From: an uncultured Chloroflexia bacterium
GTDB lineage: Bacteria; Chloroflexota; UBA5177
Direction: 5' to 3'
Assembly (NCBI GenBank): GCA_963737125.1
Contig: CAVTRL010000005.1
Span: 38,870-102,869 of the forward strand
Length of the DNA stretch: 64,000 bases
The position numbers and the translations under genes are program-made. Below the pieces are notes generated by a model that saw nothing but the letters and a program-made list of their open reading frames with translations, was not told the origin of the DNA and ran no database searches. Shown here piece by piece: positions 1-64,000 of the stretch. The stretch's first letter is position 1. Each line of letters opens with the position of its first letter.

Positions 1-16
1 GGGAGTCGGCTCCGTA

Positions 17-265
17 TTGGTGGCGCTGACCGGTCAGCCAATATCAACCCACGTCATTCCGCTTGGTAAGGTGGCCTCCGAGCTTTTTCACGGGTCGAAA
101 CCGGCACTTTTGGACAGTGGCATCCTGCTTCTTTTCGCCACGCCGGTCGCCGGCGTGATCGTCGCCTTCGCGCATTTCGTGCGCATCCGAGACGTTGCGT
201 TCAGCGCCATTAGCGGCGCTCTCCTCCTCGTTCTGCTGGCAGGATTCCTGGTCGCCCTGCATTAA
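17..265 (+). CDS. DUF1634-like membrane protein (probably 5'-truncated by window edge)
   Basis: GILLLFATP...RDxxF...LLLVLL hydrophobic C-terminal pattern typical of DUF1634. Confidence 0.6.
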   Translation: MVALTGQPISTHVIPLGKVASELFHGSKPALLDSGILLLFATPVAGVIVAFAHFVRIRDVAFSAISGALLLVLLAGFLVALH

Positions 266-316
266 CTCGTGCGTGTCTCCACGTATAGTGGGACGTATCA
301 CAGGGAGGCGGACGGG

Positions 317-1123
317 GTGGCGAGAGATAGGAAGAAACCGACCGGCAGGGATCGGCCTGCTGCCCAAACGAGTTGGGACCCGCTCGCCTACTGGTACAAC
401 GGCTGGGTGGGAGAAGGAGGAAGCGAGCACCACCGCGCCGTCGCCGTACCCGCGACGCTCGCCTTGCTCGATCCGCAGCCGGGCGAACGAGTCCTGGACG
501 TCGGGGCTGGACAGGGCGTCCTGGCTCCGTCGATTGCACAGGCTCGGGCCAGATATGTAGGAATCGATGCCAGCCCTCGGCTTCTCGATATGGCTCGCAA
601 GCACCACGGCGGCGCCGGTCGGTTTCTGCTCGCGGACGCGCGCGCCATTTCCTCTCACAGGGAACTCGCTGCCGGATCATTTGATGCAGTCGTCTTTCTC
701 CTGAGCATTCAAGACATGGACCCGCTGGCGGCGGTACTGACCGGCGCCGCCTGGGCGCTAAAACCGGGTGGCCGCATCGTCATCATGATGACGCATCCGG
801 CTTTTCGGATACCTCGGCAGAGCGGTTGGGGATGGGACGAGGGTCGCAAATTGGTGTATCGACGCATCGATCGATATCTCAGTCCGCTGCCCGTACCGAT
901 GAAGACCCTTCCCGGCAGCGAGGCAACCACGCGCAGCTTTCACCGCCCGGTGAGCATGTACGTAAACGAGCTCGCGCAGCACGGCCTCTTGGTTGACCGT
1001 ATGGACGAGTTACCCGCCCACAAAATGTCGACTGCTGGAGGCAATGCTAAAGCAGTCGAGCTGGCACGGCGAGAGGTGCCGCTGTTCCTCGGTCTACGAG
1101 CGCGATCCATACGGCCGGGGTGA
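317..1123 (+). CDS. Class I SAM-dependent methyltransferase
   Basis: VLDVGAGQG motif I, GIDAS, SFDAVV, LKPGG; GTG at 317 follows GGAGG (304-308). Confidence 0.85.
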   Translation: MARDRKKPTGRDRPAAQTSWDPLAYWYNGWVGEGGSEHHRAVAVPATLALLDPQPGERVLDVGAGQGVLAPSIAQARARYVGIDASPRLLDMARKHHGGAGRFLLADARAISSHRELAAGSFDAVVFLLSIQDMDPLAAVLTGAAWALKPGGRIVIMMTHPAFRIPRQSGWGWDEGRKLVYRRIDRYLSPLPVPMKTLPGSEATTRSFHRPVSMYVNELAQHGLLVDRMDELPAHKMSTAGGNAKAVELARREVPLFLGLRARSIRPG

Positions 1124-1163
1124 CGGCGCCGGCGCCCGGCGCGCACCGGCCGATGCCGGCTAC

Positions 1164-1883
1164 TCAGGCGCAATTCGAATCGAGCGCTTTCAGAGGACGT
1201 GCCAGCAGCAGTCCATTCTGCTTCAGCCACGATCGGTGCAGCCGGTAGTCCGGGCACTGTTCTTCCACGCCCTTCCAGAAGCTGGGGGAGTGGTTCATCT
1301 CACGCCGGTGCATCAATTCGTGGACCACGACATAGTCCAGCACCGCAACTGGAGCCATGACCAAACGCCAATTGAAGTTGAGGTTTCCGGTGCTCGAGCA
1401 GCTACCCCACCTGGTGCGCTGATCGCGCACACTCAGTCGGAGATAGTCGATACCGATCGCTTTGCTCCACAGCTCGGCCCGCGCGGCGAGCATCTCACCG
1501 GCACGATCGATCAGGAAACGTTCCACGACCGGCGCGACGGCGCTGCCGGCGCGGAGCTCGACGGAGAGCGTTCGACCGATCATCGTCACAGTCGACCGGC
1601 GTGCGTCGCGATTGGAGACCACCACCTCATAATCCTCCCCCAGGTATTTCACAAACCCGGGTACCGCCCCATCCGCAGCTTCGAGCCGCTCCAGATGATC
1701 CGTGATCCAACGTGCATTCAAGCGCACCAGCGTATGCACGTCGGGCAGGGAAGCACGCTTTGGCACGACGATTTCCAGGTAGCCGTCGGGCACAATGCGC
1801 AGCTTGATGCTGCGTGCACGCGAGCTTCGGATGGTGATGTAGGGAACCGAGGCCCCCGGGAGGAGCACGGAGCCGCGTCCCAC
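1164..1883 (-). CDS. YgjP/DUF45 (M48-like) zinc metallopeptidase family protein
   Basis: RWGSCS, NWRL, DYVVVHELMH (HExxH), NHSPSFW. Confidence 0.88.
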   Translation of the reverse strand: MGRGSVLLPGASVPYITIRSSRARSIKLRIVPDGYLEIVVPKRASLPDVHTLVRLNARWITDHLERLEAADGAVPGFVKYLGEDYEVVVSNRDARRSTVTMIGRTLSVELRAGSAVAPVVERFLIDRAGEMLAARAELWSKAIGIDYLRLSVRDQRTRWGSCSSTGNLNFNWRLVMAPVAVLDYVVVHELMHRREMNHSPSFWKGVEEQCPDYRLHRSWLKQNGLLLARPLKALDSNCA

Positions 1884-1906
1884 TTCGTAGCGATGTCGTC
1901 TATCCG

Positions 1907-1935
1907 TTGACAGGTTTGGAGCCTCTTTCTATACT
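1907..1935 (+). promoter_or_regulatory. sigma70-type promoter for the structured RNA
   Basis: TTGACA (1907-1912), 17 nt, TATACT (1930-1935). Confidence 0.85.
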
Positions 1936-1940
1936 AAGAA

Positions 1941-2085
1941 GCATTCCGCTCGCGGTCTTTTCTTTCGATCCAACGCTTTTGCCGAGGGACAGCGTTTCCG
2001 CTCTGCCCGAGGGCTCGTGGAGCAACGTCCCACCTTGGAATCAGGGGTCGGCAAGGAAGAGGCCGCAGGGCGGTTTGTTCTTTTT
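1941..2085 (+). ncRNA. ssrS: Putative 6S RNA (compact rod-like RNA with central bubble)
   Basis: 1946-1971 pairs with 2045-2073; bubble at 1972-1981/2039-2044; inner stem CCGAGG/CCTTGG with 6S-like CCCACCTTGG (2029-2038); strong promoter upstream and U-tract downstream. Confidence 0.6.
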
Positions 2086-2213
2086 CGCTGGGTCAGTAGT
2101 TCCGGCATGTTCCGTGTATCATACTCCAACCAGGTACCGGCCCGAAGCCAAATCTCGCTTTGTTATGAGAAGCACGTCGCGCCTGGGCCTGACTCTGGAG
2201 AAGGAAGGAACGC

Positions 2214-3257
2214 ATGGTCATTGTCATGCAGGTCGGCGCTCCGGAATCCGCCGTGCAAGAGGTCGTTCGCCAGGTGGAAGCCACCGGATTTCAGCCGTTC
2301 ATCAACCCGGGGATCGAGCGTAGGGTGATCGCGGTGCTCGGCGATGTCGACATCAACAAATACGAGCTTGTGGACGTATTCGCGAACTTACCCGGTGTGG
2401 AACGGGTGGATCTGATTTCAGATCCATTCAAGCTTTCTTCCCGCCAGTATCACCCCGAGGATCTCGTGGTGCGAGTGGGTGACACCTACATTGGCGGTCC
2501 GGAATTGACCATCATCGGCGGCCCGTGCAGCGTTGAATCGGAAGAGCAGATTATCGCCGCGGCCGAGGCGGTGCGAACAGCCGGCGCTACCATGCTGCGA
2601 GGCGGAGCGTTCAAGCCGCGTTCCTCGCCACACAGTTTTCAGGGTCTGGGAGAATTAGGTCTGAGGCTGCTTCAGAACGCCGGACGTCACGTTGGATTGC
2701 CGGTCGTCACCGAGGTGCTGGACACGCATGATGTCGATATCGTGTGCCGGTACGCGGACATGCTTCAGATCGGAGCACGCAACATGCAAAACTTTGCTTT
2801 ATTGCGTCGCGTGGGGGAAAGCGGACATCCGGTGCTGCTGAAACGGGGGCCGGGCGCCAAGATCAAAGATCTCCTCATGGCGGCCGAGTATGTGATGGTC
2901 GAGGGAAACGATCAGGTCGTCCTCTGCGAACGCGGTATCACGACGTTCGAAGATGCCGCGCGGTATACAACAGATATCAACGCCGTGCCGATACTGAAAG
3001 GTACCAGCCACCTCCCGGTGCTGATTGATCCGAGCCACAGTACAGGCGATTGGCGCTACGTCGCGGCCATTGCGCGTGCCGGCATCGCGGCAGGCGCCGA
3101 CGGTGTGATCGTGGAGGTACACCCCGATCCACAACACGCGCGGTCCGACGGCAAGCAGTCGCTCAAGCCCAGGCGATTCGCCGAGCTCGTGGACGACGTG
3201 ACGCGCATCGGTCAGGCAGTCGGTAGGTCGGTTATGGTAGCGCCGGCGCGGGCTTAG
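2214..3257 (+). CDS. aroF: DAHP synthase, class I-beta with N-terminal regulatory domain
   Basis: GPCSVES, RGGAFKPRSSP, QIGARNMQN, LLKRG, CERGI, DPSHSTG, EVHPDP; AAGGA RBS. Confidence 0.95.
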   Translation: MVIVMQVGAPESAVQEVVRQVEATGFQPFINPGIERRVIAVLGDVDINKYELVDVFANLPGVERVDLISDPFKLSSRQYHPEDLVVRVGDTYIGGPELTIIGGPCSVESEEQIIAAAEAVRTAGATMLRGGAFKPRSSPHSFQGLGELGLRLLQNAGRHVGLPVVTEVLDTHDVDIVCRYADMLQIGARNMQNFALLRRVGESGHPVLLKRGPGAKIKDLLMAAEYVMVEGNDQVVLCERGITTFEDAARYTTDINAVPILKGTSHLPVLIDPSHSTGDWRYVAAIARAGIAAGADGVIVEVHPDPQHARSDGKQSLKPRRFAELVDDVTRIGQAVGRSVMVAPARA

Positions 3258-3296
3258 CTGGACTCTTTCCATTTGGCAGGGACAGACATGGACCTG

Positions 3297-3761
3297 TCAG
3301 TCTGCCTCGGAAAGTATCTTCGCCCAGGTTGCTCCAAGCTCCCTCAACTCTCCCGCGCTCAGTCGATTGGTGAACTGGATACGGATGACAGCATTGTGGG
3401 TGACCCGCGCCTCGTCCAGGCGTGCTGCTCCAAGATCGGTCAATACCGCCCGTAAACCCCGTGCGTCAGTAGGGTCAGTCTGCCGCCCCACCAGGCGCGC
3501 TCGAACCAGCCGATCCACGAGTCGGGACATGCCGCTCGGAGTGAGCATTACCCGCTCTGCCAACTCGGACATGCGAAGGCGATAATCCGGGGCGTTGAAC
3601 AGGGTGATCAGGACGTCGAACTCGCGAACTGAAATTTGATGGCAGGCGAAAAGCTCCCGGTCTAGATCGCGCGTGACGCGGCTGTAGAGGGTCAGCATGC
3701 CGTGCCAGGCAGCAAGCTCGTCGTCGCTGAACTGTGCTCCGGCGGAACTGGGGCTTGACAA
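3297..3761 (-). CDS. MarR family transcriptional regulator
   Basis: LRMSELAERV...SGMSRLVDRL wHTH, DxxDAR wing, LTDLG. Confidence 0.9.
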   Translation of the reverse strand: MSSPSSAGAQFSDDELAAWHGMLTLYSRVTRDLDRELFACHQISVREFDVLITLFNAPDYRLRMSELAERVMLTPSGMSRLVDRLVRARLVGRQTDPTDARGLRAVLTDLGAARLDEARVTHNAVIRIQFTNRLSAGELRELGATWAKILSEAD

Positions 3762-3843
3762 GGGTCATACCTCGTGATAACTTGTTTGCACACACAAATA
3801 ATATACGCCTTTGATATATGTGTCAAGCCAGGAGGATCGCACG

Positions 3844-4216
3844 GTGTACATGGCTTCAGCAGTCGTCTGTTCGACCGATCTGGCACGAAGTCAGGATTTC
3901 TACGAGAACAAGGTAGGGCTCCGCCTTTTACCGGGGACGATCCCGAACCACCTGCTCTTCGAAACGGGTGATGGCACGTCTATGCTCGTCTACGGACGTC
4001 CCTCATCCAACCAAGCCGACCACACCCAGGTCCGCTTTTGGACGCGAGACATCGCGGCCGATGTGAAAGGCGCTAGTAGACCGGGGAATCGTGTTCGATG
4101 AGCTCGACATGGGGACGATCAAGACGGTCGACCACATCGCAACGACACCAATCGGCAAATCGGCGTGGTTTAAGGACCCCGACGGCAACACTCTCGCACT
4201 GTTCCAGTCGGCATAG
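3844..4216 (+). pseudogene. VOC/glyoxalase family protein, frameshifted at ~4067-4070
   Basis: N-part DLARSQDFYENKVGL...HTQVRFW; shifted frame continues ALVDRGIVF...AWFKDPDGNTLALFQSA* (TAG 4214-4216); one extra base in AAAGG. Confidence 0.8.
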
Positions 4217-4303
4217 GCCGGCCCGACCGCATCAGATGACGAATACGGCGCTACCCAAGCTGGCCTACGCCAACGAACGATTCGACACGAAAGGAACAAG
4301 CAC

Positions 4304-4654
4304 ATGAGCCTGATCGCATTTGTCGCACCAATCCTTCCCGGGAAGCGGGACCAGTGGGACGCCTTCATGGCGGACCTCAGCGGTCCTCGACACAGTGAGT
4401 TCAATGCCAGCAGGCAGCGTCATGGCATTCACGAGCGGAACTTTCTTCAGACGACACCCATGGGAGACCTCGTGATCGTCACGCTGGAAGGCGACAACCC
4501 CCTGGAAGCACTCGGTGCCATCGTCAACTCCGACGACGCCTTCACCAACTGGTTCGTCCAGCAAGTACAGGAGATCCACGGCTTCAATCTCCGTCAACCT
4601 CCGGAGCACCCACCGCACATCATTCTCGACTCCGAAACACCGACCACCACATAG
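4304..4654 (+). CDS. Conserved hypothetical protein (possible dimeric alpha-beta barrel)
   Basis: AAAGGA RBS, 116 aa, plausible globular composition. Confidence 0.7.
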   Translation: MSLIAFVAPILPGKRDQWDAFMADLSGPRHSEFNASRQRHGIHERNFLQTTPMGDLVIVTLEGDNPLEALGAIVNSDDAFTNWFVQQVQEIHGFNLRQPPEHPPHIILDSETPTTT

Positions 4655-4811
4655 AGCGTCCTCCGCACCGTCGTCAGCTTCTCGATAGTACGTTATAGGG
4701 AAGTTGATCCGCCCCATGGGAGCAGAGTTGCGTGAGACAATCATGCCGCGGCAAATGAGGAGCCTTTGGATGCCGGGGCGACTCTGATCACAACCCTTTG
4801 ATCCTGTTACG

Positions 4812-5786
4812 TCACCCCGTCTCCGTGACCGGTTTCGGCTGGCCTTCAACTGCCCCGGAACCGGTCACTTGACCGTACACCGCGATAAATCCCTGCCGCC
4901 AACTGGGATAGCGAAGCGTCCAGCCCAGCTCTCGCTTCGCTTTAGCGTTGGAGGCACCACGCGAGTCGGTGGCCATGACGACGGCGGCCTCGCCGGCGAC
5001 CAGCCGGGCGAGCCAGACCGGGACGTGACGGGGCGGCTTGGCGCCGAGCACGGCCGCGAGCACCGGCAACCACTCGCGCACCGGGGCAGGCTCGTCGTCG
5101 ACGATGTTGTAGACCGCTGGGCCATCGTGCGCCAGTGCGAGGACGGTTGCGGCGGCAGCGTCCTCGAGGTGGATCCAGGAAGTCGTGCCGCCACCATCTC
5201 CGACGATGGGGAACATCCGCTTGCGCACCGGCCCGATCAGGGCGTCGTTGGCAGCGCCATAGAAACCACCGTAACGCAAGGAGATCCCACCAAAGTCCGC
5301 GACCGCCTGCTCGAGATACGTCAGCGCGGCGATGCCCTGCTGCGTGTTGGGCGGCGGAGTTGAGTCGACGGGATCGTCTTCCGTCTTGATTGGTCCGCCC
5401 TCGCGAGCGTAGCGGAAAGGGGCGAAGCTCTGCACGACGAATCGGCGCACGCCGGCCTCACGCGCACCAGCCAGGAGCGCGGCGGTGCCCTTTGTTCGCA
5501 GCTCAAGCGTCTGGGCGAAGCTCTTATCCAGGTTGCGGCCAAACTTCACGTGTGCCAGCGCTGTCGCCTGGTGCACGATCGCCTCGGGTTGGGCGTCGAA
5601 GATTGCCTGGCGCGTGGCCTGTGCATCGAGCAGATCGAGCTCGACCGGCTTTGCCCCCTGTGCCCGCAGACGCTCCGCGCCGCCTGGTGAGTGGTACGTG
5701 CCGATTACCTCGTGGCCGGCATCCACGAGCTGAGGAACCAGTTGGGTGCCGATCGCGCCGGTTGCTCCTGCGACGAAGACTCGCAT
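4812..5786 (-). CDS. NAD-dependent epimerase/dehydratase family protein
   Basis: MRVFVAGATGAIG Rossmann motif, LRYGGFYG, WIHLEDAA, YNIVDDEP; AAGGAG RBS. Confidence 0.9.
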   Translation of the reverse strand: MRVFVAGATGAIGTQLVPQLVDAGHEVIGTYHSPGGAERLRAQGAKPVELDLLDAQATRQAIFDAQPEAIVHQATALAHVKFGRNLDKSFAQTLELRTKGTAALLAGAREAGVRRFVVQSFAPFRYAREGGPIKTEDDPVDSTPPPNTQQGIAALTYLEQAVADFGGISLRYGGFYGAANDALIGPVRKRMFPIVGDGGGTTSWIHLEDAAAATVLALAHDGPAVYNIVDDEPAPVREWLPVLAAVLGAKPPRHVPVWLARLVAGEAAVVMATDSRGASNAKAKRELGWTLRYPSWRQGFIAVYGQVTGSGAVEGQPKPVTETG

Positions 5787-5894
5787 CGTGTTCTCCTTAC
5801 GGTGACTTGTCACTTGTTCGAGACGCGGGAAGACGGAAACCCGACGGATGCCATTGTGCCTTCCGACTTCCCGTCTGTCGTGGATCATCACTAT

Positions 5895-5921
5895 GACACT
5901 TGGCCATGGCAAAATGTGACC
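5895..5921 (-). promoter_or_regulatory. ECF41-type promoter driving the epimerase gene
   Basis: Minus strand GGTCACA-N16-TGTC resembles the ECF41 consensus TGTCACA-N16-(C/T)GTC and lies next to an ECF41 sigma gene. Confidence 0.7.
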
Positions 5922-5922
5922 G

Positions 5923-6813
5923 ATGAATGAGAACGAGTGGCTGGCGAGTCGATTCGAGGAGCACCGGTCCCACTTGCGGGCAGTTGCCTATCGGATGCTC
6001 GGCTCGCTCACCGAGGTTGACGACGCCGTGCAGGAGACCTGGCTGCGGTTAAGCCGGTCTCGAGCAAGCGAGATCGAGAACCCTGACACGTGGTTGACCA
6101 CGGTCATTGCCCGGGTGTGCCTGAACATGCTGCGAGCGCGCAAAGTGCGACGTGAGGAACATTTCGACGGGCACTTACCCGATCCCCTTATCAGTCCCGA
6201 CAGAGATCTCCGGCCGGAGGAGGCGGCGGTTCTGGCGGATTCCGTGGGTCTTGCTCTCCTCGTTGTGCTCGACACCCTGAACCCAGCCGAGAGGCTGGCA
6301 TTTGTCCTCCACGACACGTTTGCGTTTCCTTTCGACGAGATCGCTTCCATGATCGGCCGATCGCCTGAGGCGGCGAGGCAGCTCGCCAGCCGGGCAAGGC
6401 GTCGCGTGAGAGGCGCCTCCATCCCGACTCCGGACCCCGACCGTGCGAGACAGCGCGAGGTAGTCGATGCCTTCTTTGCAGCGGCGCGGCGCGGTGACTT
6501 CGAGGGTCTCGTCGCGGTGCTCCATCCCGATGCCGTGCTGCGCGCCGACTTTGGCGCCAGGCGCCCCCGCTCTCCCAAAGAATTCCATGGCGCAGAGGCC
6601 ATCGCCCGACAGGCATTCACCGGCTCGCTACCGGACGCTCGCCTGCACCCTGCGCTGATCAACGGAGCGGCCGGAGTGGTCGTTACGGTCTACGGTCGAC
6701 CTTTCGCCGTGATGGCTTTCACCGTCGCCGAGGGCAAGATCCTCACGATAGACGCCATTGCCGGTACCGAGCGTATCCGGAGAATCGCAGCGGCTGTCCT
6801 CGACGAGGCGTAA
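5923..6813 (+). CDS. ECF41 (SigJ-like) sigma factor with C-terminal SnoaL-like domain
   Basis: AYRMLGS, DAVQETWLR, LPDP linker, ERLAFVLHD, RQLASRARRRV, INGAAG. Confidence 0.9.
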   Translation: MNENEWLASRFEEHRSHLRAVAYRMLGSLTEVDDAVQETWLRLSRSRASEIENPDTWLTTVIARVCLNMLRARKVRREEHFDGHLPDPLISPDRDLRPEEAAVLADSVGLALLVVLDTLNPAERLAFVLHDTFAFPFDEIASMIGRSPEAARQLASRARRRVRGASIPTPDPDRARQREVVDAFFAAARRGDFEGLVAVLHPDAVLRADFGARRPRSPKEFHGAEAIARQAFTGSLPDARLHPALINGAAGVVVTVYGRPFAVMAFTVAEGKILTIDAIAGTERIRRIAAAVLDEA

Positions 6814-6873
6814 TCGCTCCGCTAGCTCGGGTGCAGCCGGACCGAGCTCTGTACACGGACCGAAACCCTCGCT

Positions 6874-7512
6874 TTACGTGGTGCCGAAATACCTGTCCCC
6901 AAAATCGCCCAGGCCGGGAAGAATGTATTTCTTCTCGTTGAGACCACGGTCGATGACAGTCGTGAATACGCGCACATCCGGGTGCCGTTCGTTGAGCAGG
7001 GCGATGCCTTCCGGCGCGGCAAGGACACAGGCCAGGCGAATGGTGCTCGCCCGGTTCTGTTTCAACAGCTCGATCGTCGCCAGCGCCGACCCTCCGGTGG
7101 CAAGCATTGGGTCGAGAATGATCGCCTCGGCGTCGGCCAGCTGCGCGGGAAGCTTTTGATAGTAACTATGGGCGATGGCCGTGGTCTCATCGCGCTCCAA
7201 ACCGACAAATCCCACCTTGCTGCCCGGCACGAAATCGCTCATGGCGTCGAGCATGGCGAGCCCGGCGCGCAGTACCGGAACAAAGATGACGCTTCGGTCC
7301 AGCACGTGTCCCGACATTTCCTCAAGTGGCGTTTGAACGCGTACTTCGCGCATCGGGAGATCCTCGAGTACGTGGAAGGCAAGGATCAGTGCGAGGAGCC
7401 GAGCATGCCGTCGAAAGATGTCGGTGCCGGTATGCACATCGCGCAGTGCCACCAACGAATTATGAACTAGCGGGTGTTCCACGACCGTGACGCGCTGTGC
7501 ATCGGTACTCAC
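6874..7512 (-). CDS. upp: Uracil phosphoribosyltransferase
   Basis: VPVLRAG, DPMLATGGS, YILPGLGDFGDR. Confidence 0.95.
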   Translation of the reverse strand: MSTDAQRVTVVEHPLVHNSLVALRDVHTGTDIFRRHARLLALILAFHVLEDLPMREVRVQTPLEEMSGHVLDRSVIFVPVLRAGLAMLDAMSDFVPGSKVGFVGLERDETTAIAHSYYQKLPAQLADAEAIILDPMLATGGSALATIELLKQNRASTIRLACVLAAPEGIALLNERHPDVRVFTTVIDRGLNEKKYILPGLGDFGDRYFGTT

Positions 7513-7563
7513 TCACAACCTCCTCGTCGCTCCACTATACGGCCTCTCGGATTGCCCCTGGCC

Positions 7564-7579
7564 CGGCACCTGGATTGCA
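7564..7579 (+). promoter_or_regulatory. sigma54-like -24/-12 element
   Basis: CGGCAC-CTGGA-TTGCA (GG-N10-GC) upstream of the small hydrophilic ORF at 7700. Confidence 0.5.
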
Positions 7580-7699
7580 TGGCGCGATTCGTGCCGGACG
7601 ATCGTAAAACGGTACGAGTATATGCCGGATCCGGCCCTGCCCCTTAGCTGCCAGGTCGGCCCCGAGCCCCCAACCGGCGCCAGAAAACGGAGTAACAGC

Positions 7700-7918
7700 A
7701 TGGAACAAGGAAACAGCAAGACGAGCGAGAATACGACCTCACATGCCCCGGAAAATCCGGTCGAGGACGCTGGAACGCAATCGGACGTCACCCCCTCCCA
7801 ACAGCATTCTCTTCCAGACGGCGGGGACTTGAGCTCCGGTCAAGGAGTAGGCGGATCCAAGGTGGACCCATTGAGTACGGGTCCAAATGTCGAGGGAACG
7901 ATCGCGGGACGGAACTAA
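7700..7918 (+). CDS. Small hydrophilic, probably disordered protein (72 aa)
   Basis: GGAG RBS, ATG 7700, G/S/T/E/D-rich. Confidence 0.6.
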   Translation: MEQGNSKTSENTTSHAPENPVEDAGTQSDVTPSQQHSLPDGGDLSSGQGVGGSKVDPLSTGPNVEGTIAGRN

Positions 7919-8085
7919 AACCCGTCGGGTACCGCGTCGCGACGCATCTCAGGATCGGACGACGAAGGACCACTGCCTGCTTCGACATCGGTCGGTGACG
8001 TGTCCGACGCGGCGTCGGTTTCGTGAGCGGCGTGGTCCTGGGGATCGTTTTGCTCGTGCATTTCAATATCTCGTTCGTTCATCAT
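7915..8085 (-). CDS. Small acidic protein (56 aa), not in ORF track
   Basis: GAGGAG RBS at 8097-8102; MMNERDIEMHEQNDPQDHAAHETDAASDTSPTDVEAGSGPSSSDPEMRRDAVPDGF*. Confidence 0.5.
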   Translation of the reverse strand: MMNERDIEMHEQNDPQDHAAHETDAASDTSPTDVEAGSGPSSSDPEMRRDAVPDGF

Positions 8086-8152
8086 GCTGGCCAGTACTCC
8101 TCAAAGATCGGCGATGGAATGCACCTTCCGTCGGTGTGACTCTCATGCCCGA

Positions 8153-9854
8153 TCACGATGTGCTCCCGATACGTACTCTGGACCAATCATTTCCAACCGG
8201 CCAGACCGAACCATTGGCGGGCACGAGACCGTGGATTCGCGGCGGTATTATGTAGAGTCCGTTCACGTAGCCAACGCTGATCCAGTATCCGCCGGATAGA
8301 GCGATGCGTTGCGCTTCATCGTATAAGGTCGCTCGCTCCCTGGGGTTCTGTTCGATATCGGCCCGATCCACCAGGCGGTCGTAGCGCGCGCTGCGAAAAT
8401 TGCCGACATTGTCGGGTGCCGTCGATCGCATCTGATTCGAACACCAGTCGGAGGCATCGGGATAGTCGGCAAGCCACAGATTCTCGATGATGGTCTGTTG
8501 CTGTCCCGCGGTACTCATATTCTGTGACGTCGCTCCGAGCCACTTTTGTTGACTAATGGGCTCGATGGTCACATCGGCACCGATGGCCCTCAAGTCACCG
8601 GCGATCGCGTTATACTCGCGCACCACGTCGGGTGTGTTCTGGACGGCCATGCGCACGTTATGAAGCCCGCCGGCACATAATTCGCGTTCGCGGCGCGCAC
8701 GTGCCGGATCGTAGCTGGGAATACCCGGCTGCGCCCCAAAATATCCTGGAAGTCCGGGTGGGAGCATGTCATACAGCGGTCCCTGGGCGCCGCCCAGCAC
8801 GGTATCGTTCACCGCCTTTCGATTGATTGCGTACGCCACGGCCAGCCGGCAATGGATGTCGTTGAACGGTGCTATCCCGGCATTGGGCGTGATATAGTCG
8901 GTTTCCAATTCCGGCGCGCGCATGAACCCCTTCATCGATTTCGCCGCACCCATATCGGACGGCGGCACAACGGCGCCATCCACGGCTCCCGACTGATACG
9001 CTTTGAACACATCATCGGCCGTGGGAAATATCGGAGCGTGCATCGTAATACGCGGCTTCGGACCGTAATAGTAGGGATTAGCAACGAGATTGATCGCGGG
9101 CTCGGTCCCACGGGCGTAAAACGAATCGACCGTAGGTTTGCTGTTTCTACATTTGAATTCGAACGGTCCGGCTCCTACGGAGCCGGTACACGCGTTGGTG
9201 AGATACGCTCCTGCCGGTTTTCCGGTCATGGTACGCGGATCGAGAATGTCTGCCACGGGTCCCGCCAGCGCGGTCAAGAACACCGCTACCGGTTTGTCTA
9301 GAGTCATGCGCACAGAGTTGTTTCCCACCGCCATAACTCCGGGTAGACGGGTGGTCCGGCCGCTGTTGAACGCATCTGCTCCCTTGAGATGCCCCAGGTC
9401 GGTGAGCGCGTCGAACGACCGCGTAGCGGGCAGTAGAGCACGGCGTATACTCCACACCACGGCAGCGGGAGTTACCTTATCGCCGTTACTGAACCGAGCG
9501 TTGGGGCGCAGCGAGAACGTATAAACACGTCCTTTGTCGGTCACCGCCCATCTGCCGGCGAGGTCGCCGACGACGTGCAGACTGGGATACGACAGCTTCA
9601 CAAGATTGGCATTGACAAGAGACACGATATTGAGGGCGGCGGTCCCGGTGGCCACGGCCGGGTCGAGTGAATCGGGCCACGCTTCTCCATAGCCCGCCCA
9701 CCAATTCAGCGTGGTGGAGGGCCGTTGAGCTGGTGCCTGTTGAAGTACTCTTCGTCAGCGCGGAGTGAGAACTGCCTCCACATCCGGCGGCGAACGTTGC
9801 AAGAAGGACACCGACCGCTAGCCAGCTTGTTTTACCCGTTCCAAGGCTTACCAT
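8153..9854 (-). CDS. OppA-like (family 5) ABC substrate-binding lipoprotein, frameshifted at ~9712-9757
   Basis: Lipobox LATFAAG-C in one frame; DSLDPA, YTFSLR, GAGPF, RLAVAYAINR, WLADYPDA in the next frame. Confidence 0.8.
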
Positions 9855-10029
9855 ACCCATCCCCTCTGCCGGTCGCGGTGGCGGTCTCGTGCCACGGCAC
9901 GCGTTTCGGCGCTCCCCGAGGGCTTTATCATACGCGGCGAACTCGGTCCTGGACGAGCGGAACGTATCCCTCACCACCTGCCGGTGGTCCCAGAATGTAT
10001 CGCGGATACATGCGGGTCCGGCCCGTTGT

Positions 10030-10515
10030 TTACGTCGGCGCTACGTCGTTGTTGACAACTACCATCGAATCACCGATTTTCAGCACAGCGGACGCAGGGA
10101 CGGAATGTTCATCTTTACGAAACTTGTCCAGAAAGCTGCCACTCAGCAGGTACTGGGTCACCACTCCGTGTTCGAAATCGACGTCGAGATCGGAAACTGT
10201 TCCCACTTCGTGTCCATGCTCGGTCATCATGCGTGCGCCGATAACCTTACTGCCTGTCGTGCTGTCGTCGAATTCGCGGAACTTTTTCTCGTCGTTCATG
10301 CGACTGGCGTCCTGGAGGGTCACAGCGTCCAGGCCAATCGACAGAACATCATCGAGAAGTACAGCCTCTCCCTTCGTAAATAATCCTGCGCGTCGTACTC
10401 GTAGTCCCAGTACCTTGCCGGATGACGGATCGAGCACAATATCTTCGACGGTTCCTAATTTTTCGGCGTCCGCGACGCTGACGACCGGCTGGTTCCTCAC
10501 ATCGGATAGTTTCAA
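10030..10515 (-). CDS. Tandem PRC-barrel domain protein
   Basis: Two repeats of G-x-V-x-D-(I/L) PRC pattern; TTG start after GGAGGA. Confidence 0.85.
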   Translation of the reverse strand: MKLSDVRNQPVVSVADAEKLGTVEDIVLDPSSGKVLGLRVRRAGLFTKGEAVLLDDVLSIGLDAVTLQDASRMNDEKKFREFDDSTTGSKVIGARMMTEHGHEVGTVSDLDVDFEHGVVTQYLLSGSFLDKFRKDEHSVPASAVLKIGDSMVVVNNDVAPT

Positions 10516-10516
10516 A

Positions 10517-11185
10517 TCAGTCCTCCGCCATACCGGCGTGAATGGCCCATAACATCGCTTCGGTGCGACCGCGGACCGCGAGTTTGCCGTAAATGTTGGC
10601 GAGATGGGTCTCGACCGTGCGCGTGCTGATGGCGAGCCCCTCGGCAATTTCTCGATTGCTTGCCGCGCCCGCCAGGCGTTTGAGCACTTCCCGTTCGCGA
10701 ACCGTCAACGGCTCAATGAGCGGAGGAGACGACGGCGACGTGCCCAACACATTCCCGTGGGCGGTCACATTCATCAACCGCTGGGCGATTTCCGGTTGAA
10801 GCCATGGTTTTCCACCCGCGACCGTGCGAATAGCATCGACCAGGTCGTTACCCGCTGCGTTCTTCAGCAGGTATCCGCTTGCGCCAGCCTGGACCAACGC
10901 GAAGACGTACGTGTCTTCGTCGTGTACCGTAAGCACCAGTACACGGGACTCGGGGAGCAGGTCGCGGAGCTGCCGGGTAACTTCCACCCCGTCGATATCG
11001 GGGAGCCCGACATCCGTGACGACCACGTCGGGCCGGGTCTCGCCGGCAATCACTATTCCCGCACGGCCGCTCGCTGCTTCGCCCACCACATGAAGATCCG
11101 GCTCGAGCGACAGTAATAATTTGAGGCCATCACGCAGAACCGTGTGATCGTCAATTAGAACCACGCGAATCGGCGAGCCGTTCAT
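10517..11185 (-). CDS. NarL/LuxR family response regulator
   Basis: IDDH, TDVGLP, GYLLK, LTVREREVL...SNREIA...TVETH HTH; ATGA overlap with kinase stop. Confidence 0.92.
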   Translation of the reverse strand: MNGSPIRVVLIDDHTVLRDGLKLLLSLEPDLHVVGEAASGRAGIVIAGETRPDVVVTDVGLPDIDGVEVTRQLRDLLPESRVLVLTVHDEDTYVFALVQAGASGYLLKNAAGNDLVDAIRTVAGGKPWLQPEIAQRLMNVTAHGNVLGTSPSSPPLIEPLTVREREVLKRLAGAASNREIAEGLAISTRTVETHLANIYGKLAVRGRTEAMLWAIHAGMAED

Positions 11186-13380
11186 GCAACGGATTCCAGC
11201 GGAATCGCGGCATCCACCTGCACTCCTCCATTTGCTCCGGGTTTTACTTCGATCACACCGCCGACGGCTTCTACTCTCTCTCGCATGCCCGCCAGTCCAA
11301 TGCCACGTTCCGGCTGGCGAGTGATTCCCCGCCCGGAATCGACTACCTCCAGCCTTACTGTACCGTTCTGCCGCTGCAGCAGAAGACGCGCTTCCCGTGC
11401 CCCGCTGTGCTTCCGCACATTCTCCATACACTCCTGGGCGACTCGAAAGAGCGCAAGCTCGATATCGTCCGGGAGATCGCCGATGTCGTCCGCGACGTAT
11501 TCCACGATGATTCCCGTTGCCTCTTGAAATTGCTGAAGGTAGCGGCCGAGAGTGGGAGCAAGACCGAAATCGTCCAGCATGAGCGGTCGCAATGCGTGAC
11601 TGGCTCGGCGCACGCCCTGATAGGCGTCTTCCGCCTGGCGCCGAATACGGTCGAGCGTCATGAGGGCCGGACCACCGGCTCCGCTCAGCTGACGCTCGGC
11701 AACGGCTGCAAGCGTGATGAGCCCCGCCAGCTCCTGCGCCGTCCCGTCATGCAGCTCTCGCGCTAACCGGCCGCGTTCCGATTCTTGCTCGCGCGCAATA
11801 CGGACGTAGGCCATGCGCAGCTCTTGCACCTTTTCCTGGAGCCGCGAAAAGAGGAGCGCATTGTCCAGAGCCGCGGTTGCCTGGCGCATGACCGGAGTGA
11901 GAAGCTCGAGATCGTCAGAGTCGAATGCGTCATGCGCCAGTTTGGGTTGCAAGCACAGCACCGCCTCCAGCCCGGACCGGGTCACGAGTGGGATCGTCAG
12001 AGCAGCGTGTAACCTATCCAACGCTCCGAACCGCTCCGGCACCCGTTCGCGCTTATTCGCGGTGAACGGTTTGGCGTGGACGATAAGCAGCGGTCGAGCG
12101 GGGATGCTGAGCGCCCGCTCGACCACGCTTGCATCGATCCTGAGATCGCCCGGCACGGCCAATACACGAGTCGCAAACGACGTAGCTTGCGCGGTATGGC
12201 TGACCACAAACTGAGCATTGTCAGTCCGGCGCAGGAGAAACGCTCCGCGCAAGTGGAGGGCCTCGATCAATTCGTGGGTAAGTACATCACCGAATTCCTC
12301 AGGCTGCATAACCGTGGACAAGCGGGCGCTTAACGCTTGAAGTAGCTCCCAGCGGTCTGCCTTGCGTCCGTACAATACCCAGTCGACCAAGCGCCGAGCT
12401 AAATACGTGATGGGTGTAAAGGCGGCGCCAATCAGAACCGTGACGGCAACAAAACCCAGACCGCCGCTCAGGCTCGTTACCGAGGCGTGGCTCGTGGCCA
12501 GCACCTCTCCCAATACACCGTAGGCGACGACGATAGCCAGCGTTAGCGCACCGTACACCACACCCCGCCGCACGATGAGATCGCCCTCGCTGAACTCGAA
12601 GAGAAGTACAGAGTAGCTCATGGCAATCAAAAACAGGAGCACGATCGGAGGCATCCAGCTAATATTGATGCTCTCGGCGGTTCCGGTTGTCACTAACGGC
12701 ACGATCAGCGCGGCGATGGCCGGTACTGTACCGGCCAGCAGCCCGAACAGTAACGCACGGGTTTGCGCGGCCTCTTCAGGTGACCGCGCGAAGCTAAGAT
12801 CGTGGAGCGCTTGAGCCGCGGCCGCGACCAGATACAGCGCGACGAAAATAAGTGCCGCCTTGAAAGACAGGGACGCCGGTTGTCGGGTCGCGAAGTCATG
12901 TGTCACGGGAACAACAAGTATCGCTGACGGCAGATAGAGTACGAGCTCGATACGATGCCAGCGCTGGCCTTCACGAAACGCCCGAACAAAGCTCAGGAGC
13001 AATGGAGGGAAAAACAGCAAACCGGCGGCGAACGCGAACGCATCCGGATAACTGACGGACCAAAGCGGGCCTACTCCCAGAAATGCAGAACCGGAAGCCG
13101 CGAACAAAAGGAATAACCGGCCTGCCAGACCCGCCCGCCGTTGGAGAAACACCATAAAACCAAGCAACAACCACAGAAATGCCACCATGGCAAACGATGC
13201 GTGGTCAAACCAGCTCACCTGCTTACCCTGGCCGACGAGCCCCTGCACCAGCCCAACGACCTGCACGGACAGGGATAAGACGGCAAGACCGAGGACGGCG
13301 CGATTCAACGGGTGAGTGAGATAGGACGGCTCAAAGACCGGATGCTTATCGCGAACGACGATGCGCTGGATTGGTTCCAT
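11182..13380 (-). CDS. Multi-TM sensor histidine kinase with GAF, HisKA_3 and HATPase domains
   Basis: ERGRLARELHDG, QECMENVRKHS, DSGRG, GLAGMRER; many N-terminal hydrophobic helices. Confidence 0.92.
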   Translation of the reverse strand: MEPIQRIVVRDKHPVFEPSYLTHPLNRAVLGLAVLSLSVQVVGLVQGLVGQGKQVSWFDHASFAMVAFLWLLLGFMVFLQRRAGLAGRLFLLFAASGSAFLGVGPLWSVSYPDAFAFAAGLLFFPPLLLSFVRAFREGQRWHRIELVLYLPSAILVVPVTHDFATRQPASLSFKAALIFVALYLVAAAAQALHDLSFARSPEEAAQTRALLFGLLAGTVPAIAALIVPLVTTGTAESINISWMPPIVLLFLIAMSYSVLLFEFSEGDLIVRRGVVYGALTLAIVVAYGVLGEVLATSHASVTSLSGGLGFVAVTVLIGAAFTPITYLARRLVDWVLYGRKADRWELLQALSARLSTVMQPEEFGDVLTHELIEALHLRGAFLLRRTDNAQFVVSHTAQATSFATRVLAVPGDLRIDASVVERALSIPARPLLIVHAKPFTANKRERVPERFGALDRLHAALTIPLVTRSGLEAVLCLQPKLAHDAFDSDDLELLTPVMRQATAALDNALLFSRLQEKVQELRMAYVRIAREQESERGRLARELHDGTAQELAGLITLAAVAERQLSGAGGPALMTLDRIRRQAEDAYQGVRRASHALRPLMLDDFGLAPTLGRYLQQFQEATGIIVEYVADDIGDLPDDIELALFRVAQECMENVRKHSGAREARLLLQRQNGTVRLEVVDSGRGITRQPERGIGLAGMRERVEAVGGVIEVKPGANGGVQVDAAIPLESVA

Positions 13381-13610
13381 TGGTCCCCGACATTACTCTG
13401 GCGGAATGGCAGTATTCCACTACCACTCTACTCTGCCGAACGAAATCTGTGGACACCATTTTCCTCCAACGCGTGATTCTCCATCGTCGATGTGTCCGGG
13501 CACTGCAACACCGTCCAAAAGTCCCTCTCAATACAGAGCCGAATATCTCTATAACTTTCCATCCACACTCATCAGAATGGCGTTAGTCGAAATGAGTAGG
13601 GGGGTTGGAT

Positions 13611-13817
13611 ATGAATCGACATGAAGTACTGGATATGTTCCGCACGTTTGTGCACGATTATGTGATGTCTGACGACGGGGAAGAAGGACAGGACATGATT
13701 GAATACGCGCTACTGGCGGCGCTTATCTCGATCGTGGCTATCGCAGTCATTCTTTTGCTCGGTCCGTATATCTCGAACCTGTTCCAGGACGTGGTAGGCG
13801 CACTCTCTTCAAGCTAG
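13611..13817 (+). CDS. flp: Flp family type IVb pilin
   Basis: EEG/QDMIEYALLAALISIVAIAVI: prepilin cleavage G followed by the Flp EY motif and a hydrophobic helix. Confidence 0.85.
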   Translation: MNRHEVLDMFRTFVHDYVMSDDGEEGQDMIEYALLAALISIVAIAVILLLGPYISNLFQDVVGALSSS

Positions 13818-13966
13818 AGCGGGGTCGCGGCTACGGGCGGAACACGCTCGGACATGACGGTAGGTGAGCGTACGCCGGCAGATATGGCATGGTGAGATAC
13901 CCCCGGTCATTGGTATGACCGCGAGGAACGGAAGCCTGCCATTCTCCCAAGAAGGAACGCGTACTC

Positions 13967-14488
13967 ATGCCGCACGATGAAAAGATGGAGACACGGTCCA
14001 CCAGCACCACGCTCAGAGACCGGCGCTCGTACTGGTCGTATGCGCTACTCATTGCGCTCTACAACGCGCTGTTTGGCGGGTTTATCCTGCTGTACAGAAA
14101 GTGGCAGCATCCACTGCAGTCACTCACCGCACTCGATTTGAGCCTATTAGGTTTAGCGACGCTTCGCGCCTCGAAATTGGTGTCCGAGGATGAAATTACC
14201 TCCATCCTGCGGGAGCCGGTGTTGAATGAGGTTGACGGGCACAAAGTTCCGCAAGGCCGCGGGCTGCGAAACTCGCTCGGAAAGCTGATCCTCTGTCCTA
14301 CCTGCACGGGAACCTGGGTCGCCGCTTTTTTTACGTACTCTCTGTACTTATGGCCCAAGTACACTCGACCGTTTCTGGCGGTCATGGCCGCCTCGGGCAT
14401 GAGCCAAACGAGCGATGCCTTGTTGTCACTGGTCTATACCGATCGCGACCTGATGCGTGCCGCCAAGGATGAAACGGCGGCCAAATAG
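13967..14488 (+). CDS. DUF1360 family membrane protein
   Basis: ATLRASKLVSEDEITSILREP, LGKLILCPTCTGTW. Confidence 0.85.
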   Translation: MPHDEKMETRSTSTTLRDRRSYWSYALLIALYNALFGGFILLYRKWQHPLQSLTALDLSLLGLATLRASKLVSEDEITSILREPVLNEVDGHKVPQGRGLRNSLGKLILCPTCTGTWVAAFFTYSLYLWPKYTRPFLAVMAASGMSQTSDALLSLVYTDRDLMRAAKDETAAK

Positions 14489-14532
14489 CCAACGTTGGTG
14501 AGCTACGTGAGTTGACCTGAACTGCGGGCTAC

Positions 14533-15285
14533 TTATGAATTTCCGTTCTGATCGACGACTGCGCCCGACGGGTCATCCACTTCGATCACTTCGGTGCGCA
14601 CGTCTCCTTCGACGGTCTCCTGTTCGACGTAGTCCGTCTTTTTCACGCGGAGTATTTCCCGCACCACGGTCTTCTTGACAAGGACTTCTTCTAAAACCGG
14701 CACCTCCACGACATCTCCGACCTCTCGAACGGGCGCCTCGAGGCCGGCCGGGACTTCGTCGCCAACTCGCAATCCACGCTGTGACTCGTCGATGACCTGG
14801 GCCTGTGCCGTGGGGGATACACTGTCCGTGTCCTCCGTGTCAGTTTCCGGCGATTCATCGGTGTCCTGAGGAACATTGGACTGTGCCTGCGGGGACGCAT
14901 CGGCGTCCGGAACCGCCACCGGCTCCGCTTCCGGTGATTCATCGCTGCCCTGCGCCGCCACCCCAGAGGAATCAGCGGACCCTTCATCGGATCTAGCGGC
15001 ATAGAAAGTCGAAACGCCGTCGAGGGCGACGGATTCCAGCGTATCGCTGGCTGGAACATCGGGAGACGCCTCGACCGTAGTCTTGTCGTACGGTACTTGC
15101 AACTGCCCGTTATTGGTGAGTGACGCGCCTTCCACCGGAATGAGTCGATGCTTGGCAAACAGGCTACCAATCTTTACCGAGACGTAGCGAGGAACGTTTG
15201 AGTCGTCCAGATAGGTTCGTTCTACCTTGCCGACCTGCTCGCCCGTGGCGTCAACCACGTCGACGCCATCATAATCCTCCGTCAC
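14533..15285 (-). CDS. PRC-barrel plus DUF2382 (YsnF/AvaK-like) acidic protein
   Basis: N-terminal PRC barrel (VVDATGEQVGKV, VPYDK), C-terminal VPVLEEVLVKKTVVRE. Confidence 0.8.
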   Translation of the reverse strand: MTEDYDGVDVVDATGEQVGKVERTYLDDSNVPRYVSVKIGSLFAKHRLIPVEGASLTNNGQLQVPYDKTTVEASPDVPASDTLESVALDGVSTFYAARSDEGSADSSGVAAQGSDESPEAEPVAVPDADASPQAQSNVPQDTDESPETDTEDTDSVSPTAQAQVIDESQRGLRVGDEVPAGLEAPVREVGDVVEVPVLEEVLVKKTVVREILRVKKTDYVEQETVEGDVRTEVIEVDDPSGAVVDQNGNS

Positions 15286-16010
15286 AAGATCACCCCCGCG
15301 TCGCGGTCGATGTCCCGATGGTACCGCTCGCCGGCCCTGCCGCCAAGTACGGCGCCCACCAACATGATCACCAGCGCAATCGCAAGCGCAACGACTCCGG
15401 CGGTCGTGAAGGTCGATGAATTGAACTTGAGGTGGAGCTGCGACGCCACGTTGAATTTGCTTCCCAGGATGGCGCCCGCAATGGCTAGCACAGCCGCGAC
15501 CACAACGGTCCAGATGACCACGCCTATACCGTTCTTCACGCCGTCATAGCGCGTCATGCGTCCTGCTGTATACCCGCCTATGAAGTAGGCCAGCAAGAGG
15601 CCTATGAGTGAGGCAACGGCGGCTCCGAGGCCGATGGTCTGCGTCGTGGACGACACCGCGTGCCCCACCTTGGGCAACGGTGCTCCTACCTGGTATCCCA
15701 CACCACCCGCGACCGCCGCGATGATGCCGAGGAAGAGGATGGTGAAAAAGGTAGCCACCGCGAATCCAATGAAGTCAGAACCCCAGTAGAAGCCACCGTA
15801 GCGGGCTCGCAGTTCGGCTTGACGATTCGCTCGAATAGAGGAGATGCTGCGGACAACGTTCGGAGACGAGTCCGACTGCGCCGCTGGCTCAGTGGTCACG
15901 ACGGTTGAGTCGCCGGCGGGCTGTTCCGATCCTATGGCGACCGGCGATTCCTCGCTGCCGTCGTCGCTATTCTGCGTTGATACTCCGTTGGGTTGCGTTG
16001 GCCTGGCCAT
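15282..16010 (-). CDS. Four-TM membrane protein (YrzE/TIGR04086-like)
   Basis: RYGGFYWGSDFIG, AYFIGGYTAGRM, GAVLGGRAGERYH. Confidence 0.7.
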   Translation of the reverse strand: MARPTQPNGVSTQNSDDGSEESPVAIGSEQPAGDSTVVTTEPAAQSDSSPNVVRSISSIRANRQAELRARYGGFYWGSDFIGFAVATFFTILFLGIIAAVAGGVGYQVGAPLPKVGHAVSSTTQTIGLGAAVASLIGLLLAYFIGGYTAGRMTRYDGVKNGIGVVIWTVVVAAVLAIAGAILGSKFNVASQLHLKFNSSTFTTAGVVALAIALVIMLVGAVLGGRAGERYHRDIDRDAGVIL

Positions 16011-16029
16011 GGTATCCCTCCTTGACAAA

Positions 16030-16053
16030 GGGGAGAGTCATGCGACTCTCCCC
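16030..16053 (-). terminator. 10-bp stem-loop inside the stress operon, just upstream of an RBS
   Basis: GGGGAGAGTC-GCAT-GACTCTCCCC, followed by TTGTC on the minus strand. Confidence 0.5.
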
Positions 16054-16092
16054 CTGCTGCACGTTCGAGAACGGTAACCCTTTTACGGGTGT

Positions 16093-16932
16093 CTAGTACG
16101 AGGAATTTCCGGTGGAATCGGCATTGCTACCCTCGTAATTGGAGGCGGCGCCGGTCGCAACTCCACTGGTGTCGTCGTCAGTTTCGACCTCTTCGCGCCG
16201 TACGTCGGCACCTACATTTTCGGTGTCCGTGGTGACCGACTTGTTCAGCCGAACCTGTTCGGTGGCCCGGGTCGTCGTCGAGGCAACCGCCTCTTCACGC
16301 ATCACCGGAACCTCGATCTCCTCTTCCTGGAACGCGGTGCCATCGGTCGCATCGCTGGTCGCGGGTACCCGCTCGATCTCGACCTCTTCCCGCCGCAAAT
16401 CCACCGGGACTTCCTGGTGCTCGGTGCGGACGACTTTCCGCAATCGCACCCGACCGGCCTCGACCGGCCGCGTTTCCGCCTGCAGTTCTTCCTCATGAAG
16501 CGTTACTGCTTGATCGGTGTCGTTGTCGGCAGTGTACGTATCACCACTGGTATCACCGGTTGCGTAATCCGACGTTGTATCCTGACCGGACTGCAATCCA
16601 GATGGGCTGGCAGCGGTTGAGCGCCCCGTGCCGTAATAGCTGTATATCTCCTCTTCCTGGTCCGGGCTCAGTTCGGCATCTCCATCAAAAGACGGTGCGC
16701 CCTTGATCTGATCCTCACTGAACGGCACTTGAATGGCGCCATCGGAGATCTGGGCATCCGACACCGGGATTATGTGGGTCTTGCCCATGAACCATCCCGT
16801 CTTGACGGCCACGAATTCCAGCTCCGAGGTGGCATCGTCAACCCAGACGTTGTCCACCGAGCCGATTTTGTTGCCGCTTGAATCGAGTACGTCACTTCCA
16901 AAAACTTGTGCTGCATCTTCTTCGCTGGTCAT
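16093..16932 (-). CDS. PRC-barrel plus DUF2382 (YsnF/AvaK) protein
   Basis: VLDSSGNKIGSV, VKTGWF, IKGAP, LHEEEL...GRVRLRK, LRREEVEIER. Confidence 0.9.
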   Translation of the reverse strand: MTSEEDAAQVFGSDVLDSSGNKIGSVDNVWVDDATSELEFVAVKTGWFMGKTHIIPVSDAQISDGAIQVPFSEDQIKGAPSFDGDAELSPDQEEEIYSYYGTGRSTAASPSGLQSGQDTTSDYATGDTSGDTYTADNDTDQAVTLHEEELQAETRPVEAGRVRLRKVVRTEHQEVPVDLRREEVEIERVPATSDATDGTAFQEEEIEVPVMREEAVASTTTRATEQVRLNKSVTTDTENVGADVRREEVETDDDTSGVATGAASNYEGSNADSTGNSSY

Positions 16933-16996
16933 CTCACATCCTTTTCCGTGAATTCTTGGTGCCGCAGTCGCTGATTCGAATCATCAACTATCTATA

Positions 16997-17012
16997 TGCA
17001 AAAGGTGTGCCA
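16997..17012 (-). promoter_or_regulatory. sigma54-like -24/-12 promoter (consensus match)
   Basis: TGGCAC-ACCTT-TTGCA, 64 nt upstream of ATG 16932. Confidence 0.7.
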
Positions 17013-17035
17013 CACCACTGCGCGTGTGGCACACC
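17000..17035 (-). terminator. Intrinsic terminator after the DUF3618 gene
   Basis: 12-bp perfect stem GGTGTGCCACAC/GTGTGGCACACC followed by TTTT on the minus strand. Confidence 0.7.
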
Positions 17036-17053
17036 CCGAGATAGGTCATAGTG

Positions 17054-18187
17054 CTACGAGGATGTGAGGCCCTGCTGCTGGGCGGCATCACTCGCGGCGT
17101 CTTTGGCGGCTCCCACCGCCTGCTGTGCGACTGACTGCACCTGCTGAGCCTTTTCCGAAACAGTCTGCTGTGCCTGCTGCACAACGTCGTCCCGGGTCTC
17201 GCCGAGCAGTTCGTTTTCCTTGTCGGTTTCAGGAATCGAAAGTCCGATGGCCGCGCCAAGTGCGAGGGAGACCACGCCTACCGCCAGCGGATTGCTTTGG
17301 AGCGACTGCTGGAACGCACTCTGCGCGCGCTGGGCTCCGTACTGCGCATTGGAGGCGAGCTGGCCTGCGGTATCCTGAACGGTTTCCGCCGCCTGTCCGG
17401 CAGTGGATCCCACGCTCGACGCCACGTCGCTCACCTTGTTCTGCGCCTGGCCGGCAAGATCGCCCACTTTATCTTGTGTCTTACTGACGCGATCGGAGAC
17501 CGACGACTGGCCGTCTCCGGCCTGGTAATTGGCCGAGTTGGAGGCGGCGTAGTAGCCGGAGTTGCCCGGGTTATATCCGGCCGGATACCCGTCCGAGCGA
17601 TCGGCGTAGTATTGCGTGGAGCTGCCGCCCTTGTTCCGGCTCATAAATAGCCAGCCCAACCCGATGCCGGCGATAGCGGCTGGAACTGGATTTCCCTTGA
17701 TGGTGTCCAACAAATTGGAACCGAATCCCTTTGCACTACTTCCGGCGTTACTGACCACATCAGTGGCCGCGTTGCCTGCATTGCTTACCATTTCCTGTGC
17801 CTTTCCTACCGTCGCCTCTTTAACGGTATCTTTCGCCTGCTGAGCGATGTTGGCTGGGCTCAGCTTTTCTTGAATGGCGTCAATCGTCGAGCTCAACTCG
17901 GAACGAGTCTGCTCAATCTGAGCGCGCGACGCCTCGAGTTCGTCCTCGCTATAGTCGTCCCCGTCGCCGTACGTGTCCGACTCTCCGGGCATCCCCGTTG
18001 GATCGATTTCCGTCGAGGTATATGCCGCGACGTACGCCGGTCCGCCTCCCAGTGGACTGCCGGCTAAGCCCGGTGCAACGTAGGCCGGGGTCCCTTCGAG
18101 AGTGCTTCCGTCTCCGAACCCGGCGTCATCGGAGAATGTATCGGCTGCAAAGCCAGAATCTGTTACCTCGTTTGATTCTTTGCCCAT
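17054..18187 (-). CDS. DUF3618 domain protein with LEA-like repeats
   Basis: RAQIEQTRSELSSTIDAIQEKLSP, NPVPAAIAGIGLGWL, NPLAVG...PETDKE. Confidence 0.85.
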   Translation of the reverse strand: MGKESNEVTDSGFAADTFSDDAGFGDGSTLEGTPAYVAPGLAGSPLGGGPAYVAAYTSTEIDPTGMPGESDTYGDGDDYSEDELEASRAQIEQTRSELSSTIDAIQEKLSPANIAQQAKDTVKEATVGKAQEMVSNAGNAATDVVSNAGSSAKGFGSNLLDTIKGNPVPAAIAGIGLGWLFMSRNKGGSSTQYYADRSDGYPAGYNPGNSGYYAASNSANYQAGDGQSSVSDRVSKTQDKVGDLAGQAQNKVSDVASSVGSTAGQAAETVQDTAGQLASNAQYGAQRAQSAFQQSLQSNPLAVGVVSLALGAAIGLSIPETDKENELLGETRDDVVQQAQQTVSEKAQQVQSVAQQAVGAAKDAASDAAQQQGLTSS

Positions 18188-18600
18188 TGGGCGTCCTCCT
18201 GAATGCTCTGAATTGTCTGCGTCGGCGCTAGATTCCCGTTACGTAACGCGGTGAGCCCATTTCGCACGAGTACCGCCCCTACCGCGGAGACGACGACTCC
18301 GACGATGAGCGCCGCCAGCCACCAGGTGACACCCAACTGCGCGAGTGCGATAACTACCATGGCAAGTAAGGTCAGAAATCCCGCGTATGCGACGAGCGCT
18401 CCGGCGGCGATGAAGCCGACATCTTTGCCGACCTCAGTCGCCTTATGAGTGAGTTCGGTCTTGGCGAGGTCAACCTCTTGACGCACCAGAGTGGTCGTTT
18501 CCCGCGATAACTCAGAGAAGAGCTCACCGAGTGAGCGGTCCTCCTTGCCCGCGGACGGTGCCCCGGACCTCGTTTCTATCTGATCAGACGGACGAGCCAT
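18163..18600 (-). CDS. Holin superfamily III-like (YqjE-type) membrane protein
   Basis: RSLGELF...LVRQEVDLAKTE, two TM helices, PTQTIQSIQED. Confidence 0.85.
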   Translation of the reverse strand: MARPSDQIETRSGAPSAGKEDRSLGELFSELSRETTTLVRQEVDLAKTELTHKATEVGKDVGFIAAGALVAYAGFLTLLAMVVIALAQLGVTWWLAALIVGVVVSAVGAVLVRNGLTALRNGNLAPTQTIQSIQEDAQWAKNQTR

Positions 18601-19282
18601 CAGTCGTGTCTCCTTCGGCGTCGAACACCGTTGCATCCGGATATTCAATCTCGTCAACTACCACAACTTCCGATGTCGCGTTATAGGCCGGGGATACCGA
18701 CTCGAAAGAGTTGCCGGCGTAGGTGTTCGAAGACGATGCGTACTCCGATCCACCTGCATAGCTGCCGCCGGCAGGCAACGCGGGGGTGTAGCTACTTCCA
18801 TATCCGTAGCTGCTACCGTAGTCGCTCTGGGATGTGTCGGGACGCGGAGTCGATGCCTTGAGGAACCGCGCGGCGGCCAGACCGAGCGCAAACGCTCCAC
18901 CCAGGAAGAGGGTCGAATTCCGGCGCGCGTAGTCCTCGACATCGCGCACGAGCTCGCGTACCGGCGTCGACTCCAGGTAGCTGGCAAATTCATCTACCTT
19001 CGTGCCGGCATTACTCGGAAAGTCTACAATCGGCCCTTGCGTGGATTTTCCCAGGTTTTCACTGGTTTGGTGTAACGCCGAGGCAACAAGCCTCAACCCC
19101 TGCGAAGCAGTCTGCTTCTGGGACTCAGCGTACGATGTGGCACTCTGCTTCGCATTGTCGGCAACCTCGCCAGCCGTCTGCTGGGTCTGCTGAAGCGCCT
19201 GCTGAGTTCCCTGTTTTACCTGTTCGGTGATCACGCTCCCGGTTCCGCCATCTCCGGGTGAGTTTCCCTGACTGCTGTCCAT
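18584..19282 (-). CDS. Stress-cluster hypothetical protein (DUF883/ElaB-like C-terminal anchor)
   Basis: Q/A-rich helices, DVEDYARRNSTLFLGGAFALGLAAARFLKAS. Confidence 0.75.
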   Translation of the reverse strand: MDSSQGNSPGDGGTGSVITEQVKQGTQQALQQTQQTAGEVADNAKQSATSYAESQKQTASQGLRLVASALHQTSENLGKSTQGPIVDFPSNAGTKVDEFASYLESTPVRELVRDVEDYARRNSTLFLGGAFALGLAAARFLKASTPRPDTSQSDYGSSYGYGSSYTPALPAGGSYAGGSEYASSSNTYAGNSFESVSPAYNATSEVVVVDEIEYPDATVFDAEGDTTDGSSV

Positions 19283-19344
19283 GTCTGACCCCTTTCCCTG
19301 CATTCCTGGCACACGCCAATATTTCCGTTAACAGATGATATATA

Positions 19345-19360
19345 CGCATATTCCATGCCA
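19345..19360 (-). promoter_or_regulatory. sigma54-like -24/-12 element
   Basis: TGGCAT-GGAAT-ATGCG (GG-N10-GC), 62 nt upstream of ATG 19282. Confidence 0.5.
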
Positions 19361-19435
19361 GGCAGACCGTTCGACACAATTGTCAAAATGCTCAAGAGCT
19401 CGATACGATTTCATCGATCGGACCTCGTCGTGCGC

Positions 19436-20938
19436 ATGACCTCCTCCGCGCTGGCCAACATCAGTGATACGCGTCGCGGCCTATCATGGGGAGGAGTTGG
19501 AGATACGCAGCACAGGAAGAAGTGCCGAGTCGCCGTCGTTGGCGCGGGGGCGAGTGGACTGGCGGCGATCAAAGCCTTGAAGGCGGTGGGACTGCAGCCG
19601 GAGGCATTCGAAGCGTCGCATTCTCTCGGCGGCGTCTGGGCAAAAGGCAATGAGACGGATGGTCCCACCTACCGCTCACTGCGGACCAACACATCCAAGC
19701 AGGTAACGGCGTTCTCCGACATGCCGTTCCCGGACAGTGCCCCAAACTTTCCGGCTCGCGACGTTGTGGAGCACTATCTACTGGATTACGCGCGCGCCTT
19801 CGGCCTCATGGACTCGATTCACTTCAATTGCCGGGTAACTGCAATTGCTCGTGATTCGAGCGGTCAATGGCGCGTCAGGGTGAATGGCTCGCCTGAGGTT
19901 TGCTTCGACGCCGTTGTGGTATGCACCGGCGTGTTCCACCGACCTACGATTCCGGCGGTGTCCGGGAATTCCACCTTCGCAGGGCAGGTCTTGCACAGCA
20001 CTCACTACAGTCATCCGGAAGCGGTATTGGGCGACCGAGTCGTGGTAGTCGGGCTCGGCAGCAGCGCAGTGGACATCGCCGTTGATTTGGTGTCAATCGG
20101 TAAGCAGGTTACGATGTGCGTGCGCCGCGGAGCTTGGCTGGTTCCCCGCGAGATGCACGGCCGTCCACGAGACCACACGTCCACACGGCTCCTGTGGCGG
20201 CTGCCGCCCTACATACGCACTCCCCTTCAGCAATCCGCGCTGCGTCGTGAATACGAGAACCGTCACTTGCCGCCGCTGGACGAACTCTGGTCACGCCGGC
20301 ACGTGCCCTTCGATGCCCGGAACGCGCCGTCGGTAACAACCGACCACCTGCACGCGCTACTGGCATCCGGTGTGGTCGACGCGCGCCCCGCGCCGATGCG
20401 ACTCGATCGACGCATCGCACGGTTTGCCGACGGCTCCAGTACGCCGGCCGATGCGATTATCTTCTGCACCGGCTACGACCTCGACATGCCGTTCATTGGC
20501 CCTCACGCCGTGCCGTGGGCAGTTCCCGGCAGTGGTCTGTATCGCCTCGTGTTTCCACCACACTGCCCGTCGCTGGCGTTTATCGGCGTCTGCCGGGTTC
20601 AGGGAGCAGTGCTGCCGCTCGTCGAGCTGCAGTCACGCTGGGTCGCTCACGTGCTGGCGGGTGACGCCGAATTGCCCTCGGCAGACCAAATGCACCAGGA
20701 AATAGCCCTCCGGCGGGAAGCTGCGGCAGCGCGCCGTGATCTGCCCTTTCGCGTGCCGTTTCTTCCGTATCTCGATCAAATCGGCGATGAGCTCGGCGCG
20801 ACACCGGGCCTTTTGAACCACCCCTCATTGGCCCGCGAGCTACTCCTGGGACCGCCAATCGCTGCTCACTTTCGTTTGCAAGGTCCCGACGTTTGGGACG
20901 GAGCGAAAGCCTACATTCGTCAAGCTCGACATTGGTAG
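19436..20938 (+). CDS. Flavin-containing monooxygenase (FMO-like)
   Basis: GAGASG, GGVW, FAGQVLHSTHY (FxGxxxHxxxY), GLGSSA, CTGY; start codon uncertain. Confidence 0.88.
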   Translation: MTSSALANISDTRRGLSWGGVGDTQHRKKCRVAVVGAGASGLAAIKALKAVGLQPEAFEASHSLGGVWAKGNETDGPTYRSLRTNTSKQVTAFSDMPFPDSAPNFPARDVVEHYLLDYARAFGLMDSIHFNCRVTAIARDSSGQWRVRVNGSPEVCFDAVVVCTGVFHRPTIPAVSGNSTFAGQVLHSTHYSHPEAVLGDRVVVVGLGSSAVDIAVDLVSIGKQVTMCVRRGAWLVPREMHGRPRDHTSTRLLWRLPPYIRTPLQQSALRREYENRHLPPLDELWSRRHVPFDARNAPSVTTDHLHALLASGVVDARPAPMRLDRRIARFADGSSTPADAIIFCTGYDLDMPFIGPHAVPWAVPGSGLYRLVFPPHCPSLAFIGVCRVQGAVLPLVELQSRWVAHVLAGDAELPSADQMHQEIALRREAAAARRDLPFRVPFLPYLDQIGDELGATPGLLNHPSLARELLLGPPIAAHFRLQGPDVWDGAKAYIRQARHW

Positions 20939-21202
20939 TGGAAACCGAACTGATCGCTACGTGGCCGGTCTGGACGAGTGTTCGCTCACGTGCGCACCAG
21001 AGCCCTTACGAAGAGCGGCCGGTCCATCCTCGAGCGCTCGCTGAAAGCTAATCGCGCAGGTGATGACCATGGTGCCCTGGTAATAAAGGTCACGCTCCAT
21101 CGAAACGCGACACGTGCCCCGCGGATCGTGGCGGCACTATCACTGGGGCGCCGCTATGGATTCCGCCGCCAACGTCCGATTGTCAGATCGGACGCCCTGG
21201 AG

Positions 21203-22288
21203 TCAAAACACAACCACCGACCGCAGTACCTCGCCTTGCTCCATCCGATGAAAAGCTTCCTCGACGTCGTTGATTCCGATGGTCTCGGTGACGAAACCGT
21301 CGAGGTCGAGCTTACCTTGCAGGTATAGATCGATCAGCATGGGAAAATCGCGCGACGGCAAGCAGTCGCCGTACCAGGATGACTTCAACGAGCCGCCGTG
21401 GCCGAAGAGCTCGATCATGGGCAATTCGATAGTCATGTCGGGAGTGGGGACGCCCACCTGAACCAGTCTGCCCGCCAGATCGCGCGCATCAAACGCTTGC
21501 CGGTAGGTCTCGGGACGTCCCACGGCCTCGATGACCACGTCCGCACCAAAGCCACCGGTCAGGTCGCGGATGGCGGTAACCGGATCGACTTCGCCCGCAT
21601 TGACGACATGCGTTGCTCCAAAGTCCTTGGCCCACTCCAGCTTGCGGGGGTCGAGATCGACGCCAATCACCATACGTGCGCCGGCGATCGATGCTCCCGC
21701 GATAGCAGCGTTGCCGACGCCGCCGCAGCCGATCACCGCGACAGTGTCGCCCCGTGTGACCTCGCCGGTGTTGACCGCCGCTCCGAACCCGGCCATAATG
21801 CCGCAGCCGATCAAGCCTGCAGCTTCCGGTCGGGCTCGAGGGTCTACCTTCACCGCCTGGCCGGCGGCGACCAGCGTATACGGAGTGAATGCTCCGATGC
21901 CAAGCGCGGGACTGAGCGGCGTACCGTCCGCGAGGGTCATGGGCTGAGAGGCATTGCGGCTGTCAAAACAGTACCAGGGACGCCCCCGTGTGCACGAGCG
22001 GCAGACGCCACAGGGAGCGCGCCAGGCCAGAACCACGAAATCACCGGGCGCCACATTACTCACATCGTCGCCCACGGCATCCACGACTCCTGCCGCTTCG
22101 TGACCTAGAAGGAACGGAAACTCGTCGTTGATGCCGCCTTCGCGGTAGTGCAAATCGGTATGGCAGACACCGCAGGCCTGCACCCGTACCACGACCTCTC
22201 CAGGTCCGGGGTCGGGCACGATGATTTGGGCTAGTGAAACCGGTGCTCCGGCTTCGAGCGAAACGACACCCTGCACTTCACGCGGCAT
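21203..22288 (-). CDS. mscR: S-(hydroxymethyl)mycothiol dehydrogenase / S-nitrosomycothiol reductase-like Zn-ADH
   Basis: [55 protein letters not shown]. Confidence 0.85.
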
Positions 22289-22315
22289 GGACTTCTCTCC
22301 CAGGCTTCCGAATCA

Positions 22316-22906
22316 TCACGAACCCCGCTCGATCCACTGCTGCAATTGCGGTTTCTCAGCGCCGATAGTTGTCGGCTTCCCGTGTCCGGGATACACCCGC
22401 GTGTCGTCGGGTAAGGTGAACAGTTTCAGCCGAATGTTCTCGATGATGCCCTCAAAGTCGCCGTCCGGTCGATGAGTGTTGCCGGGCCCACCGGGGAACA
22501 AGGTGTCGCCCGCGATTAGTATGTCATCTATGACAAACGATGTTCCCCCAGGCGAGTGTCCCGGAGTCGAGATTGCCCTCAACTGCGATCGGCCGAACCG
22601 AAAGAGATCGCCATCGTGAATTTCGAAGTCGGCCTCGATAGGTAGACGTGAGGCTTCGCGCCGGTCAATTCCAACCGGTGCCTTCGTGGCATCTTTCACG
22701 GCTTGCAGCGCGTCGATGTGATCCTGGTCGGCGTGGGTCATGAGAATGTACTGAAGTTTTGTGTCCTTCAGGGCATCGAGTATGCCCATACTGTCGAACG
22801 GGGCGTCAAACAGCACGCTTTCCCGCGTTTCGGTATCGACCAGGATATAAACGTTGTTGTCCATCGGTCCAACGGAAAAGGTCCGGAGCTCCACAGTGGA
22901 TGCCAT
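22316..22906 (-). CDS. Metallo-beta-lactamase fold hydrolase (glyoxalase II-like)
   Basis: THADQDH, TPGHSPG, GDTLFPGGPG, YPGHG. Confidence 0.88.
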   Translation of the reverse strand: MASTVELRTFSVGPMDNNVYILVDTETRESVLFDAPFDSMGILDALKDTKLQYILMTHADQDHIDALQAVKDATKAPVGIDRREASRLPIEADFEIHDGDLFRFGRSQLRAISTPGHSPGGTSFVIDDILIAGDTLFPGGPGNTHRPDGDFEGIIENIRLKLFTLPDDTRVYPGHGKPTTIGAEKPQLQQWIERGS

Positions 22907-23039
22907 CGTGCCACCTCATCAGTTTCACGCGTTTCCACCATTATCGCAGCGGCCCGGACCGCCCGTTGGTAGTCACGTGCGCATTCGGCGATCCGCGCAC
23001 CAATGCAATCGTTCTCTTAGCAATACGTGACTCTTACTC

Positions 23040-23231
23040 TTAGCCGGCCTGGACGGCTTGCGCCGAATATTGAGCTCGCTCCAGTTCTCCGATTCGATTC
23101 TGGGCCTCGGCAAGCCTTTCGTGCAGTCCGTCGATCTCCCGATTTCGAGCAACCATCAAATCGATGATTGATGTGATGGTGATGAGGTCACCATCCGCGA
23201 CTCGCTCAGATCCACTCATTCGAATTTCCAT
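23040..23231 (-). CDS. Small putative coiled-coil protein (63 aa)
   Basis: GGGGGG RBS; EIDGLHERLAEAQNRIGELE heptad pattern. Confidence 0.5.
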   Translation of the reverse strand: MEIRMSGSERVADGDLITITSIIDLMVARNREIDGLHERLAEAQNRIGELERAQYSAQAVQAG

Positions 23232-23427
23232 GTTCCCCCCAAATCGATCCAATTCTTTAACGCCGTGGGCACCATACGGTGCTTTCCGTGTACGGTGCGA
23301 GGAGCACACACGCCCTTGCGACTCCCATGGAACCACAGTGCCGTACACATAACAAGGCAACTAGTCCCCGAAGGAGTACGACCTTTGTCCCAAGTGATGA
23401 CGACGGGCCAAAATCACATTTTTGTGC

Positions 23428-23461
23428 TTGCCACGGTAAGTTAGTGAGTGTATACTAACTT
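23428..23461 (+). promoter_or_regulatory. sigma70 promoter overlapping a putative TetR operator; leaderless mRNA predicted
   Basis: TTGCCA-N17-TATACT (23428-23456); inverted repeat AAGTTAGT-N8-ACTAACTT (23438-23461); ATG at 23463. Confidence 0.75.
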
Positions 23462-23462
23462 C

Positions 23463-24005
23463 ATGGAAACGACACACCGCACCCGACTGACGGCAGGCGA
23501 ACGGCGAGAGGAAATTCTCAATGCCGCCGTGTCCGAGTTTGCCTTGAAAGGCTTGCATGGGACCTCCACCGAAACCATCGCGCACCGCGTCGGTATCTCG
23601 CAGCCGTACCTCTTCCGGTTGTTCGGTACGAAAAGAGGGTTGTTTCTAGCAGCGGTCGAGCGAAATTTCGATCGGGTGAGTCAAACTTTTCGTCTGGCGG
23701 CAGAATCGAATCCCCAGAATCCACTGATGGCGATGGGGCTCGCCTACAAAGCACTTCTGACACGGCGCGAAGACTTGCTGCTGCAGATGCAGGCGTACGT
23801 CGCGTGCGTCGATCCGGAGATACGCGCTGTCGTGCGACGGCGCTTCACCGAGCTCTACGGGCTTGCACAGGAAGTGAGCGGTGAGAACGAAGACGCGGTA
23901 CGTGGTTTCTTCGCAAGCGGAATGCTCTTAAACGTGGCCGCCGCGATGGATCTTCCCGCTCTGGTAGACAGTGAAAGTTGGGCGGAGCACTGTAGCCAAA
24001 AATAA
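23463..24005 (+). CDS. TetR/AcrR family transcriptional regulator
   Basis: RREEILNAAVSEFALKGLHGTSTETIAHRVGISQPYLFRLFGTK HTH. Confidence 0.92.
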   Translation: METTHRTRLTAGERREEILNAAVSEFALKGLHGTSTETIAHRVGISQPYLFRLFGTKRGLFLAAVERNFDRVSQTFRLAAESNPQNPLMAMGLAYKALLTRREDLLLQMQAYVACVDPEIRAVVRRRFTELYGLAQEVSGENEDAVRGFFASGMLLNVAAAMDLPALVDSESWAEHCSQK

Positions 24006-24069
24006 AATCCAGCTCATTTTTTATTTATCAGATTTAGATAGTGACCAGTCACACAGTAAGGAAGAACGA

Positions 24070-25488
24070 GTGAAAATATCAGCCAGATGGTGGACCTTCG
24101 CAGTTGTCTCGATAGCGCTCTTTATGTCAATGCTCGACAACCTCGTGGTGATCACCGCGCTGCCCGCGATCAAACGAGCCCTGGGAGCCTCCGTTGGCGA
24201 CCTAGAGTGGACCGTCAACGCGTACACGCTGGCCTTTGCGGTGCTGATGATGACGGGCTCGGCGTTGGGCGACCGCTACGGACGCAAACGCATTTTCCTG
24301 TTAGGCGTCGGCATTTTTACCATCGGTTCTGCTTCCGCCGCGCTGAGCGATACATCGGGCCACCTGTTACTGGCTCGGGCCGTGCAGGGAGTTGGTGCGG
24401 CCTTTCTCACGCCTCTCACGCTGACCATCCTGGCGCGCGTATTCCCACCCGAGCAACGAGCCGCGGTGATCGGCCTGTGGGCCGGTGTTTCAGGCCTCGG
24501 TCTCGCTATCGGTCCTCTGGTAGGTGGAGCGATCGTCAACGGCATCGCTTGGAACGCCATTTTCTGGATTAATATCCCGTTTGGCGCGCTGGTCCTCGTC
24601 CTCGGGTTTCTCCGTCTGGAAGAGTCGCGAGGTGATCGGCTGCCGCTCGATTTGCCTGGCATCATACTTGCCGGCGTCGGACTTTTCGGCATCACCTTCG
24701 GATTGATTCGCGGCAATGCGCTGGGATGGGGAAGCGCCACGATTCTCTTAGCGCTGGCTGGTGGGGTCGTCCTTCTGATGGCATTTGTGTTGTGGGAGCG
24801 GCGTGCCACCGCACCAATGCTGCGGCTCGATCTGTTCGCGATCCGTAGTTTTTCGGTGTCAAACGCTGTCGGCTATCTGATGAGCGCCGGCATGTTCGGC
24901 TCCATTTTCCTGCTGACCTTGTTCATCCAACAGATTCAGGGTGCATCGCCACTACAGGCCGGTCTCAAGACGATGCCGTGGACCGGAACGATCATGATCG
25001 TGGCCCCTCTCGCCGGGCTGCTGTCCGCTCGGATCGGCTCGCGGCCGGTCGTTGTCGCCGGGATGGCGCTTCAGACCGGCGCGCTGCTCTGGATTGGCGC
25101 CGTGTCGTCGATCACGGTCCCATACCTCAATCTGTTACCGGCTTTTATCCTGGGCGGGATCGGAATGGGCCTGACATTTGCCCCGCTCTCGTCGGCTGTT
25201 ATCAACGCGGTGTCCGGTAATCTCGAGGGTCAAGCGTCGGGAGCGTACAATTCGATTCGAGAGCTAGGTGGCGTATTTGGCATCGCTATCCTGGGAGCGG
25301 TCTTCCAGCACGTCGCCTCGGCCCCAACCGCAGCCTCGTTCATGAGCGGATTCCACACCGCGGTATTCGCCGGCGCTGCCATCGTCTTCGTAGGCACCAT
25401 GTTCGCCGTGATTTTACCGGCTGGCCGCTCCGCGGAAACACGCGTACCGGCAGTCGGCAGCGTGCAGCCCGAACTCGAGCCAGCGTAG
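24070..25488 (+). CDS. DHA2 (EmrB/QacA) MFS efflux transporter
   Basis: LDNLVVITALP, WTVNAY, GDRYGRKR, GPLVGG, FWINIP; about 14 TM segments. Confidence 0.92.
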   Translation: MKISARWWTFAVVSIALFMSMLDNLVVITALPAIKRALGASVGDLEWTVNAYTLAFAVLMMTGSALGDRYGRKRIFLLGVGIFTIGSASAALSDTSGHLLLARAVQGVGAAFLTPLTLTILARVFPPEQRAAVIGLWAGVSGLGLAIGPLVGGAIVNGIAWNAIFWINIPFGALVLVLGFLRLEESRGDRLPLDLPGIILAGVGLFGITFGLIRGNALGWGSATILLALAGGVVLLMAFVLWERRATAPMLRLDLFAIRSFSVSNAVGYLMSAGMFGSIFLLTLFIQQIQGASPLQAGLKTMPWTGTIMIVAPLAGLLSARIGSRPVVVAGMALQTGALLWIGAVSSITVPYLNLLPAFILGGIGMGLTFAPLSSAVINAVSGNLEGQASGAYNSIRELGGVFGIAILGAVFQHVASAPTAASFMSGFHTAVFAGAAIVFVGTMFAVILPAGRSAETRVPAVGSVQPELEPA

Positions 25489-25506
25489 CGATCACTGGTC
25501 TCGCAT

Positions 25507-25538
25507 GGGGAGCCGTCTCATTCGGAAGGCGGTTCCCC
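25507..25538. terminator. Hairpin between convergent genes
   Basis: GGGGAGCCGTCT/AGGCGGTTCCCC 12-bp stem with GU pairs. Confidence 0.55.
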
Positions 25539-25547
25539 ACATTCGTT

Positions 25548-26048
25548 TTATGCCGTGTTTAGCAGTTCCCGGCGCGCATCGGGCATCACCTGTTCGATAT
25601 CGAACGTGCGACTGCCAGGCAGCTTACGCACCGTGTAGCGTTCGAGTGAGTACGACTCGTACGTGTCATCGGCCACGGCCATGGCAGCGCGGTGTAGCGG
25701 CAGGCGGGCAGCACGAACTGCCTCCTCTCGATCGGTCCAGAGACAGAACGAAAGGCACTCGCGGTGCTCGTTATGAACACCGCGAAAATAATAGACCAGC
25801 CCGGACGCACGGCGCTGCGCCTCGATATACGCACCGAAATCATGCATTTCGAGCGTTAGGTTCTCGCCGGCCTCGCGGCGTACCGACCGAAAGACAACCA
25901 TGTACCACGATCCGTCGGGAACAAGGGATGCACACTCGTCCCAGGTGAATCCGTCCTGGATCGGTAGCGTCGCGTAGTGCGACGATCGTGGCCGCAGAGC
26001 ATCAAAGGCGTTCATGTGTTCCGTTAATTGTTCGCTCGTATGCTGCAT
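25548..26048 (-). CDS. UPF0643-like hypothetical protein (dimeric alpha-beta barrel)
   Basis: WYMVVFRSVRR, GLVYYF, CLSFCLW, YESYSLERY; GGAGG RBS. Confidence 0.6.
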   Translation of the reverse strand: MQHTSEQLTEHMNAFDALRPRSSHYATLPIQDGFTWDECASLVPDGSWYMVVFRSVRREAGENLTLEMHDFGAYIEAQRRASGLVYYFRGVHNEHRECLSFCLWTDREEAVRAARLPLHRAAMAVADDTYESYSLERYTVRKLPGSRTFDIEQVMPDARRELLNTA

Positions 26049-26550
26049 ACATCCTCCACTCAATCCCGAAAGAGGCGGCACCGCTGTAGCGCAAAGTACG
26101 CGACGGCGACGACCACCAGGGTTTCAGCCGATAATGTGCTCCGACCACCGGTCGTCGACCACTTCGGCGTATGAGCAGCGGACTGCGTGTCTAGGTGCGA
26201 ATCCAGCGGGAAAAAGTGCGCATAGCTGGGAATTCGACGGCGAGCGGATCGCAGTTCCTCTGTGGCCTCAGTATGGCACAGCTACGCGCAGATGTATATG
26301 AATTTCCGTATCCACGGCGAGATTCCATTCAAGCTATACCAATTGCGGGCAACGTGCACCGTGACCGTTGCACACGCATGCATACGAACTATGTGCGGAT
26401 TCGATGTTTGCAGTAGATTCACACGGTTGCGATGGTGCCAGGTAACACTCACGCCCACTCGTTACGGACGTGACTACCGTGGGAACCGAGAACCGTCTTC
26501 AACGCGTGGGGCGCTATGCCATGGAGAGCAGATCCCTACCTCCAGCGGCA

Positions 26551-27573
26551 CTACCGCAGAGCGGCGGATAGTTCTCTTCCCGCCGTCTGTCGCACCCGAG
26601 GCAATACGTCACGACCATAGTCGCGAAGGAATCCTTTTTGGTCCGGGCCGGCGCAGTGAAAGAAGAAGTGCGTGAATCCCAGGTCGATGTGTTTTTGAAT
26701 GTACGCAACGTGCTCAGAGGGATCGGAGGAGACGCACATCTTGGACTTCATGATGTCATCACCCACGACTTCGCCGTTTTGCGCCGACATCTGCGGGGTG
26801 TAAATTTTCTGATCGAACAGCGCTGGAACAAACGTGCCGGCCCAGTACTCGCGCATACACTGCAGTGCCGATTCCTCATCGTCCGTGTACGCAACGTTCA
26901 ATTCAATAAGTCTCGGCATCGTGGCTGGGTCCTTGCCCGCTTCGCGCGCGCCCGCCTCGAAGTTCTCGATGATGCCCTCATAGATCTCAGGATCCTGGCC
27001 CCCGACGGTGAACAGTCCATCGCCGTGTTTCCCGGCGAAATGCGCGCTATTCGGCACCAGCGTGGAGATGTAGATTGGCGGGGTGCGGTCCGATCTCGTC
27101 CACATGCGCGCCTTGCGCGTCTGGTAGTAGGTACCGCCAAAGGTCACCTCGTCACCGGTCCAGAGCGCACGTATGAGGTCGATGGCCTCCGCCATGCGCG
27201 CCTGCCGCTCGTCGTACTCCGGCCATTCGCCGGTTGCGGCGAACTCATTGAGGGCTTCGCCGGTGCCGATACCGAGATAGGCGCGGCCTGGCGCCATACA
27301 CTCCAGCGTCATCGCCGCCTGCGCGACGATGGCGGGGTGGTAACGCAGAATCGGACAGGTAACGCCGGTTCCCAGGTGAATGGATTCGGTACGGGCGGCA
27401 ACCGCTCCCAACCAGGTCCAGGCAAAGCTTGCCTGGCCTACTTCACTCCACGGCGCGAAATGATCGCTGCAGTCAATCGATTCAAAACCGGCCTCTTCGG
27501 CGGCAATCGCGTAGTCCAGTAATTCGAGGGGCGGATACTGTTCCGGTCCTGCTTTCCAACCAAGCTGCAACAC
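26551..27573 (-). CDS. F420-dependent LLM-class oxidoreductase (G6PDH family, TIGR03557-like)
   Basis: EQY, SDHFAPW, GTGVTCP, YHPAIVAQA, GTGEALNE; GTG after AAGGAG. Confidence 0.88.
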   Translation of the reverse strand: MLQLGWKAGPEQYPPLELLDYAIAAEEAGFESIDCSDHFAPWSEVGQASFAWTWLGAVAARTESIHLGTGVTCPILRYHPAIVAQAAMTLECMAPGRAYLGIGTGEALNEFAATGEWPEYDERQARMAEAIDLIRALWTGDEVTFGGTYYQTRKARMWTRSDRTPPIYISTLVPNSAHFAGKHGDGLFTVGGQDPEIYEGIIENFEAGAREAGKDPATMPRLIELNVAYTDDEESALQCMREYWAGTFVPALFDQKIYTPQMSAQNGEVVGDDIMKSKMCVSSDPSEHVAYIQKHIDLGFTHFFFHCAGPDQKGFLRDYGRDVLPRVRQTAGRELSAALR

Positions 27574-27639
27574 GTCAATCTCCTTCCGACTGGCCGGTAC
27601 ACTGCACAATGTGCCCTGCGATCTTGCTTCCTATAAATC

Positions 27640-27655
27640 TGCAAGATGCAGGCCG
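27640..27655 (-). promoter_or_regulatory. sigma54-like -24/-12 element
   Basis: CGGCCT-GCATC-TTGCA (GG-N10-GC), 66 nt upstream of GTG 27573. Confidence 0.5.
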
Positions 27656-27684
27656 CAAGTAAGGTCGGGAGATGTGTTTTGGTG

Positions 27685-27915
27685 CTAAACGATGCAGCCG
27701 CGCCCCTGCCAGCCAATCTGCAGCGGCTTCCCCTCTTCGACGATCACCGGCACAGTCCGGTCGCCGCCGGTCAGATCGAGCAGGTGCTTGCGCGCTTCCG
27801 GGTCGGCGTCGACGTCGAACTCTACAAAATCGACTCCGCGCCATTCGAGATCTTCTCTCGCCGCCGTGCTAAACTCGCAGCCCCGTGAAGTGTACAGCTC
27901 GATCGGTTTAGACAT
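27685..27915 (-). CDS. Uxx-star family glutaredoxin-like protein, Cys form
   Basis: CEFS motif, TVPVIV, ends GWQGRG-C-I-V-stop. Confidence 0.75.
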   Translation of the reverse strand: MSKPIELYTSRGCEFSTAAREDLEWRGVDFVEFDVDADPEARKHLLDLTGGDRTVPVIVEEGKPLQIGWQGRGCIV

Positions 27916-28138
27916 TGCATTTCACCCCTTCCCACCGGAGATTCACGTCGGTGTCAGTGTCCAATTGCTGGTAGAGACATCGGGCGCCTTCATATTTCAT
28001 TTCAAATATAAAGGCGATACACTTGAATACGGATTGTCCATGCGGATCGAACCGGGCACGTCGCCAGAATATGAAGAAAACCCGGCGTCTTCACGACGGA
28101 GCGGAAGGAGAGACGGTAATCGTGGCCTCCGCCAGATC

Positions 28139-30589
28139 ATGTTGATTCGTTCCCTTTCATCCCAGGGAGGAGAGAGCGCGAGCCTCCGTGCAACGAGTGA
28201 GCGCTGGGAAATTGCGATTAGCGGCATCGTGCAGGGAGTGGGTTTTCGGCCGTTCGTCTATTCGCTGGCTCGACGGCATGTGCTTACCGGCTTCGTTCGG
28301 AACGATGCATTCGGCGTGCGTATAGAGGTGGAGGGGCCGCTGGCCCGCCTCCAAACGTTCGTACGAGGGATCGAATCGGACGCGCCGCCGCTGGCGGACA
28401 TCGAGTCTGTTACCTGGAAACCAATCGGCCTGCAGGGTGACCGAGAGTTCCGTATCGAGCATTCCACGCGGGATGAACACACCGCCCGAACCCTCGTCTC
28501 CCCCGATGTCGCCACCTGTCTCGATTGCTTGCAAGAAGTGGAAGATCCGGCTGACCGCCGATATCGTTACCCGTTCACCAACTGCACCAATTGTGGTCCG
28601 CGCTTTACCATCACATACGCGGTTCCCTACGACCGTGCGAACACGACAATGTCCGCATTTACCATGTGCCCGGCATGCCAGTTGGAATATGACGACCCAG
28701 GCAATCGCCGCTTTCACGCCCAGCCGAACGCGTGCAAAGTCTGCGGCCCGACGGTCCGCCTGGTGCATCGTAATGGTACGGACGCTCTTCACGGTGAGCG
28801 CGATGCGGTGGCGTCGGCCGCAACCGTACTACGATCCGGCGCTATCCTGGCAGTCAAAGGGTTGGGCGGGTATCATCTCGCCTGTAATCCATTCGACAGT
28901 GCGGCGGTGCAGACACTCAGAGATAGAAAGGCCCGGGAGGATCGACCGTTCGCGATCATGGCCGCCAACCTGGATGAAGTACACGCGCTTGTCCGCACGT
29001 CAGAGGAGGAAGACGCGCTCCTGGCATCCAGTGCTCGTCCCATCGTGATACTTGAAGTGGTGGATCGAGGTTCTTCCACCCCGGTAGCACAAGGAGTAGC
29101 ACCCCGGCAGTCGACCCTCGGCGTCATGCTGCCGTATACACCGCTGCACCACCTGCTCCTGAAGGATTTCGGCGGTCCGCTGGTTATGACAAGCGCGAAT
29201 CGAAGTAGCGAGCCGATGGTGTTTCGGGATCAGGAAGCGTTTGAACGTTTAGGCGGCATCGCCGATTACTTCCTGGTCCACGATCGAACCATTCATCGCC
29301 CATGCGATGACAGTGTAATGCGGATCATAGGTCCACGGTGGGGAGATGCCGCGGGGCCGTCGCCGCTCCGGAGATCTCGGGGATATGCACCCGCGCCGCT
29401 GAAGACGAATTATCAATTTACGGTTGCCACACTCGGCTGCGGGAGTCATCTCAAGAACACCTTCTGCCTGGCGCGAGAGCGCCATATTTTCATGAGTCCG
29501 CACATCGGCGACCTCGACAACTATGAAACGCTTCAGTCATATAAGGAGGGCATCGCGCATCTCAGCGCATTGTTCGACGTTCAGCCCAAGCTCATCGCGT
29601 GCGATCTGCATCCGGATTACGCGTCGACCCAGTACGCGAATGATTTAGCGGAGGATGGCCTCGAGCTCATCTCCATCCAACACCACCACGCACACGTGGC
29701 GAGCTGCATCGTGGACAACAATTGGTCGCCGACGTGCGAGATCATCGGCGTGGCGTTCGATGGCACCGGTTATGGGCCGGACAGTACGATCTGGGGTGGA
29801 GAGTTTTTCCAGGGAAGCATCGAAGCGGGCTTCCGCCGGAGAGCCCATCTGGCCTATGCGCCCCTCCCAGGAGGCGAAGCCGCAATTCGCGAACCGTGGC
29901 GCGCGGCAGTCGCCTTTCTGGCGACGCTGTATCCGGAGGATACGGTGTCTAGCCTGCCGTTGCCGTGCGTCCAGGGCAGCGATCCATCAACACTGCGAAT
30001 CTTGTATAAACTGGCCAAAGGTGGACGAGAGTTGTCTGGAGTTGTACCTCAGACCTCGAGCGCCGGACGGCTGTTCGACGTGGTCGCTGCTCTCCTGGGG
30101 GTGAACGGCAGCCGGCGCACCACGTACGAAGGACAGGCGGCCATCGAGCTGGAGCTTCTGGCCACGGGCCCGACAGCCTCGGCCTACCCTCTCAGCCTGC
30201 GCGAAGGCGAGGATGCGTGGGTAGTAGAGACTCGACAACTGCTCACGGATATCCTCTGCGATGTTTTGGCCGGCCGGCCGCACGGCGAAATCGCCGCGCG
30301 TTTCCACCGCACCATAGCCAATATCATCGTGCGGACCTGCCTTTGCATACGAGCCGACGGTGGAGTAAACGCGGTGGCGCTGTCGGGTGGCACATTTCAA
30401 AACACGCTGCTTTTGCGCCAGGTCGTCCCGCTGCTCCAACACGAGGGTTTTTCTGTCGGATTGCACCGTCGCTTGCCCGCCAACGACGGAGGTCTGTCCA
30501 TAGGTCAGGCGGTACTCGCTCATAGTATGTTCCGGCAACGGAACGGACAGGAGAAGGCGGATGTGTCTTGCCATACCGGGGAGAATTGA
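28139..30589 (+). CDS. hypF: Carbamoyltransferase HypF
   Basis: [11 protein letters not shown], CxxC zinc fingers (NCTNCGPRF), [27 protein letters not shown]; start uncertain. Confidence 0.95.
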
Positions 30590-30839
30590 AGAAATCATTG
30601 ACGAAGATTTGCAGCTCGCCAGGGCAAACGTGAGCGGCGTTCGGCGTACCATCAACGTCGGGCTGCTCGGGGATGACGAGGACAAGGCTGAAGTCGGCGA
30701 CTGGGTACTGATCCATGTGGGTTTCGCGATGTCCAAAATAGACGAGGCCGAAGCAGCGTCACAGCTCAAGGCGCTCGAAGAAATCGGCGAGGCCTACAAA
30801 CAGGAGCTGATGGAGCTTAGCGTGTCGAGGATCGAGTGA
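30561..30839 (+). CDS. hypC: Hydrogenase chaperone HypC
   Basis: [18 protein letters not shown]. Confidence 0.95.
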
Positions 30840-31135
30840 TGGACACGACGCAAACCCCGATCGCAACCGACGCGGAAGAGTGGGCCCCCATGGCTTGCAC
30901 GCTTGACCATGATGGGTGCGTCGTGTGTTCGGATGCCGGTATTCCGCTGCGCGTGCTGGCCCTCGAGGGAGACGATGCGTTGTGCGCGGATAGCGCGGGC
31001 GAAAGCACTTTGATCGCCATCGAGCTGGTCGTTCCCGTCACCGTGGGCGAGATCCTTATCACGCACGGCGGCGTGGCCATCGGTCGCCTCGGTACGGCTC
31101 AGCCGGGCGACGCGCAAGGGAAGGTACTTCGATGA
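30839..31135 (+). CDS. Second HypC/HupF-like protein with N-terminal C-x6-CxxC
   Basis: CTLDHDGCVVCSD, VGEILITHGGVAI; lacks the N-terminal MC motif. Confidence 0.75.
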   Translation: MDTTQTPIATDAEEWAPMACTLDHDGCVVCSDAGIPLRVLALEGDDALCADSAGESTLIAIELVVPVTVGEILITHGGVAIGRLGTAQPGDAQGKVLR

Positions 31136-32259
31136 AATACGTGAACGAATTCCGAGATGCAAAGATCGCTCAAGCAGTCGCAGCCGAGATTGCATCACAG
31201 GTCGATCCCGATCGTCACTACAAGGTGATGGAAATCTGCGGGGGGCACACGCATACTATTTACCGTCACGGTATCAAAGATCTGTTGCCGGCGAACGTGG
31301 AGCTCGTCCATGGGCCGGGGTGCCCGGTATGCGTTCTACCAATGGGACGCGTCGACGACGGGATCGCTGTGGCCGAACGCCCGAATGTGATCTTCACCTG
31401 CTTCGGCGATATGATGCGGGTTCCTGGGTCCAAAGGCACCCTGCTCGAAATGAAGGCACGCGGGGCGGACGTTCGGATGGTGTACTCTCCGCTCGATGCG
31501 TTGCGCATAGCACGCGACAACCCCGATCGCGAGGTTGTGTTCTTCGCCATTGGCTTTGAAACCACGGCACCCTCCACTGCCTTGACACTGCAGCGTGCGA
31601 AGCGCGAGCGCATCACAAATTTCAGCGTGTTCTGCAACCACGTAACCATCGTTCCGCCGGTACGCGCGCTGCTCGACTCACCGGATCTCCGGCTCGACGC
31701 ATTCATTGGCCCCGGTCATGTTTCGACGGTTATCGGGTGCCGGCCGTACGAATTTATCGCCCAGGATTACGGCAAACCGGTCGCCGTCGCCGGCTTCGAG
31801 CCACTCGATCTGCTGCAGGCGATCATGATGCTCATGCAGCAACTGGCGGACGGGCGGTGTGAGGTCGAGAATCAGTACAGCCGGATCGTCCCCTGGGAGG
31901 GCAACCTTCCGGCACTGAAGAGCATGTCCGAAGTATTCGAGCTGCGTCCCTTCTTCGAGTGGCGTGGGCTGGGTTTCATTGCGCAGTCGGCGCTAAAGCT
32001 GTCACCGGCCTATGCGGAATACGATTCGGAGCTTCGTTTTTCGGTTCCTGGTGTGCGCGTCGCCGATCCGAAGGCGTGTCAGTGCGGTGAGGTGCTGAAG
32101 GGCGTACTCAAACCGTGGGAGTGCCGTGTGTTTGGCACGTCATGTACTCCGGAACACCCGTTGGGCACGCTCATGGTGTCATCCGAGGGAGCATGCGCCG
32201 CCTACTTCAACTTCGGCCGCACGCGTCGAGAGCTGCAGCCGGTCGGTGCCTCCGAATGA
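31132..32259 (+). CDS. hypD: Hydrogenase maturation protein HypD
   Basis: MEICGGHTH, GPGCPVC, GFETT, PGHVS, MVSSEGACAAY. Confidence 0.97.
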   Translation: MKYVNEFRDAKIAQAVAAEIASQVDPDRHYKVMEICGGHTHTIYRHGIKDLLPANVELVHGPGCPVCVLPMGRVDDGIAVAERPNVIFTCFGDMMRVPGSKGTLLEMKARGADVRMVYSPLDALRIARDNPDREVVFFAIGFETTAPSTALTLQRAKRERITNFSVFCNHVTIVPPVRALLDSPDLRLDAFIGPGHVSTVIGCRPYEFIAQDYGKPVAVAGFEPLDLLQAIMMLMQQLADGRCEVENQYSRIVPWEGNLPALKSMSEVFELRPFFEWRGLGFIAQSALKLSPAYAEYDSELRFSVPGVRVADPKACQCGEVLKGVLKPWECRVFGTSCTPEHPLGTLMVSSEGACAAYFNFGRTRRELQPVGASE

Positions 32260-33326
32260 CCGAGCAACGGGTCCTCGACAGTTTAGAGCGCGGACGGCGG
32301 CGTCCACCGCAATTTACTGCGGAGCGAATCGACATGAGTCACGGCGCCGGCGGTAAAGCCACGCACAAGCTCATCGAGGGGCTCATACTACCCACGTTCG
32401 ACAATCCGGCATTGGCACCGCTGTCCGATGCCGCGCTGCTTACCTCCGGCGACACCATGCTGGCGCTAACCACCGATTCATTCGTGGTGCGACCTCTACA
32501 GTTTCCCGGAGGCTCGATTGGCGAACTGGCCGTGAACGGCACCGTCAACGACTTGTTGATGGCCGGCGCAACACCGCTTGGGTTGTCGGCGGCATTGATA
32601 CTCGAGGAAGGGCTCGATACCGGCGTCCTGCGGCGCGAGTTACAGGCGATGGCAACCGCTGCCGAGCGGGCCGGTGTATCAATCGTCACGGGGGACACGA
32701 AAGTAGTGGAGCGCGGCAAAGGTGATGAGCTTTATATTGTCACCACCGGAGTCGGCGTGGCGGACGCGACGCTTGCGCTTTCGACGCGCCAGATTCAACC
32801 CGGTGATAAGATCATTTGCTCGGGAACACTTGGCGACCACGGGGTTGCCATTCTGATTGCGCGCGGTGATCTCGATCTCGAAGCTGAGGTGTACTCCGAC
32901 ACGCGCGCCCTCACCGCTCTGGTCGGTGCGTTAAAGGGCGCAGCGGGGCCCAGCCTGCGATGCATGCGCGATCCGACACGGGGTGGAGTGGGTACCGTGC
33001 TCAATGAGTTGGCCCGCGATTCCGGATACGGCGTCGTCCTGTGGGAAGAAAAGCTTCCGATCGATGACATCGTCAATGGAGCCTGTGAGATCCTCGGGAT
33101 CGACCCGCTCTACGTCGCCAACGAAGGCAAGCTGATCGCCGTGGTCGATCCCTCGGTCGCGGAAGAATCGGTGCGCGCACTTCGAAGCATCGAGGGAGGT
33201 GGCGATGCCCAGATCATTGGCGAAGTACAGGCAGAGCCGGCCCGGATGGTTCTCATGCATACGCAGTTCGGCGGCACGCGCATGGTCGATATGCTGATCG
33301 GCGACCCGCTACCCAGAATCTGTTGA
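32256..33326 (+). CDS. hypE: Hydrogenase maturation protein HypE
   Basis: HGAGG, TTDSFVV, GDTKVV, RDPTRGG, C-terminal PRIC. Confidence 0.97.
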   Translation: MTEQRVLDSLERGRRRPPQFTAERIDMSHGAGGKATHKLIEGLILPTFDNPALAPLSDAALLTSGDTMLALTTDSFVVRPLQFPGGSIGELAVNGTVNDLLMAGATPLGLSAALILEEGLDTGVLRRELQAMATAAERAGVSIVTGDTKVVERGKGDELYIVTTGVGVADATLALSTRQIQPGDKIICSGTLGDHGVAILIARGDLDLEAEVYSDTRALTALVGALKGAAGPSLRCMRDPTRGGVGTVLNELARDSGYGVVLWEEKLPIDDIVNGACEILGIDPLYVANEGKLIAVVDPSVAEESVRALRSIEGGGDAQIIGEVQAEPARMVLMHTQFGGTRMVDMLIGDPLPRIC

Positions 33327-34556
33327 GCAAGAGGGAACCCGTGCACACGACGGATGGCCGCTTCGCGCTCGAGGTCGATGCGCGGGACCGTACTCGTCAC
33401 GATCTGCTGTATCGCAACACGATCTTTGACGCCTTCTTCAGCGAACACGCTCCACGGCTGGCGAGAGCATCGGCGGAAATGTCTCGGCGCTTCAGCGAGG
33501 GCGGGCGCTTGCTTGCCTTCGGCCTCGGGGCATGGACAACCGACGCTCAGCACGTCTCGGTTGAATTCGTCCATCCGGTAATCGTGGGGAAGCGGGCGCT
33601 GCCCGCGGTGGATCTGGGTTCGGAATTCGAGGCCCGGCTGCCGGTGCTTCTCCGTCCCGGAGGATATGGTGATGGGCTTCGCGGGACCCGATCCATCTCC
33701 GGCGATCGACTGTGCCCTGCGCCGGGCCCGTACGCAGGGGGCCTTAACCTTCGGCCTGCGCAGTGAAGCTGCCGAGTATGTCTTCCCGTTTCCGGACGAA
33801 GACCCATTTATATGTCAGGAAGTATTCGAGGTTCTCTACCACGTCCTGTGGGAGACGGTGCACGTGTACTTCGAGCACCGCGAGCAGGGCCACGACGTAG
33901 GAGCTTCATCGTTTCTTTACCCATTCCTGGGAAAGAGCAAACAGGAATTTGGGGACGTAATCCGTAGTGTCGAGGCCTCGATGATCGGGAAGGCGGAAGA
34001 GGTCAACCAGATCCGAGCGGAAGCGGCGAATACCGAGTCGGCTCGTCTCGACCAAATTGCCCGGGAGATTGCCGAACGACTTGCCCGAGGCGGCAAATTG
34101 ATTCTCTTCGGAAACGGCGGGTCGGCGACCGACGCGAACGATTTCGCGATCGACTGCGTCGCCCCGCCTGCCGGTATTCCACCAATTCCGGCACTCTCGC
34201 TGTCGGCCGAGCCGGCGAACCTCACGGCGATTGCAAACGACATTGGAACGGAAGCCATCTTTGCGCGTCAGCTCATCGCTCACGCCGCGCCGCATGACGT
34301 CGCAATCGGCATCTCGACCAGTGGCAGCTCTCCCAACGTTCTGGCAGCCCTGGCGGAGGCTCGCAAGCGAAGCATGCTGACCGTGGGTCTGGCCGGGTAC
34401 GATGGCGGCAAAATTGCCTCGGATGGATTGGTAGACCATCTCCTGATCGTTCATTCCGATTACATTCCCCGCTTGCAAGAGGTGCAGGCCTCCCTCTATC
34501 ACACGCTGCTCCGCCGTATTGCCGAGTTCCGATCGGCGAGTGCCCCTGATGCATGA
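33323..34556 (+). CDS. Double SIS-domain (GmhA-like) protein of 1h clusters, frameshifted at 33656-33658
   Basis: DAQHVSVEFVHPVIVGKRALPA, then YHVLWETVHVYFEH...FLYPFL, FGNGGSATDA, STSGSS; removing one C from CGTCCCGGAG gives RPEDMVMGF and joins both ORFs. Confidence 0.8.
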
Positions 34557-34908
34557 GCTGGCCATCGCGCAGTCGGTCGTAAACATCGCTTGCCGGCATG
34601 CCGGAGACCAACGAGTCACGCGTGTCGACCTGCGCGTGGGCCATCTGCGGCAGGTTGTCACCTCTGCCCTGACCTTCAGTTTCGAGCTCGTCGCTCAGGG
34701 CACAGCAGTGGAGGGCGCGGAGCTCATCATCACCGCAATTCCCGCGGTCGGCGTCTGCCGTACCTGCCAGGCCCATACAACACTGGAGGCCTTTCCGCTG
34801 CAATGCTCCGCCTGCGGTGGATTCGACCTTTCCATTGTGAGCGGCGAAGAGCTTGAAGTCGATTCACTCGTGCTTGACGAGGATACGGTCGGTGCTCAGC
34901 AGACGTGA
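34549..34908 (+). CDS. hypA: Nickel metallochaperone HypA
   Basis: MHELAIA, CRTC...CSAC, GEEL. Confidence 0.95.
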   Translation: MHELAIAQSVVNIACRHAGDQRVTRVDLRVGHLRQVVTSALTFSFELVAQGTAVEGAELIITAIPAVGVCRTCQAHTTLEAFPLQCSACGGFDLSIVSGEELEVDSLVLDEDTVGAQQT

Positions 34909-35288
34909 TCGCGCGCGTGGCCTGACGGTGGCCGCGGCCGGGTGGTGTAGTGTTATTGCTCCTAATTCTCGATGGCCAGCATAACAATTTGCAGATTTTG
35001 ATTGTACAATTCGGGAACTAAGGTATACGCTTGAATATATAGTCGGCATCCCAAGGAGGTGGGACGAAAAGCAGAGACGTGGATGCGAGCTCGCGCGAAC
35101 CGCGAGCGAACCACCTTGCACGGAAGGCGACGAGGCGGGGCGTATGCATGGCCACCGAAGCCGCGTACAACCACTGGTGGACCCGGTCCGTGTGACAGAA
35201 GGTTCCGTGGCGCTTAACAGGACAGGCGCTGCGAAAGTGGTGGGTTCGCACAACAACACCCTGGTATGCACTCTTGCAGGAGGCACAA

Positions 35289-36311
35289 ATGGCGGGGGTA
35301 GAAGAAGTCCACATTCTGTGGATTTCAGAACTATTGAGTTGTGACGGCGACTCAGTTTCCGTGACGGCGGCGATGCAGCCAAGCATCGAAGATGTGGTTA
35401 TGGGCAACATTCCCGGATTGCCCAAGGTCCACCTGCATAACAAAGTCCTGGCCTATGAGAACGCCGGAGATTTCATGAAAGCGTTCTACCAGGCGGAACA
35501 GGGCGAATTGGACCCATTCGTGCTCGTGATCGAAGGTTCGATTCCAAACGAGAGCATCAAGCCCGAAGGCGTATGGGCCGGCATGGGCACCGATCCAGTG
35601 ACCGGGCAACCGATCCCGACGACCCAATGGATCGACCGCCTTGCTCCCAAAGCGTTGGCGGTGGTGGCCTGCGGCACCTGCGCCACGTACGGTGGAATTC
35701 ACGCCATGGCGGGCAATCCAACCGGCGCCATGGGGTTGGCTGATTACCTTGGCTGGGACTTTCGTACCAAAGCGGGGATTCCGATTGTGAATGTTCCCGG
35801 GTGCCCCGTACAGCCTGATAACTTCATGGAAACCGTGCTGTACCTGCTGTACCAGGCGGCCGGCCTCAGTCCCATGATTCCCCTCGACGACGCATTGCGT
35901 CCCACCTGGCTCTTCGGGAAAACCGTGCACGAAGGCTGCGACCGAGCCGGGTACTACGAACAGGGGGACTTCGCCACCGAATACGGCTCCCCGAAATGCA
36001 TCGTGAAGCTCGGTTGCTGGGGCCCGGTCGTCAAATGCAACGTGCCGAAACGCGGCTGGATGGGTGGCATCGGTGGCTGCCCGAATGTGGGCGGCATCTG
36101 CATCGGCTGCACGATGCCCGGATTCCCCGACAAGTTCATGCCATTCATGGACGAGCCTCCCGGCGGCAAATTGTCCTCTGCCGTGGTGGGGAGTTTCTAT
36201 GGACCCATGGTGCGCGCGCTCCGTGGTCTCACCAATTCCACTCTCGACAAGGAAACCAAGTGGCGGCACAAGGGTCGCGAGCTCACCACCGGCTATAAGC
36301 CGCGCTGGTAG
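35289..36311 (+). CDS. hhyS: Group 1h [NiFe]-hydrogenase small subunit
   Basis: HILW...SCDGDSVS (Asp-ligated proximal cluster), GTCATYGG, PGCP, HEGCDR, GCWGP, CIGC; no Tat signal; GGAGG RBS. Confidence 0.95.
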   Translation: MAGVEEVHILWISELLSCDGDSVSVTAAMQPSIEDVVMGNIPGLPKVHLHNKVLAYENAGDFMKAFYQAEQGELDPFVLVIEGSIPNESIKPEGVWAGMGTDPVTGQPIPTTQWIDRLAPKALAVVACGTCATYGGIHAMAGNPTGAMGLADYLGWDFRTKAGIPIVNVPGCPVQPDNFMETVLYLLYQAAGLSPMIPLDDALRPTWLFGKTVHEGCDRAGYYEQGDFATEYGSPKCIVKLGCWGPVVKCNVPKRGWMGGIGGCPNVGGICIGCTMPGFPDKFMPFMDEPPGGKLSSAVVGSFYGPMVRALRGLTNSTLDKETKWRHKGRELTTGYKPRW

Positions 36312-36322
36312 GAGAGGAATAC

Positions 36323-38119
36323 ATGGCAACAACAGTTACACCTCGCGAGACCGTCGACAGCGAGTCCTCGAACATCGTCGACATGAACTGGGATCCGATC
36401 AGCCGGATCGTGGGTAACCTGGGCATTTACACCAAGATCGACTTCAACAAGCGTCGGGTGGTGGATTGCTACAGCACATCGTCGGTCTTCCGCGGCTATA
36501 GCATCTTTATGAAGGGCAAGGATCCGCGGGACGCGCATTTCATCACGAGTCGCATTTGCGGAATCTGCGGTGACAATCATGCCACCTGCTCGGTGTATGC
36601 CCAGAACATGGCGTATGGCGTCAAGCCGCCTCCACTAGCCGAGTGGATTGTGAACCTGGGTGAAGCGGCCGAGTACATGTTCGACCATTGCATCTTCCAG
36701 GACAATCTCGTGTTCGTGGACTTCTGCGAGCAAATGGTGAAGGAAACGAATCCGAGCCTGCTCGCCCGCGCCGAGAAAACCGAGTCTCCCCACGCGCACA
36801 TTCACGGCATGAAGACCATCGCGGACATCATGCGCACGTTCAACCCGTTCACCGGGGAAACGTACCGTGAAGCGCTACAGATGAGCCGGCTGACGCGAGA
36901 AATGTTCTGCCTCATGGAGGGGCGCCACGTGCATCCTTCCACCCTGTATCCGGGCGGCGTGGGCACTGTACCCACGATCCAGCTTCTCACCGACTATCTG
37001 GTTCGGCTGATGAAGTACATGGACTTCGTAAAGAAGATCGTCCCGATGAACGACGACATCTTCGACTTCTTCCTCGAGGCCCTTCCGGGATACGAGGAAG
37101 TTGGTAAGCGCCGCGTTCTCCTCGGATGCTGGGGCTCGTTCCAGAACCCGGATGTCTGCGACTACGACTATCGCACCATGCAACGATGGGGCGATGCGAT
37201 GTACGTCACTCCCGGGATCGTGGTCGACGGTGAGCTGGTCACGACGAATTTGGTCGATATCAATCTCGGCATCCGCATTCTGCTCGGCAGCTCGTACTAC
37301 GACGACTGGACCAGCGAGCAGACATTCGTTTCCCGGGACCCATTGGGCAACCCGGTCGACCAGCGTCATCCCTGGAACCAAACAACCATTCCCAAGCCGC
37401 AGCGTCGCGAGTTTAAGGACAACTATAGCTGGGTCATGAGTCCCCGTTGGTACGACAAGCGCACCGACGACTACCTGGCGCTTGACACCGGCGGCGGTCC
37501 CATCGCTCGACTGTGGGCCACTGCGCTCGCCGGTCTGGTCGACGTCGGCTACGTGAAGTCAACCGGTCACAGCGTGCTCATCAACCTGCCCAAGACGGCT
37601 CTGATGCCGGAGACGCAGTTCGAGTGGAAGATTCCTCAGCATTCCAACGCAATCGAGCGGGATCGAGCACGTATCTACTTCCTCGCCTACTCAGCGTCGA
37701 TCGCGCAGTACTTCCTGGATCGAGCGTTTGAGCTCGTGCGCCAGGGAGAGACGAAGGTCTTCTCCGACTTCACCGTACCCGATGAAGCAATTGGCTGTGG
37801 CTTCCATGAAGCAGTGCGCGGCGTGCTGTCTCACCACCTCGTGATCCGCGAAGGCAAAATCGCGAACTACCACCCGTATCCACCGACCCCCTGGAATGCA
37901 TCGCCCCGTGATTCGTACGGCACCCCAGGCCCGTACGAGGACGCAGTGGCCGACTGCCCGATCTTCGAAGAGAACGGACAGGATACTTTCAAGGGAATCG
38001 ACATCATGCGGGCGGTACGCAGCTTCGATCCGTGCCTGCCATGCGGCGTGCACATGTATCTCGGCGACGGGAAAGTGCTGGAGAAACGGCACTCACCAAC
38101 GCTGGGAGTCGGAGTCTAG
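36323..38119 (+). CDS. hhyL: Group 1h [NiFe]-hydrogenase large subunit
   Basis: L1 TSRICGICGDNH and L2 SFDPCLPCGVH signatures; 21-aa C-terminal tail. Confidence 0.97.
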   Translation: MATTVTPRETVDSESSNIVDMNWDPISRIVGNLGIYTKIDFNKRRVVDCYSTSSVFRGYSIFMKGKDPRDAHFITSRICGICGDNHATCSVYAQNMAYGVKPPPLAEWIVNLGEAAEYMFDHCIFQDNLVFVDFCEQMVKETNPSLLARAEKTESPHAHIHGMKTIADIMRTFNPFTGETYREALQMSRLTREMFCLMEGRHVHPSTLYPGGVGTVPTIQLLTDYLVRLMKYMDFVKKIVPMNDDIFDFFLEALPGYEEVGKRRVLLGCWGSFQNPDVCDYDYRTMQRWGDAMYVTPGIVVDGELVTTNLVDINLGIRILLGSSYYDDWTSEQTFVSRDPLGNPVDQRHPWNQTTIPKPQRREFKDNYSWVMSPRWYDKRTDDYLALDTGGGPIARLWATALAGLVDVGYVKSTGHSVLINLPKTALMPETQFEWKIPQHSNAIERDRARIYFLAYSASIAQYFLDRAFELVRQGETKVFSDFTVPDEAIGCGFHEAVRGVLSHHLVIREGKIANYHPYPPTPWNASPRDSYGTPGPYEDAVADCPIFEENGQDTFKGIDIMRAVRSFDPCLPCGVHMYLGDGKVLEKRHSPTLGVGV

Positions 38120-38146
38120 CGACAAGGCTATCTGGAACACCTCCAT

Positions 38147-38177
38147 GCGGCGGGTTCCGCGAACCGGAACCCGCCGC
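38147..38177 (+). terminator. 13-bp perfect stem-loop between hhyL and hhyE
   Basis: GCGGCGGGTTCCG-CGAAC-CGGAACCCGCCGC, no long U-tract. Confidence 0.6.
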
Positions 38178-38199
38178 GTTCCCCCAAGGATTGAAAGCC

Positions 38200-39081
38200 A
38201 TGCTGCTAGACGAAAGGGAGCTTACGCAGCGAGCGTCGGAGATCGAGACGCTGCTCGCGGATATCGACTCCTTTCCCGACGAAGAAATGCGAGCCAAAAC
38301 CCTTGAAATAGTGCAAAACCTTTTGATGCTGTACGGCGAGGGGATGGCTCACATGCTATCCATCATCCAGTTGACGAGTCCGTCTCCCGTCCGGGAAAAC
38401 GTTCTAGAGGCACTCGCCAGGGATGAACTCGTGTCTCACCTCTTACTCCTGCACGACTTGCACCCGATCGATGTGGAAACACGCGTGCTGGGTGCGCTCC
38501 AGGAAGTGCGACCCTATCTCGAGTCGCACGGGGGCAATGTCGAGCTTCTCGGCATCGAGGGCGGCGTGGCACGACTCCGGCTGCAAGGCAGCTGCAGTGG
38601 CTGCCCATCGTCGACCATGACGCTGAAATTGGCGATCGAGGAGGCCATTCAGAAGGCAGCACCAGAGCTCGAAGGCGTAGTGGCCGAAGGAGTCACCGCC
38701 CCGGCTCCGATCAACTTCTTGCCCGCTGCTGAATTCGTCAAGAGGAAGAAACCGGCCGTTGCCCAGCCCGCCTGGACCGAGGTAACCGCGTTGCCGCCAC
38801 TCGCCGACGGCGGTCTCGCCACGGCCGACGTAGACGGCTCCACGCTGCTCTTCATAATGATCGAAGACTCGTACTACGCGTACCGAAATGCCTGCGCGGT
38901 GTGCGGCGAGAGTCTCGAGCGCGCGCATCTGCGCGGAGCGGAGCTCACGTGTGGCGCCTGCGGTCATCATTTTGATGTGCGGCGAGCGGGCCGGTGCCTG
39001 GACGCTCCCGACAAGGCGCTGCAGCCGATTCCTCTCCTCGTCCAAAACGAAACAATAACCGTTGCCCTTGACCGTATGTAA
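38200..39081 (+). CDS. hhyE: NifU-like domain plus degenerate Rieske-like Fe-S protein
   Basis: LLLHDLHP, VRPYLESHGGNV, GSCSGCPSS; CAVC...CGACGHHFDVRRAG. Confidence 0.85.
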   Translation: MLLDERELTQRASEIETLLADIDSFPDEEMRAKTLEIVQNLLMLYGEGMAHMLSIIQLTSPSPVRENVLEALARDELVSHLLLLHDLHPIDVETRVLGALQEVRPYLESHGGNVELLGIEGGVARLRLQGSCSGCPSSTMTLKLAIEEAIQKAAPELEGVVAEGVTAPAPINFLPAAEFVKRKKPAVAQPAWTEVTALPPLADGGLATADVDGSTLLFIMIEDSYYAYRNACAVCGESLERAHLRGAELTCGACGHHFDVRRAGRCLDAPDKALQPIPLLVQNETITVALDRM

Positions 39082-39102
39082 CTGCTCTGCCGGGGAGGAT
39101 CG

Positions 39103-39747
39103 ATGACGCAGCCCGCCGAGCCAAAGCCGTTTACTTCACTTCGACAGCTCGCGCGTCAGGCCGCGTCCAGGGCCGAAGAGCACTGCGAGTTATGTGGCGA
39201 GGCAATTTGGCCTGAACATCAACATCTGCTGGATATCTCGACGCGCGAGCTCCAGTGCACCTGCCGGGCCTGCGCGCTGCTTTTCGATCGACCGGCGGCC
39301 GGCGCCGGTGTCCGGCGCCTGGTGCCGAACCGAAGCACCTACCTGCCGGATTTCGAGCTGTCCGACGCCCTATGGGATAGCCTGCGTATACCCGTCAACA
39401 TGGCGTTTTTCACGTACAATACCGCCGCCGAACGCGTACTGGCCCTCTACCCGGGGCCGATGGGACCAACCGAATCGCTTCTGACTTTTGAAGCATGGCG
39501 GGATCTGGTGGAACGGAACCCGATACTCGATACCATGCAACCGGACGTCGAGGCTTTGTTGGTCCACCGAATCAGAGAAACCCGCGACCACTTCATCGTT
39601 CCCATCGACGAGTGCTACAAGCTCGTGGGAATCATTCGCTTGCACTGGAGGGGGTTGAGCGGAGGACGCGAGGTGTGGGCCGAGATCGACACATTTTTCT
39701 CGAAATTACGAGAGCGAGCCCGACTACCGAGGGGATCCAGTGCCTGA
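39103..39747 (+). CDS. DUF5947 protein (HhaA-like hydrogenase accessory)
   Basis: CELC, H-x-H, CTCRAC, YPGPMGPTES, PIDECYKLVG, WRGLSGG. Confidence 0.85.
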   Translation: MTQPAEPKPFTSLRQLARQAASRAEEHCELCGEAIWPEHQHLLDISTRELQCTCRACALLFDRPAAGAGVRRLVPNRSTYLPDFELSDALWDSLRIPVNMAFFTYNTAAERVLALYPGPMGPTESLLTFEAWRDLVERNPILDTMQPDVEALLVHRIRETRDHFIVPIDECYKLVGIIRLHWRGLSGGREVWAEIDTFFSKLRERARLPRGSSA

Positions 39748-40390
39748 TCTTGAATTTCGGGTGCTCGAGGCAGATGCGCTGGCATACGCGGCCACGCCCA
39801 CGCTGCTGTTCAAGCTGCAGATCGAGAACGTGACACAGGGCGAGCGCATCCAGTCGATCATGCTTCGGAGTCAAATTCGGATAGAAGTGACTCGACGGCA
39901 GTACGACGCGCAGGCCGAGGACCGACTTCTCGAAGTTTTCGGAGAGCGTCATCGCTGGGGTGAGACCCTTCGCAGTCTGTTGTGGACGCACACGTCAAGC
40001 ATCGTGCAGGGCTTCGACGGCTCAACCGTGGCCGAGCTTCCGGTACCGTGCACATACGATTTCGATGTCGTCGGCTCCAAGTACTTTCATGCGCTGAATG
40101 ATGGAGAGATCCCTCTGATCTTTTTATTTAGCGGGACGGTGTTTTACACGACCGGGGATGGACCGTTGCAAATCGCACAAGTATCGTGGGAAAAGGAAGC
40201 GCAGTTCCGTTTACCGGTCAAGATCTGGAAGGACGTAATGGATAGCTACTTCCCGAACAGCACCTGGATACGCCTGCAGACCGACATTTTCGATCGACTC
40301 TATCAGTACAAGGCGCGTCGCGCGCTCCCGACCTGGGAAGCAACCTTTGAGGAGTTGCTGCAGCTACGTGCGGCCGATTTGGAGCACTGA
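39740..40390 (+). CDS. DUF6084 protein (HhaB-like)
   Basis: FGERHRWGETLRSLLW, PCTYDF, FLFSGTVF, YFPNSTW. Confidence 0.85.
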   Translation: MPDLEFRVLEADALAYAATPTLLFKLQIENVTQGERIQSIMLRSQIRIEVTRRQYDAQAEDRLLEVFGERHRWGETLRSLLWTHTSSIVQGFDGSTVAELPVPCTYDFDVVGSKYFHALNDGEIPLIFLFSGTVFYTTGDGPLQIAQVSWEKEAQFRLPVKIWKDVMDSYFPNSTWIRLQTDIFDRLYQYKARRALPTWEATFEELLQLRAADLEH

Positions 40391-40391
40391 C

Positions 40392-41441
40392 ATGGAACGC
40401 GTACACAAGGTGGCCGAAGCCGTGCTGTACGAAGGGTACCTACTGTATCCGTATACACGCACCGCCATGAAGAATCAACAACGGTGGACGTTTGGCGGCG
40501 TGTATCCACGCGAGTACAGCGAAGCCGAAGGCGGCAACGATCCGTGGATCATGCAGACGGAGTGCCTCGTACTGGGCGATGCCGATACGTCAATCGACAT
40601 CATCGTGCGCTTCTTGCAGGTCGTCCAGCGGCGTGTGATGGCACGCGGCGCCGGCGGGAGGACCGAACCGGTCGACGAATTACGGGTGGGAAACGAGGTT
40701 TATCGTCCGTGGGAGGAGGCAATCGAAAGAGAGGTAACGATTGACTCTCTTCCTGTTCGGGACCTCTTGCGGAATCCGGTGCATGGACCAATTTCGATCG
40801 TGGCCGATCGCGCGGTCGAGAATCTTACCGACGACGGCGGACCGATCCTCGGCGACCTGATCAGAGAGTGGGACGCCATCGAAGGTGATGTGGAAGTCAG
40901 CATCGAACCGGTTGCGCCACCCATTTGGCAGGAGCCACGGGCGCTCTACAGGCTCACGGTGAAGATCTCGAACGCGACTCCGTGGTCGATCGATACGACT
41001 CCGCAGCGCAGTGGAGTGGTACGACAGTCCATGATTTCGACCCACACCATTCTGCATGTGGAGGGAGGAGATTTCATTTCTCTGCTGGAGCCTTCCGACG
41101 AGTACCGGGCCGCGGCCGAAGCTTGCAGCAATGTCAAGACCTGGCCGGTACTGGTCGGGGATGCCGGAGAACATCACACGATACTGTCGTCGCCGATCAT
41201 CCTGTACGACTACCCGGAAATCTCGTCCCAGAGCAAAGGCAATTACTTCGATGCGACTGAGATCGACGAGCTCCTCGCTCTGAGTGTGATGACGTTAACC
41301 GACGACGAAAAACAGGAACTGCGCGAGTCCGATCCCCGGGGCCGCGAAATTCTCGAACGCACCGAATCGCTCTCCGAAGAAGAGCTGATGAATCTCCATG
41401 GCATTGTGCGGGGATTACAAGAATCACGGCGGCCGTTCTGA
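40392..41441 (+). CDS. Conserved 1h accessory protein (HhaC-like)
   Basis: AVLYEGYLLYPY...KNQQRWTFG, LSSPIILYDYP, FDATEIDE. Confidence 0.85.
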   Translation: MERVHKVAEAVLYEGYLLYPYTRTAMKNQQRWTFGGVYPREYSEAEGGNDPWIMQTECLVLGDADTSIDIIVRFLQVVQRRVMARGAGGRTEPVDELRVGNEVYRPWEEAIEREVTIDSLPVRDLLRNPVHGPISIVADRAVENLTDDGGPILGDLIREWDAIEGDVEVSIEPVAPPIWQEPRALYRLTVKISNATPWSIDTTPQRSGVVRQSMISTHTILHVEGGDFISLLEPSDEYRAAAEACSNVKTWPVLVGDAGEHHTILSSPIILYDYPEISSQSKGNYFDATEIDELLALSVMTLTDDEKQELRESDPRGREILERTESLSEEELMNLHGIVRGLQESRRPF

Positions 41442-41749
41442 TGGAGGAATTCTGGGAGCGAGAAAACGCTTCTCTACCGCGCGTCATCATCGGCGACGTG
41501 GAGATTCAGGCAGGAAGTCGCGTACGTCTCAATCCGCGGCCGGGCGGCGACATTCTCGATATGGCGCTGGCCGGCAAGGTTGCAATCGTCGAAAGTATCC
41601 AGCAAGATTTCGAGGACAACGTCCATATTGCGGTTGTGGTCGAAGATGATCCGGGACGAGACCTGGGAATCGAGCGGCAACCGGGGCATCGTTTCTTCTT
41701 TTCAATTCCCGAGGTGGAACCTCTGCCGGACGAAATGGGAAGCGATTGA
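41441..41749 (+). CDS. Conserved 1h accessory protein (SH3-like)
   Basis: GSRVRLNP, DILDMALAG, EDDPGRDLG, HRFFF; translationally coupled on both sides. Confidence 0.75.
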   Translation: MEEFWERENASLPRVIIGDVEIQAGSRVRLNPRPGGDILDMALAGKVAIVESIQQDFEDNVHIAVVVEDDPGRDLGIERQPGHRFFFSIPEVEPLPDEMGSD

Positions 41750-42282
41750 TGACACGGATTCTGGTGGCGGGAATCGGCAACGTCTTCCTGGGAGACGACG
41801 GATTCGGTGTCGAGGTGGCTCGCATGTATTCGCGGCAGCCGCTTTTGCCCGACGTCCAGGTGACGGATTTCGGCATTCGTGGCATGGACCTGGTGTATGC
41901 GCTACTAGACGACCGAGATAGCGTGATCTTTATCGACGCAACGCAACGCGGAGAGCCACCGGGAACGCTGTATTTACTCGAACCTGAGATCGAGGATGGT
42001 GGAGAAGTGTCGCTTGACGCCCACGCCATGGACCCGGTGAAAGTGCTGTCGCTGGCGCGTGCTATGGGCGCCAAATCAACCACCACTTACATCATTGGCT
42101 GTGAGCCGGAGTTTGTTCCGGAAGCTGACGATCCAGAGATATATATGAACCTGACCGATCCGGTACGAGCTGCTTGCGGCCGCGCCGTCGAAATGGTCGA
42201 CCAGTTGGTACGGCGGCTATCAGACGCCGATGAATCAGGCGAACCGGCGGTCCCAGAAAACACACTGGTAGAGAGGAGGTGA
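41749..42282 (+). CDS. hupD: Hydrogenase maturation protease (HupD/HyaD family)
   Basis: VAGIGNVFLGDDGFG, DFGIRG, IDA, DAHAMDP, GCEP. Confidence 0.9.
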   Translation: MTRILVAGIGNVFLGDDGFGVEVARMYSRQPLLPDVQVTDFGIRGMDLVYALLDDRDSVIFIDATQRGEPPGTLYLLEPEIEDGGEVSLDAHAMDPVKVLSLARAMGAKSTTTYIIGCEPEFVPEADDPEIYMNLTDPVRAACGRAVEMVDQLVRRLSDADESGEPAVPENTLVERR

Positions 42283-42288
42283 ACAGCC

Positions 42289-42396
42289 ATGCAACGGTTT
42301 TCGCTCGTAGTCGCGGCCCTCGCCCTGGGAACGGCAGCCCTCATTTGGTCGCAATTGCCTGACATACGTCGGTACCTGAAAATGCGATCGATGTAA
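42289..42396 (+). CDS. DUF6893-like single-TM microprotein (35 aa), not in ORF track
   Basis: GGAGGT RBS; MQRFSLVVAALALGTAALIWSQLPDIRRYLKMRSM*. Confidence 0.8.
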   Translation: MQRFSLVVAALALGTAALIWSQLPDIRRYLKMRSM

Positions 42397-42446
42397 TGCC
42401 TGCGACCGGGACGGAACGGCGCTGATTCGAAAGCGGGAGAACACAC

Positions 42447-42653
42447 ATGGATGATGAAACCGACGATAGCCCATCGCACGATACAGGAACGCGCAGAGGG
42501 GAAGAGCTGAGCGGCGCTGACGAAGCCGGGCGCGAGGAGACCGGGACGAACAGCGCTGGTCGCCCCACGGGTTCCTCTACCGCCAGAGACAGTACCAGCA
42601 TAAATCCCCAGGATCCGATTGACGGCGACAGTCCGGAACTCATAACTCCATAA
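42447..42653 (+). CDS. Small acidic hydrophilic protein (68 aa)
   Basis: GGGAG RBS; GTRRGEE...GRPTGSSTARDSTSINP. Confidence 0.65.
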   Translation: MDDETDDSPSHDTGTRRGEELSGADEAGREETGTNSAGRPTGSSTARDSTSINPQDPIDGDSPELITP

Positions 42654-42714
42654 GCCAGGGAGTCGAGCCGCTCATCGGGTAGATCCGTGAGCGGTTTCCT
42701 TCCGGGTATTGAAA

Positions 42715-45552
42715 CTACGCCGATTGCCCGTGCCGCACGCTCTCGTCGAGCGCTCGCACAAAATGGTCGACCAGCGAAGGATCAAACTGGATATTGGCAC
42801 CTGCTTGCAACTCGGCAACTACATTCTCGTAGGAAAGCCCACGGCGATACGGTCGATCGAGATGCATGGCGGAGGCGGCGTCCGCGATCTGCATGATCCT
42901 GCCGAGTAGGGGGGTGCGGCTACCGGGCACTCCATTCGGATATCCTCTACCATCCCAGCGTTCGTGATGCAGTGCCACCGCTTCCACCACGCCTGGATCT
43001 TCCATCACGCCGCGGATCAATGCGACTCCATAGGCAACGTGCCGGGTAACCGCCTCGTATTCCTGTGCGGTCAGCGGCCCCGGTTTGCGCAGTATGCGAT
43101 CCGGTATGGCGATCTTACCGACGTCATGGAGCGTACCGGCGAGAAGTAGTTGGCGGCGCTGCTCCTCGTCAAGCTGCAACTCATCCGCCAAAAGAAGTGC
43201 CAAACGTGTGACGTCATCTGAGTGCTCACGAGTATACCGATCTTTCGCATCCACGGCGTCCACGAGACCCTCGAGCACACCAAAGGGACTATCCCCGAGA
43301 AGATCCGCGGCACCCCTCTTCAGCCATCGGGTTCCTCCACGCGTTTGTGCAGTCGCGCCGAATGCCGGTGTATCGACCTCGCCACGTTTGGAGGAGTACA
43401 TACTTGCGTCGGCAACTGCCACCAGTTCTTGGTAGGTTCGACCGTCGTCGCTGTAACAGGCGATGCCGACGGACACTGAAATTGGGATGCTGCGGACGAC
43501 CTCACCCGCCATAAATGGACGAGCACGGATGGCGTGTTGCAGGCGCAGCGCAACCGCCTGCGCTTTAGCACGGCCGGCGCCGGTGAGAACCACCGCGAAC
43601 TCGTCGCCACCGTGTCTCGCGGCTCGGTCTCCATCCCGGCAGACGCTTCGCAAAATCGTCGCGACCTGTACCAGGATGGCATCTCCGACCAGGTGCCCGT
43701 GCGTGTCGTTGAACAGCTTGAAGTCGTCGACATCGATGAGCAGCAGGGCGAAGGGCACAGGCGAGCCAAGCATTACGTCGAGATAGTTCAACAGGCTGCG
43801 GTGATTGGAGAGACCGGTCACCGGATCGCACTCGGCTTGCCTGGTGGCCTCGGCATAGAGACGTGCATTGCGTATGGCAAGTCCGGCCTGATCGCCGATC
43901 GCGACACACAGATCGACGGTCTCGTCACTTACGTGGACCGTGCCTTCCCAGTACACTTCCAGCACGCCGATTGCCTGGTCATGTACCACCAGAGGCACGA
44001 ACAGTACGGTGGAAACCCCGCGCTCACCCGCCGCCGAAGTGGTCACATCCCCCGAGAAGTCGATGTGGCCCACGTACGGCCGCCGGTCATCAAGAACCTG
44101 TTCGATCAGTTCGTACTGATTCGGGATGTCCGGTGCCCGATTCGATTCATCGTGCTCCCGGCTCGCTGATTCCCATCCGGCAATAGGACGCAACCGGCGG
44201 GCATGCCGATCGATGTGGCTAAAGTCCACCGCAGTTGCGTCCAGGGCGGATTGCAGACTCGATGCCAGTACTTCCAGGATCCGGTCACTGTCGAGTGTGG
44301 AATTGAGCGCCCGGGCGCTCTCTAGCAGCACCTGGAGGCGAGATCGTTCGGCGCGCTCCGATTCCAGTACCCGTGACTTTTCAACGGCCGTTCCGAGTTG
44401 ATTTGCCAGGGCCAGAAGCGGAGAAGCTTGTTCTCGTCCGATCGGGCGTCCGCTCGTAAAATTGTCCACCGAGATTAATCCGGTCATGATGCCACCCGAT
44501 CGCAAGGCAACGACCAGGTTGTGTGTGGGGTGGCCATCGAGGAGGTACCTCTGGTCGGGCGGCGTATCACGATAGGCGTCATCCGTATAGAAGAACTCCT
44601 CGCCTGCGTACAGAGCCTTCATGTCCGGAGTTGTCCAGATCGAGCTTTCCGGGGTCAACGAAAGGATCCTATCGACGGGGCAGGTCTTGTTTCCATACTC
44701 GTCGGTGCCGCGCACTTCCACAAAGGTCTCGCGTTGCCAATCAAAGAGCACGATACCAACGCGGTCGTATCCGAGACCCTCGCGAATGGCGTCGTAAACG
44801 GCGTCCAGCACCTCATCCAGAGTTAAAGCGGAGTTGACGCGGCCGCCAATTTCCAGCAGCCAGGCCAGGTTCGCTTCGCGCTCAAGTAGGTCTGCGTGCA
44901 GCGACTCGATTCGATGGGAGCGTTCCTCTAACAGCGCAACGTTCTCGAGCGCTACCGCCAACATATTTGCGAAGGTACCCAATGGCAAGATTTGCGACTC
45001 GGTAATGGGCCGCTGGCTGATCAAATTATCGACCGAAATCAAGCCGGCAACGGCGTCCGACGTGCGCAAGGAGATGCGCAACACTTCGTCCGGTTGGCCA
45101 TCCAGAGTTTTCCGATCCTCGGCCGACAACAGCTCTTGAACGTTCCGCTGGAGGATGTACCCTTTACCGTCAACGCGCATGCACGGCTCGTTGAGAAGTG
45201 TAAGAGCGTAGTCCGAGCCGCCCACCGGAAACTCGCGACCAACTGGGTAGATTTTTTTACCGCACTCATTGGTGCCAATCCGCTCAACCAACATGCGATT
45301 ATCGCGGTCGAAGAGCAAGAACCCAACGCGATCGAATCCCATGCCAGAGCGAATGGCATCGTAGGCGAGATCGAGCAACGATGCAACCGTTCCGCACCGC
45401 AACATTGCATTCGTCGTGTTTGTCAACCATGCCGCGTCACCGTGGTCGCGCGGAACTACGGCCTCATCCAGCCGAGATCCAGAGGCCGTCAATCCACCCG
45501 TCTCGCCGGCGTCGGGACGCCATGTATCTGCATAATCCACGTCTTCTCTCAC
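42715..45552 (-). CDS. GAF x3 - GGDEF - HD-GYP c-di-GMP enzyme
   Basis: RDGD I-site plus RHGGDEF; HDVGK, HHERWDGRGYP; two similar N-terminal GAFs (G(F/Y)DRVG...GLISVDN). Confidence 0.9.
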   Translation of the reverse strand: MREDVDYADTWRPDAGETGGLTASGSRLDEAVVPRDHGDAAWLTNTTNAMLRCGTVASLLDLAYDAIRSGMGFDRVGFLLFDRDNRMLVERIGTNECGKKIYPVGREFPVGGSDYALTLLNEPCMRVDGKGYILQRNVQELLSAEDRKTLDGQPDEVLRISLRTSDAVAGLISVDNLISQRPITESQILPLGTFANMLAVALENVALLEERSHRIESLHADLLEREANLAWLLEIGGRVNSALTLDEVLDAVYDAIREGLGYDRVGIVLFDWQRETFVEVRGTDEYGNKTCPVDRILSLTPESSIWTTPDMKALYAGEEFFYTDDAYRDTPPDQRYLLDGHPTHNLVVALRSGGIMTGLISVDNFTSGRPIGREQASPLLALANQLGTAVEKSRVLESERAERSRLQVLLESARALNSTLDSDRILEVLASSLQSALDATAVDFSHIDRHARRLRPIAGWESASREHDESNRAPDIPNQYELIEQVLDDRRPYVGHIDFSGDVTTSAAGERGVSTVLFVPLVVHDQAIGVLEVYWEGTVHVSDETVDLCVAIGDQAGLAIRNARLYAEATRQAECDPVTGLSNHRSLLNYLDVMLGSPVPFALLLIDVDDFKLFNDTHGHLVGDAILVQVATILRSVCRDGDRAARHGGDEFAVVLTGAGRAKAQAVALRLQHAIRARPFMAGEVVRSIPISVSVGIACYSDDGRTYQELVAVADASMYSSKRGEVDTPAFGATAQTRGGTRWLKRGAADLLGDSPFGVLEGLVDAVDAKDRYTREHSDDVTRLALLLADELQLDEEQRRQLLLAGTLHDVGKIAIPDRILRKPGPLTAQEYEAVTRHVAYGVALIRGVMEDPGVVEAVALHHERWDGRGYPNGVPGSRTPLLGRIMQIADAASAMHLDRPYRRGLSYENVVAELQAGANIQFDPSLVDHFVRALDESVRHGQSA

Positions 45553-45666
45553 CTTATCCAGCCTACCGAAACGGCAAGTGTCCGGACATGGGACGAAAGG
45601 AGAAAAACGGTAGGGAAAAGGAGTATGGATTTGTGCAGTTGGCAGATGAGCGCGAGCCCCTGTGCT

Positions 45667-46107
45667 CTAGCTCTCTTGCAAGGTGCCTTCTACCGTAATC
45701 TCCACATTACCGCGCAAGGCATTGCTGACCGGGCAGGCCTGCTCCGCTTCCCGAGCAACGCGTGAAAACGTGTCGGCGTCTACTCCTGGTACGCGTCCCT
45801 CTGCCTGAATGCGCATCGTGCTGATTTTCAGGCCGTCAACTTGCTGCTCAACAGTGCAGATCGCCGTTACCTGCAGGCTGTCCGGCGTAGTACCGGCGGT
45901 CGAGAGCATATTCGTGAGCACCATGGCATAGCATTCCGCCTGCGCGGCTGCCAGTAGTTCCTCGGGGCTCGTCTTGCCGTCAGGCCGTTCGATTCGCGAC
46001 GCCCACGTGACCGGGGCGTCAGCGAGGGCGCCGCTGCCGGTGCTAAGAGTTCCTCTCCCCTTGGTCAACGTGCCTTCCCAATTCACGGTCGCTCGTCGCT
46101 CAGCCAT
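45667..46107 (-). CDS. osmC: OsmC family peroxiredoxin
   Basis: WEG, TSPEELLAAA-x2-C, CPVSNAL. Confidence 0.9.
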   Translation of the reverse strand: MAERRATVNWEGTLTKGRGTLSTGSGALADAPVTWASRIERPDGKTSPEELLAAAQAECYAMVLTNMLSTAGTTPDSLQVTAICTVEQQVDGLKISTMRIQAEGRVPGVDADTFSRVAREAEQACPVSNALRGNVEITVEGTLQES

Positions 46108-46424
46108 TACGAACCTCCAGTACTTAGATCAAGAGCGGGCTACGGGACTACGTTTGGACCTGGATCCGGCGGATGCAACCGCCGGCCTCGCCCGTCGCTC
46201 GCACCTGCCGTTCGATTCATTATCCGGGTTGGTCGGCGCAGGACTAAAAGTACGGCTCGTGATGTCCGGTGGTTGCCCGCTGAGGTAGTCTAGTTTTGAG
46301 TCCGACGCAGTTCAGGCAAGCCGGGAAAAGATGCAAGGCTGAACGTACCGGACGAAACGTACCTCCGCGAGCGGGCTGTAGATCGACCGCCCCTTCTCAA
46401 AACACCAAGGAAGATACTTCGCTT

Positions 46425-46835
46425 ATGACTCGGTTCGTCGTCGACGTGAGCGCCGTCCTCCACCTGGCCGCCGAGGAGATCGATGTCCCGGCCGCCCACA
46501 AACTCCTGGCGCCGACGCTCTTGCGCTCGCAGACGCTCTCGGCGCTGCACGGGGCCGTACACCGGGGCGAGTTGCCGGCCGATGTCGCGCGTCTGCGGCT
46601 CGCCGCTATCGGCGGGATGCGCATCCGCCTGCTGGGCGACGCGGTTTTGCGGCGCCGAGCCTGGGAGATCGCGGATCGGCTCGGATGGGATTCGACGTTC
46701 GATGCCGAATACGTGGCACTCACTCAGCTACAGGCCGACGCCTTGATAACCCTGGACGCAGAGTTGGCGCTCAGCCTTCGGGGCATTGTCACGCTGGCTT
46801 CCATCGACGACCTCGGTCGGGCGACGACACGCTGA
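46425..46835 (+). CDS. PIN-domain (VapC-like) protein
   Basis: FVVDVS, TFDAEYVAL, LITLD. Confidence 0.8.
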   Translation: MTRFVVDVSAVLHLAAEEIDVPAAHKLLAPTLLRSQTLSALHGAVHRGELPADVARLRLAAIGGMRIRLLGDAVLRRRAWEIADRLGWDSTFDAEYVALTQLQADALITLDAELALSLRGIVTLASIDDLGRATTR

Positions 46836-46970
46836 TTCATAGACACCAGGGCTTGCATCGTCCGAGCGAGCGCTTTATGAATCCAGGGCGGAAACGCGCC
46901 TCGAAAGCCTGGCCACAATCACTCTCCAGCTCACAGCTGCTGCACCGAAGTAGAAAGCAACGGCAGGCGG

Positions 46971-47757
46971 CTATGTGGCTCCCTGCTTCACGGCCCAACC
47001 AATGTAGCTACCGCACGTCAGTCGAGTCTCGGTGAAGACGGCTGCCCGGCCGAACTCTCCGAAGCCAATCGTGCCACAGTTCAGACGGCGCACGAGGCGA
47101 ACGAGCGTCAAGGGATTCGCCTTGGGGCGGATGCCGGTAAGACCGCGTGGAACGAGATCGTAGTGTAAGAAATACTCGGCTAGCTCATTCGGCCTGATGA
47201 ACCTCTCCCACACATGAAAATGGGTCGGCACGAATCTCGACCAGGTCCACTCCTGAAGTAGTTTGATGGCGATGATCTTGCTCAAGAAGGTGCGGTTGAT
47301 CGTATCGAAGAGGTACAGCCCGCCCGGTTTAAGCACCCGCGCGGCCTCGGCGATCGAACGATCGAGATCTCGGACATGTTCGAGCACATCACAGCAGTAG
47401 ACAAGGTCAAAGGACGCATCGCGAAAGGGTAATGCCTCTGCTTCTCCGCGGCAATACCCGATGTCCAGGCCAGAGTCGCGCGCATGAGCACGCGCGGTTT
47501 CGAGGGAGGTCGCGGATGGATCGATGCCGGTCACCTTCAATCCCAGACGTGAGAACTCCTCGGCCAGCAAGCCGCCACCACAGCCAATGTCAAGCGCGGT
47601 CTTTCCCGGGAGGTCAAGATCGACGGCTTGCATGGCGCGGACGCAGTAAGCCAAGTCGTACCGGATTCAAAGCATGTCGCAGCACCGAGAGCATCTCGTT
47701 TTCGTCCCACCAGATGTCTCCGGGCCGGTTGTAGATCTCGTTATCGACGCTTGCCAT
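46971..47757 (-). CDS. ubiG: UbiG-like O-methyltransferase, frameshifted at ~47655
   Basis: WWD...LNPVR in one frame; LDIGCGGGLL, CCDVLEHV, DTINRT, FIRP in the next; one extra base in CGACTTGGCT. Confidence 0.75.
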
Positions 47758-47834
47758 GAAGTCCGGCTCTGCTTCTTTGTAACCCAGACTCGTACGGGTC
47801 ATCATAGAACACGGTGTTGCGCGGGAGGTCTGGC

Positions 47835-48035
47835 ATGCGTTGGGTACGATTGATTGGTGGAGTCTTGGTCACGCTGGTGGGTTTGATCTGGATCCTGCAG
47901 GGTCTAAACGTGATCGGCGGCTCCACTATGTCGGGGCACGGACAGTATGCCGTTCTTGGCGTGGTTGTCATGCTGATAGGGCTCTGGCTGCTGTGGGGAG
48001 CGATCGCGATTCGATCGAACGCACAGGTTCCGTAA
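47835..48035 (+). CDS. Small two-TM membrane protein
   Basis: GGGAGG RBS; GLIWILQGLNVIGGSTMSG. Confidence 0.7.
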   Translation: MRWVRLIGGVLVTLVGLIWILQGLNVIGGSTMSGHGQYAVLGVVVMLIGLWLLWGAIAIRSNAQVP

Positions 48036-48214
48036 GGCGCAAACACCAGGAGCCGTCGTAGTGTTGGTCGGATGTCCAGATCGATCGTCGCTTGGTCCGG
48101 AGGCGCCATCACGGCCGGCAAGTTACATCGCTGTTCGGCCGGCCGGCAGTGGTCGTCGCGGATCTGACCGTTGTGGTTCGAATCCAGCCTGAACGTCACA
48201 CTGCATAGGGCGCA

Positions 48215-49015
48215 CTACGAGACGATAACGGTCCCCACCATTCCCGGGTGGTACGAGCACTTGTAGTGGTACGTACCGCGCTTCTTGAACGTGTATCGTA
48301 GCGACGATCCGGGATTTAGCTTCTTATCGTACTTCCAACTCTTCGTCGTGCTCGTCACTGTATGCGATGCACTCGTCGCGTTCTTCCAGATGACGGTCTG
48401 TCCTACCCTGATCCTCGTCTTGACCGGGCCGAAAACATACCGACCGTTCACTTGTTTCGCGTGTACGGTTACGGATCCGGCAGGTGGCTGTGCTGTACTG
48501 GTCAGAAGCGGAACCGGCGTGGAGGTCGGTGCAACCAGGGTGGAAGTCGGTGGAATGGGTGTCGGAGCAGCTGGGGCCAGGGTAGGTGCCGGCACAACGG
48601 TTGTGGCCGGAACAGGCGTGGCGGTGGCTGGTACGGAACTCGCGGTGGGTGGAATCGGCGTGGACTGGGCCTGGACGATGATGGTCGCCATCATGTCGGG
48701 ATGCACCGCGCAGTGATACGTAAACGTCCCAGCTTGGTCGAATTTCACGCTCGCGGACCGGCCGGACTCTATAAGAGGTGTGTTCCAGGCGTTGGAGTCG
48801 CTGGTCGCGGTGTGAGCCACCGCGTCGGAATTGGTCCACGTTACTGTCGTACCGACGGACACGGTCAGCGTCGCGGGACTAAAGGCGAAATTCGCGATCG
48901 AAATAGAGGCGGTTTGTGCGCGGACGGCCGGTGCCGTGCGTACTCCAACGCTTCCGGCCACAAGTGCGGCCAGCAAGCCGAGCGTCCACGGACGCCACAG
49001 TACCCTGGAAATCAT
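48215..49015 (-). CDS. Secreted protein with two cupredoxin (plastocyanin/amicyanin-like) domains and a PT-rich linker
   Basis: Signal peptide; AHTAT...CAVHPDM and SHTVT...CSYHPGM type-1 Cu ligands. Confidence 0.88.
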   Translation of the reverse strand: MISRVLWRPWTLGLLAALVAGSVGVRTAPAVRAQTASISIANFAFSPATLTVSVGTTVTWTNSDAVAHTATSDSNAWNTPLIESGRSASVKFDQAGTFTYHCAVHPDMMATIIVQAQSTPIPPTASSVPATATPVPATTVVPAPTLAPAAPTPIPPTSTLVAPTSTPVPLLTSTAQPPAGSVTVHAKQVNGRYVFGPVKTRIRVGQTVIWKNATSASHTVTSTTKSWKYDKKLNPGSSLRYTFKKRGTYHYKCSYHPGMVGTVIVS

Positions 49016-49150
49016 GCGATCCTCCCCGTGATGACGTGTCACTTAGCAACAACATACGCGTCTTGGTTACACCTGACCCATAATCGGGCTTCACGCGCCA
49101 ATGTCACCACACATCGCCATCAACTGGCGTTCATCTTTTCGAGAATCATC

Positions 49151-49387
49151 TTGGACGACGGCTCCTGGGCAGTCATCAGTGTGACGGATCACGGCCCGGG
49201 TATCGAGTCGGAGATGCTCTCACGGGTCTTCGAGCGCTTCGCCACCGGGAATCGCTACGACGGGCTCGGACTCGGCCTCTATCTCTCCCACCGGATCGTG
49301 GAGGCACACGGCGGCACCCTCACCGTGGAATCGTCGGTCGGCACGGGAACCACCTTCTGGCTGGCCCTTCCCTGCCGAGAACGGTGA
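49151..49387 (+). pseudogene. Histidine kinase HATPase C-terminal fragment
   Basis: VTDHGPGI, VFERF, GLGLGL, HGG present; no H-box or N-box upstream. Confidence 0.75.
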
Positions 49388-49507
49388 TCGCCCCATACTC
49401 CACCCATCATCCGATCTCGGATCTGCCGGCGTTTCCCACGGGCGGACGGACGAAAGCTACGAGCCCACACAGCCATTGAGGCATGAACTTGCAGCAACTC
49501 CTCCGGG

Positions 49508-49984
49508 TCAGTCGTGTACCTTTCGCCCTCTGCATACCGCATCGTACGGGCTGCACTCGGCCTCACGAGCCTTCTGCTCCGACACGTTTGTAGACCCAGC
49601 CGCGCCGTGCGCCAGTGCGAACTCCACACATCGATACGCCTGATCGACCTCGAATGGCTTCACGAGCACTGCGGCGACATCCGCCAGTACTGATTCCGGG
49701 AGCGACTGCAGTGCCCACATGTCGCCGGAGCACATGACAACCGGCACATCGCGCGTCTTCGAGTGCTCCTTCAACGTCTGCAGCACTGTGATGCCCGCGC
49801 CATGCTGCGGCAGGTGAAGATCGAGAATCACAACATCTGGCCGCTTGGTTCCCGCAACAAGCAACGCGTCGCGAACTTCGTCACCGGTGCTCAGTGCTAC
49901 CGTATCCCATCCTCGATTCGCAAAAACATCACACATAAACTTCCGACTCACACTGTTGTCGTCGACAATCGCAACACACGTCAT
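49508..49984 (-). CDS. Single-domain (CheY-like) response regulator
   Basis: IVDDN, VILDLHLP, CSG, VKPF; GGGAGG RBS. Confidence 0.8.
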   Translation of the reverse strand: MTCVAIVDDNSVSRKFMCDVFANRGWDTVALSTGDEVRDALLVAGTKRPDVVILDLHLPQHGAGITVLQTLKEHSKTRDVPVVMCSGDMWALQSLPESVLADVAAVLVKPFEVDQAYRCVEFALAHGAAGSTNVSEQKAREAECSPYDAVCRGRKVHD

Positions 49985-50108
49985 CGCATACCCTCCCACA
50001 GGTTCCTTCACTGGTGTCGCCCGGACCCGGCCCAGCATCGGGCCGGCCATCGACGAGTACGGAAGCCCGGTACCGGATGCTCCTGAGAGGTGACACCAGT
50101 ATCGTCCT

Positions 50109-50124
50109 TGCAAGACGCATGCCG
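50109..50124 (-). promoter_or_regulatory. sigma54-like -24/-12 element
   Basis: CGGCAT-GCGTC-TTGCA upstream of the receiver gene. Confidence 0.55.
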
Positions 50125-50636
50125 CGATATTCCCGTTTCGCCTATTCATCAAGTTATATAGCGAGCCATGTACCCGGGGCAGCTCCTTCCGCGAGGAGAA
50201 CAGGACCTAACGCGCGATCGTCGCACCTGCATCTGCGAGAGCCGTGAGCGGGCGTATGGCGCCCTCCCGCCTTTCTGTCCACAGCGCACGCCAACGTGGT
50301 CATTGAGAGCGTGTTGCCGGCGACGTAGACCGACCTGTGACGCCCGGTTAATCGAATTGCCGAGCACCGGGTGCACACGCCGTTCAGGACTGTCGTTCCC
50401 CGGGCGCTATCGTCGCCGGCAAGCGGGTTCACCGCGCGGCGAGCGATGAGCAAGAAACCGTGCTGGCGCCAGAACAGAAGTCCTTGGTTACTCAGGCTCA
50501 GATGGCGGACTTGCGATTATCGCTGTTGTACCGGCTTGAGCGGGATGAAATACTTCAACTCAGTGCGCAAACCCATGCGCTTCCCGCAAGCCGGAAGCGC
50601 ACCAGGCGGCACCAGTTGGATTGTCGGAGATCGATA

Positions 50637-51338
50637 CTAACGACCGGGCGGCGTGGAGCTACTGGGGGGCGCCGGCATCTTGCCGATCAGAACGGTCTGA
50701 GCCGTCTTGGAACTCCCGGACTTGGTAGCCATCACACCTACCTGCTCACCTACTGTGAGCGCAGGATGACTGGATGACAGCTTGCCGTTAACCAGATAGT
50801 GAGTCGAGCCCGTGAGTTTAAATGTCGTGAGGCCGCCCGACGTCTTGATTACGAGGACCGACAAGCTCACCATGGCGATTCTTCCCTGAACCGGCGGTGT
50901 TCCCCCAGCCGGTGGCCTGCCTCCGGGCCTCCTGGCCCTCCTGGTCCTCCGGACTGTCCGTCCACCCAGCGTAATGACCTTTGCCGTGTAGACGCCGGAC
51001 TTCGATTTGGTACCGGTGAATCCGATCTGCTCACCCTTCTTCCACGACGGCCTGGTGCTGGTCGACTTGCCATTGACCATGTACTTGGTCGCGGAGGTTA
51101 CTATAACCGTGGCACTGTGGCGCGACGGCATGACGCTGATCTTCAGGGTGTTGCCGGATGCGGATGTCAGCGTCCCCACCACGCCCGATCCGGGTGGCGG
51201 TCCGGACGGGCGCAGGGGCTGAGTCGTCTTGGTTTTGGCAAAAACGCTGCTCGCTCCCGGCTGAACCGCAATGGCCAGCGCGCCGGTCAGTGTGAGGGCT
51301 GCCGCCACCTGTGCTAATCGACCTGGTTGTACTTGCAT
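50637..51338 (-). CDS. Secreted DUF5666-like two-domain OB-fold protein
   Basis: Signal peptide; two repeats of G...T-x-Y-x-VNGK...GEQ(I/V)G...TA; GAGGAG RBS. Confidence 0.7.
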   Translation of the reverse strand: MQVQPGRLAQVAAALTLTGALAIAVQPGASSVFAKTKTTQPLRPSGPPPGSGVVGTLTSASGNTLKISVMPSRHSATVIVTSATKYMVNGKSTSTRPSWKKGEQIGFTGTKSKSGVYTAKVITLGGRTVRRTRRARRPGGRPPAGGTPPVQGRIAMVSLSVLVIKTSGGLTTFKLTGSTHYLVNGKLSSSHPALTVGEQVGVMATKSGSSKTAQTVLIGKMPAPPSSSTPPGR

Positions 51339-51446
51339 GTCTAGCTCCTCACTGTGTTTGGACTCACTTCTACATCGGGAATGCCTTGTGGCGAATTCGA
51401 GACATACACCTCCGGTTTCAGATACCACCGTTGACAGGTCCGGAAA

Positions 51447-53728
51447 TCATGCGGCCGATCGACAGTCGTAGAGCTGTCCGGCCCCTTGCGAGCCTGGTCC
51501 GCCGGATCCCGCGGTCGAGCGATTGCCGGTACGGGTTGACGTGTCATAGGTCCCGCGGCCACGACACTACAGCGCGACGTCACCCAGTTCGTTAATCGGT
51601 CGTTTACCGAGCTCAGGCCCGCGTCGACTCCTCCCGGCAAAGCGGCGCCGCCGGGCCCCATGGAGGAACCAGTACCGGAGAGTAGGAAGAAGCGAACTTC
51701 ACCGCGTGATACGCGTTGCTTCAATTGCGCCAGTGAAAGAATTTTGTCCCATCCCTGGTACCCTCCCAGGTCCATCACCGGCGCACCCGTCTTCAGGATG
51801 AAGAGACTGGCATATGACGAGGTAGCTGTGGCAACGAGATAGCGCGCACTGCCCCGATGTTTTTCGAGGTAGGTCACGAGACCCGGGTCAAGCGCCGCCG
51901 TGACATTTCCCGCGAACGTGATCGCGCCACCGCCGCCCGGGCCACCACCGAAACCGGGGCCGCCGCCCCCTGGCCGCGTGCCTACACTATTGCGCGCGCC
52001 GGCATTAGTGCCGCTTGCGGTGGCAAAACTTTGTGCGGACGGTTTGGTTACGCCGGTGGTTAGAGATGCCCCGTTCAGCGATCCACCGGGCCGTGCCCCG
52101 CCCGGTCCGCCGCCCCCGGGTCCACCCTGACCGAAGCCGACGTTTGGTCCTGCTTGAGGCAGCCAGGCGGCGCCATTGCCGTTCGCGATCGAATCCGCGG
52201 CGAAGGCAGACGGGACCACCAGCAGGGAAGCCATGCCTACCACCGCCGCTGCCAGCGTTGTGCGCGGATTGAACCGCAGAATCGCGTCGGGCGCAAATAC
52301 TAAGGTCCACCGCAAGAGTCCGGCGATGAGCATGCCGGCAATCAGAACACACGCCGCAAGAACCAACGGACCGAGCCACGAACTCCAGGTAGGATACCCG
52401 CTCAAAATATGCATCTGCGCGATGCCCGAGGCTATCAGCGCGGCCGGCAGAGGCCACCCCTGCCAGGAATGCGTTCGGCGGGAGGTTGTGGCCGCGCGGT
52501 AATCGCTCCAGAGGCGAGCTATCCCAATGCCGGTAAGAGCCGAGACCGGGGGCGCGAGGAGGATCAAGTAATACAGGTGATAGAACCTGGCCACGCTGAA
52601 GAACAATCCGGCGAACAGTAGCCACGCACCCCAGAACAACAGGGCGGCGCGCTCTCGACGAATCGAACCTGAGGAGCGGCGGCGGAGCAAGGCGACGGTG
52701 AGTCCCACCAGCGCCAGCGGTAAGAGCCAGCTCGCTTGCGACCCGATAACGGGCCGGAAGAGTCGAAGAAGTCCGGGGTTACCGATATCCATCGAGATGC
52801 CCGGTACGATGGAGCCGTCGATCTTCACGTGGAGGAATGGAATCGCTGGCAGGTGGCTCAGCAGTCCCGTGGTCAGCCGGCCGAACCCGTTGTACCCGAG
52901 AGCCAGGCTCAGCTCGGAGTTCGTGCCGCTGTCACTCACGTACGGGCGCTGACCGGCCGGGGTGAGATCCACCGCGACAATCCATGACAGCGACACCACA
53001 AGGGTCACCAGCCCGGCAAGGACCATATGGCCCAGGCGCATCGGAAGCCGGCGGTTCGATCCAACCAGGTACGCGATAAAGAGGGGAGGAAGCACGATAA
53101 GCGCTTCCATTTCTTTGATGTTGAAGCCGAGACCGACGAAGACGGCGCCCAGCACGAGCCAGCGCAGTCGCCCGGATTCCATCGCTCGAAAGACCGCCCA
53201 GGCACTCAACAGGAGCACAAAGATCAGAACACTGTCGGACGTATTGTTACGGTTGTCCACGACCGCCACGGGCGTGAGAGCAAAGGACAGAGCCGCGACC
53301 AGGCCGGCCGGGTAGCCGAACATGCGCCCCACCAGCGAATACAGCACGATCACCGACAGGACGGCGGCAATGCCCTGTGGAATCAACATGCTCACGCCGC
53401 TGAAACCGAAGAGCTTGACGCTGGCCACCTGCAGCCAGAGGCCGAGCGGCGGTTTATCAACCGATACAAAGCCGCCTGGATCGAATGCGACGAAAAAGAA
53501 ATTGTGCCAATTCATTGACATGCTTTTGACGGCCGCGGCGTAGTAGGTATTCGCGTAGCCCTCGGTAGCCAGACCGATGAAGTTGAGAACGGCCGCCAGG
53601 GCGACGATGGGTCCAAGTGCAATGCGTTGCAAGGGGACCTGTGGAGCTATTCGGAAAAGGGCCAGCGGGTCGATGCGCAGTGGCGACGTATCGGCCTGCT
53701 CTACTTCGTGGGCCTGAGCTGCGCTCAT
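51447..53728 (-). CDS. Glycosyltransferase family 39 (YkcB/ArnT-like) membrane protein, C-terminal frameshift at ~51553
   Basis: NTYYAAAV, VDKPP, RNN, GFNIK, RPYV...GYNG; shifted frame restores ...GQLYDCRSAA* ending at 51447. Confidence 0.85.
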
Positions 53729-53825
53729 GGTAAATCCTTCCTTATAGAGAAAAAGCTTGATGCCGTCTGCTTCGACGACTTCGCGCGGAAATCAAGGGGG
53801 CGATTGATGACTATGCCGGAGTCCG

Positions 53826-54115
53826 TCAGAAGACCCAGTGCAACCGTTCGGGGGCTGCCGCCTTGACGGTGAGCGCAGTCGTGACGTGCTTGACGGCTTG
53901 CAGATTTGCCCAGAGCAGCGTCAGCGAAATGAGGGGTAACAGAACGTCGATATCCACACCCTCGTTTTAATGCCCGAGATGAGCCATTCGTAGGCGAGTA
54001 TTAATTGGATTACAGCCAATCCGGCCGGTAAGCCGATTCCGCGCTCCGCGTTGGAGCTACCGATGTCATCAGCGTCAGCGTCGTCGTATGATGTTGTCCT
54101 CAAATGTCTTCTCAT
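53826..54115 (-). pseudogene. Internally deleted DoxX-like membrane protein
   Basis: N-terminal IQLILAYEWLISGIK joined out of frame to C-terminal EGVDIDVLLPLISL...*. Confidence 0.5.
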
Positions 54116-54283
54116 TGAAACGTCCTCAGGTTTGAATTGGAATGGCTCTTCCGGGCGTGCCGGTGGATCACCGAGAGCTCCAAGGAAAGCGGTACGTAGT
54201 TAGATGCGTCCCGGATGAGGCGCACTACCGCCGGCCCGGAGCTGTTCATGGGCCGGTGGAGTTCGCGACTGCGACGCAGGGCG

Positions 54284-54658
54284 TTACGAGAGACGCGCGC
54301 TTTTGACCGCGGCTTGCAGCGAGCTGATGTACGCCTGGCTGATACTGGTCGCGCCCGAAACCTCGCTGATGCGTGCGCTCTGTGCCGAGAGTGTTTCCTG
54401 TATCAACACCGGAACGGCCCGGTCATCAAGAATCTCCGAGCGGGCGGTGTGCGTCGGATCGGTTACCTTTACCGTCGTTATCTTCTTCCCTTTGACGGTA
54501 ATGGCGACTTGAATCGTCCCCCATCGGGTGGCGATGGGTGTTCCCTTATATGTATGTGCCTTAGCAGCAGCGGCGGAGGTTGGCGTGCTCGTCATCATTC
54601 CGGCAATCGGAGCTCCGGTGAGGGTTGTAAACAGTAACGTTGCGAGTCTGCGGTTCAT
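54284..54658 (-). CDS. Secreted FMN-binding (flavinylation substrate) protein
   Basis: Signal peptide; TRWGTIQV, EVSGATSIS ([S/T]GA[S/T] motif), YISSLQAA. Confidence 0.85.
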   Translation of the reverse strand: MNRRLATLLFTTLTGAPIAGMMTSTPTSAAAAKAHTYKGTPIATRWGTIQVAITVKGKKITTVKVTDPTHTARSEILDDRAVPVLIQETLSAQSARISEVSGATSISQAYISSLQAAVKSARLS

Positions 54659-55076
54659 AGGTGTCATCCTTCTCGTATCGACGTAGGCCGATCCAAAGCG
54701 TCGGCGTAGTTCCAAGCTACCGCCCACGAATGACCTCTGTATGCGCCGCACATGACGGTTTGATTATGGTTTCCGAGTTTCGTCCGTTCAGTCCCTTCGG
54801 AGTGCAGCCCCAATGAGGGTTCCAGTTTCTGACAGCCGGGCTGACTTTCCTCACCAACAACGGCCTCCGTTCCGGTCGCCGGCTCGGGGGCGGTTGATGT
54901 CATCAAACCTTCATCTGCAGCACAGAAGGTCCTCATCTTCCGTCGGTACGCTGAAGCCATAGTCCCTGTTGCCTATCGTTTCCCTTTCGGGAGCTTTGGC
55001 CACACCACAGTGGTGTTGATGCCGTTCGCGACTCGACACTAACTTACGCGCAATCCATACCAAGGAGCTTCGTACC

Positions 55077-56054
55077 ATGCAGGTCATTGAAACCGTTCCC
55101 CAAAAGGCTGCGAACGTCCCCATCGACGTCGCGCCGCCCATGTATTCGGTCGTCGCCCCCGTCTTCAACGAGGCGGAAACGCTTCCCCACTTCTACTCTC
55201 GGGTGATCGCAGTCATGCAGGAATTAGGGGAGCCATTCGAACTGCTGCTGGTGGACGACGGCAGCACCGACGGGTCCCACGAAGTATTGCGGGTGCTCCA
55301 CGCGGGGGACCATCGAGTACGTGTCGTGTCCTTCTCGCGCAACTTCGGACACCAGATGGCGATCTCGGCCGGGCTGGATCACGCCCGCGGCTCGGCGGTC
55401 ATCATCCTCGATTCCGATCTACAAGATCCGCCGGAAGTCATTCCCCAGCTCATCGAGCGCTGGCGGGCAGGCGCTGAAGTCGTGTACGCGCAACGCGCCA
55501 GCCGAAAGGGAGAGACCCGTTTCAAGCTCCTCACGGCGGCCGCGTTCTACCGGCTCATCAGTCACATTACCGCCGTAAAAATACCGGAAGATACCGGCGA
55601 CTTCCGGTTACTTGACCGTACCGTCGTGGACACTCTCGTGAAAATGCGAGAGCAACACCGGTTTATGCGTGGACTTTCCGCCTGGGTCGGCTTTCGGCAG
55701 GAGGCGGTCGCATATAGCCGCCAGGAGCGCTACGCCGGAAGCACCAAGTACCCGTTACGCGCCATGATCCGCTTTTCGATCGATGCGATCACCAGTTTCA
55801 GCCACGTCCCTCTACAACTGGCAACCAGTCTGGGTTTTTTGCTGGCCGGCATCAGCCTGGCCGGAATCGTGATCGCGGCGATTCTACGGGTTGTGAATCA
55901 CGCCATCGTCGGACAGGCGTCCACGCTCATTCTGGTGTTGCTCGTGGGCGGCGTGCAGCTGATCTTCCTGGGTATCATCGGGGAATATCTCGGTCGTATC
56001 TACGACGAGGTCCGGGCGCGGCCCCTTTACATCGTGCGTGACGTACTGGACTGA
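55077..56054 (+). CDS. GT2 polyprenol-phosphate glycosyltransferase (GtrB/YkcC-like)
   Basis: [32 protein letters not shown], two C-terminal TMs, GEYLGRIY. Confidence 0.92.
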
Positions 56055-56581
56055 GCGGTCCCGTTCGCACCCGGTCTATGGTCCTGGGCGACCGCCGGAC
56101 CGTGCTTGTGGGGCACAAAACGTCGGACCTGGGCCTGGTAGCGGTGACGAGCAACAACAGTGCAGCGAACGCACACGACTTCTAACCTCCGCCGCCATCG
56201 GGGTGGTGCATGCCTGCATCCGGTCGTGCGCCACCCGATCGCGGCCACCTGACAACCGGTTCGGCGCCAGTCTACCGGTGGTTCAGGTGACTCGCATATC
56301 TCCCCGTCGCGCATGGCCGGACCACTGCCCCGAAACGAGCGGTGATGGTTTGTGCCCGGCAGCAAGCACCGGGGGATGTAGCCACCGATAAACAGCAATT
56401 CGAATACCGAGCATGCCTTTCCATTCCGTGAGCGTGCTTGACACTCGCCACCCCACTTACCCAGACCGATGTCCACACGAGACAATGCACGCGAGTCTGT
56501 GCAAAGAAAGCACGTTCGGTCAAGTGTGGGCCGAAGCAACTGCGGAAGTTGGGACCATCGAGCATATCGGAGTTGCTGATA

Positions 56582-57160
56582 TCAGACTGGCGACTCCTCG
56601 TCAAAGTCCTCACGCCGCCGGGTTAGCATGGCCTCGACCGAGATCGCGCCAGGCCCCAGCCACAGGATGCAGGCGGCCGCACCGGCCAGCAGGACATCAC
56701 GTATAACGTCCCACCATCCAACCGTATTGCCACCGGCCAGGAACGACAGAATCACGTTCCCGTTGCCGGCGCCGCCAAAACACCCACAGGGATGCGACGT
56801 GTTCCCGGTAAGGAGGGCATCGACCAATGCCACCAAAAACGTACTGAGGAGGATCAATGACCCGAGGGCGCCAATACGGCTCATGAATCCGCTGACCAGG
56901 TACAGGCCCACCAACAACTCCAGCCAGGGCACGACAAAGGCGAAAGGCAACACCAGATTGGGCGGCAGGATATGGAACGCGCGCACCGCGTCGGCGAACG
57001 ATCCGGGCGACTGAATCTTGGAAACACTTGCCAGCAGGAAAATGCCTCCCACCAGCAGTCGAGCCACCAGCAGCCCAACCGACCTTCCATCTACGGTGTC
57101 GGACTCGACAATCTCCGAGCGCCGTCCGCCGGCCACAGCCCGCTCACTCTCGGGGGACAC
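56582..57160 (-). CDS. MauE/DoxX family redox-associated membrane protein
   Basis: ASVSK, PWLEL, CGCFG, RD. Confidence 0.85.
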   Translation of the reverse strand: MSPESERAVAGGRRSEIVESDTVDGRSVGLLVARLLVGGIFLLASVSKIQSPGSFADAVRAFHILPPNLVLPFAFVVPWLELLVGLYLVSGFMSRIGALGSLILLSTFLVALVDALLTGNTSHPCGCFGGAGNGNVILSFLAGGNTVGWWDVIRDVLLAGAAACILWLGPGAISVEAMLTRRREDFDEESPV

Positions 57161-57219
57161 GAGTGTGCCTCCCGGTAGTGGAATTGCGGGCCACGACCCA
57201 TGATCCGAGCCGTACGGTG

Positions 57220-57969
57220 CTAAGTGCCATGTACGGCGAGCGCCTTGTTCAACTGCGCAGCCAGCGTACTGTAACTTTCATGATTGTCCGCCGCATACCC
57301 GATCTTGCCGTTCGGGTCGATTACGTACAGACCGGGGTATCCCGTTATTCCGTACTTGTTCACCGTGCCGAATTGCGGGTCGATGAGTTGAGGATGCTGG
57401 ACGTTGAAGGTCTTCGCGAACCAGGAGAGATCGCTTAGCGTCGCGAGGGACAGATCCGTGCGTCCGCTATTGTCATAGTTGCGAGCGTATGGGTTTGAGA
57501 GTATCGACCAGACTCGCACGCCTTTCGGCGTGAAGTCTTTGGTGACCTGTGCCATGATCGGCGCCTCTCCCTGGCAAATCGGACACCATACGGCGAAGAA
57601 CTCGAGCAATACCGGATGCCCACGCTGAGCGGCAAGCTGGTGGACCGTGCCGCTCGTATCTTTAAGAGAAAAATCGGGGGCAACGCTCCCCACCGGGAGA
57701 AGCTGAGGGTTGGGATTGAGAGCGTTCGGATTGGCCAGCGCTGCCGGCGTGGCCGCGACACTCATGGAGCGATACACGGCCCATGCGACGATGGCCAGGA
57801 CGACCAGAACGGTTGTTATGGCACCGATGATATTGAGCTGAGAAAACCGTTGACGCGATGACGCACGCTGCCGGGACCGGGACGTAGGCTTACGAGAGCC
57901 ATCACGCCGTTGTGCAGCGCGCTGCTTGTTGAGCGAGCCCGCTGCCTTTCCAGAATTTTTTGTTGCCAT
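57220..57969 (-). CDS. Membrane-anchored TlpA/ResA-like thioredoxin
   Basis: Basic N-terminus plus TM, APDFSL, FFAVWCPIC, YP, IDPNGKI. Confidence 0.88.
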   Translation of the reverse strand: MATKNSGKAAGSLNKQRAAQRRDGSRKPTSRSRQRASSRQRFSQLNIIGAITTVLVVLAIVAWAVYRSMSVAATPAALANPNALNPNPQLLPVGSVAPDFSLKDTSGTVHQLAAQRGHPVLLEFFAVWCPICQGEAPIMAQVTKDFTPKGVRVWSILSNPYARNYDNSGRTDLSLATLSDLSWFAKTFNVQHPQLIDPQFGTVNKYGITGYPGLYVIDPNGKIGYAADNHESYSTLAAQLNKALAVHGT

Positions 57970-57979
57970 GGTAGTGAAT

Positions 57980-58118
57980 TCCTTTCGTACCGGAGTATCC
58001 ATCGAGGTTTGCGCTGTCCCGGCAGGAAAAGAGGATGGACCGGTGGCGTGCACATCACCGTAGATTGGGACGCTGCCATCAGCGCGGATAAGAAATCCGC
58101 ACAGTTCTTTCCTACCGG
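57980..58118 (-). promoter_or_regulatory. Putative translational attenuator (A:B versus B:C pairing over the RBS)
   Basis: A CCGGTAGGAAAG (58118-58107) and C CCGGTACGAAAGGA (57993-57980, includes SD) are both complementary to B TCTTTTCCTGCCGG (58032-58019). Confidence 0.55.
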
Positions 58119-58129
58119 CGCTTCACTGT

Positions 58130-58933
58130 TTACCGAGCCGCGAGACGCGGGTGAAGGTTGGCGGCCGGTGGAGGCGGTGAGCGCAGACCGAAGGCTCCGG
58201 CACGAATGCGAAGGATGGGAACAGAGTGGCGCGAGGGTATGACACGCGGTCCAACCTCTGGCGCCCGTTCGAAGAGTGAAGCCAGAATCTGGGCGATACG
58301 ATCGGTGCGCCGCGAGCGCCCGAGCAATCCCGCAAAGGTCCACAACATGAACGATCCGATGAATCCGGCCGCCATATGCAGCGGAATGACGGTCAAGTGC
58401 TGCGGCGCGAACAGTACTGCCAGGCCTGGCAAGAAGCTCAAGCTCACCAGGTCTTCCAGGTTCTCCTGCAAGAGATACAGTGAAATTTGCAGAACGCCCA
58501 ATGACAGCGCGGTAATGGCGATGGATCGGAGCGGCACAGCAACCGGCCGCGCGTCGAGGTATCGGCGGCAACGAGCCGGCAGGCGCTCTCTCACCCGCTT
58601 GACTCGAACGTGGTCCGCGCCTAGAACCGAGAGAAGCGCGGCGACGGCAAGCAGCGCGCCAACCGCCAGCAATGCGCCAAGCGGCGCCATGTAGAAGCGG
58701 TGCGGCGTGGTTGCCATGACCGCCTGGAAGCGGCTCCCGTACTCGATCGTATATTCCGTCTGGTGCACGATCCAGGTACCGGCCAGCACGGTGAACCCGA
58801 ACGCCAGCAAATTGATCCAGGCGCGTCCGTAGGTCTGCCAGCCGGCAAACGACGGTACGCTCGACCGGATGAATCGACGCGGCGACGGCTCGGCCCGACG
58901 TGAAGCGGTTAGCTGGTTCGGCAGGGTGTCCAT
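58130..58933 (-). CDS. Multi-TM hypothetical protein with C-terminal RSPP motif
   Basis: About four hydrophobic helices with H/E residues (HQTEY, PH, QENLE, PLH); LRSPPPP near the C-terminus. Confidence 0.7.
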   Translation of the reverse strand: MDTLPNQLTASRRAEPSPRRFIRSSVPSFAGWQTYGRAWINLLAFGFTVLAGTWIVHQTEYTIEYGSRFQAVMATTPHRFYMAPLGALLAVGALLAVAALLSVLGADHVRVKRVRERLPARCRRYLDARPVAVPLRSIAITALSLGVLQISLYLLQENLEDLVSLSFLPGLAVLFAPQHLTVIPLHMAAGFIGSFMLWTFAGLLGRSRRTDRIAQILASLFERAPEVGPRVIPSRHSVPILRIRAGAFGLRSPPPPAANLHPRLAAR

Positions 58934-58994
58934 GCCAAATTATACGTCCGTCCAGTCGAGACGCGGTCGCGCCGGAGCGGCCGGAAATGAAGCG

Positions 58995-59756
58995 TTACGC
59001 GACCGCCCGATTAAATGCTCTCGCCCCGATGGTCATACCGATAATCGCGAGAGCCGCCATGATGACCAGCCCTTTGACCACTGCCACGTCACCCGAATTG
59101 CCGTTGAACATATCGCGTGCCGCCTCGACGGCGTACGACAGCGGGTTGAAGTCGGCGATGGTTTGCAGCCAGGCCGGCGCCAGGGTAAGCGGCAACAGCA
59201 CTCCGGACAGAAGCAACAAGGGAAGGCTAAGGGTGAAAATCAGTGGAGCGTACGAGTCCTCCGACCGGAGAGCAAGCGCCGCTGCGTACGCCAGGGATGC
59301 CATGCCAAGTCCGATCAGGGCCACCAGCCCAACCATGACCAGCACGCCCGATACTGTCGCATGCAGGCCAAACGGAATGGAAAGGAGTAGCAGGACAACA
59401 GACTGGATGATGAGTACCAGAATATCCCGCAGCGCCCGGCCGAGCAGCAACGCGAAACGACTCACCGGCGTTACCCGGAACCTCTCGATCACTCCGGCTC
59501 GCAGCTCAGCGATGAGACCAAACCCGACGCCACTGGCGCCAAAGAGCCCCAGTTGAATCAGCAAGCCGGGTACAAAGACGTTGTATGCACCGCCGGGAGG
59601 GAAGCCGCGAGACGATGCAATCCCCTTCAGGAGCGGCGCGAACAGCAACAGGTAGAGAATCGGTTGAATGAGACCGATAATCACCCAGGCCGGGTTGCCC
59701 AGAAAAATCCCGACGTACCGGCTGAATACCAGCCAGGTATCTCGCAATAGTTTCAT
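58995..59756 (-). CDS. ABC-2 type permease (DrrB-like)
   Basis: QPILYLLLF, VPG, GVIERFRVTP, LSG...P, NPLSY. Confidence 0.9.
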   Translation of the reverse strand: MKLLRDTWLVFSRYVGIFLGNPAWVIIGLIQPILYLLLFAPLLKGIASSRGFPPGGAYNVFVPGLLIQLGLFGASGVGFGLIAELRAGVIERFRVTPVSRFALLLGRALRDILVLIIQSVVLLLLSIPFGLHATVSGVLVMVGLVALIGLGMASLAYAAALALRSEDSYAPLIFTLSLPLLLLSGVLLPLTLAPAWLQTIADFNPLSYAVEAARDMFNGNSGDVAVVKGLVIMAALAIIGMTIGARAFNRAVA

Positions 59757-59763
59757 CCGCGCC

Positions 59764-60762
59764 TCAGCTTGCTTCCCGGAGCGAGCGCCCCGTCTGGCGT
59801 AGGAAGACGTCATCGAGGCTGGGGCGAGCCATCGACAAGGAGGAAAGCTCGATGCCGGCCGAGTCAAGCTGCCGTAGGATCACCGGCATGACTGTCTCAC
59901 CGCGATCGACATAGAGGTGCAACGCATCTTCTTCGTCGGTGATCTCGCGCACGAAGGTCTGACCGCGCAGCAGTTCAAGCGCCTTCGCGCGATTTTCTTT
60001 GATCCCGAGCACCACGACATCCCCCGCGACCTGCCGTTTCAGTTCGTCTGGCGTTCCGCCCGCCACGATGCGTCCATGGTCGATGATCGCGAGACGGTCG
60101 CACAGTGCGTCCGCTTCTTCCAGATAGTGGGTGGTCAGGAAAATGGTCGTGCCGCCGTCACGGAGCCGGCGCACCTCGTCCCACATCCGAGCCCGACTTT
60201 GTGGATCCAGGCCGGTGGTTGGTTCATCAAGAAATAAGAGTGAGGGTAGATGCATGAGCCCGATCCCGATATCGAGCCGGCGCTTCTGGCCACCGGAATA
60301 GGTCTTGGTGCGTCGATCACCGCAATCCGCAAGGTCGAGCGTGTCCAGCAACTCGGCGGCACGCTGTTTGGCTTGCTGTGCGTTCATGCCGTACAGCCGT
60401 CCCTGGAGCACGAGCTCAGTGCGCCCCGTGACCTCCAGATAGCTGCTCCCGACCTGGCTCACGTAGCCGATGCGCTCCCGCACTCTGGCCGGTTCCTTTA
60501 CCAGATCCGCTCCTGCCACCGTTGCCTCGCCGCCACTCGGAGGTAGTAGTGTGGAAAGCATCCGTAGCGTCGTCGTCTTACCAGCGCCATTCGGCCCGAG
60601 AAAGCCGAAAATCTGTCCGGCGTGGACCTCGAGATCCACGCCGTCGACGGCGACGACCTCTGACTTTCGGCTCTTGAAGACACGTCGAAGTCCACGCGTC
60701 TTGATGACCACGGATGCCACCGACGTATCGGCGGAGACGGGAAGGTTAGTGATACGCGCCAT
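59764..60762 (-). CDS. ABC transporter ATP-binding protein (DrrA-like)
   Basis: GPNGAGKTT, YSGGQ, LFLDEPT, TTHY, SLDDVF. Confidence 0.93.
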   Translation of the reverse strand: MARITNLPVSADTSVASVVIKTRGLRRVFKSRKSEVVAVDGVDLEVHAGQIFGFLGPNGAGKTTTLRMLSTLLPPSGGEATVAGADLVKEPARVRERIGYVSQVGSSYLEVTGRTELVLQGRLYGMNAQQAKQRAAELLDTLDLADCGDRRTKTYSGGQKRRLDIGIGLMHLPSLLFLDEPTTGLDPQSRARMWDEVRRLRDGGTTIFLTTHYLEEADALCDRLAIIDHGRIVAGGTPDELKRQVAGDVVVLGIKENRAKALELLRGQTFVREITDEEDALHLYVDRGETVMPVILRQLDSAGIELSSLSMARPSLDDVFLRQTGRSLREAS

Positions 60763-60897
60763 AGCTTACATAGCACCTTACCAATTATTCGAACAAAGAT
60801 TCCACCGAACGACAGAACAATGTTCATCATGCGTGCAGTCACAGTTTGGAGAGTCTGAACGTTGTGGCTAGTGAATACAACCCGCTGGAGTGTCTTC

Positions 60898-62013
60898 ATG
60901 CGCACCTGCTTGCGACTCATCCGGTTACGTATACTGCCGCCGGCGACGTGGCTCCTGATTTCGCTGAGCTTCTCCCTCGTGACCTCCTACGCGACCGTTG
61001 GCGCTGCCCCATCCACGGCCACAACTCAGTGGCGACTCTTTTTGGGCAGCCCCACGGTGATGCAACCGACCGGGATGGCCATTGATTTACGCGGACCGAA
61101 GCACGCAGCACAATGGGGCTATGTGGCGGACGCCGCTTCCGGGAAGATCGTGAAGTTCGGCACCGGCGGCCACATCCTCCGAACATGGAGGTATTCCGCG
61201 CCGGGGCACGCGGCGGTGCTGGCGGTCGGTGGCAGCGGGAATCTCTTCGTCGCGGACCGAGTGAGCGGTACGATTACAAAGTTTTCGCCGTCCGGACAGC
61301 GCCTCGCCCTCTGGCCACCAACCTATTTCACTCCGCTCTTCATGCCCGCGCTGACCGATCCTCGCAGCATGGCGGTTGACCCAAGCGGGAAAATCTATGT
61401 GGCCGAATACTCCGCACACCGCATTATTCAGCTCTCGCCGGGTGGCACTCTCTTGCAGACCTGGGATACGTGGAAGGGGTTCCCGATGCAGACTGCGGTA
61501 CCCGAGCAGAATTCCGGCTCTCTGGGGGATCCCACCGGTGTCGTCTACGACCCACCCGGGCACCTGTTCGTCAGTACGGTATGCGGGGCCGTTCCCGCCT
61601 GCCCGACCGACCGTTTCACACCCGTACCCAACGACGGGCACGATACTCTCTTCGTCTTGAACATCGCCGGGCCCTTTTCTGGACACATAGGTAATTTGTG
61701 GTTCGGTCTTGGTTACTCGCAGACAGGCGTTCCGTCCGAGATGCCGGGCAAGGAATCCGAAGCATTCGTTCACATCGATGCCATGGCCGGGGATGGAAAG
61801 GGTCGCACCTACCTGGCCGGCACGATGTGGCCTCGTGGTGGCCAGGCCGGGCTCGGCGTGCTGTCGTACACCGACACCGGATTTCACCGATTACCCTGGC
61901 GAGTATCGACCTCGCTGCCGATCTCGGGCGTAGCAGTCGATGGCGCTGGCTCCGCCTACATTTCGCAAGGAAGCAGCATTTTCGTTCGTTCCCCCGCGGG
62001 ATCCGGGACGTAA
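60898..62013 (+). CDS. Secreted NHL-repeat beta-propeller protein
   Basis: Signal peptide; repeats PTGMAID/YVAD, PRSMAVDPSGKIYVAE, PTGVVYD, GVAVDGAG. Confidence 0.75.
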   Translation: MRTCLRLIRLRILPPATWLLISLSFSLVTSYATVGAAPSTATTQWRLFLGSPTVMQPTGMAIDLRGPKHAAQWGYVADAASGKIVKFGTGGHILRTWRYSAPGHAAVLAVGGSGNLFVADRVSGTITKFSPSGQRLALWPPTYFTPLFMPALTDPRSMAVDPSGKIYVAEYSAHRIIQLSPGGTLLQTWDTWKGFPMQTAVPEQNSGSLGDPTGVVYDPPGHLFVSTVCGAVPACPTDRFTPVPNDGHDTLFVLNIAGPFSGHIGNLWFGLGYSQTGVPSEMPGKESEAFVHIDAMAGDGKGRTYLAGTMWPRGGQAGLGVLSYTDTGFHRLPWRVSTSLPISGVAVDGAGSAYISQGSSIFVRSPAGSGT

Positions 62014-62094
62014 TCCGCGGCGGATGCCCGCGACACCACCGCCGTCCGACCGTGTTGGGCGCAATCGCTAGACTGAAATGCACAGGGAGAAACC

Positions 62095-62922
62095 ATGCCG
62101 GACGTACACGATCAGGCCCGAAGGGCCGAACGGTTTCTGCAACTGCATCGTGCAAGTACTCCGTTGCTGCTGCCGAACCCCTGGGATATCGGTTCTACCA
62201 TGGTGCTCGCGTGGCTGGGCTTCGAAGCACTGGCTACCACCAGTAGTGGTTTTGCGGCGACGTTGGGCCGCCTTGACGGGGCGATCGAACGTGACGCAGT
62301 ACTCGAGCACGCGTCAGCGGTCGTCACGGCTACCACCCTGCCGGTTTCGGCAGATCTGGAGAACGGATTCGCGGACGATCCAGCCGGCGTCGGTGAGACG
62401 ATTCGTGGGGCATTATCCGCCGGGCTGGCCGGGTGTTCTATCGAGGACTTCACTCGTGACACCCAGCGGCCCATCTATGAAGCGGAATTTGCCGCCGAAC
62501 GTATCGCCGCGGCCGCGGAGGTCGCCCACGGTGGGCCGGTTCACCTCGTTCTAACGGCACGCGCCGAGAACTATCTTCATGACAGACTGGATCTGGCCGA
62601 TACCATCGACCGGTTACAGCGGTATGGTGAGGCGGGCGCCGATGTCCTTTACGCTCCCGGGCTGAGTCGTCTGGAGGATATAACCACGGTTGTCTCGTCG
62701 GTCGATCAACCGGTCAACGTTCTGCTCCTCCCGGGAGGTCCGAGCGTCGCCGACCTGGCCAAAGCGGGGGTCAGCAGGATCTCGGTGGGTGGCGCTTTTG
62801 CCAATGCCGCGCTCGGCGCACTGGTTGAAGCGGCACGCGAGCTTCAAACCGGCGACAGCCTCACGTTCTTCAAGCGTGCCAGGCTCGGCTCGGAGGCTGC
62901 ACACGCTGTTTTCCGTGGCTGA
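62095..62922 (+). CDS. Isocitrate lyase/PEP mutase family protein
   Basis: PNPWD, ATTS, ADLENGF, SIED, ARAE, AGAD, PVN, RISVG. Confidence 0.9.
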   Translation: MPDVHDQARRAERFLQLHRASTPLLLPNPWDIGSTMVLAWLGFEALATTSSGFAATLGRLDGAIERDAVLEHASAVVTATTLPVSADLENGFADDPAGVGETIRGALSAGLAGCSIEDFTRDTQRPIYEAEFAAERIAAAAEVAHGGPVHLVLTARAENYLHDRLDLADTIDRLQRYGEAGADVLYAPGLSRLEDITTVVSSVDQPVNVLLLPGGPSVADLAKAGVSRISVGGAFANAALGALVEAARELQTGDSLTFFKRARLGSEAAHAVFRG

Positions 62923-62986
62923 CGCGAACCTGGGTACGCTATCATACGTTCCACGAGCATTACGAGCTTGACCGAAGGAGCGGTGA

Positions 62987-63400
62987 TTGAAACGTGTAAC
63001 CGGAATCGGCGGGATTTTCTTCAAAGTGGACGACATGCCGCAGCTAGCGGCATGGTATCGAGAACATCTCAACATCGACATGATCGGGGACTCGTACACG
63101 TCATTCGAGTGGCGGGATAAAGATCAGCCGGAGCGTGTTGGCACGACCGCACTGTCATTCTTTCCACAGGACACGGCGTACTTTGGTCCGGGTGCGGCGA
63201 GTTTCATGGTTAATTATCGCGTCGACGATCTGGATGCGCTCCTTGCACAGTTGAAGGCCGAAGGGGTAGAGGTGGACGATCGAGTCGACGAATACGACTT
63301 CGGCCGCTTTGGCTGGATCGTGGATCCCGAGGGGCGTCGAATAGAGCTTTGGGAACCATCGTCCGCCCATGAAACCGGCGCCGAACAGCCGGAGAGCTAA
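62987..63400 (+). CDS. VOC/glyoxalase family protein
   Basis: VTGIGGIFFK, FMVNYRVDDL, GRFGWIVDPEG..IELWEP. Confidence 0.9.
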   Translation: MKRVTGIGGIFFKVDDMPQLAAWYREHLNIDMIGDSYTSFEWRDKDQPERVGTTALSFFPQDTAYFGPGAASFMVNYRVDDLDALLAQLKAEGVEVDDRVDEYDFGRFGWIVDPEGRRIELWEPSSAHETGAEQPES

Positions 63401-63452
63401 ACAGTCCCAGGCGTCTTCGACGCGGATTACACAGGGCGCTGAGCCACTGCGC

Positions 63453-64000
63453 CTACGCGCGTAACGCGGGGAAATCCGCCTCAGTGAACTCCAGATCCGA
63501 GACAGCGTCCAGGCCCTGGTAGATGCGTTGTTCTCGCTCGCGTAAGTCGACCCGGCGAATCTTCCCTGAGATTGTCTTGGGCAAGGTCGCGAATTCGACG
63601 CGCCGAATCCGTTTGTATGGCGCCACCCGCTCCCGGCAAAATGCCAGGATTGCCTGCGCTGTCTCAGCGGTCGGCTCCCATTCGGAGGCAAGCGCCACAT
63701 ACGCCTTGGGAACGGATAAGCGAACGGCATCGGGGGCCGGCACAACCGCCGCTTCGGCGACGGCCGGATGTTCGATGAGAACGCTTTCCAGCTCGAACGG
63801 CGAGATGCGATAATCTGACGCCTTGAAGACATCGTCGGTACGGCCGACGTACGAGATGTAGCCTTCGGCATCACGCGAGGCTACATCACCGGTGTGATAA
63901 TACCCGTTACGCATCACATCGGCAGTGTGCTCGGGATCGTCTCGATATCCGACCATCAAACCGAGTGGACGCGACGATAGGTCGAGTGCTATCTCGCCGT
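63453..64000 (-). CDS. AMP-binding acyl-CoA synthetase (5'-truncated by window edge)
   Basis: YHTGD, GRTDDVFK, ELES, LPKTISGKIRR. Confidence 0.9.
   Translation of the reverse strand, partial: GEIALDLSSRPLGLMVGYRDDPEHTADVMRNGYYHTGDVASRDAEGYISYVGRTDDVFKASDYRISPFELESVLIEHPAVAEAAVVPAPDAVRLSVPKAYVALASEWEPTAETAQAILAFCRERVAPYKRIRRVEFATLPKTISGKIRRVDLREREQRIYQGLDAVSDLEFTEADFPALRA

Follow-up and report, generated by a model that had tools for sequence, protein, structure and literature searches.

Does an uncultured soil Chloroflexia bacterium switch on stress genes from promoters of the sigma-54 type? The question is raised by a stretch of 64,000 nucleotides of its genome (GCA_963737125.1 CAVTRL010000005.1:38870-102869), which as a whole is referred to here as the window, and for which an earlier note had listed five sigma-54-type motifs in front of stress genes and had proposed that a dormancy or desiccation regulon is run by an RpoN-like factor. 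Sigma-54 promoters have a TGGCAC-N5-TTGCW-like consensus, in which the GG and GC dinucleotides, 10 nt apart, are invariant. The five sites were evaluated in the window, throughout the genome and among relatives, and computation is the source of what is said below on the promoters, on how well they are conserved and on the genes behind them. On this basis we consider it likely that the -24/-12 promoters at sites 2, 3 and 4, and probably also the one at site 5, are genuinely dependent on sigma-54 (RpoN) and form part of a genome-wide regulon, which comprises roughly 25-45 promoters and is conserved throughout this Chloroflexota order. This suggests that the lineage may turn on part of its stress response via a sigma factor that is without that known role elsewhere.

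Materials and Methods

Genes were called with a crude home-made caller, and the distance of a site to its gene was counted from the last base of the 16-mer to the start codon. Motifs were scored with a PWM, and these scores are partly circular because the matrix was trained on intergenic hits of the same genome; counts of the pattern TGGCAY-N5-TTGCW are independent of the trained matrix. All features that are discussed by position are collected in Table 1.

Table 1. Candidate promoters and associated genes. Positions are those of the window, except for the last entry, which is on contig C3.
Feature	Position	Strand	Distance to start codon (nt)	PWM score (genome-wide rank)	Description
Site 1, GG-N10-GC core CGGCACCTGGATTGCA	7564..7579	+	120	4.4	
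Hydrophilic ORF, 72 aa	7700..7918	+			3' of site 1; from ORF list; no Pfam or NCBIfam match
Two genes 3' of ysnF	14533..16028	-			Gene calls: 15282-16028, no family; 14533-15285, PRC-barrel (Pfam)
ysnF-type gene, 279 aa	16093..16932	-			PRC-barrel and DUF2382 / YsnF-AvaK domain; Pfam PF05239, PF09557; NCBIfam TIGR02271
Site 2, sigma-54 type -24/-12 promoter TGGCACACCTTTTGCA	16997..17012	-	64 (ysnF ATG 16932)	20.3 (11th)	
DUF3618 / apolipoprotein-like gene	17054..18187	-			Pfam PF12277; between site 3's gene and site 2
Q/T/S-rich hydrophilic protein gene, 232 aa	18584..19282	-			One hydrophobic segment near residue 130 (translation)
Site 3, sigma-54 type promoter TGGCATGGAATATGCG	19345..19360	-	62 (ATG 19282)	17.2 (41st)	
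Luciferase-like (LLM class) oxidoreductase gene	26551..27573	-			Pfam PF00296, E 1.3e-62
Site 4, sigma-54 type promoter CGGCCTGCATCTTGCA	27640..27655	-	66 (GTG 27573)	15.2 (92nd)	
Single-domain response regulator (receiver only), 159 aa	49508..49987	-			Pfam PF00072
Site 5, candidate sigma-54 promoter CGGCATGCGTCTTGCA	50109..50124	-	121 (ATG 49987)	16.5 (57th)	
RpoD-like sigma gene, 363 aa	C3:478614-479705				Motif GGCATGTATCTTGC 69 nt before gene

Results

Motif enrichment in the window and the genome

The 16-mers of all five sites, each with GG-N10-GC, are present in the window at the positions and on the strands that the earlier note had given, and its placing of three of them at 62-66 nt from a start codon is correct for sites 2, 3 and 4. 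The full TGGCAC-N5-TTGCW-like consensus is matched by site 2. As such, the bare GG-N10-GC core occurs in the window at chance level (952 matches versus 925 +/- 28 in shuffles). The longer pattern YGGCAY-N5-TTGC was found four times in the window, with 0.77 matches expected and 1 of 100 shuffles reaching four; one of these matches (24657+) falls inside a gene for an MFS transporter and probably arose by chance.

Genome-wide, TGGCAY-N5-TTGCW yielded 20 matches, 13 of which were intergenic (intergenic DNA comprises 15% of the genome). The enrichment that the earlier note had proposed to look for was found: 11 matches pointed at a gene start within 200 nt, versus 0, 0, 1, 0 and 0 for the N3, N4, N6, N7 and reversed controls, respectively, and when at most one mismatch was allowed, 35 oriented matches were obtained versus 7-10 in the controls. 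At a PWM score of at least 15, there were 40 oriented intergenic matches, as compared to 1 for the reversed motif, 0 for a spacer shortened by one and 4 for a spacer lengthened by one. These approximately 40 oriented motifs are spread over 9 contigs, and the predicted arrangement of one alternative sigma factor and many unlinked operons for protective proteins would be a trait of a general stress regulon. A crude scan from motif to downstream gene was also run on two relatives, and homologues of the G000 regulon stood behind only 3 of 17 intergenic motifs there. At least one high-scoring match, 222 nt before the gene for ribosomal protein S7, looks like a false positive.

Conservation of the promoters among relatives

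The motifs of sites 2, 3 and 4 are kept before orthologues in relatives, as are the promoters of the SRPBCC gene and of an RpoD-like sigma gene. Four of the five family relatives with a clear ysnF orthologue (G002, G007, G005 and G008; absent in G003) carry the motif 58-179 nt upstream, with PWM scores of 13.3-21.2, and the motif is likewise present in two named Chloroflexota MAG contigs; YsnF relatives on Rubrobacter and Carnobacteriaceae contigs, taken as negative controls, are without it. For site 3, 8 of 10 relatives within the order carry the motif (PWM 15.4-20.4) ahead of their orthologue, over two families and at protein identities as low as 27%. All three orthologues of the LLM class gene (63-67% identity) are preceded by GG-N10-GC with a CTTGC -12 element (PWM 12.7, 9.3 and 16.9), and none of three paralogues at 40-42% identity is. 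Moreover, the SRPBCC promoter motif is kept in 9 of 9 relatives and that of the Mn catalase gene in 2 of 2. Sites 2, 3 and 4 are real by every available computational test.

Site 5 is without conservation support because its gene has no orthologue (best match 34-35% identical, none with the motif). Two other single-domain response-regulator genes of the genome (PF00072), and one probable truncated response-regulator gene without a Pfam match, are preceded by motifs scoring 16.7-19.9, and it is plausible that site 5 is a sigma-54 promoter as well. The claim of five such motifs in front of stress genes stands for the conserved sites 2, 3 and 4, and does not extend to site 1, which is unsupported as a sigma-54 promoter: its PWM score is at background level, it falls inside an imperfect palindrome (CCGGCAC...GTGCCGG), and its gene has no orthologue and a single distant homologue, which lacks the motif. 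The 72-aa ORF behind site 1 was passed over by the crude gene finder and may not be a real gene.

With respect to transcription units, the two genes 3' of ysnF probably form one unit with it, as judged from spacing only. The gene directly behind site 3 encodes a membrane-anchored hydrophilic protein that has no Pfam family and whose sole NCBIfam match is TatB_1, at 18.5 bits versus a cut-off of 100. The DUF3618 gene is probably transcribed from site 3 too, and a PWM scan from 18188 to 18583 gave no match of 10 or higher.

Sigma-54 and its putative activator

Neither rpoN nor the gene for an enhancer-binding protein lies in the window, as had been noted before, and both were found on other contigs. 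The genome search that had been suggested for rpoN returned a single copy with the AID, CBD and DBD domains (PF00309, PF04963 and PF04552), and the RpoN box ARRTVAKYR can be read in its translation. Among relatives, rpoN is present in 11 of 11 genomes of the same family, 4 of 4 of the sister family and 0 of 5 of a further family that belongs to the class. The genome contains exactly one NtrC-type activator, composed of REC, Sigma54_activat (AAA+) and HTH_8 domains; of 15 relatives within the order, 12 likewise have exactly one such activator each, and the genomes of the other three, in which none turned up, are 81%, 58% and 75% complete. Throughout the order the protein shows 70-91% identity. 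The search that had been suggested for GAFTGA-type proteins yielded this one REC-AAA+-HTH activator, but its sigma-54 contact loop reads G(S/A)FTSA and not GAFTGA: members of the own family have GSFTSA and those of the sister family GAFTSA, invariant within each, with F and T retained and S in place of G as the fifth residue. The activator matches the PspF, RtcR, NorR and ZraR-type families below their cut-offs. Finally, no enriched dyad or k-mer was detected as a shared upstream activator site in 48 promoter regions, and footprinting over the 11 aligned sigma-gene upstream regions revealed none either. Some known enhancer-binding proteins act without a specific DNA site, and the missing upstream activator sequence therefore does not exclude function.

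Genes behind the motifs

The genes behind the motifs include those for YsnF, CsbD, GlsB, SRPBCC, SDR, Mn catalase, a DksA-type protein and an aldo/keto reductase, as well as single-domain response regulators, two histidine kinases and an RpoD-like sigma factor. The csbD and glsB genes had been predicted to carry the motif before they were checked, and this was confirmed for the only csbD gene above the cut-off (1/1; score 20.3 at 69 nt) and for the only glsB gene (1/1; score 16.1). Coverage of stress families is partial: one of three DUF2382 genes has the motif and its two paralogues do not (0/2), and it is absent before the Usp (0/11), Hsp20 (0/1) and ferritin/Dps-like (0/1) genes of the own genome, Usp and Hsp20 being established stress families. 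Among the genes without it are those of another ysnF/ferritin cluster, which lies on contig C3. No SigB/F/G-type sigma factor was found in the genome, which encodes only three distinct RpoD-like sigmas, none of them reaching the NCBIfam SigBFG cut-off.

Among the listed core SigB genes of Bacillus subtilis are ysnF, csbD, csbB, csbC, ydaD/yhdF, ydbD, yocK and yhdN/yvgN (PMC7824861). As far as that gene set extends, the SigB regulon overlaps in content with the motif-bearing families described here. The two systems differ in that the sigma factor here is of the unrelated sigma-54 class, with -24/-12 instead of -35/-10 promoters, in that an ATP-driven enhancer-binding protein is present here where SigB uses an anti-sigma partner switch, and in that Dps, Usp and Hsp20 are not covered by the regulon here. 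We take the SigB genes to be equivalent to the YsnF, CsbD, GT2, MFS sugar transporter, SDR, Mn catalase, DksA-type and aldo/keto reductase families of this genome. About 7 of the top 40 downstream genes belong to families matching core SigB-regulon genes, versus 1 of 20 random genes, a difference that is suggestive and not significant by itself. From this gene content alone we infer a stress function of the regulon. The proposal of a dormancy or desiccation regulon under an RpoN-like factor is partly supported: the suggested checks on rpoN, an activator, motif enrichment and conservation came out in its favour; its label of general stress or dormancy derives from gene content only, and Usp, Hsp20 and Dps fall outside.

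A sigma-54-type promoter before an RpoD-like sigma gene

The RpoD-like sigma gene on contig C3 was unforeseen in the earlier note. Its -24/-12 motif is shared by all orthologues in the family (11 of 11, or 10 of 10 if the unpublished G004 is left out), and forms the only conserved island in 11 aligned upstream regions, taken from the own genome and 10 of its 11 family relatives. The motif was found before none of seven genes of a paralogue class with 52% identity and none of the four best matches in the sister family. The encoded protein, an RpoD-like sigma factor of the group-2 type, probably drives a second tier, and the presence of a sigma-54-type promoter before its gene makes a two-tier cascade likely.

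Discussion

In the mechanism that we propose, RNA polymerase with the single sigma-54 would bind GG-N10-GC as a closed complex, and the sole enhancer-binding protein encoded in the genome, an NtrC-type protein with REC, AAA+ and Fis-HTH domains, would open it. Sigma-54 dependence and an inducing signal are presumed in this scheme; the activator would be phosphorylated by a histidine kinase, for which the two promoter-carrying kinase genes are candidates. Direct targets would mostly be oxidoreductases and small proteins, either hydrophilic or of the membrane, that are typical of general stress regulons elsewhere, together with single-domain response regulators and the RpoD-like sigma factor, probably driving the second tier.

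It is hardly credible that the five motifs in the window are functionless chance matches to GG-N10-GC in GC-rich DNA. Such an origin would agree with the chance-level frequency of the bare core, with the background score and palindromic setting of site 1, and with the lack of conservation support for site 5, but it is contradicted for sites 2, 3 and 4, which are conserved at the same distance before orthologues with proteins of only 27-67% identity, and the spacing and reversal controls gave 0-1 matches against 11. We further regard it as unlikely that the promoters are real but control a narrower regulon, devoted to envelope remodelling or to one cue such as oxidative or carbonyl stress. One activator for approximately 40 promoters favours a global programme, an RpoD-like sigma gene among the targets agrees more with a global switch than with one pathway, and conserved motifs precede cytoplasmic hallmark stress genes without an envelope role (YsnF, CsbD, SRPBCC, DksA-type). 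These points have to be set against the many membrane and envelope targets (DUF5670, DedA/VTT-like, BrkB/YihY, SPW protein, DUF1440-like, GlsB, YkuD L,D-transpeptidase, GT2 glycosyltransferase and phosphatidylserine decarboxylase), the oxidoreductase targets (SDR, Zn-ADH, aldo/keto reductase, LLM enzyme and Mn catalase) and the position of the Usp, Hsp20 and Dps genes outside the regulon; a narrower role would also be in line with the argument of Francke et al. 2011 (PMC3162934), by which sigma-54 controls the cell exterior generally.

A possible reading, to which we give tentative weight, is that sigma-54 is the trigger only, with the RpoD-like sigma running the bulk of the stress response, in the manner of the RpoN-RpoS cascade of Borrelia, and the direct targets being a minor branch. 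Conservation of the -24/-12 block before the sigma gene throughout the family is in favour of this, and the motif-less stress genes (the second ysnF/ferritin cluster, Usp, Hsp20 and Dps) need another promoter type. However, approximately 40 oriented motifs stand immediately in front of structural genes, and several of these motifs show a conservation within the order that does not depend on the sigma gene. Although none of the four best sigma matches in the sister family carries the motif, that family retains the promoters of the site-3, SRPBCC, LLM and catalase genes. A trigger role of sigma-54 extends the preferred reading of an order-conserved sigma-54 regulon rather than excluding it.

Several known systems share features with the predicted regulon. 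In the Rrp2-RpoN-RpoS cascade of Borrelia, one REC-AAA+ activator and one sigma-54 act with a -24/-12 promoter before an alternative sigma gene, and sigma-54 works mainly through rpoS. The same elements are found here, with the RpoD-family sigma gene in place of rpoS. Regulation of RpoS by RpoN in Borrelia burgdorferi is among the points made in PMC1976401. In contrast to Borrelia, approximately 40 structural-gene promoters are candidates for direct control here, the own family retains the promoter of the sigma gene with none seen in the sister family, and phylum and lifestyle differ. Chlamydia controls late-stage genes by sigma-54 and a single NtrC-type activator (CtcC/AtoC), a minimal system under which some tens of genes are tied to persistence or developmental state. 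The system here is similarly minimal, with one sigma-54 and one response-regulator activator, whereas the gene sets are unrelated, Chlamydia is an obligate intracellular parasite, and there is no link to type III secretion here. In Proteobacteria, the sigma-54 promoters governed by PspF (psp), RtcR (rtc), NorR and ZraR are silent until the activator senses damage, and each of these regulators controls one or a few operons, among many activators per genome; here, by contrast, a single activator would serve the whole regulon.

Results

Sigma-54 machinery of the genome and its relatives

The studied Chloroflexota genome (G000; 4.14 Mb in 9 contigs, 60% G+C, 91% complete) encodes one RpoN, carrying the AID, CBD and DBD domains and the RpoN box, and one true enhancer-binding protein, which combines a REC domain with an AAA+ sigma-54 interaction domain and a Fis-type HTH; the remaining PF00158 matches in the genome are weak AAA+ matches. 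Both genes are located outside the window, in agreement with the earlier note. That note had envisaged an activator of the GAFTGA type: the activator is present, but its sigma-54 contact loop deviates, reading GSFTSA in the genome's own family and GAFTSA in the sister family of the same order. Across five relatives from these two families the activator is 70-91% identical. No -24/-12 motif was detected upstream of rpoN or of the activator gene in this genome. RpoN contains a zinc-ribbon-like CxxC...CxxC insert at residues ~55-70, positioned in the translation between the activator-interacting region and the core-binding domain.

Among 40 relatives (genome G004 included), rpoN was found in 11/11 members of the own family, 4/4 of the sister family and 0/5 of another family of the same class, and its occurrence elsewhere in the phylum is patchy. 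Exactly one activator per genome was detected in 12 of the 15 relatives within the order, the three misses being genomes that are 58-81% complete. The RpoN look-alikes in the protein atlas belong to Chloroflexota, a placement at phylum level only, and the named YsnF relatives are 'Chloroflexota bacterium' MAGs. In two genomes of a further family (G025 and G037, family f8), TGGCAY-N5-TTGCW exceeded its reversed control (16 vs 2 and 16 vs 5, respectively). Neither genome gave a Sigma54_DBD match, and one activator-like gene is present in G025; rpoN was either missed in these two genomes or is divergent.

Sites in the window

All five GG-N10-GC 16-mers proposed in the earlier note occur in the window as written, and the 62-66 nt spacing to the start codon claimed for three of them was reproduced (Table). 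The bare GG-N10-GC pattern occurs in the window about as often as expected by chance (952 matches vs 925 +/- 28), whereas YGGCAY-N5-TTGC occurs 4 times vs 0.77 expected. The fourth exact match to this longer consensus, absent from the original five, is probably due to chance, because it lies inside an MFS transporter gene and its matrix score is only 7.8. Sites 2, 3 and 4 are predicted with high confidence to be sigma-54 promoters. Site 5 is a probable one, given its score of 16.5 and the motifs at two other confirmed receiver-only genes and one probable truncated one. For site 1, a chance match within an imperfect palindrome is the likeliest explanation, and the palindrome could itself be an operator or a hairpin; folding of the site-1 leader was no better than that of shuffled sequences (z = -0.54), and an Rfam search of the window returned no match. 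The palindrome separates a minus-strand gene, whose product resembles by eye a uracil phosphoribosyltransferase, from a doubtful 72-aa ORF. At site 4, the true start of the divergent hypF gene is probably later than that of the longest ORF, since ~170 residues precede the first domain match, which would make the divergent region it shares with site 4 wider than 80 nt. Same-strand genes lie directly 3' of hypF in the window.

Table. Location of the features discussed. Plain numbers are positions in the window, which spans G000:C5:38870-102869; C1-C3 are contigs of the studied genome, and L001 and L104 are fetched loci.
Feature	Location (strand)	Distance to start codon (nt)	Gene or content
Site 1	7564 (+)	120	72-aa hydrophilic ORF without family
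Site 2	17012 (-)	64	PRC-barrel + DUF2382 protein (YsnF)
Site 3	19360 (-)	62	232-aa Q/T/S-rich protein with one hydrophobic segment, followed by a DUF3618 gene
Site 4	27655 (-)	66	Luciferase-like oxidoreductase
Site 5	50124 (-)	121	Receiver-only response regulator
Palindrome at site 1	7561-7595		CCGGCAC...GTGCCGG, inner pair GGATTGC/GCGATTC
Gene beside palindrome	6874-7512 (-)		212 aa
Fourth consensus match	24657-24671 (+)		Inside MFS transporter gene
MFS transporter gene	23971-25488
hypF, longest ORF	27692-30589 (+)
rpoN	L001:1498-2901 (-)
363-aa sigma gene	G000:C3:478614-479705	69	Preceded by TGGCATGTATCTTGCG
367-aa sigma gene, first locus	G000:C1:2336743-2337846
367-aa sigma gene, second locus	G000:C2:184682-185785
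Second stress-type cluster	G000:C3:148651-154209		Two DUF2382/YsnF paralogues and a ferritin-like gene
AT-rich locus	G000:C1:311303-312140 (L104:3300-4140)		Three of the genome's top motifs

Genome-wide enrichment of the motif

On the basis of crude gene calls (~3,600 genes, occupying 84.5% of the sequence), TGGCAY-N5-TTGCW has 20 matches in the genome, of which 13 are intergenic and 11 point at a gene start no more than 200 nt away. Enrichment, one of the checks suggested in the earlier note, is evident from the comparison of these 11 with 0, 0, 1, 0 and 0 for the same half-sites spaced by N3, N4, N6 and N7 or reversed. Allowing at most one mismatch gave 35 matches vs 10, 7, 10, 9 and 8 in the five controls. 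At a matrix score of at least 15, there were 40 oriented intergenic matches vs 1 (reversed), 0 (spacer -1) and 4 (spacer +1), a result that is partly circular as the matrix was trained on intergenic matches of the same genome, whereas the fixed-consensus test is not circular. We estimate that the genome contains 25-45 functional promoters of this type. Pattern totals over the whole genomes of the 40 relatives (own family, 114 vs 60 reversed and 56 with N6 spacing; rpoN-less family f3, 47 vs 37 and 37) separate poorly, because most matches occur by chance in coding DNA.

Conservation upstream of orthologues

Orthologues were searched in 16 genomes of the order, including the studied one, and the 400 nt upstream of each were scored. 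The expected conservation in relatives was observed for each of sites 2, 3 and 4. The ysnF motif is present in four relatives (G002, G007, G005 and G008; scores 13.3-21.2) and missing within 400 nt upstream in G003, in the 35%-identical gene of G004 and in the paralogue of the studied genome. For the site-3 gene it is found in 8/10 relatives (8/9 without G004; scores 15.4-20.4), across both families at 27-53% protein identity. All 3 orthologues of the site-4 gene carry GG-N10-GC with CTTGC (scores 12.7, 9.3 and 16.9), vs 0/3 of its paralogues. This search found no orthologues of the site-1 and site-5 genes. Beyond the window, the motif precedes an SRPBCC gene in 9/9 relatives, 36-73 nt from the start, and the Mn catalase gene in 2/2. 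The reverse approach, a motif-to-gene scan in G005 and G010 that used 30 of 34 matches and is noisy with a crude choice of downstream ORF, linked 3/17 intergenic motifs to a homologue in the studied genome that also has a motif scoring at least 14; these encode a DksA-type protein, a 146-aa protein of unknown function and YsnF.

Outside the order, no motif was found before the YsnF genes of two contigs, one from Rubrobacter and one from a member of the Carnobacteriaceae. The predicted sigma-54 wiring of SRPBCC is lineage-specific and not a property of the gene family, as only 5/70 metagenomic relatives with enough upstream DNA score at least 12 (vs 1/70 on the opposite strand). Seven metagenomic SRPBCC relatives (loci L212, L216, L219, L221, L239, L247 and L274) have TGGCGC-N5-CTTGC(A/T) 34-50 nt before the start. 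This form is similar to the CGGCGC form before ysnF in G002, and related lineages may tolerate it as a -24 variant.

An RpoD-like sigma gene as a predicted target

Within the RpoD-like class, to which the count is confined, the genome contains three distinct sigma genes (421, 367 and 363 aa), 0/3 of which reach the NCBIfam SigB/F/G cut-off. The 363-aa gene is preceded by a -24/-12 block that is kept in 11/11 family orthologues (10/10 without G004) and forms the sole conserved island in 11 aligned upstream regions from which G004 was left out. The motif is found in 0/7 members of a 52%-identity paralogue class and 0/4 best matches of the sister family. The 367-aa gene occurs at two loci that score identically throughout; either the gene is genuinely duplicated, or the assembly has a repeat at its contig ends.

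Gene content of the predicted regulon

The genes downstream of the top 40 motifs encode cytoplasmic stress-type proteins (YsnF, a second PRC-barrel protein, SRPBCC, a DksA/TraR-type protein, Mn catalase and a ferritin-like protein), oxidoreductases (SDR, Zn-ADH and aldo/keto reductase), envelope or membrane proteins (GT2, MFS sugar transporter, BrkB/YihY, YkuD, phosphatidylserine decarboxylase, DUF5670 and SPW, with DedA/VTT and DUF1440 as sub-threshold matches), signalling proteins (three receiver-only regulators and two GAF/PAS histidine kinases), as well as a phosphodiesterase, DUF1259 and DUF5666 (unknown function). A further 13 proteins, mostly small, have no Pfam family or a weak sub-threshold match, and NCBIfam offered no name for ten unknown small regulon proteins. 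Products downstream of motifs scoring at least 16 (n=48) have a median length of 221 aa vs 294 aa genome-wide (p = 0.013).

Among families set beforehand, the motif precedes the single CsbD gene above the cut-off (1/1; score 20.3, 69 nt), the single GlsB gene (1/1) and 1/3 of the DUF2382 genes. In the same genome it precedes 0/11 Usp, 0/1 Hsp20 and 0/1 ferritin/Dps genes. For the second stress-type cluster, no -24/-12 motif was found in the 1.5 kb upstream, and a different kind of promoter presumably controls it.

The core SigB regulon includes, among other genes, ysnF, csbD, csbB, csbC, ydaD, yhdF, ydbD, yocK, yhdN and yvgN (PMC7824861). Families matching core SigB genes make up ~7/40 of the top downstream genes vs 1/20 random genes (an aldo/keto reductase), a difference that is not significant and an overlap that is suggestive. 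The mapping of those core genes to the families behind the motif is ours.

Discussion

The promoter set, its conservation and its gene content follow directly from computation; from these we infer the sigma-54 dependence, an inducing signal and a role in stress. In the proposed mechanism, a kinase would phosphorylate the single activator, which would then open sigma-54 closed complexes at ~40 promoters; one of these would yield the RpoD-like sigma factor, which may in turn drive stress genes that lack the motif. That sigma-54 and a single conserved activator with a G(S/A)FTSA loop constitute the order's general stress or dormancy master switch, directly firing ~40 promoters including that of the RpoD-like sigma, is a tentative reading to which we assign slightly less than an even chance. 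Counted against the proposed mechanism are the variant loop, the incomplete cover of stress families and the lack of a detectable activator site: neither k-mers nor dyads were enriched beyond the multiple-testing level in 48 promoter-upstream vs 1497 control regions, and footprinting revealed no such site either. A search among sequencing runs matched no RNA run to the sequence, and one DNA run that shared a small part of its words. Reading the motif's TTGCA as a sigma-70 -35 box was rejected: the AT-rich stretch lies much too close, and such a box would account neither for the invariant GG located 10 nt upstream nor for its conservation.

General stress responses are textbook cases of sigma-factor switching, and to our knowledge every described one uses sigma-70 family factors. 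The sigma-54 switch is activator-dependent, ATP-driven and without basal leak. If true, the master-switch reading would add a further general stress architecture beside SigB, RpoS, EcfG/PhyR and group-2 sigmas, one that would be alone among them in relying on promoters that stay completely silent until opened by an ATPase. The placement of YsnF, CsbD, GlsB, Mn catalase, DksA-type and similar proteins behind sigma-54 would show that one and the same protective set can be rewired to a mechanistically different switch, and would supply a function for sigma-54 in Chloroflexota. Within the literature text retrieved by full-text search, the only statement found on sigma-54 in the phylum places it in 'some Chloroflexi' (PMC3162934), and no sigma-54 stress regulon in Chloroflexota was found. 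The small size of the system (a single sigma-54 and a single activator, with no SigB-type factor found among the RpoD-like sigmas) would make it a tractable model for the passage of uncultured soil Chloroflexota into and out of a resistant state.

Finally, the AT-rich locus on contig C1 carries motifs scoring 21.5, 24.6 and 22.8, one of which lies before an HTH-GAF histidine kinase gene and another before a 63-aa ORF. The best of them, TGGCACGATACTTGCA on the + strand, reads into ~400 nt without a convincing ORF and could drive a predicted sigma-54-dependent small or antisense RNA.

Follow-up and report, generated by a model that had tools for sequence, protein, structure and literature searches.

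Gene X, located at 58130..58933 on the minus strand of the window (the whole stretch of 64,000 nucleotides that was analysed), probably encodes a four-helix RxPP arrest protein with an outward-facing His/Glu/Gln cluster, in which the length of a ribosomal stall sets the expression of the downstream genes; we hold this view with moderate confidence. X would then probably act as a built-in sensor for the thiol-redox genes that follow it. The argument is built on the motif, on its conservation and fixed spacing, on a topology prediction, on gene contexts and on predicted RNA pairings. A first-pass annotation of the same DNA had proposed an arrest membrane protein that senses membrane insertion or metal status and is coupled to a three-segment RNA switch. 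The arrest idea is well supported by inference from the motif, its spacing, the disordered tail, the copper context and the literature, whereas the switch did not stand up. The annotation had also called the sensor undescribed, which was overstated, since CruR (2022) and the four-TM RAPP/RGPP proteins of S. lividans (2025) are of the same kind; the kind of system is thus not new.

Gene X and its protein family

X is a membrane protein of 267 amino acids, whose gene ends with a TAA stop codon at 58132-58130. Sequence searches yielded 42 homologs and 293 representative clusters at 50% identity, which belong to the Chloroflexota, Dormibacterota and Actinomycetota. The family is unnamed: X matched nothing in Pfam and NCBIfam (0 Pfam families at E <= 0.01), and likewise its relatives P0107, P0129 and P0018 matched 0 Pfam families at E <= 0.01. 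No earlier account of the family was found in the literature, and the gene lists of PMC12992588 might include its RAPP members. The AF2 model of X (pLDDT 84) contains long helices at residues 35-75, 78-117, 135-165 and 182-221, which together with the hydropathy segments give four predicted helices upstream of the RSPP motif. A Foldseek search of this model against the PDB returned a best E of 0.43, and the best hits of a wide VIA-align search were generic helical bundles with a Z of 6.6, which is below the meaningful level for helical proteins. The nearest clusters in the ESM Atlas are unnamed hypothetical proteins from Chloroflexota, Dormibacterota and Actinomycetota and serve as leads only.

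Two homolog alignments contain the invariant motif Q156-E-N-L-E160 (58454..58468, minus strand), which lies at the outer end of helix 3. Together with H57, H78, H179 and H186, QENxE makes up a conserved polar cluster of invariant columns, which is predicted to face outward based on the distribution of charges: the loops 62-84 and 156-184 contain two and zero Lys and Arg residues, respectively, compared to 6, 9 and 10 in the other three segments. The conserved His, Glu and Gln residues are hence found in K/R-poor loops, and the N-terminus, the middle loop and the tail are K/R-rich. No Cys is present in the invariant or nearly invariant alignment columns of the family. As a full protein of about 250 amino acids with conserved residues, X probably has a function of its own and is not a mere leader peptide.

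The C-terminal RxPP motif

The putative arrest core of X, R251-S-P-P-P-P256, is encoded by the codons CGC UCA CCG CCU CCA CCG (58166..58183, minus strand); RSPP occupies residues 251-254 of 267, and 13 codons separate it from the TAA, exactly as the first-pass annotation had described. Its expectation that RxPP is conserved among homologs was borne out as well. No substitution of L250, R251, P253 or P254 occurs in any of the 26 aligned homologs, and RxPP is found within the last 30 amino acids of 160 of the 163 full-length representatives (at least 200 amino acids), which were taken from 185 proteins consisting of the 42 homologs and new cluster representatives. Judged by these alignments, the conservation of RSPP is far beyond chance. 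Cores of the tier-1 proteins are RSPP (57), RAPP (27) and RGPP (2), those of the tier-2 proteins RPPP (47), RAPP (16), RRPP (9) and RGPP (2), and only S, A, G, P and R occur at the middle position across the family. R[SA]PP lies 1-13 residues from the stop in all 23 tier-1 loci with a complete 3' end; the other 4 of the 27 tier-1 loci run off their contig. In 67 of 86 tier-1 relatives, three residues follow PP up to the C-terminus, and the closest homologs, P0001-P0003 and P0005, share the long tail of X. The Arg codon varies synonymously (CGC in 9, CGG in 6, AGG in 2 and CGA in 1 of 18 loci), which argues for selection on the amino acid.

Helix 4 and the motif are connected by a cytoplasmic linker (residues 209-250; 58184..58309, minus strand), whose sequence is poorly conserved, whereas its length is fixed. 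For 76 of 87 tier-1 proteins, QENxE and the Arg of the motif are spaced 95 residues apart; in tier 2 the median spacing is again 95 (IQR 93-96, n=71). In the AF2 model, the block pLDDT is 93 for residues 211-220 and drops to 68, 55 and 51 in the blocks from residue 221 onwards, and the linker and tail are predicted to be disordered on the basis of these values of about 50-68.

A screen of the window's genome, G000, which covered uncurated ORFs of at least 60 amino acids, returned 103 ORFs with R[AGSP]PP at most 15 amino acids from the end. Five of them possess a hydrophobic segment (KD >= 1.6), and the top three of these are the X paralogs.

Gene context of X and its relatives

The stop codon of X is followed on the same strand, after 160 nt, by a gene for a TlpA/ResA-like membrane-anchored oxidoreductase with a thioredoxin fold and a WCPIC motif (57220..57969, minus strand; AhpC-TSA 8e-20, Redoxin 2e-13); its product matches the ResA subfamily with 1e-18, which is under the family cut-off. 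Next comes a gene for a membrane protein of the MauE/DoxX family (56582..57160, minus strand; MauE 5e-24). Most relatives of X are found together with copper genes. CopC, CopCD or a cupredoxin is encoded downstream on the same strand in 11 of 16 distinct tier-1 loci, counting only those with at least 300 nt of downstream sequence. A same-strand CopC or CopCD gene is present in 35 of 50 tier-2 loci, which came from a search with 12 aligned sequences, in 34 of them about 700-990 nt downstream, and one of the 50 loci encodes a Cu-type P-type ATPase. The three X paralogs of G000 head a tlpA-mauE, a copC-copCD and a cupredoxin-BNR cluster. In the related loci, tlpA-mauE directly 3' of X is confined to the window's genome, the contexts of P0001-P0003 and P0005 lying outside this comparison; the synteny with tlpA and mauE that had been anticipated among relatives was thus not observed.

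Comparison with known arrest systems

RxPP sequences with G, A, S or P as x stall ribosomes (PMC12992588, PMC9426467), and the same set emerged from arrest screens in E. coli (PMC12992588). RSPP is described there as partially permissive for arrest in mutants of ApdA and ApdP. X fits the RAPP-like class in that its core is close to the C-terminus, the Arg and Pro residues are conserved, TM segments lie upstream and a gene on the same strand follows. The match concerns the core and not the arrest-enhancing sequence N-terminal to it, and the stall in X is regarded as putative.

CruR, which is encoded at the head of Cu operons, carries RAPP three residues from its end and has a spacer that is conserved (PMC9426467); CruR of Bordetella pertussis, a DUF2946 protein, arrests ribosomes in vitro (PMC12992588), and its motif is required for downstream expression. 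CruR and the X family are alike in that an exported or membrane protein heads a copper operon, which applies to most X relatives, and in typical X members RxPP is likewise placed three residues short of the C-terminus and at a fixed spacing from putative metal ligands. However, X shows no sequence relationship to CruR and no match to Pfam DUF2946. X has four TM helices with His/Glu/Gln ligands and no conserved CXXC, whereas CruR has a signal peptide and a CXXC about 45 residues before RAPP; the corresponding spacer in X measures about 65 residues from the last His and 95 from QENxE. The cores also differ, RSPP/RPPP in the X family and RAPP in CruR. CruR acts through Rho; a search for the Rho RNA-binding domain, PF07497, gave no hit in G000 at its completeness of 91.5%.

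A second comparison can be made with SLIV_18480 and SLIV_27375 of S. lividans, which are likened to X by their description in PMC12992588: both are four-TM proteins with a C-terminal RAPP or RGPP and stall Bs and Sl ribosomes in vitro. One of them has three conserved His residues plus a Met and a metal-related downstream gene, and the other is located upstream of a gene for a thioredoxin-domain protein. X differs from these proteins by the lack of a conserved Cys pair, and no Streptomyces records are among the 50 tier-2 loci, which were fetched by one peptide pattern. The screen in PMC12992588 took RAPP and RGPP only and would therefore miss the RSPP/RPPP majority of the X family.

In the SecM-secA system, only a few codons separate the arrest motif from the stop, and the Shine-Dalgarno sequence (SD) of the next gene is part of a stem that is opened by the stalled ribosome (PMC10987492). 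The canonical X relatives share this layout, with Pro-Pro-Leu codons serving as anti-SD. SecM has the core RAGP and monitors Sec; X has a different core and is not a secreted Sec monitor. In the window, the SD is paired in the free mRNA as in secM-secA, but the anti-SD lies behind the stall site and not under it. For ApdA and ApdP too, the core is R-x-P-P, and the A site holds Pro-tRNA (PMC7897499, PMC10951233; mutational data in PMC12992588); unlike X, they are described as short monitoring substrates upstream of secDF without a conserved body.

A C-terminal RxPP could also act at the protein level, for instance as a docking, proteolysis or sorting signal, and play no translational role, in which case the downstream genes would simply be operon partners. 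X has the size of a complete membrane protein, is modelled well and contains putative metal ligands that are conserved, and the association of the family with copper genes is what would be expected of a structural component of the pathway. However, RxPP matches ribosome-stalling sequences that are otherwise depleted from proteomes (PMC12992588), and in 67 of 86 tier-1 proteins it leaves three residues to the stop, as is seen in SecM and CruR. The restriction of the middle residue to five amino acids, the linker that is kept in length and not in sequence, and the predicted disorder of the tail likewise speak against a protein-level signal, which we regard as improbable, and the reading of RxPP as an arrest motif is preferred here.

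If stalling is confirmed, the sensing of metals by arrest peptides would be extended to the Chloroflexota and Dormibacterota and to RSPP and RPPP cores, which are absent from the published RAPP/RGPP screens, and a sizeable unnamed family of 293 clusters at 50% identity would be defined. The TlpA/MauE thiol-redox pair of the window's genome would be linked to the regulation of copper clusters. In addition, the family would provide a 'ruler' of natural origin, measurable from a membrane helix to the stall site, which suits a question raised in PMC12992588, namely where the force that releases the stall comes from in arrest peptides without a relation to the Sec pathway.

Predicted RNA pairing in the canonical relatives

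In the canonical relatives, whose motif is followed by a three-residue tail and a UGA stop codon, the Ser-Pro-Pro-Leu codons (UCU CCU CCU CUC) are predicted to pair with the downstream SD (GAGAGGA), so that a stalled ribosome would be positioned directly on the anti-SD. Pairing of the Pro-Pro-Leu codons with the SD is part of the minimum free energy (MFE) structure in 6 of 13 folded loci, and Pro-Pro-Leu/Val codons under the stall footprint are the partner of the SD in L018, L014, L019, L023, L021, L012, L026 and L017. For ten loci, 79% of the scored cells pair compared to 33-52% in slid controls, and the covariation score is 0.216 versus 0.145 in shuffles, of which 1 in 500 reaches the observed value. 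The covariation of the Pro-Pro-Leu:SD pairing in the canonical relatives is modest. CCU is the first Pro codon in 14 of 18 loci, and CCU usage in G000 is 11%. When the stall footprint was blocked, SD accessibility was clearly raised in only 6-7 of 13 tier-1 loci; a ribosome at the stop codon raised it about as well as a stalled one in this set of 13. In a duplex-rank test, ranks of <=0.1 were obtained for 7 of 13 tier-1 loci. The tier-2 loci did not differ from chance, with ranks of <=0.05 for 2 of 48 and a median of 0.40, indicating that pairing between the SD and the arrest codons is not a feature of the wider family. Moreover, proline codons resemble anti-SD sequences by nature, and some pairing with the SD is therefore expected without selection.

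Predicted RNA structure in the window

Three short segments of the X-tlpA spacer (minus strand), which had been pointed out in the first-pass annotation, are present: segment A, GCCGGUAGGAAA (58119-58108), starts 11 nt past the stop codon of X; segment B, UUUUCCUGCCGG (58030-58019), pairs with A; and segment C, UCCGGUACGAAAGG (57994-57981), holds the tlpA SD (AAAGGA) 9 nt before the ATG at 57969. A and C are alike in 11 of 12 bases. The computed A:B helix consists of 11 contiguous pairs including one G.U, or 12 if a second G.U is added by hand; B:C can reach 11 of 12 pairs, the remaining position being a C.C mismatch. A:B is present in the MFE structure, accounts for 10.8 expected pairs in the ensemble and encloses, as had been reported, three hairpins, two of which are weak. 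The strong one, GCGGAU-UUCUU-AUCCGC (58084..58100, minus strand), has no U run after it on this strand.

From these segments, it had been deduced that a terminating ribosome masks A so that B:C hides the SD, and that a stall at RSPP allows A:B to form, thereby exposing the SD. The segments do exist as described and A:B does form, but the predicted partner of the SD region is a fourth segment, B' (UCCUU ... UUCGUGCCGGAGCC; 58193..58215, minus strand), which is located within the coding region of X and was found in both the MFE structure and the ensemble. In the free mRNA, C engages B' at 58206-58195 with 10.7 expected pairs. B:C has about 0 expected pairs in the free, stalled, at-stop and A-blocked states, C being paired with B' also when A is blocked, and B:C reaches 8.8 expected pairs only once the whole coding region to 58120 is blocked. 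Nor would a ribosome at the stop codon mask A, as it protects the mRNA to about 58120 and the first base of A is 58119. The single base that distinguishes A from C (G/C) is matched by a complementary change between B and B'; the helices A:B and B':C are thus perfect, whereas B:C and B':A each contain one mismatch, which argues against B:C as the selected pairing. The region 57960-58135 on its own folds with a z of -1.03 (29 of 200 shuffles are as stable), whereas the fold extended to 58215 reaches a z of -3.00 (0 of 200 shuffles as good), a gain that is due to B'. No other locus carries the segments, although their conservation had been expected. Taken together, the two-state switch appears very improbable.

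The tlpA SD (CGAAAGG) has a modelled unpaired probability of 0.15 in the free mRNA, i.e., it is 85% paired, of 0.15 with one stalled ribosome and of 0.40 with a second, queued ribosome, while under a narrower definition of the SD (-14..-6) it is already 0.58 unpaired. Counted from the P site of an RSPP-stalled ribosome, B' is 16-38 nt behind and hence outside the footprint of one ribosome. An Rfam 15 scan of 57500-59200 gave 0 matches at E <= 10, and the spacer between X and tlpA has no other copy in G000. The covariance model R1 was also tried on the window; its weak match (24 bits, E 0.0024) falls mostly over the coding motif and therefore provides no evidence for the canonical structure at this site.

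Proposed mechanism of regulation

From these observations, we infer a course of events that includes stalling, release by membrane insertion or metal, and a direction of regulation. If the CruR toeprint (section 14 of PMC12992588) is taken as a guide, Pro253 would occupy the P site and Pro254 the A site of the stalled ribosome. At this point, helix 4 (residues 182-221, with a hydrophobic core that ends at about 208, before R209) would just have left the exit tunnel, with about 45 residues of unstructured linker between it and the peptidyl-transferase centre. The chain would be pulled, and the stall thereby released, when helix 4 inserts and packs on helices 1-3, and a metal held by the His cluster, most likely copper, may be needed for this packing. 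The duration of the stall would then determine the expression level of the next gene on the same mRNA. In the window, where the SD is predicted to be sequestered by 58215-58193, opening would require translating or queued (collided) ribosomes.

These elements can be joined into one scheme, which we put forward as a tentative and rather doubtful possibility. Copper bound to the outward-facing His/Glu/Gln cluster would decide on the docking of helix 4 during its exit from the ribosome, and the fixed tether of about 45 residues would convert docking into a pull on the RxPP-stalled chain. The canonical arrest codons (UCU CCU CCU CUC) would double as anti-SD, so that one short stretch would encode both stall and switch. 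For the window and L013, the position of the anti-SD is that expected of a second, collided ribosome, and the output might therefore depend on disome formation.

Transcription of tlpA-mauE

The tlpA-mauE pair might have its own promoter within the 160-nt spacer, and the RNA structure would then be a 5'-UTR or mRNA-stability element that is unrelated to the translation of X. TlpA orthologs in four other genomes (G002, G003, G005 and G007) have other upstream neighbours and unrelated leaders and must therefore possess their own signals, and the spacer is long compared to the 57-90 nt between stop codon and next gene in ten folded canonical relatives with a three-residue tail. However, a simple scan detected no sigma-70-like site in 57800-59100, with the proviso that promoters of Chloroflexota may differ, and no terminator was found between X and tlpA on the minus strand. 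Furthermore, the most stable structure needs the coding segment of X (z of -3.00 versus -1.03), which argues for a transcript spanning both genes. A separate tlpA promoter hence seems unlikely to us, and we favour a joint transcript on which a stall in X would act on tlpA. A TATAAT hexamer (58939..58944, minus strand) ends 6 nt before the ATG of X; it was missed by the simple scan because of the lack of a -35 match and, from its sequence, could serve as the promoter for a leaderless X-tlpA-mauE transcript.

The membrane protein X and its family

X, a 267-aa membrane protein, is encoded on the minus strand at 58130..58933 and ends in ...AFGLRSPPPPAANLHPRLAAR; its RSPPPP codons lie at 58183-58166 (-), with 13 codons between RSPP and the stop codon. 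Further along this strand follow segment A (GCCGGUAGGAAA, 58119-58108), which starts 11 nt past the X stop codon, segment B (58030-58019), which is complementary to A and to C, and segment C (57994-57981), which has 11/12 bases in common with A and holds the Shine-Dalgarno (SD) site of a tlpA-like gene (ATG 57969 (-)). All of these features had been described in the first-pass annotation and were confirmed, as was the A:B helix of the minimum-energy fold, inside which three smaller hairpins form. A TATAAT hexamer (58939-58944 (-)) stops 6 nt short of the X start codon (ATG), suggesting that the transcript is leaderless. Similar hexamers are found 7-8 nt before the X start in two homologous loci (TACAAT in L017, TAGACT in L016); other loci have a -10-like hexamer around 30 nt upstream of the start instead. 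The genes that immediately precede X on its strand, at a distance of 61 nt, encode a DrrA-like ABC ATPase together with an ABC-2 permease (58995-60762 (-)); in the other fetched loci this pair is not seen next to X, the one exception being an opposite-strand match to the ATPase in L013, which is weak (34% identity).

X has no match in Pfam or NCBIfam. A word-indexed search returned 42 homologs, the named ones of which are Chloroflexota metagenome-assembled genomes (MAGs), and 1.84 billion representatives searched with a profile yielded 293 clusters at E <= 1e-3, 64 of them at <= 1e-30. Distant members (E 1e-17 to 1e-8) come from Dormibacterota, Acidimicrobiales, other Actinomycetota and Chloroflexota MAGs. 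X matches were found in 8/41 related genomes, all in one family (7/11 genomes, the window's own genome, G000, not counted); this tally takes in the unpublished G004, whose locus L007 has the same tail as the public record L017, and L017 was used. G000 itself encodes three paralogs, in the window, at C1:1887629-1888381(+) and at C4:250618-251316(-). Judged by these searches, X is a member of a large unnamed protein family.

An AlphaFold2 model based on a 26-sequence alignment (pLDDT 84, pTM 0.74) consists of four long helices (35-75, 78-117, 135-165 and 182-221) and a low-confidence tail from around residue 221; two fold searches with this model gave no meaningful match. Lysine and arginine residues number 6 in the N-terminus, 9 in the 106-134 loop and 10 in the tail; by these counts, all three are predicted to be cytoplasmic. 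In this topology, the conserved polar residues W54, H57, Q58, Y61, H78, Q156-E-N-x-E160, H179 and H186 sit in outer loops poor in lysine and arginine.

Conservation of the RxPP motif and its spacing

L250, R251, P253 and P254 are invariant in all 26 aligned homologs, and R[S/A]PP is located 1-13 residues before the stop codon in 23/23 fetched loci of closer family members (tier 1) with a complete 3' end. The first-pass annotation had called for a homolog alignment to look for a conserved R-x-PP. Among the full-length proteins (>=200 aa) of a set of 185, RxPP is present in the last 30 aa of 86/88 tier-1 proteins (57 RSPP, 27 RAPP, 2 RGPP; of the two proteins lacking it, one is truncated at ...LRSP) and of 74/75 more distant, tier-2 proteins (47 RPPP, 16 RAPP, 9 RRPP, 2 RGPP), where it is usually embedded in W-x-RPPP. 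Exactly three residues follow PP in 67/86 tier-1 proteins. In 18 distinct loci, the arginine is encoded by CGC, CGG, AGG or CGA and the second residue by six different serine or alanine codons; selection therefore acts on the peptide.

The position of the motif relative to the membrane domain is also conserved. The distance from the invariant QENxE to the arginine is 95 residues in 76/87 tier-1 proteins (range 89-96), with a median of 95 (IQR 93-96) in 71 tier-2 proteins, and the second histidine of HxxxxxxH precedes the arginine by 65 residues in 71/77 tier-1 proteins. The intervening linker is weakly conserved in sequence and predicted to be disordered. Such a tether of fixed length and unconserved sequence is the pattern that a force-transmitting spacer would show.

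Comparison with published arrest systems

RAPP-like motifs are reported to be depleted from proteomes, RSPP being one of the most under-represented tetrapeptides, and ApdA/ApdP variants with RSPP keep part of their arrest (PMC12992588). According to the same source, which cites Tanner 2009 and Woolstenhulme 2013, RxPP with G, A, S or P as x was recovered in E. coli arrest screens. It also describes C-terminal RAPP/RGPP motifs in small membrane or secretory proteins upstream of YcnI, PCuAC, TonB-receptor, DsbA and thioredoxin-domain genes. Seven S. lividans proteins stall B. subtilis and S. lividans ribosomes, among them a four-TM protein (three conserved histidines and a methionine) that precedes a metal gene and a second four-TM protein that precedes a thioredoxin-domain gene (PMC12992588). 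In Bordetella CruR, the RAPP motif is 3 residues away from the end and is preceded by CXXC 45 residues upstream, a conserved spacing that resembles the fixed QENxE-to-arginine distance of the X family; RAPP is needed for downstream expression under copper scarcity, and the output runs via Rho (PMC9426467). Natural uORFs with RSPP cluster with RAPP ones, and an SD-masking stem opened by arrest has been described (PMC10987492).

The comparative evidence supports well that X is a putative stalling protein acting as an arrest sensor. The first-pass annotation had regarded such a sensor as undescribed; because CruR, the S. lividans proteins and RSPP uORFs are already in print, the kind of system that X would match is one published in 2022-2025. 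Literature searches turned up no description of the X family, most of whose members carry RSPP or RPPP; its RAPP members may figure in the supplements of PMC12992588. A control search located the Rho RNA-binding domain (PF07497) in 9/14 reference genomes; it was not found in the 91.5% complete G000 assembly, which mildly favours a translational over a CruR-like, Rho-dependent output.

RNA structure around the tlpA SD sequence

The first-pass annotation had proposed a two-state switch, in which a ribosome at the stop codon masks A and allows B:C to close the SD, whereas a stall at RSPP frees A to pair with B. Folding of 58270-57935, in which the nucleotides under a ribosome were kept from pairing (stalled at RSPP, 58192-58162; at the stop codon, 58150-58120), does not support this switch, since C pairs with a coding segment within X, B' (UUCGUGCCGGAG, 58206-58195 (-)), both in free mRNA and with a ribosome at either position, and A is left uncovered at the stop codon. 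In free mRNA, A:B has 10.8 expected pairs, C:B' 10.7 and B:C 0.0; the pairing is the same with a ribosome at either position or with A fully blocked, and B:C reaches 8.8 pairs solely when all coding sequence is blocked. Since a ribosome's footprint extends to around +15 nt relative to the P site, one that terminates at the X stop codon would reach ~58120 and leave A, which begins at 58119, uncovered. A and C differ by a G/C exchange and B and B' by the complementary one, so that the cognate helices are perfect and each cross pair has one mismatch. UCCUU (58215-58211) additionally pairs with AAGGA of the SD.

Taken alone, the stretch proposed for the switch is not more stable than shuffled sequences (z = -1.03); with B' included (57960-58215), the minimum free energy is -97 kcal/mol versus a shuffle mean of -82 (z = -3.00; 0/200 shuffles as good). 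The sequence supports a stable nested structure that would keep the SD paired to a coding segment close behind the putative stall site. The predicted probability that the SD is unpaired is 0.15 in free mRNA, with one stalled ribosome and with a ribosome at the stop codon, and 0.40 with a queued second ribosome; B' lies where translating or collided ribosomes, not the lead stalled one, would cover it. On this modelling, SD sequestration via B' should replace the A/B/C switch, and its link to putative stalling is uncertain. The spacer is unique in G000 and has no Rfam match, no predicted minus-strand terminator and no predicted promoter, the separate tlpA promoter weighed in the first-pass annotation as evidence against its switch included.

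Relatives were folded from 30 nt before the arginine codon to 20 nt beyond the next start codon. In the minimum-energy folds of L018, L014, L019, L023, L021 and L012, and by inspection in L026, the Ser/Pro-Pro-Leu codons (CCUCCUCUC) pair with the downstream SD (GAGAGGA), enclosing a hairpin with the UGA stop codon in its 5' arm (CCUGAAC...GUUCAGG) and a second G+C-rich hairpin. These loci have differing downstream genes (cupredoxin or CopC), and in L017 CCUCCCGUAG pairs with UUACGGGGG in the identical register using other bases. With 10 loci aligned by MAFFT, pairing is seen in 79.1% of cells, compared with 33-52% for slid partners; covariation scores 0.216 versus 0.145 in shuffles (reached by 1/500), and 8 pairs are changed on both sides versus 5.1 in shuffles (37/500). 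It counts against this codon-SD pairing that proline codons resemble an anti-SD sequence in any case. CCU is the first proline codon in 14/18 loci and the second in 11/18, compared with 11% of proline codons in long ORFs of G000, a comparison weakened by kinship among the loci and by the use of a single genome. Further results also count against the codon-SD pairing. A duplex-rank test in 13 tier-1 loci gave <=0.1 in 7 and >=0.2 in 6, and was at chance in tier 2. Blocking the stall footprint clearly raised SD accessibility in 6-7/13 loci; a ribosome at the stop codon was about equal.

Gene neighbourhoods

Copper genes are found downstream of X homologs; CopC, cupredoxin, a BNR/Ycf48-like lipoprotein, a CopC-CopD-YtkA fusion and Peripla_BP_6 were confirmed by Pfam in representative loci. 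In tblastn searches with a Pfam-confirmed protein panel, CopC, CopCD or cupredoxin follows on the same strand in 11 of the 16 distinct tier-1 loci with >=300 nt downstream, the binding protein alone in three, and in one a convergent TlpA-MauE pair comes after an unknown 458-aa membrane protein. The tlpA/mauE synteny that the first-pass annotation had suggested checking is seen in the last of these 16 loci, the window, where tlpA-mauE lies directly downstream; TlpA-MauE pairs in four other genomes of the family have unrelated upstream regions. In tier 2, same-strand CopC/CopCD occurs in 35/50 loci, ~700-990 nt downstream in 34, and a heavy-metal P-type ATPase in one.

Between the tier-2 RPPP membrane protein and CopC/CopCD lies an unnamed secreted protein of ~220-240 aa (L038:3225-3896, L045:3263-3991, L074:3314-3967 and about 30 other loci), which has a mature N-terminus like AHExRxVGxYxLxVGWxxEP and no Pfam match, and which may be an undescribed copper-binding protein. 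A membrane protein of ~458 aa (N-terminus ...FGKRYxLPxPLxLFVxGG; no Pfam or NCBIfam match) adjoins X in two genera (L013:668-2044(+), L017:5980-7287(+)).

Of the two other G000 paralogs (loci L009 on C1 and L012 on C4), one heads copC and copC-copD, the other a cupredoxin lipoprotein and a BNR/Ycf48-like lipoprotein; three copies of the putative sensor therefore precede three different modules in one genome. In L012 (oriented 2270-2344), a 24-codon ORF (MTRRLAAAFYDG...stop) occupies the position of the relatives' cupredoxin start (MTRRFAA...), and the cupredoxin ORF restarts 75 nt after that position, which may reflect a frameshift, a misassembly or remodelling of the start.
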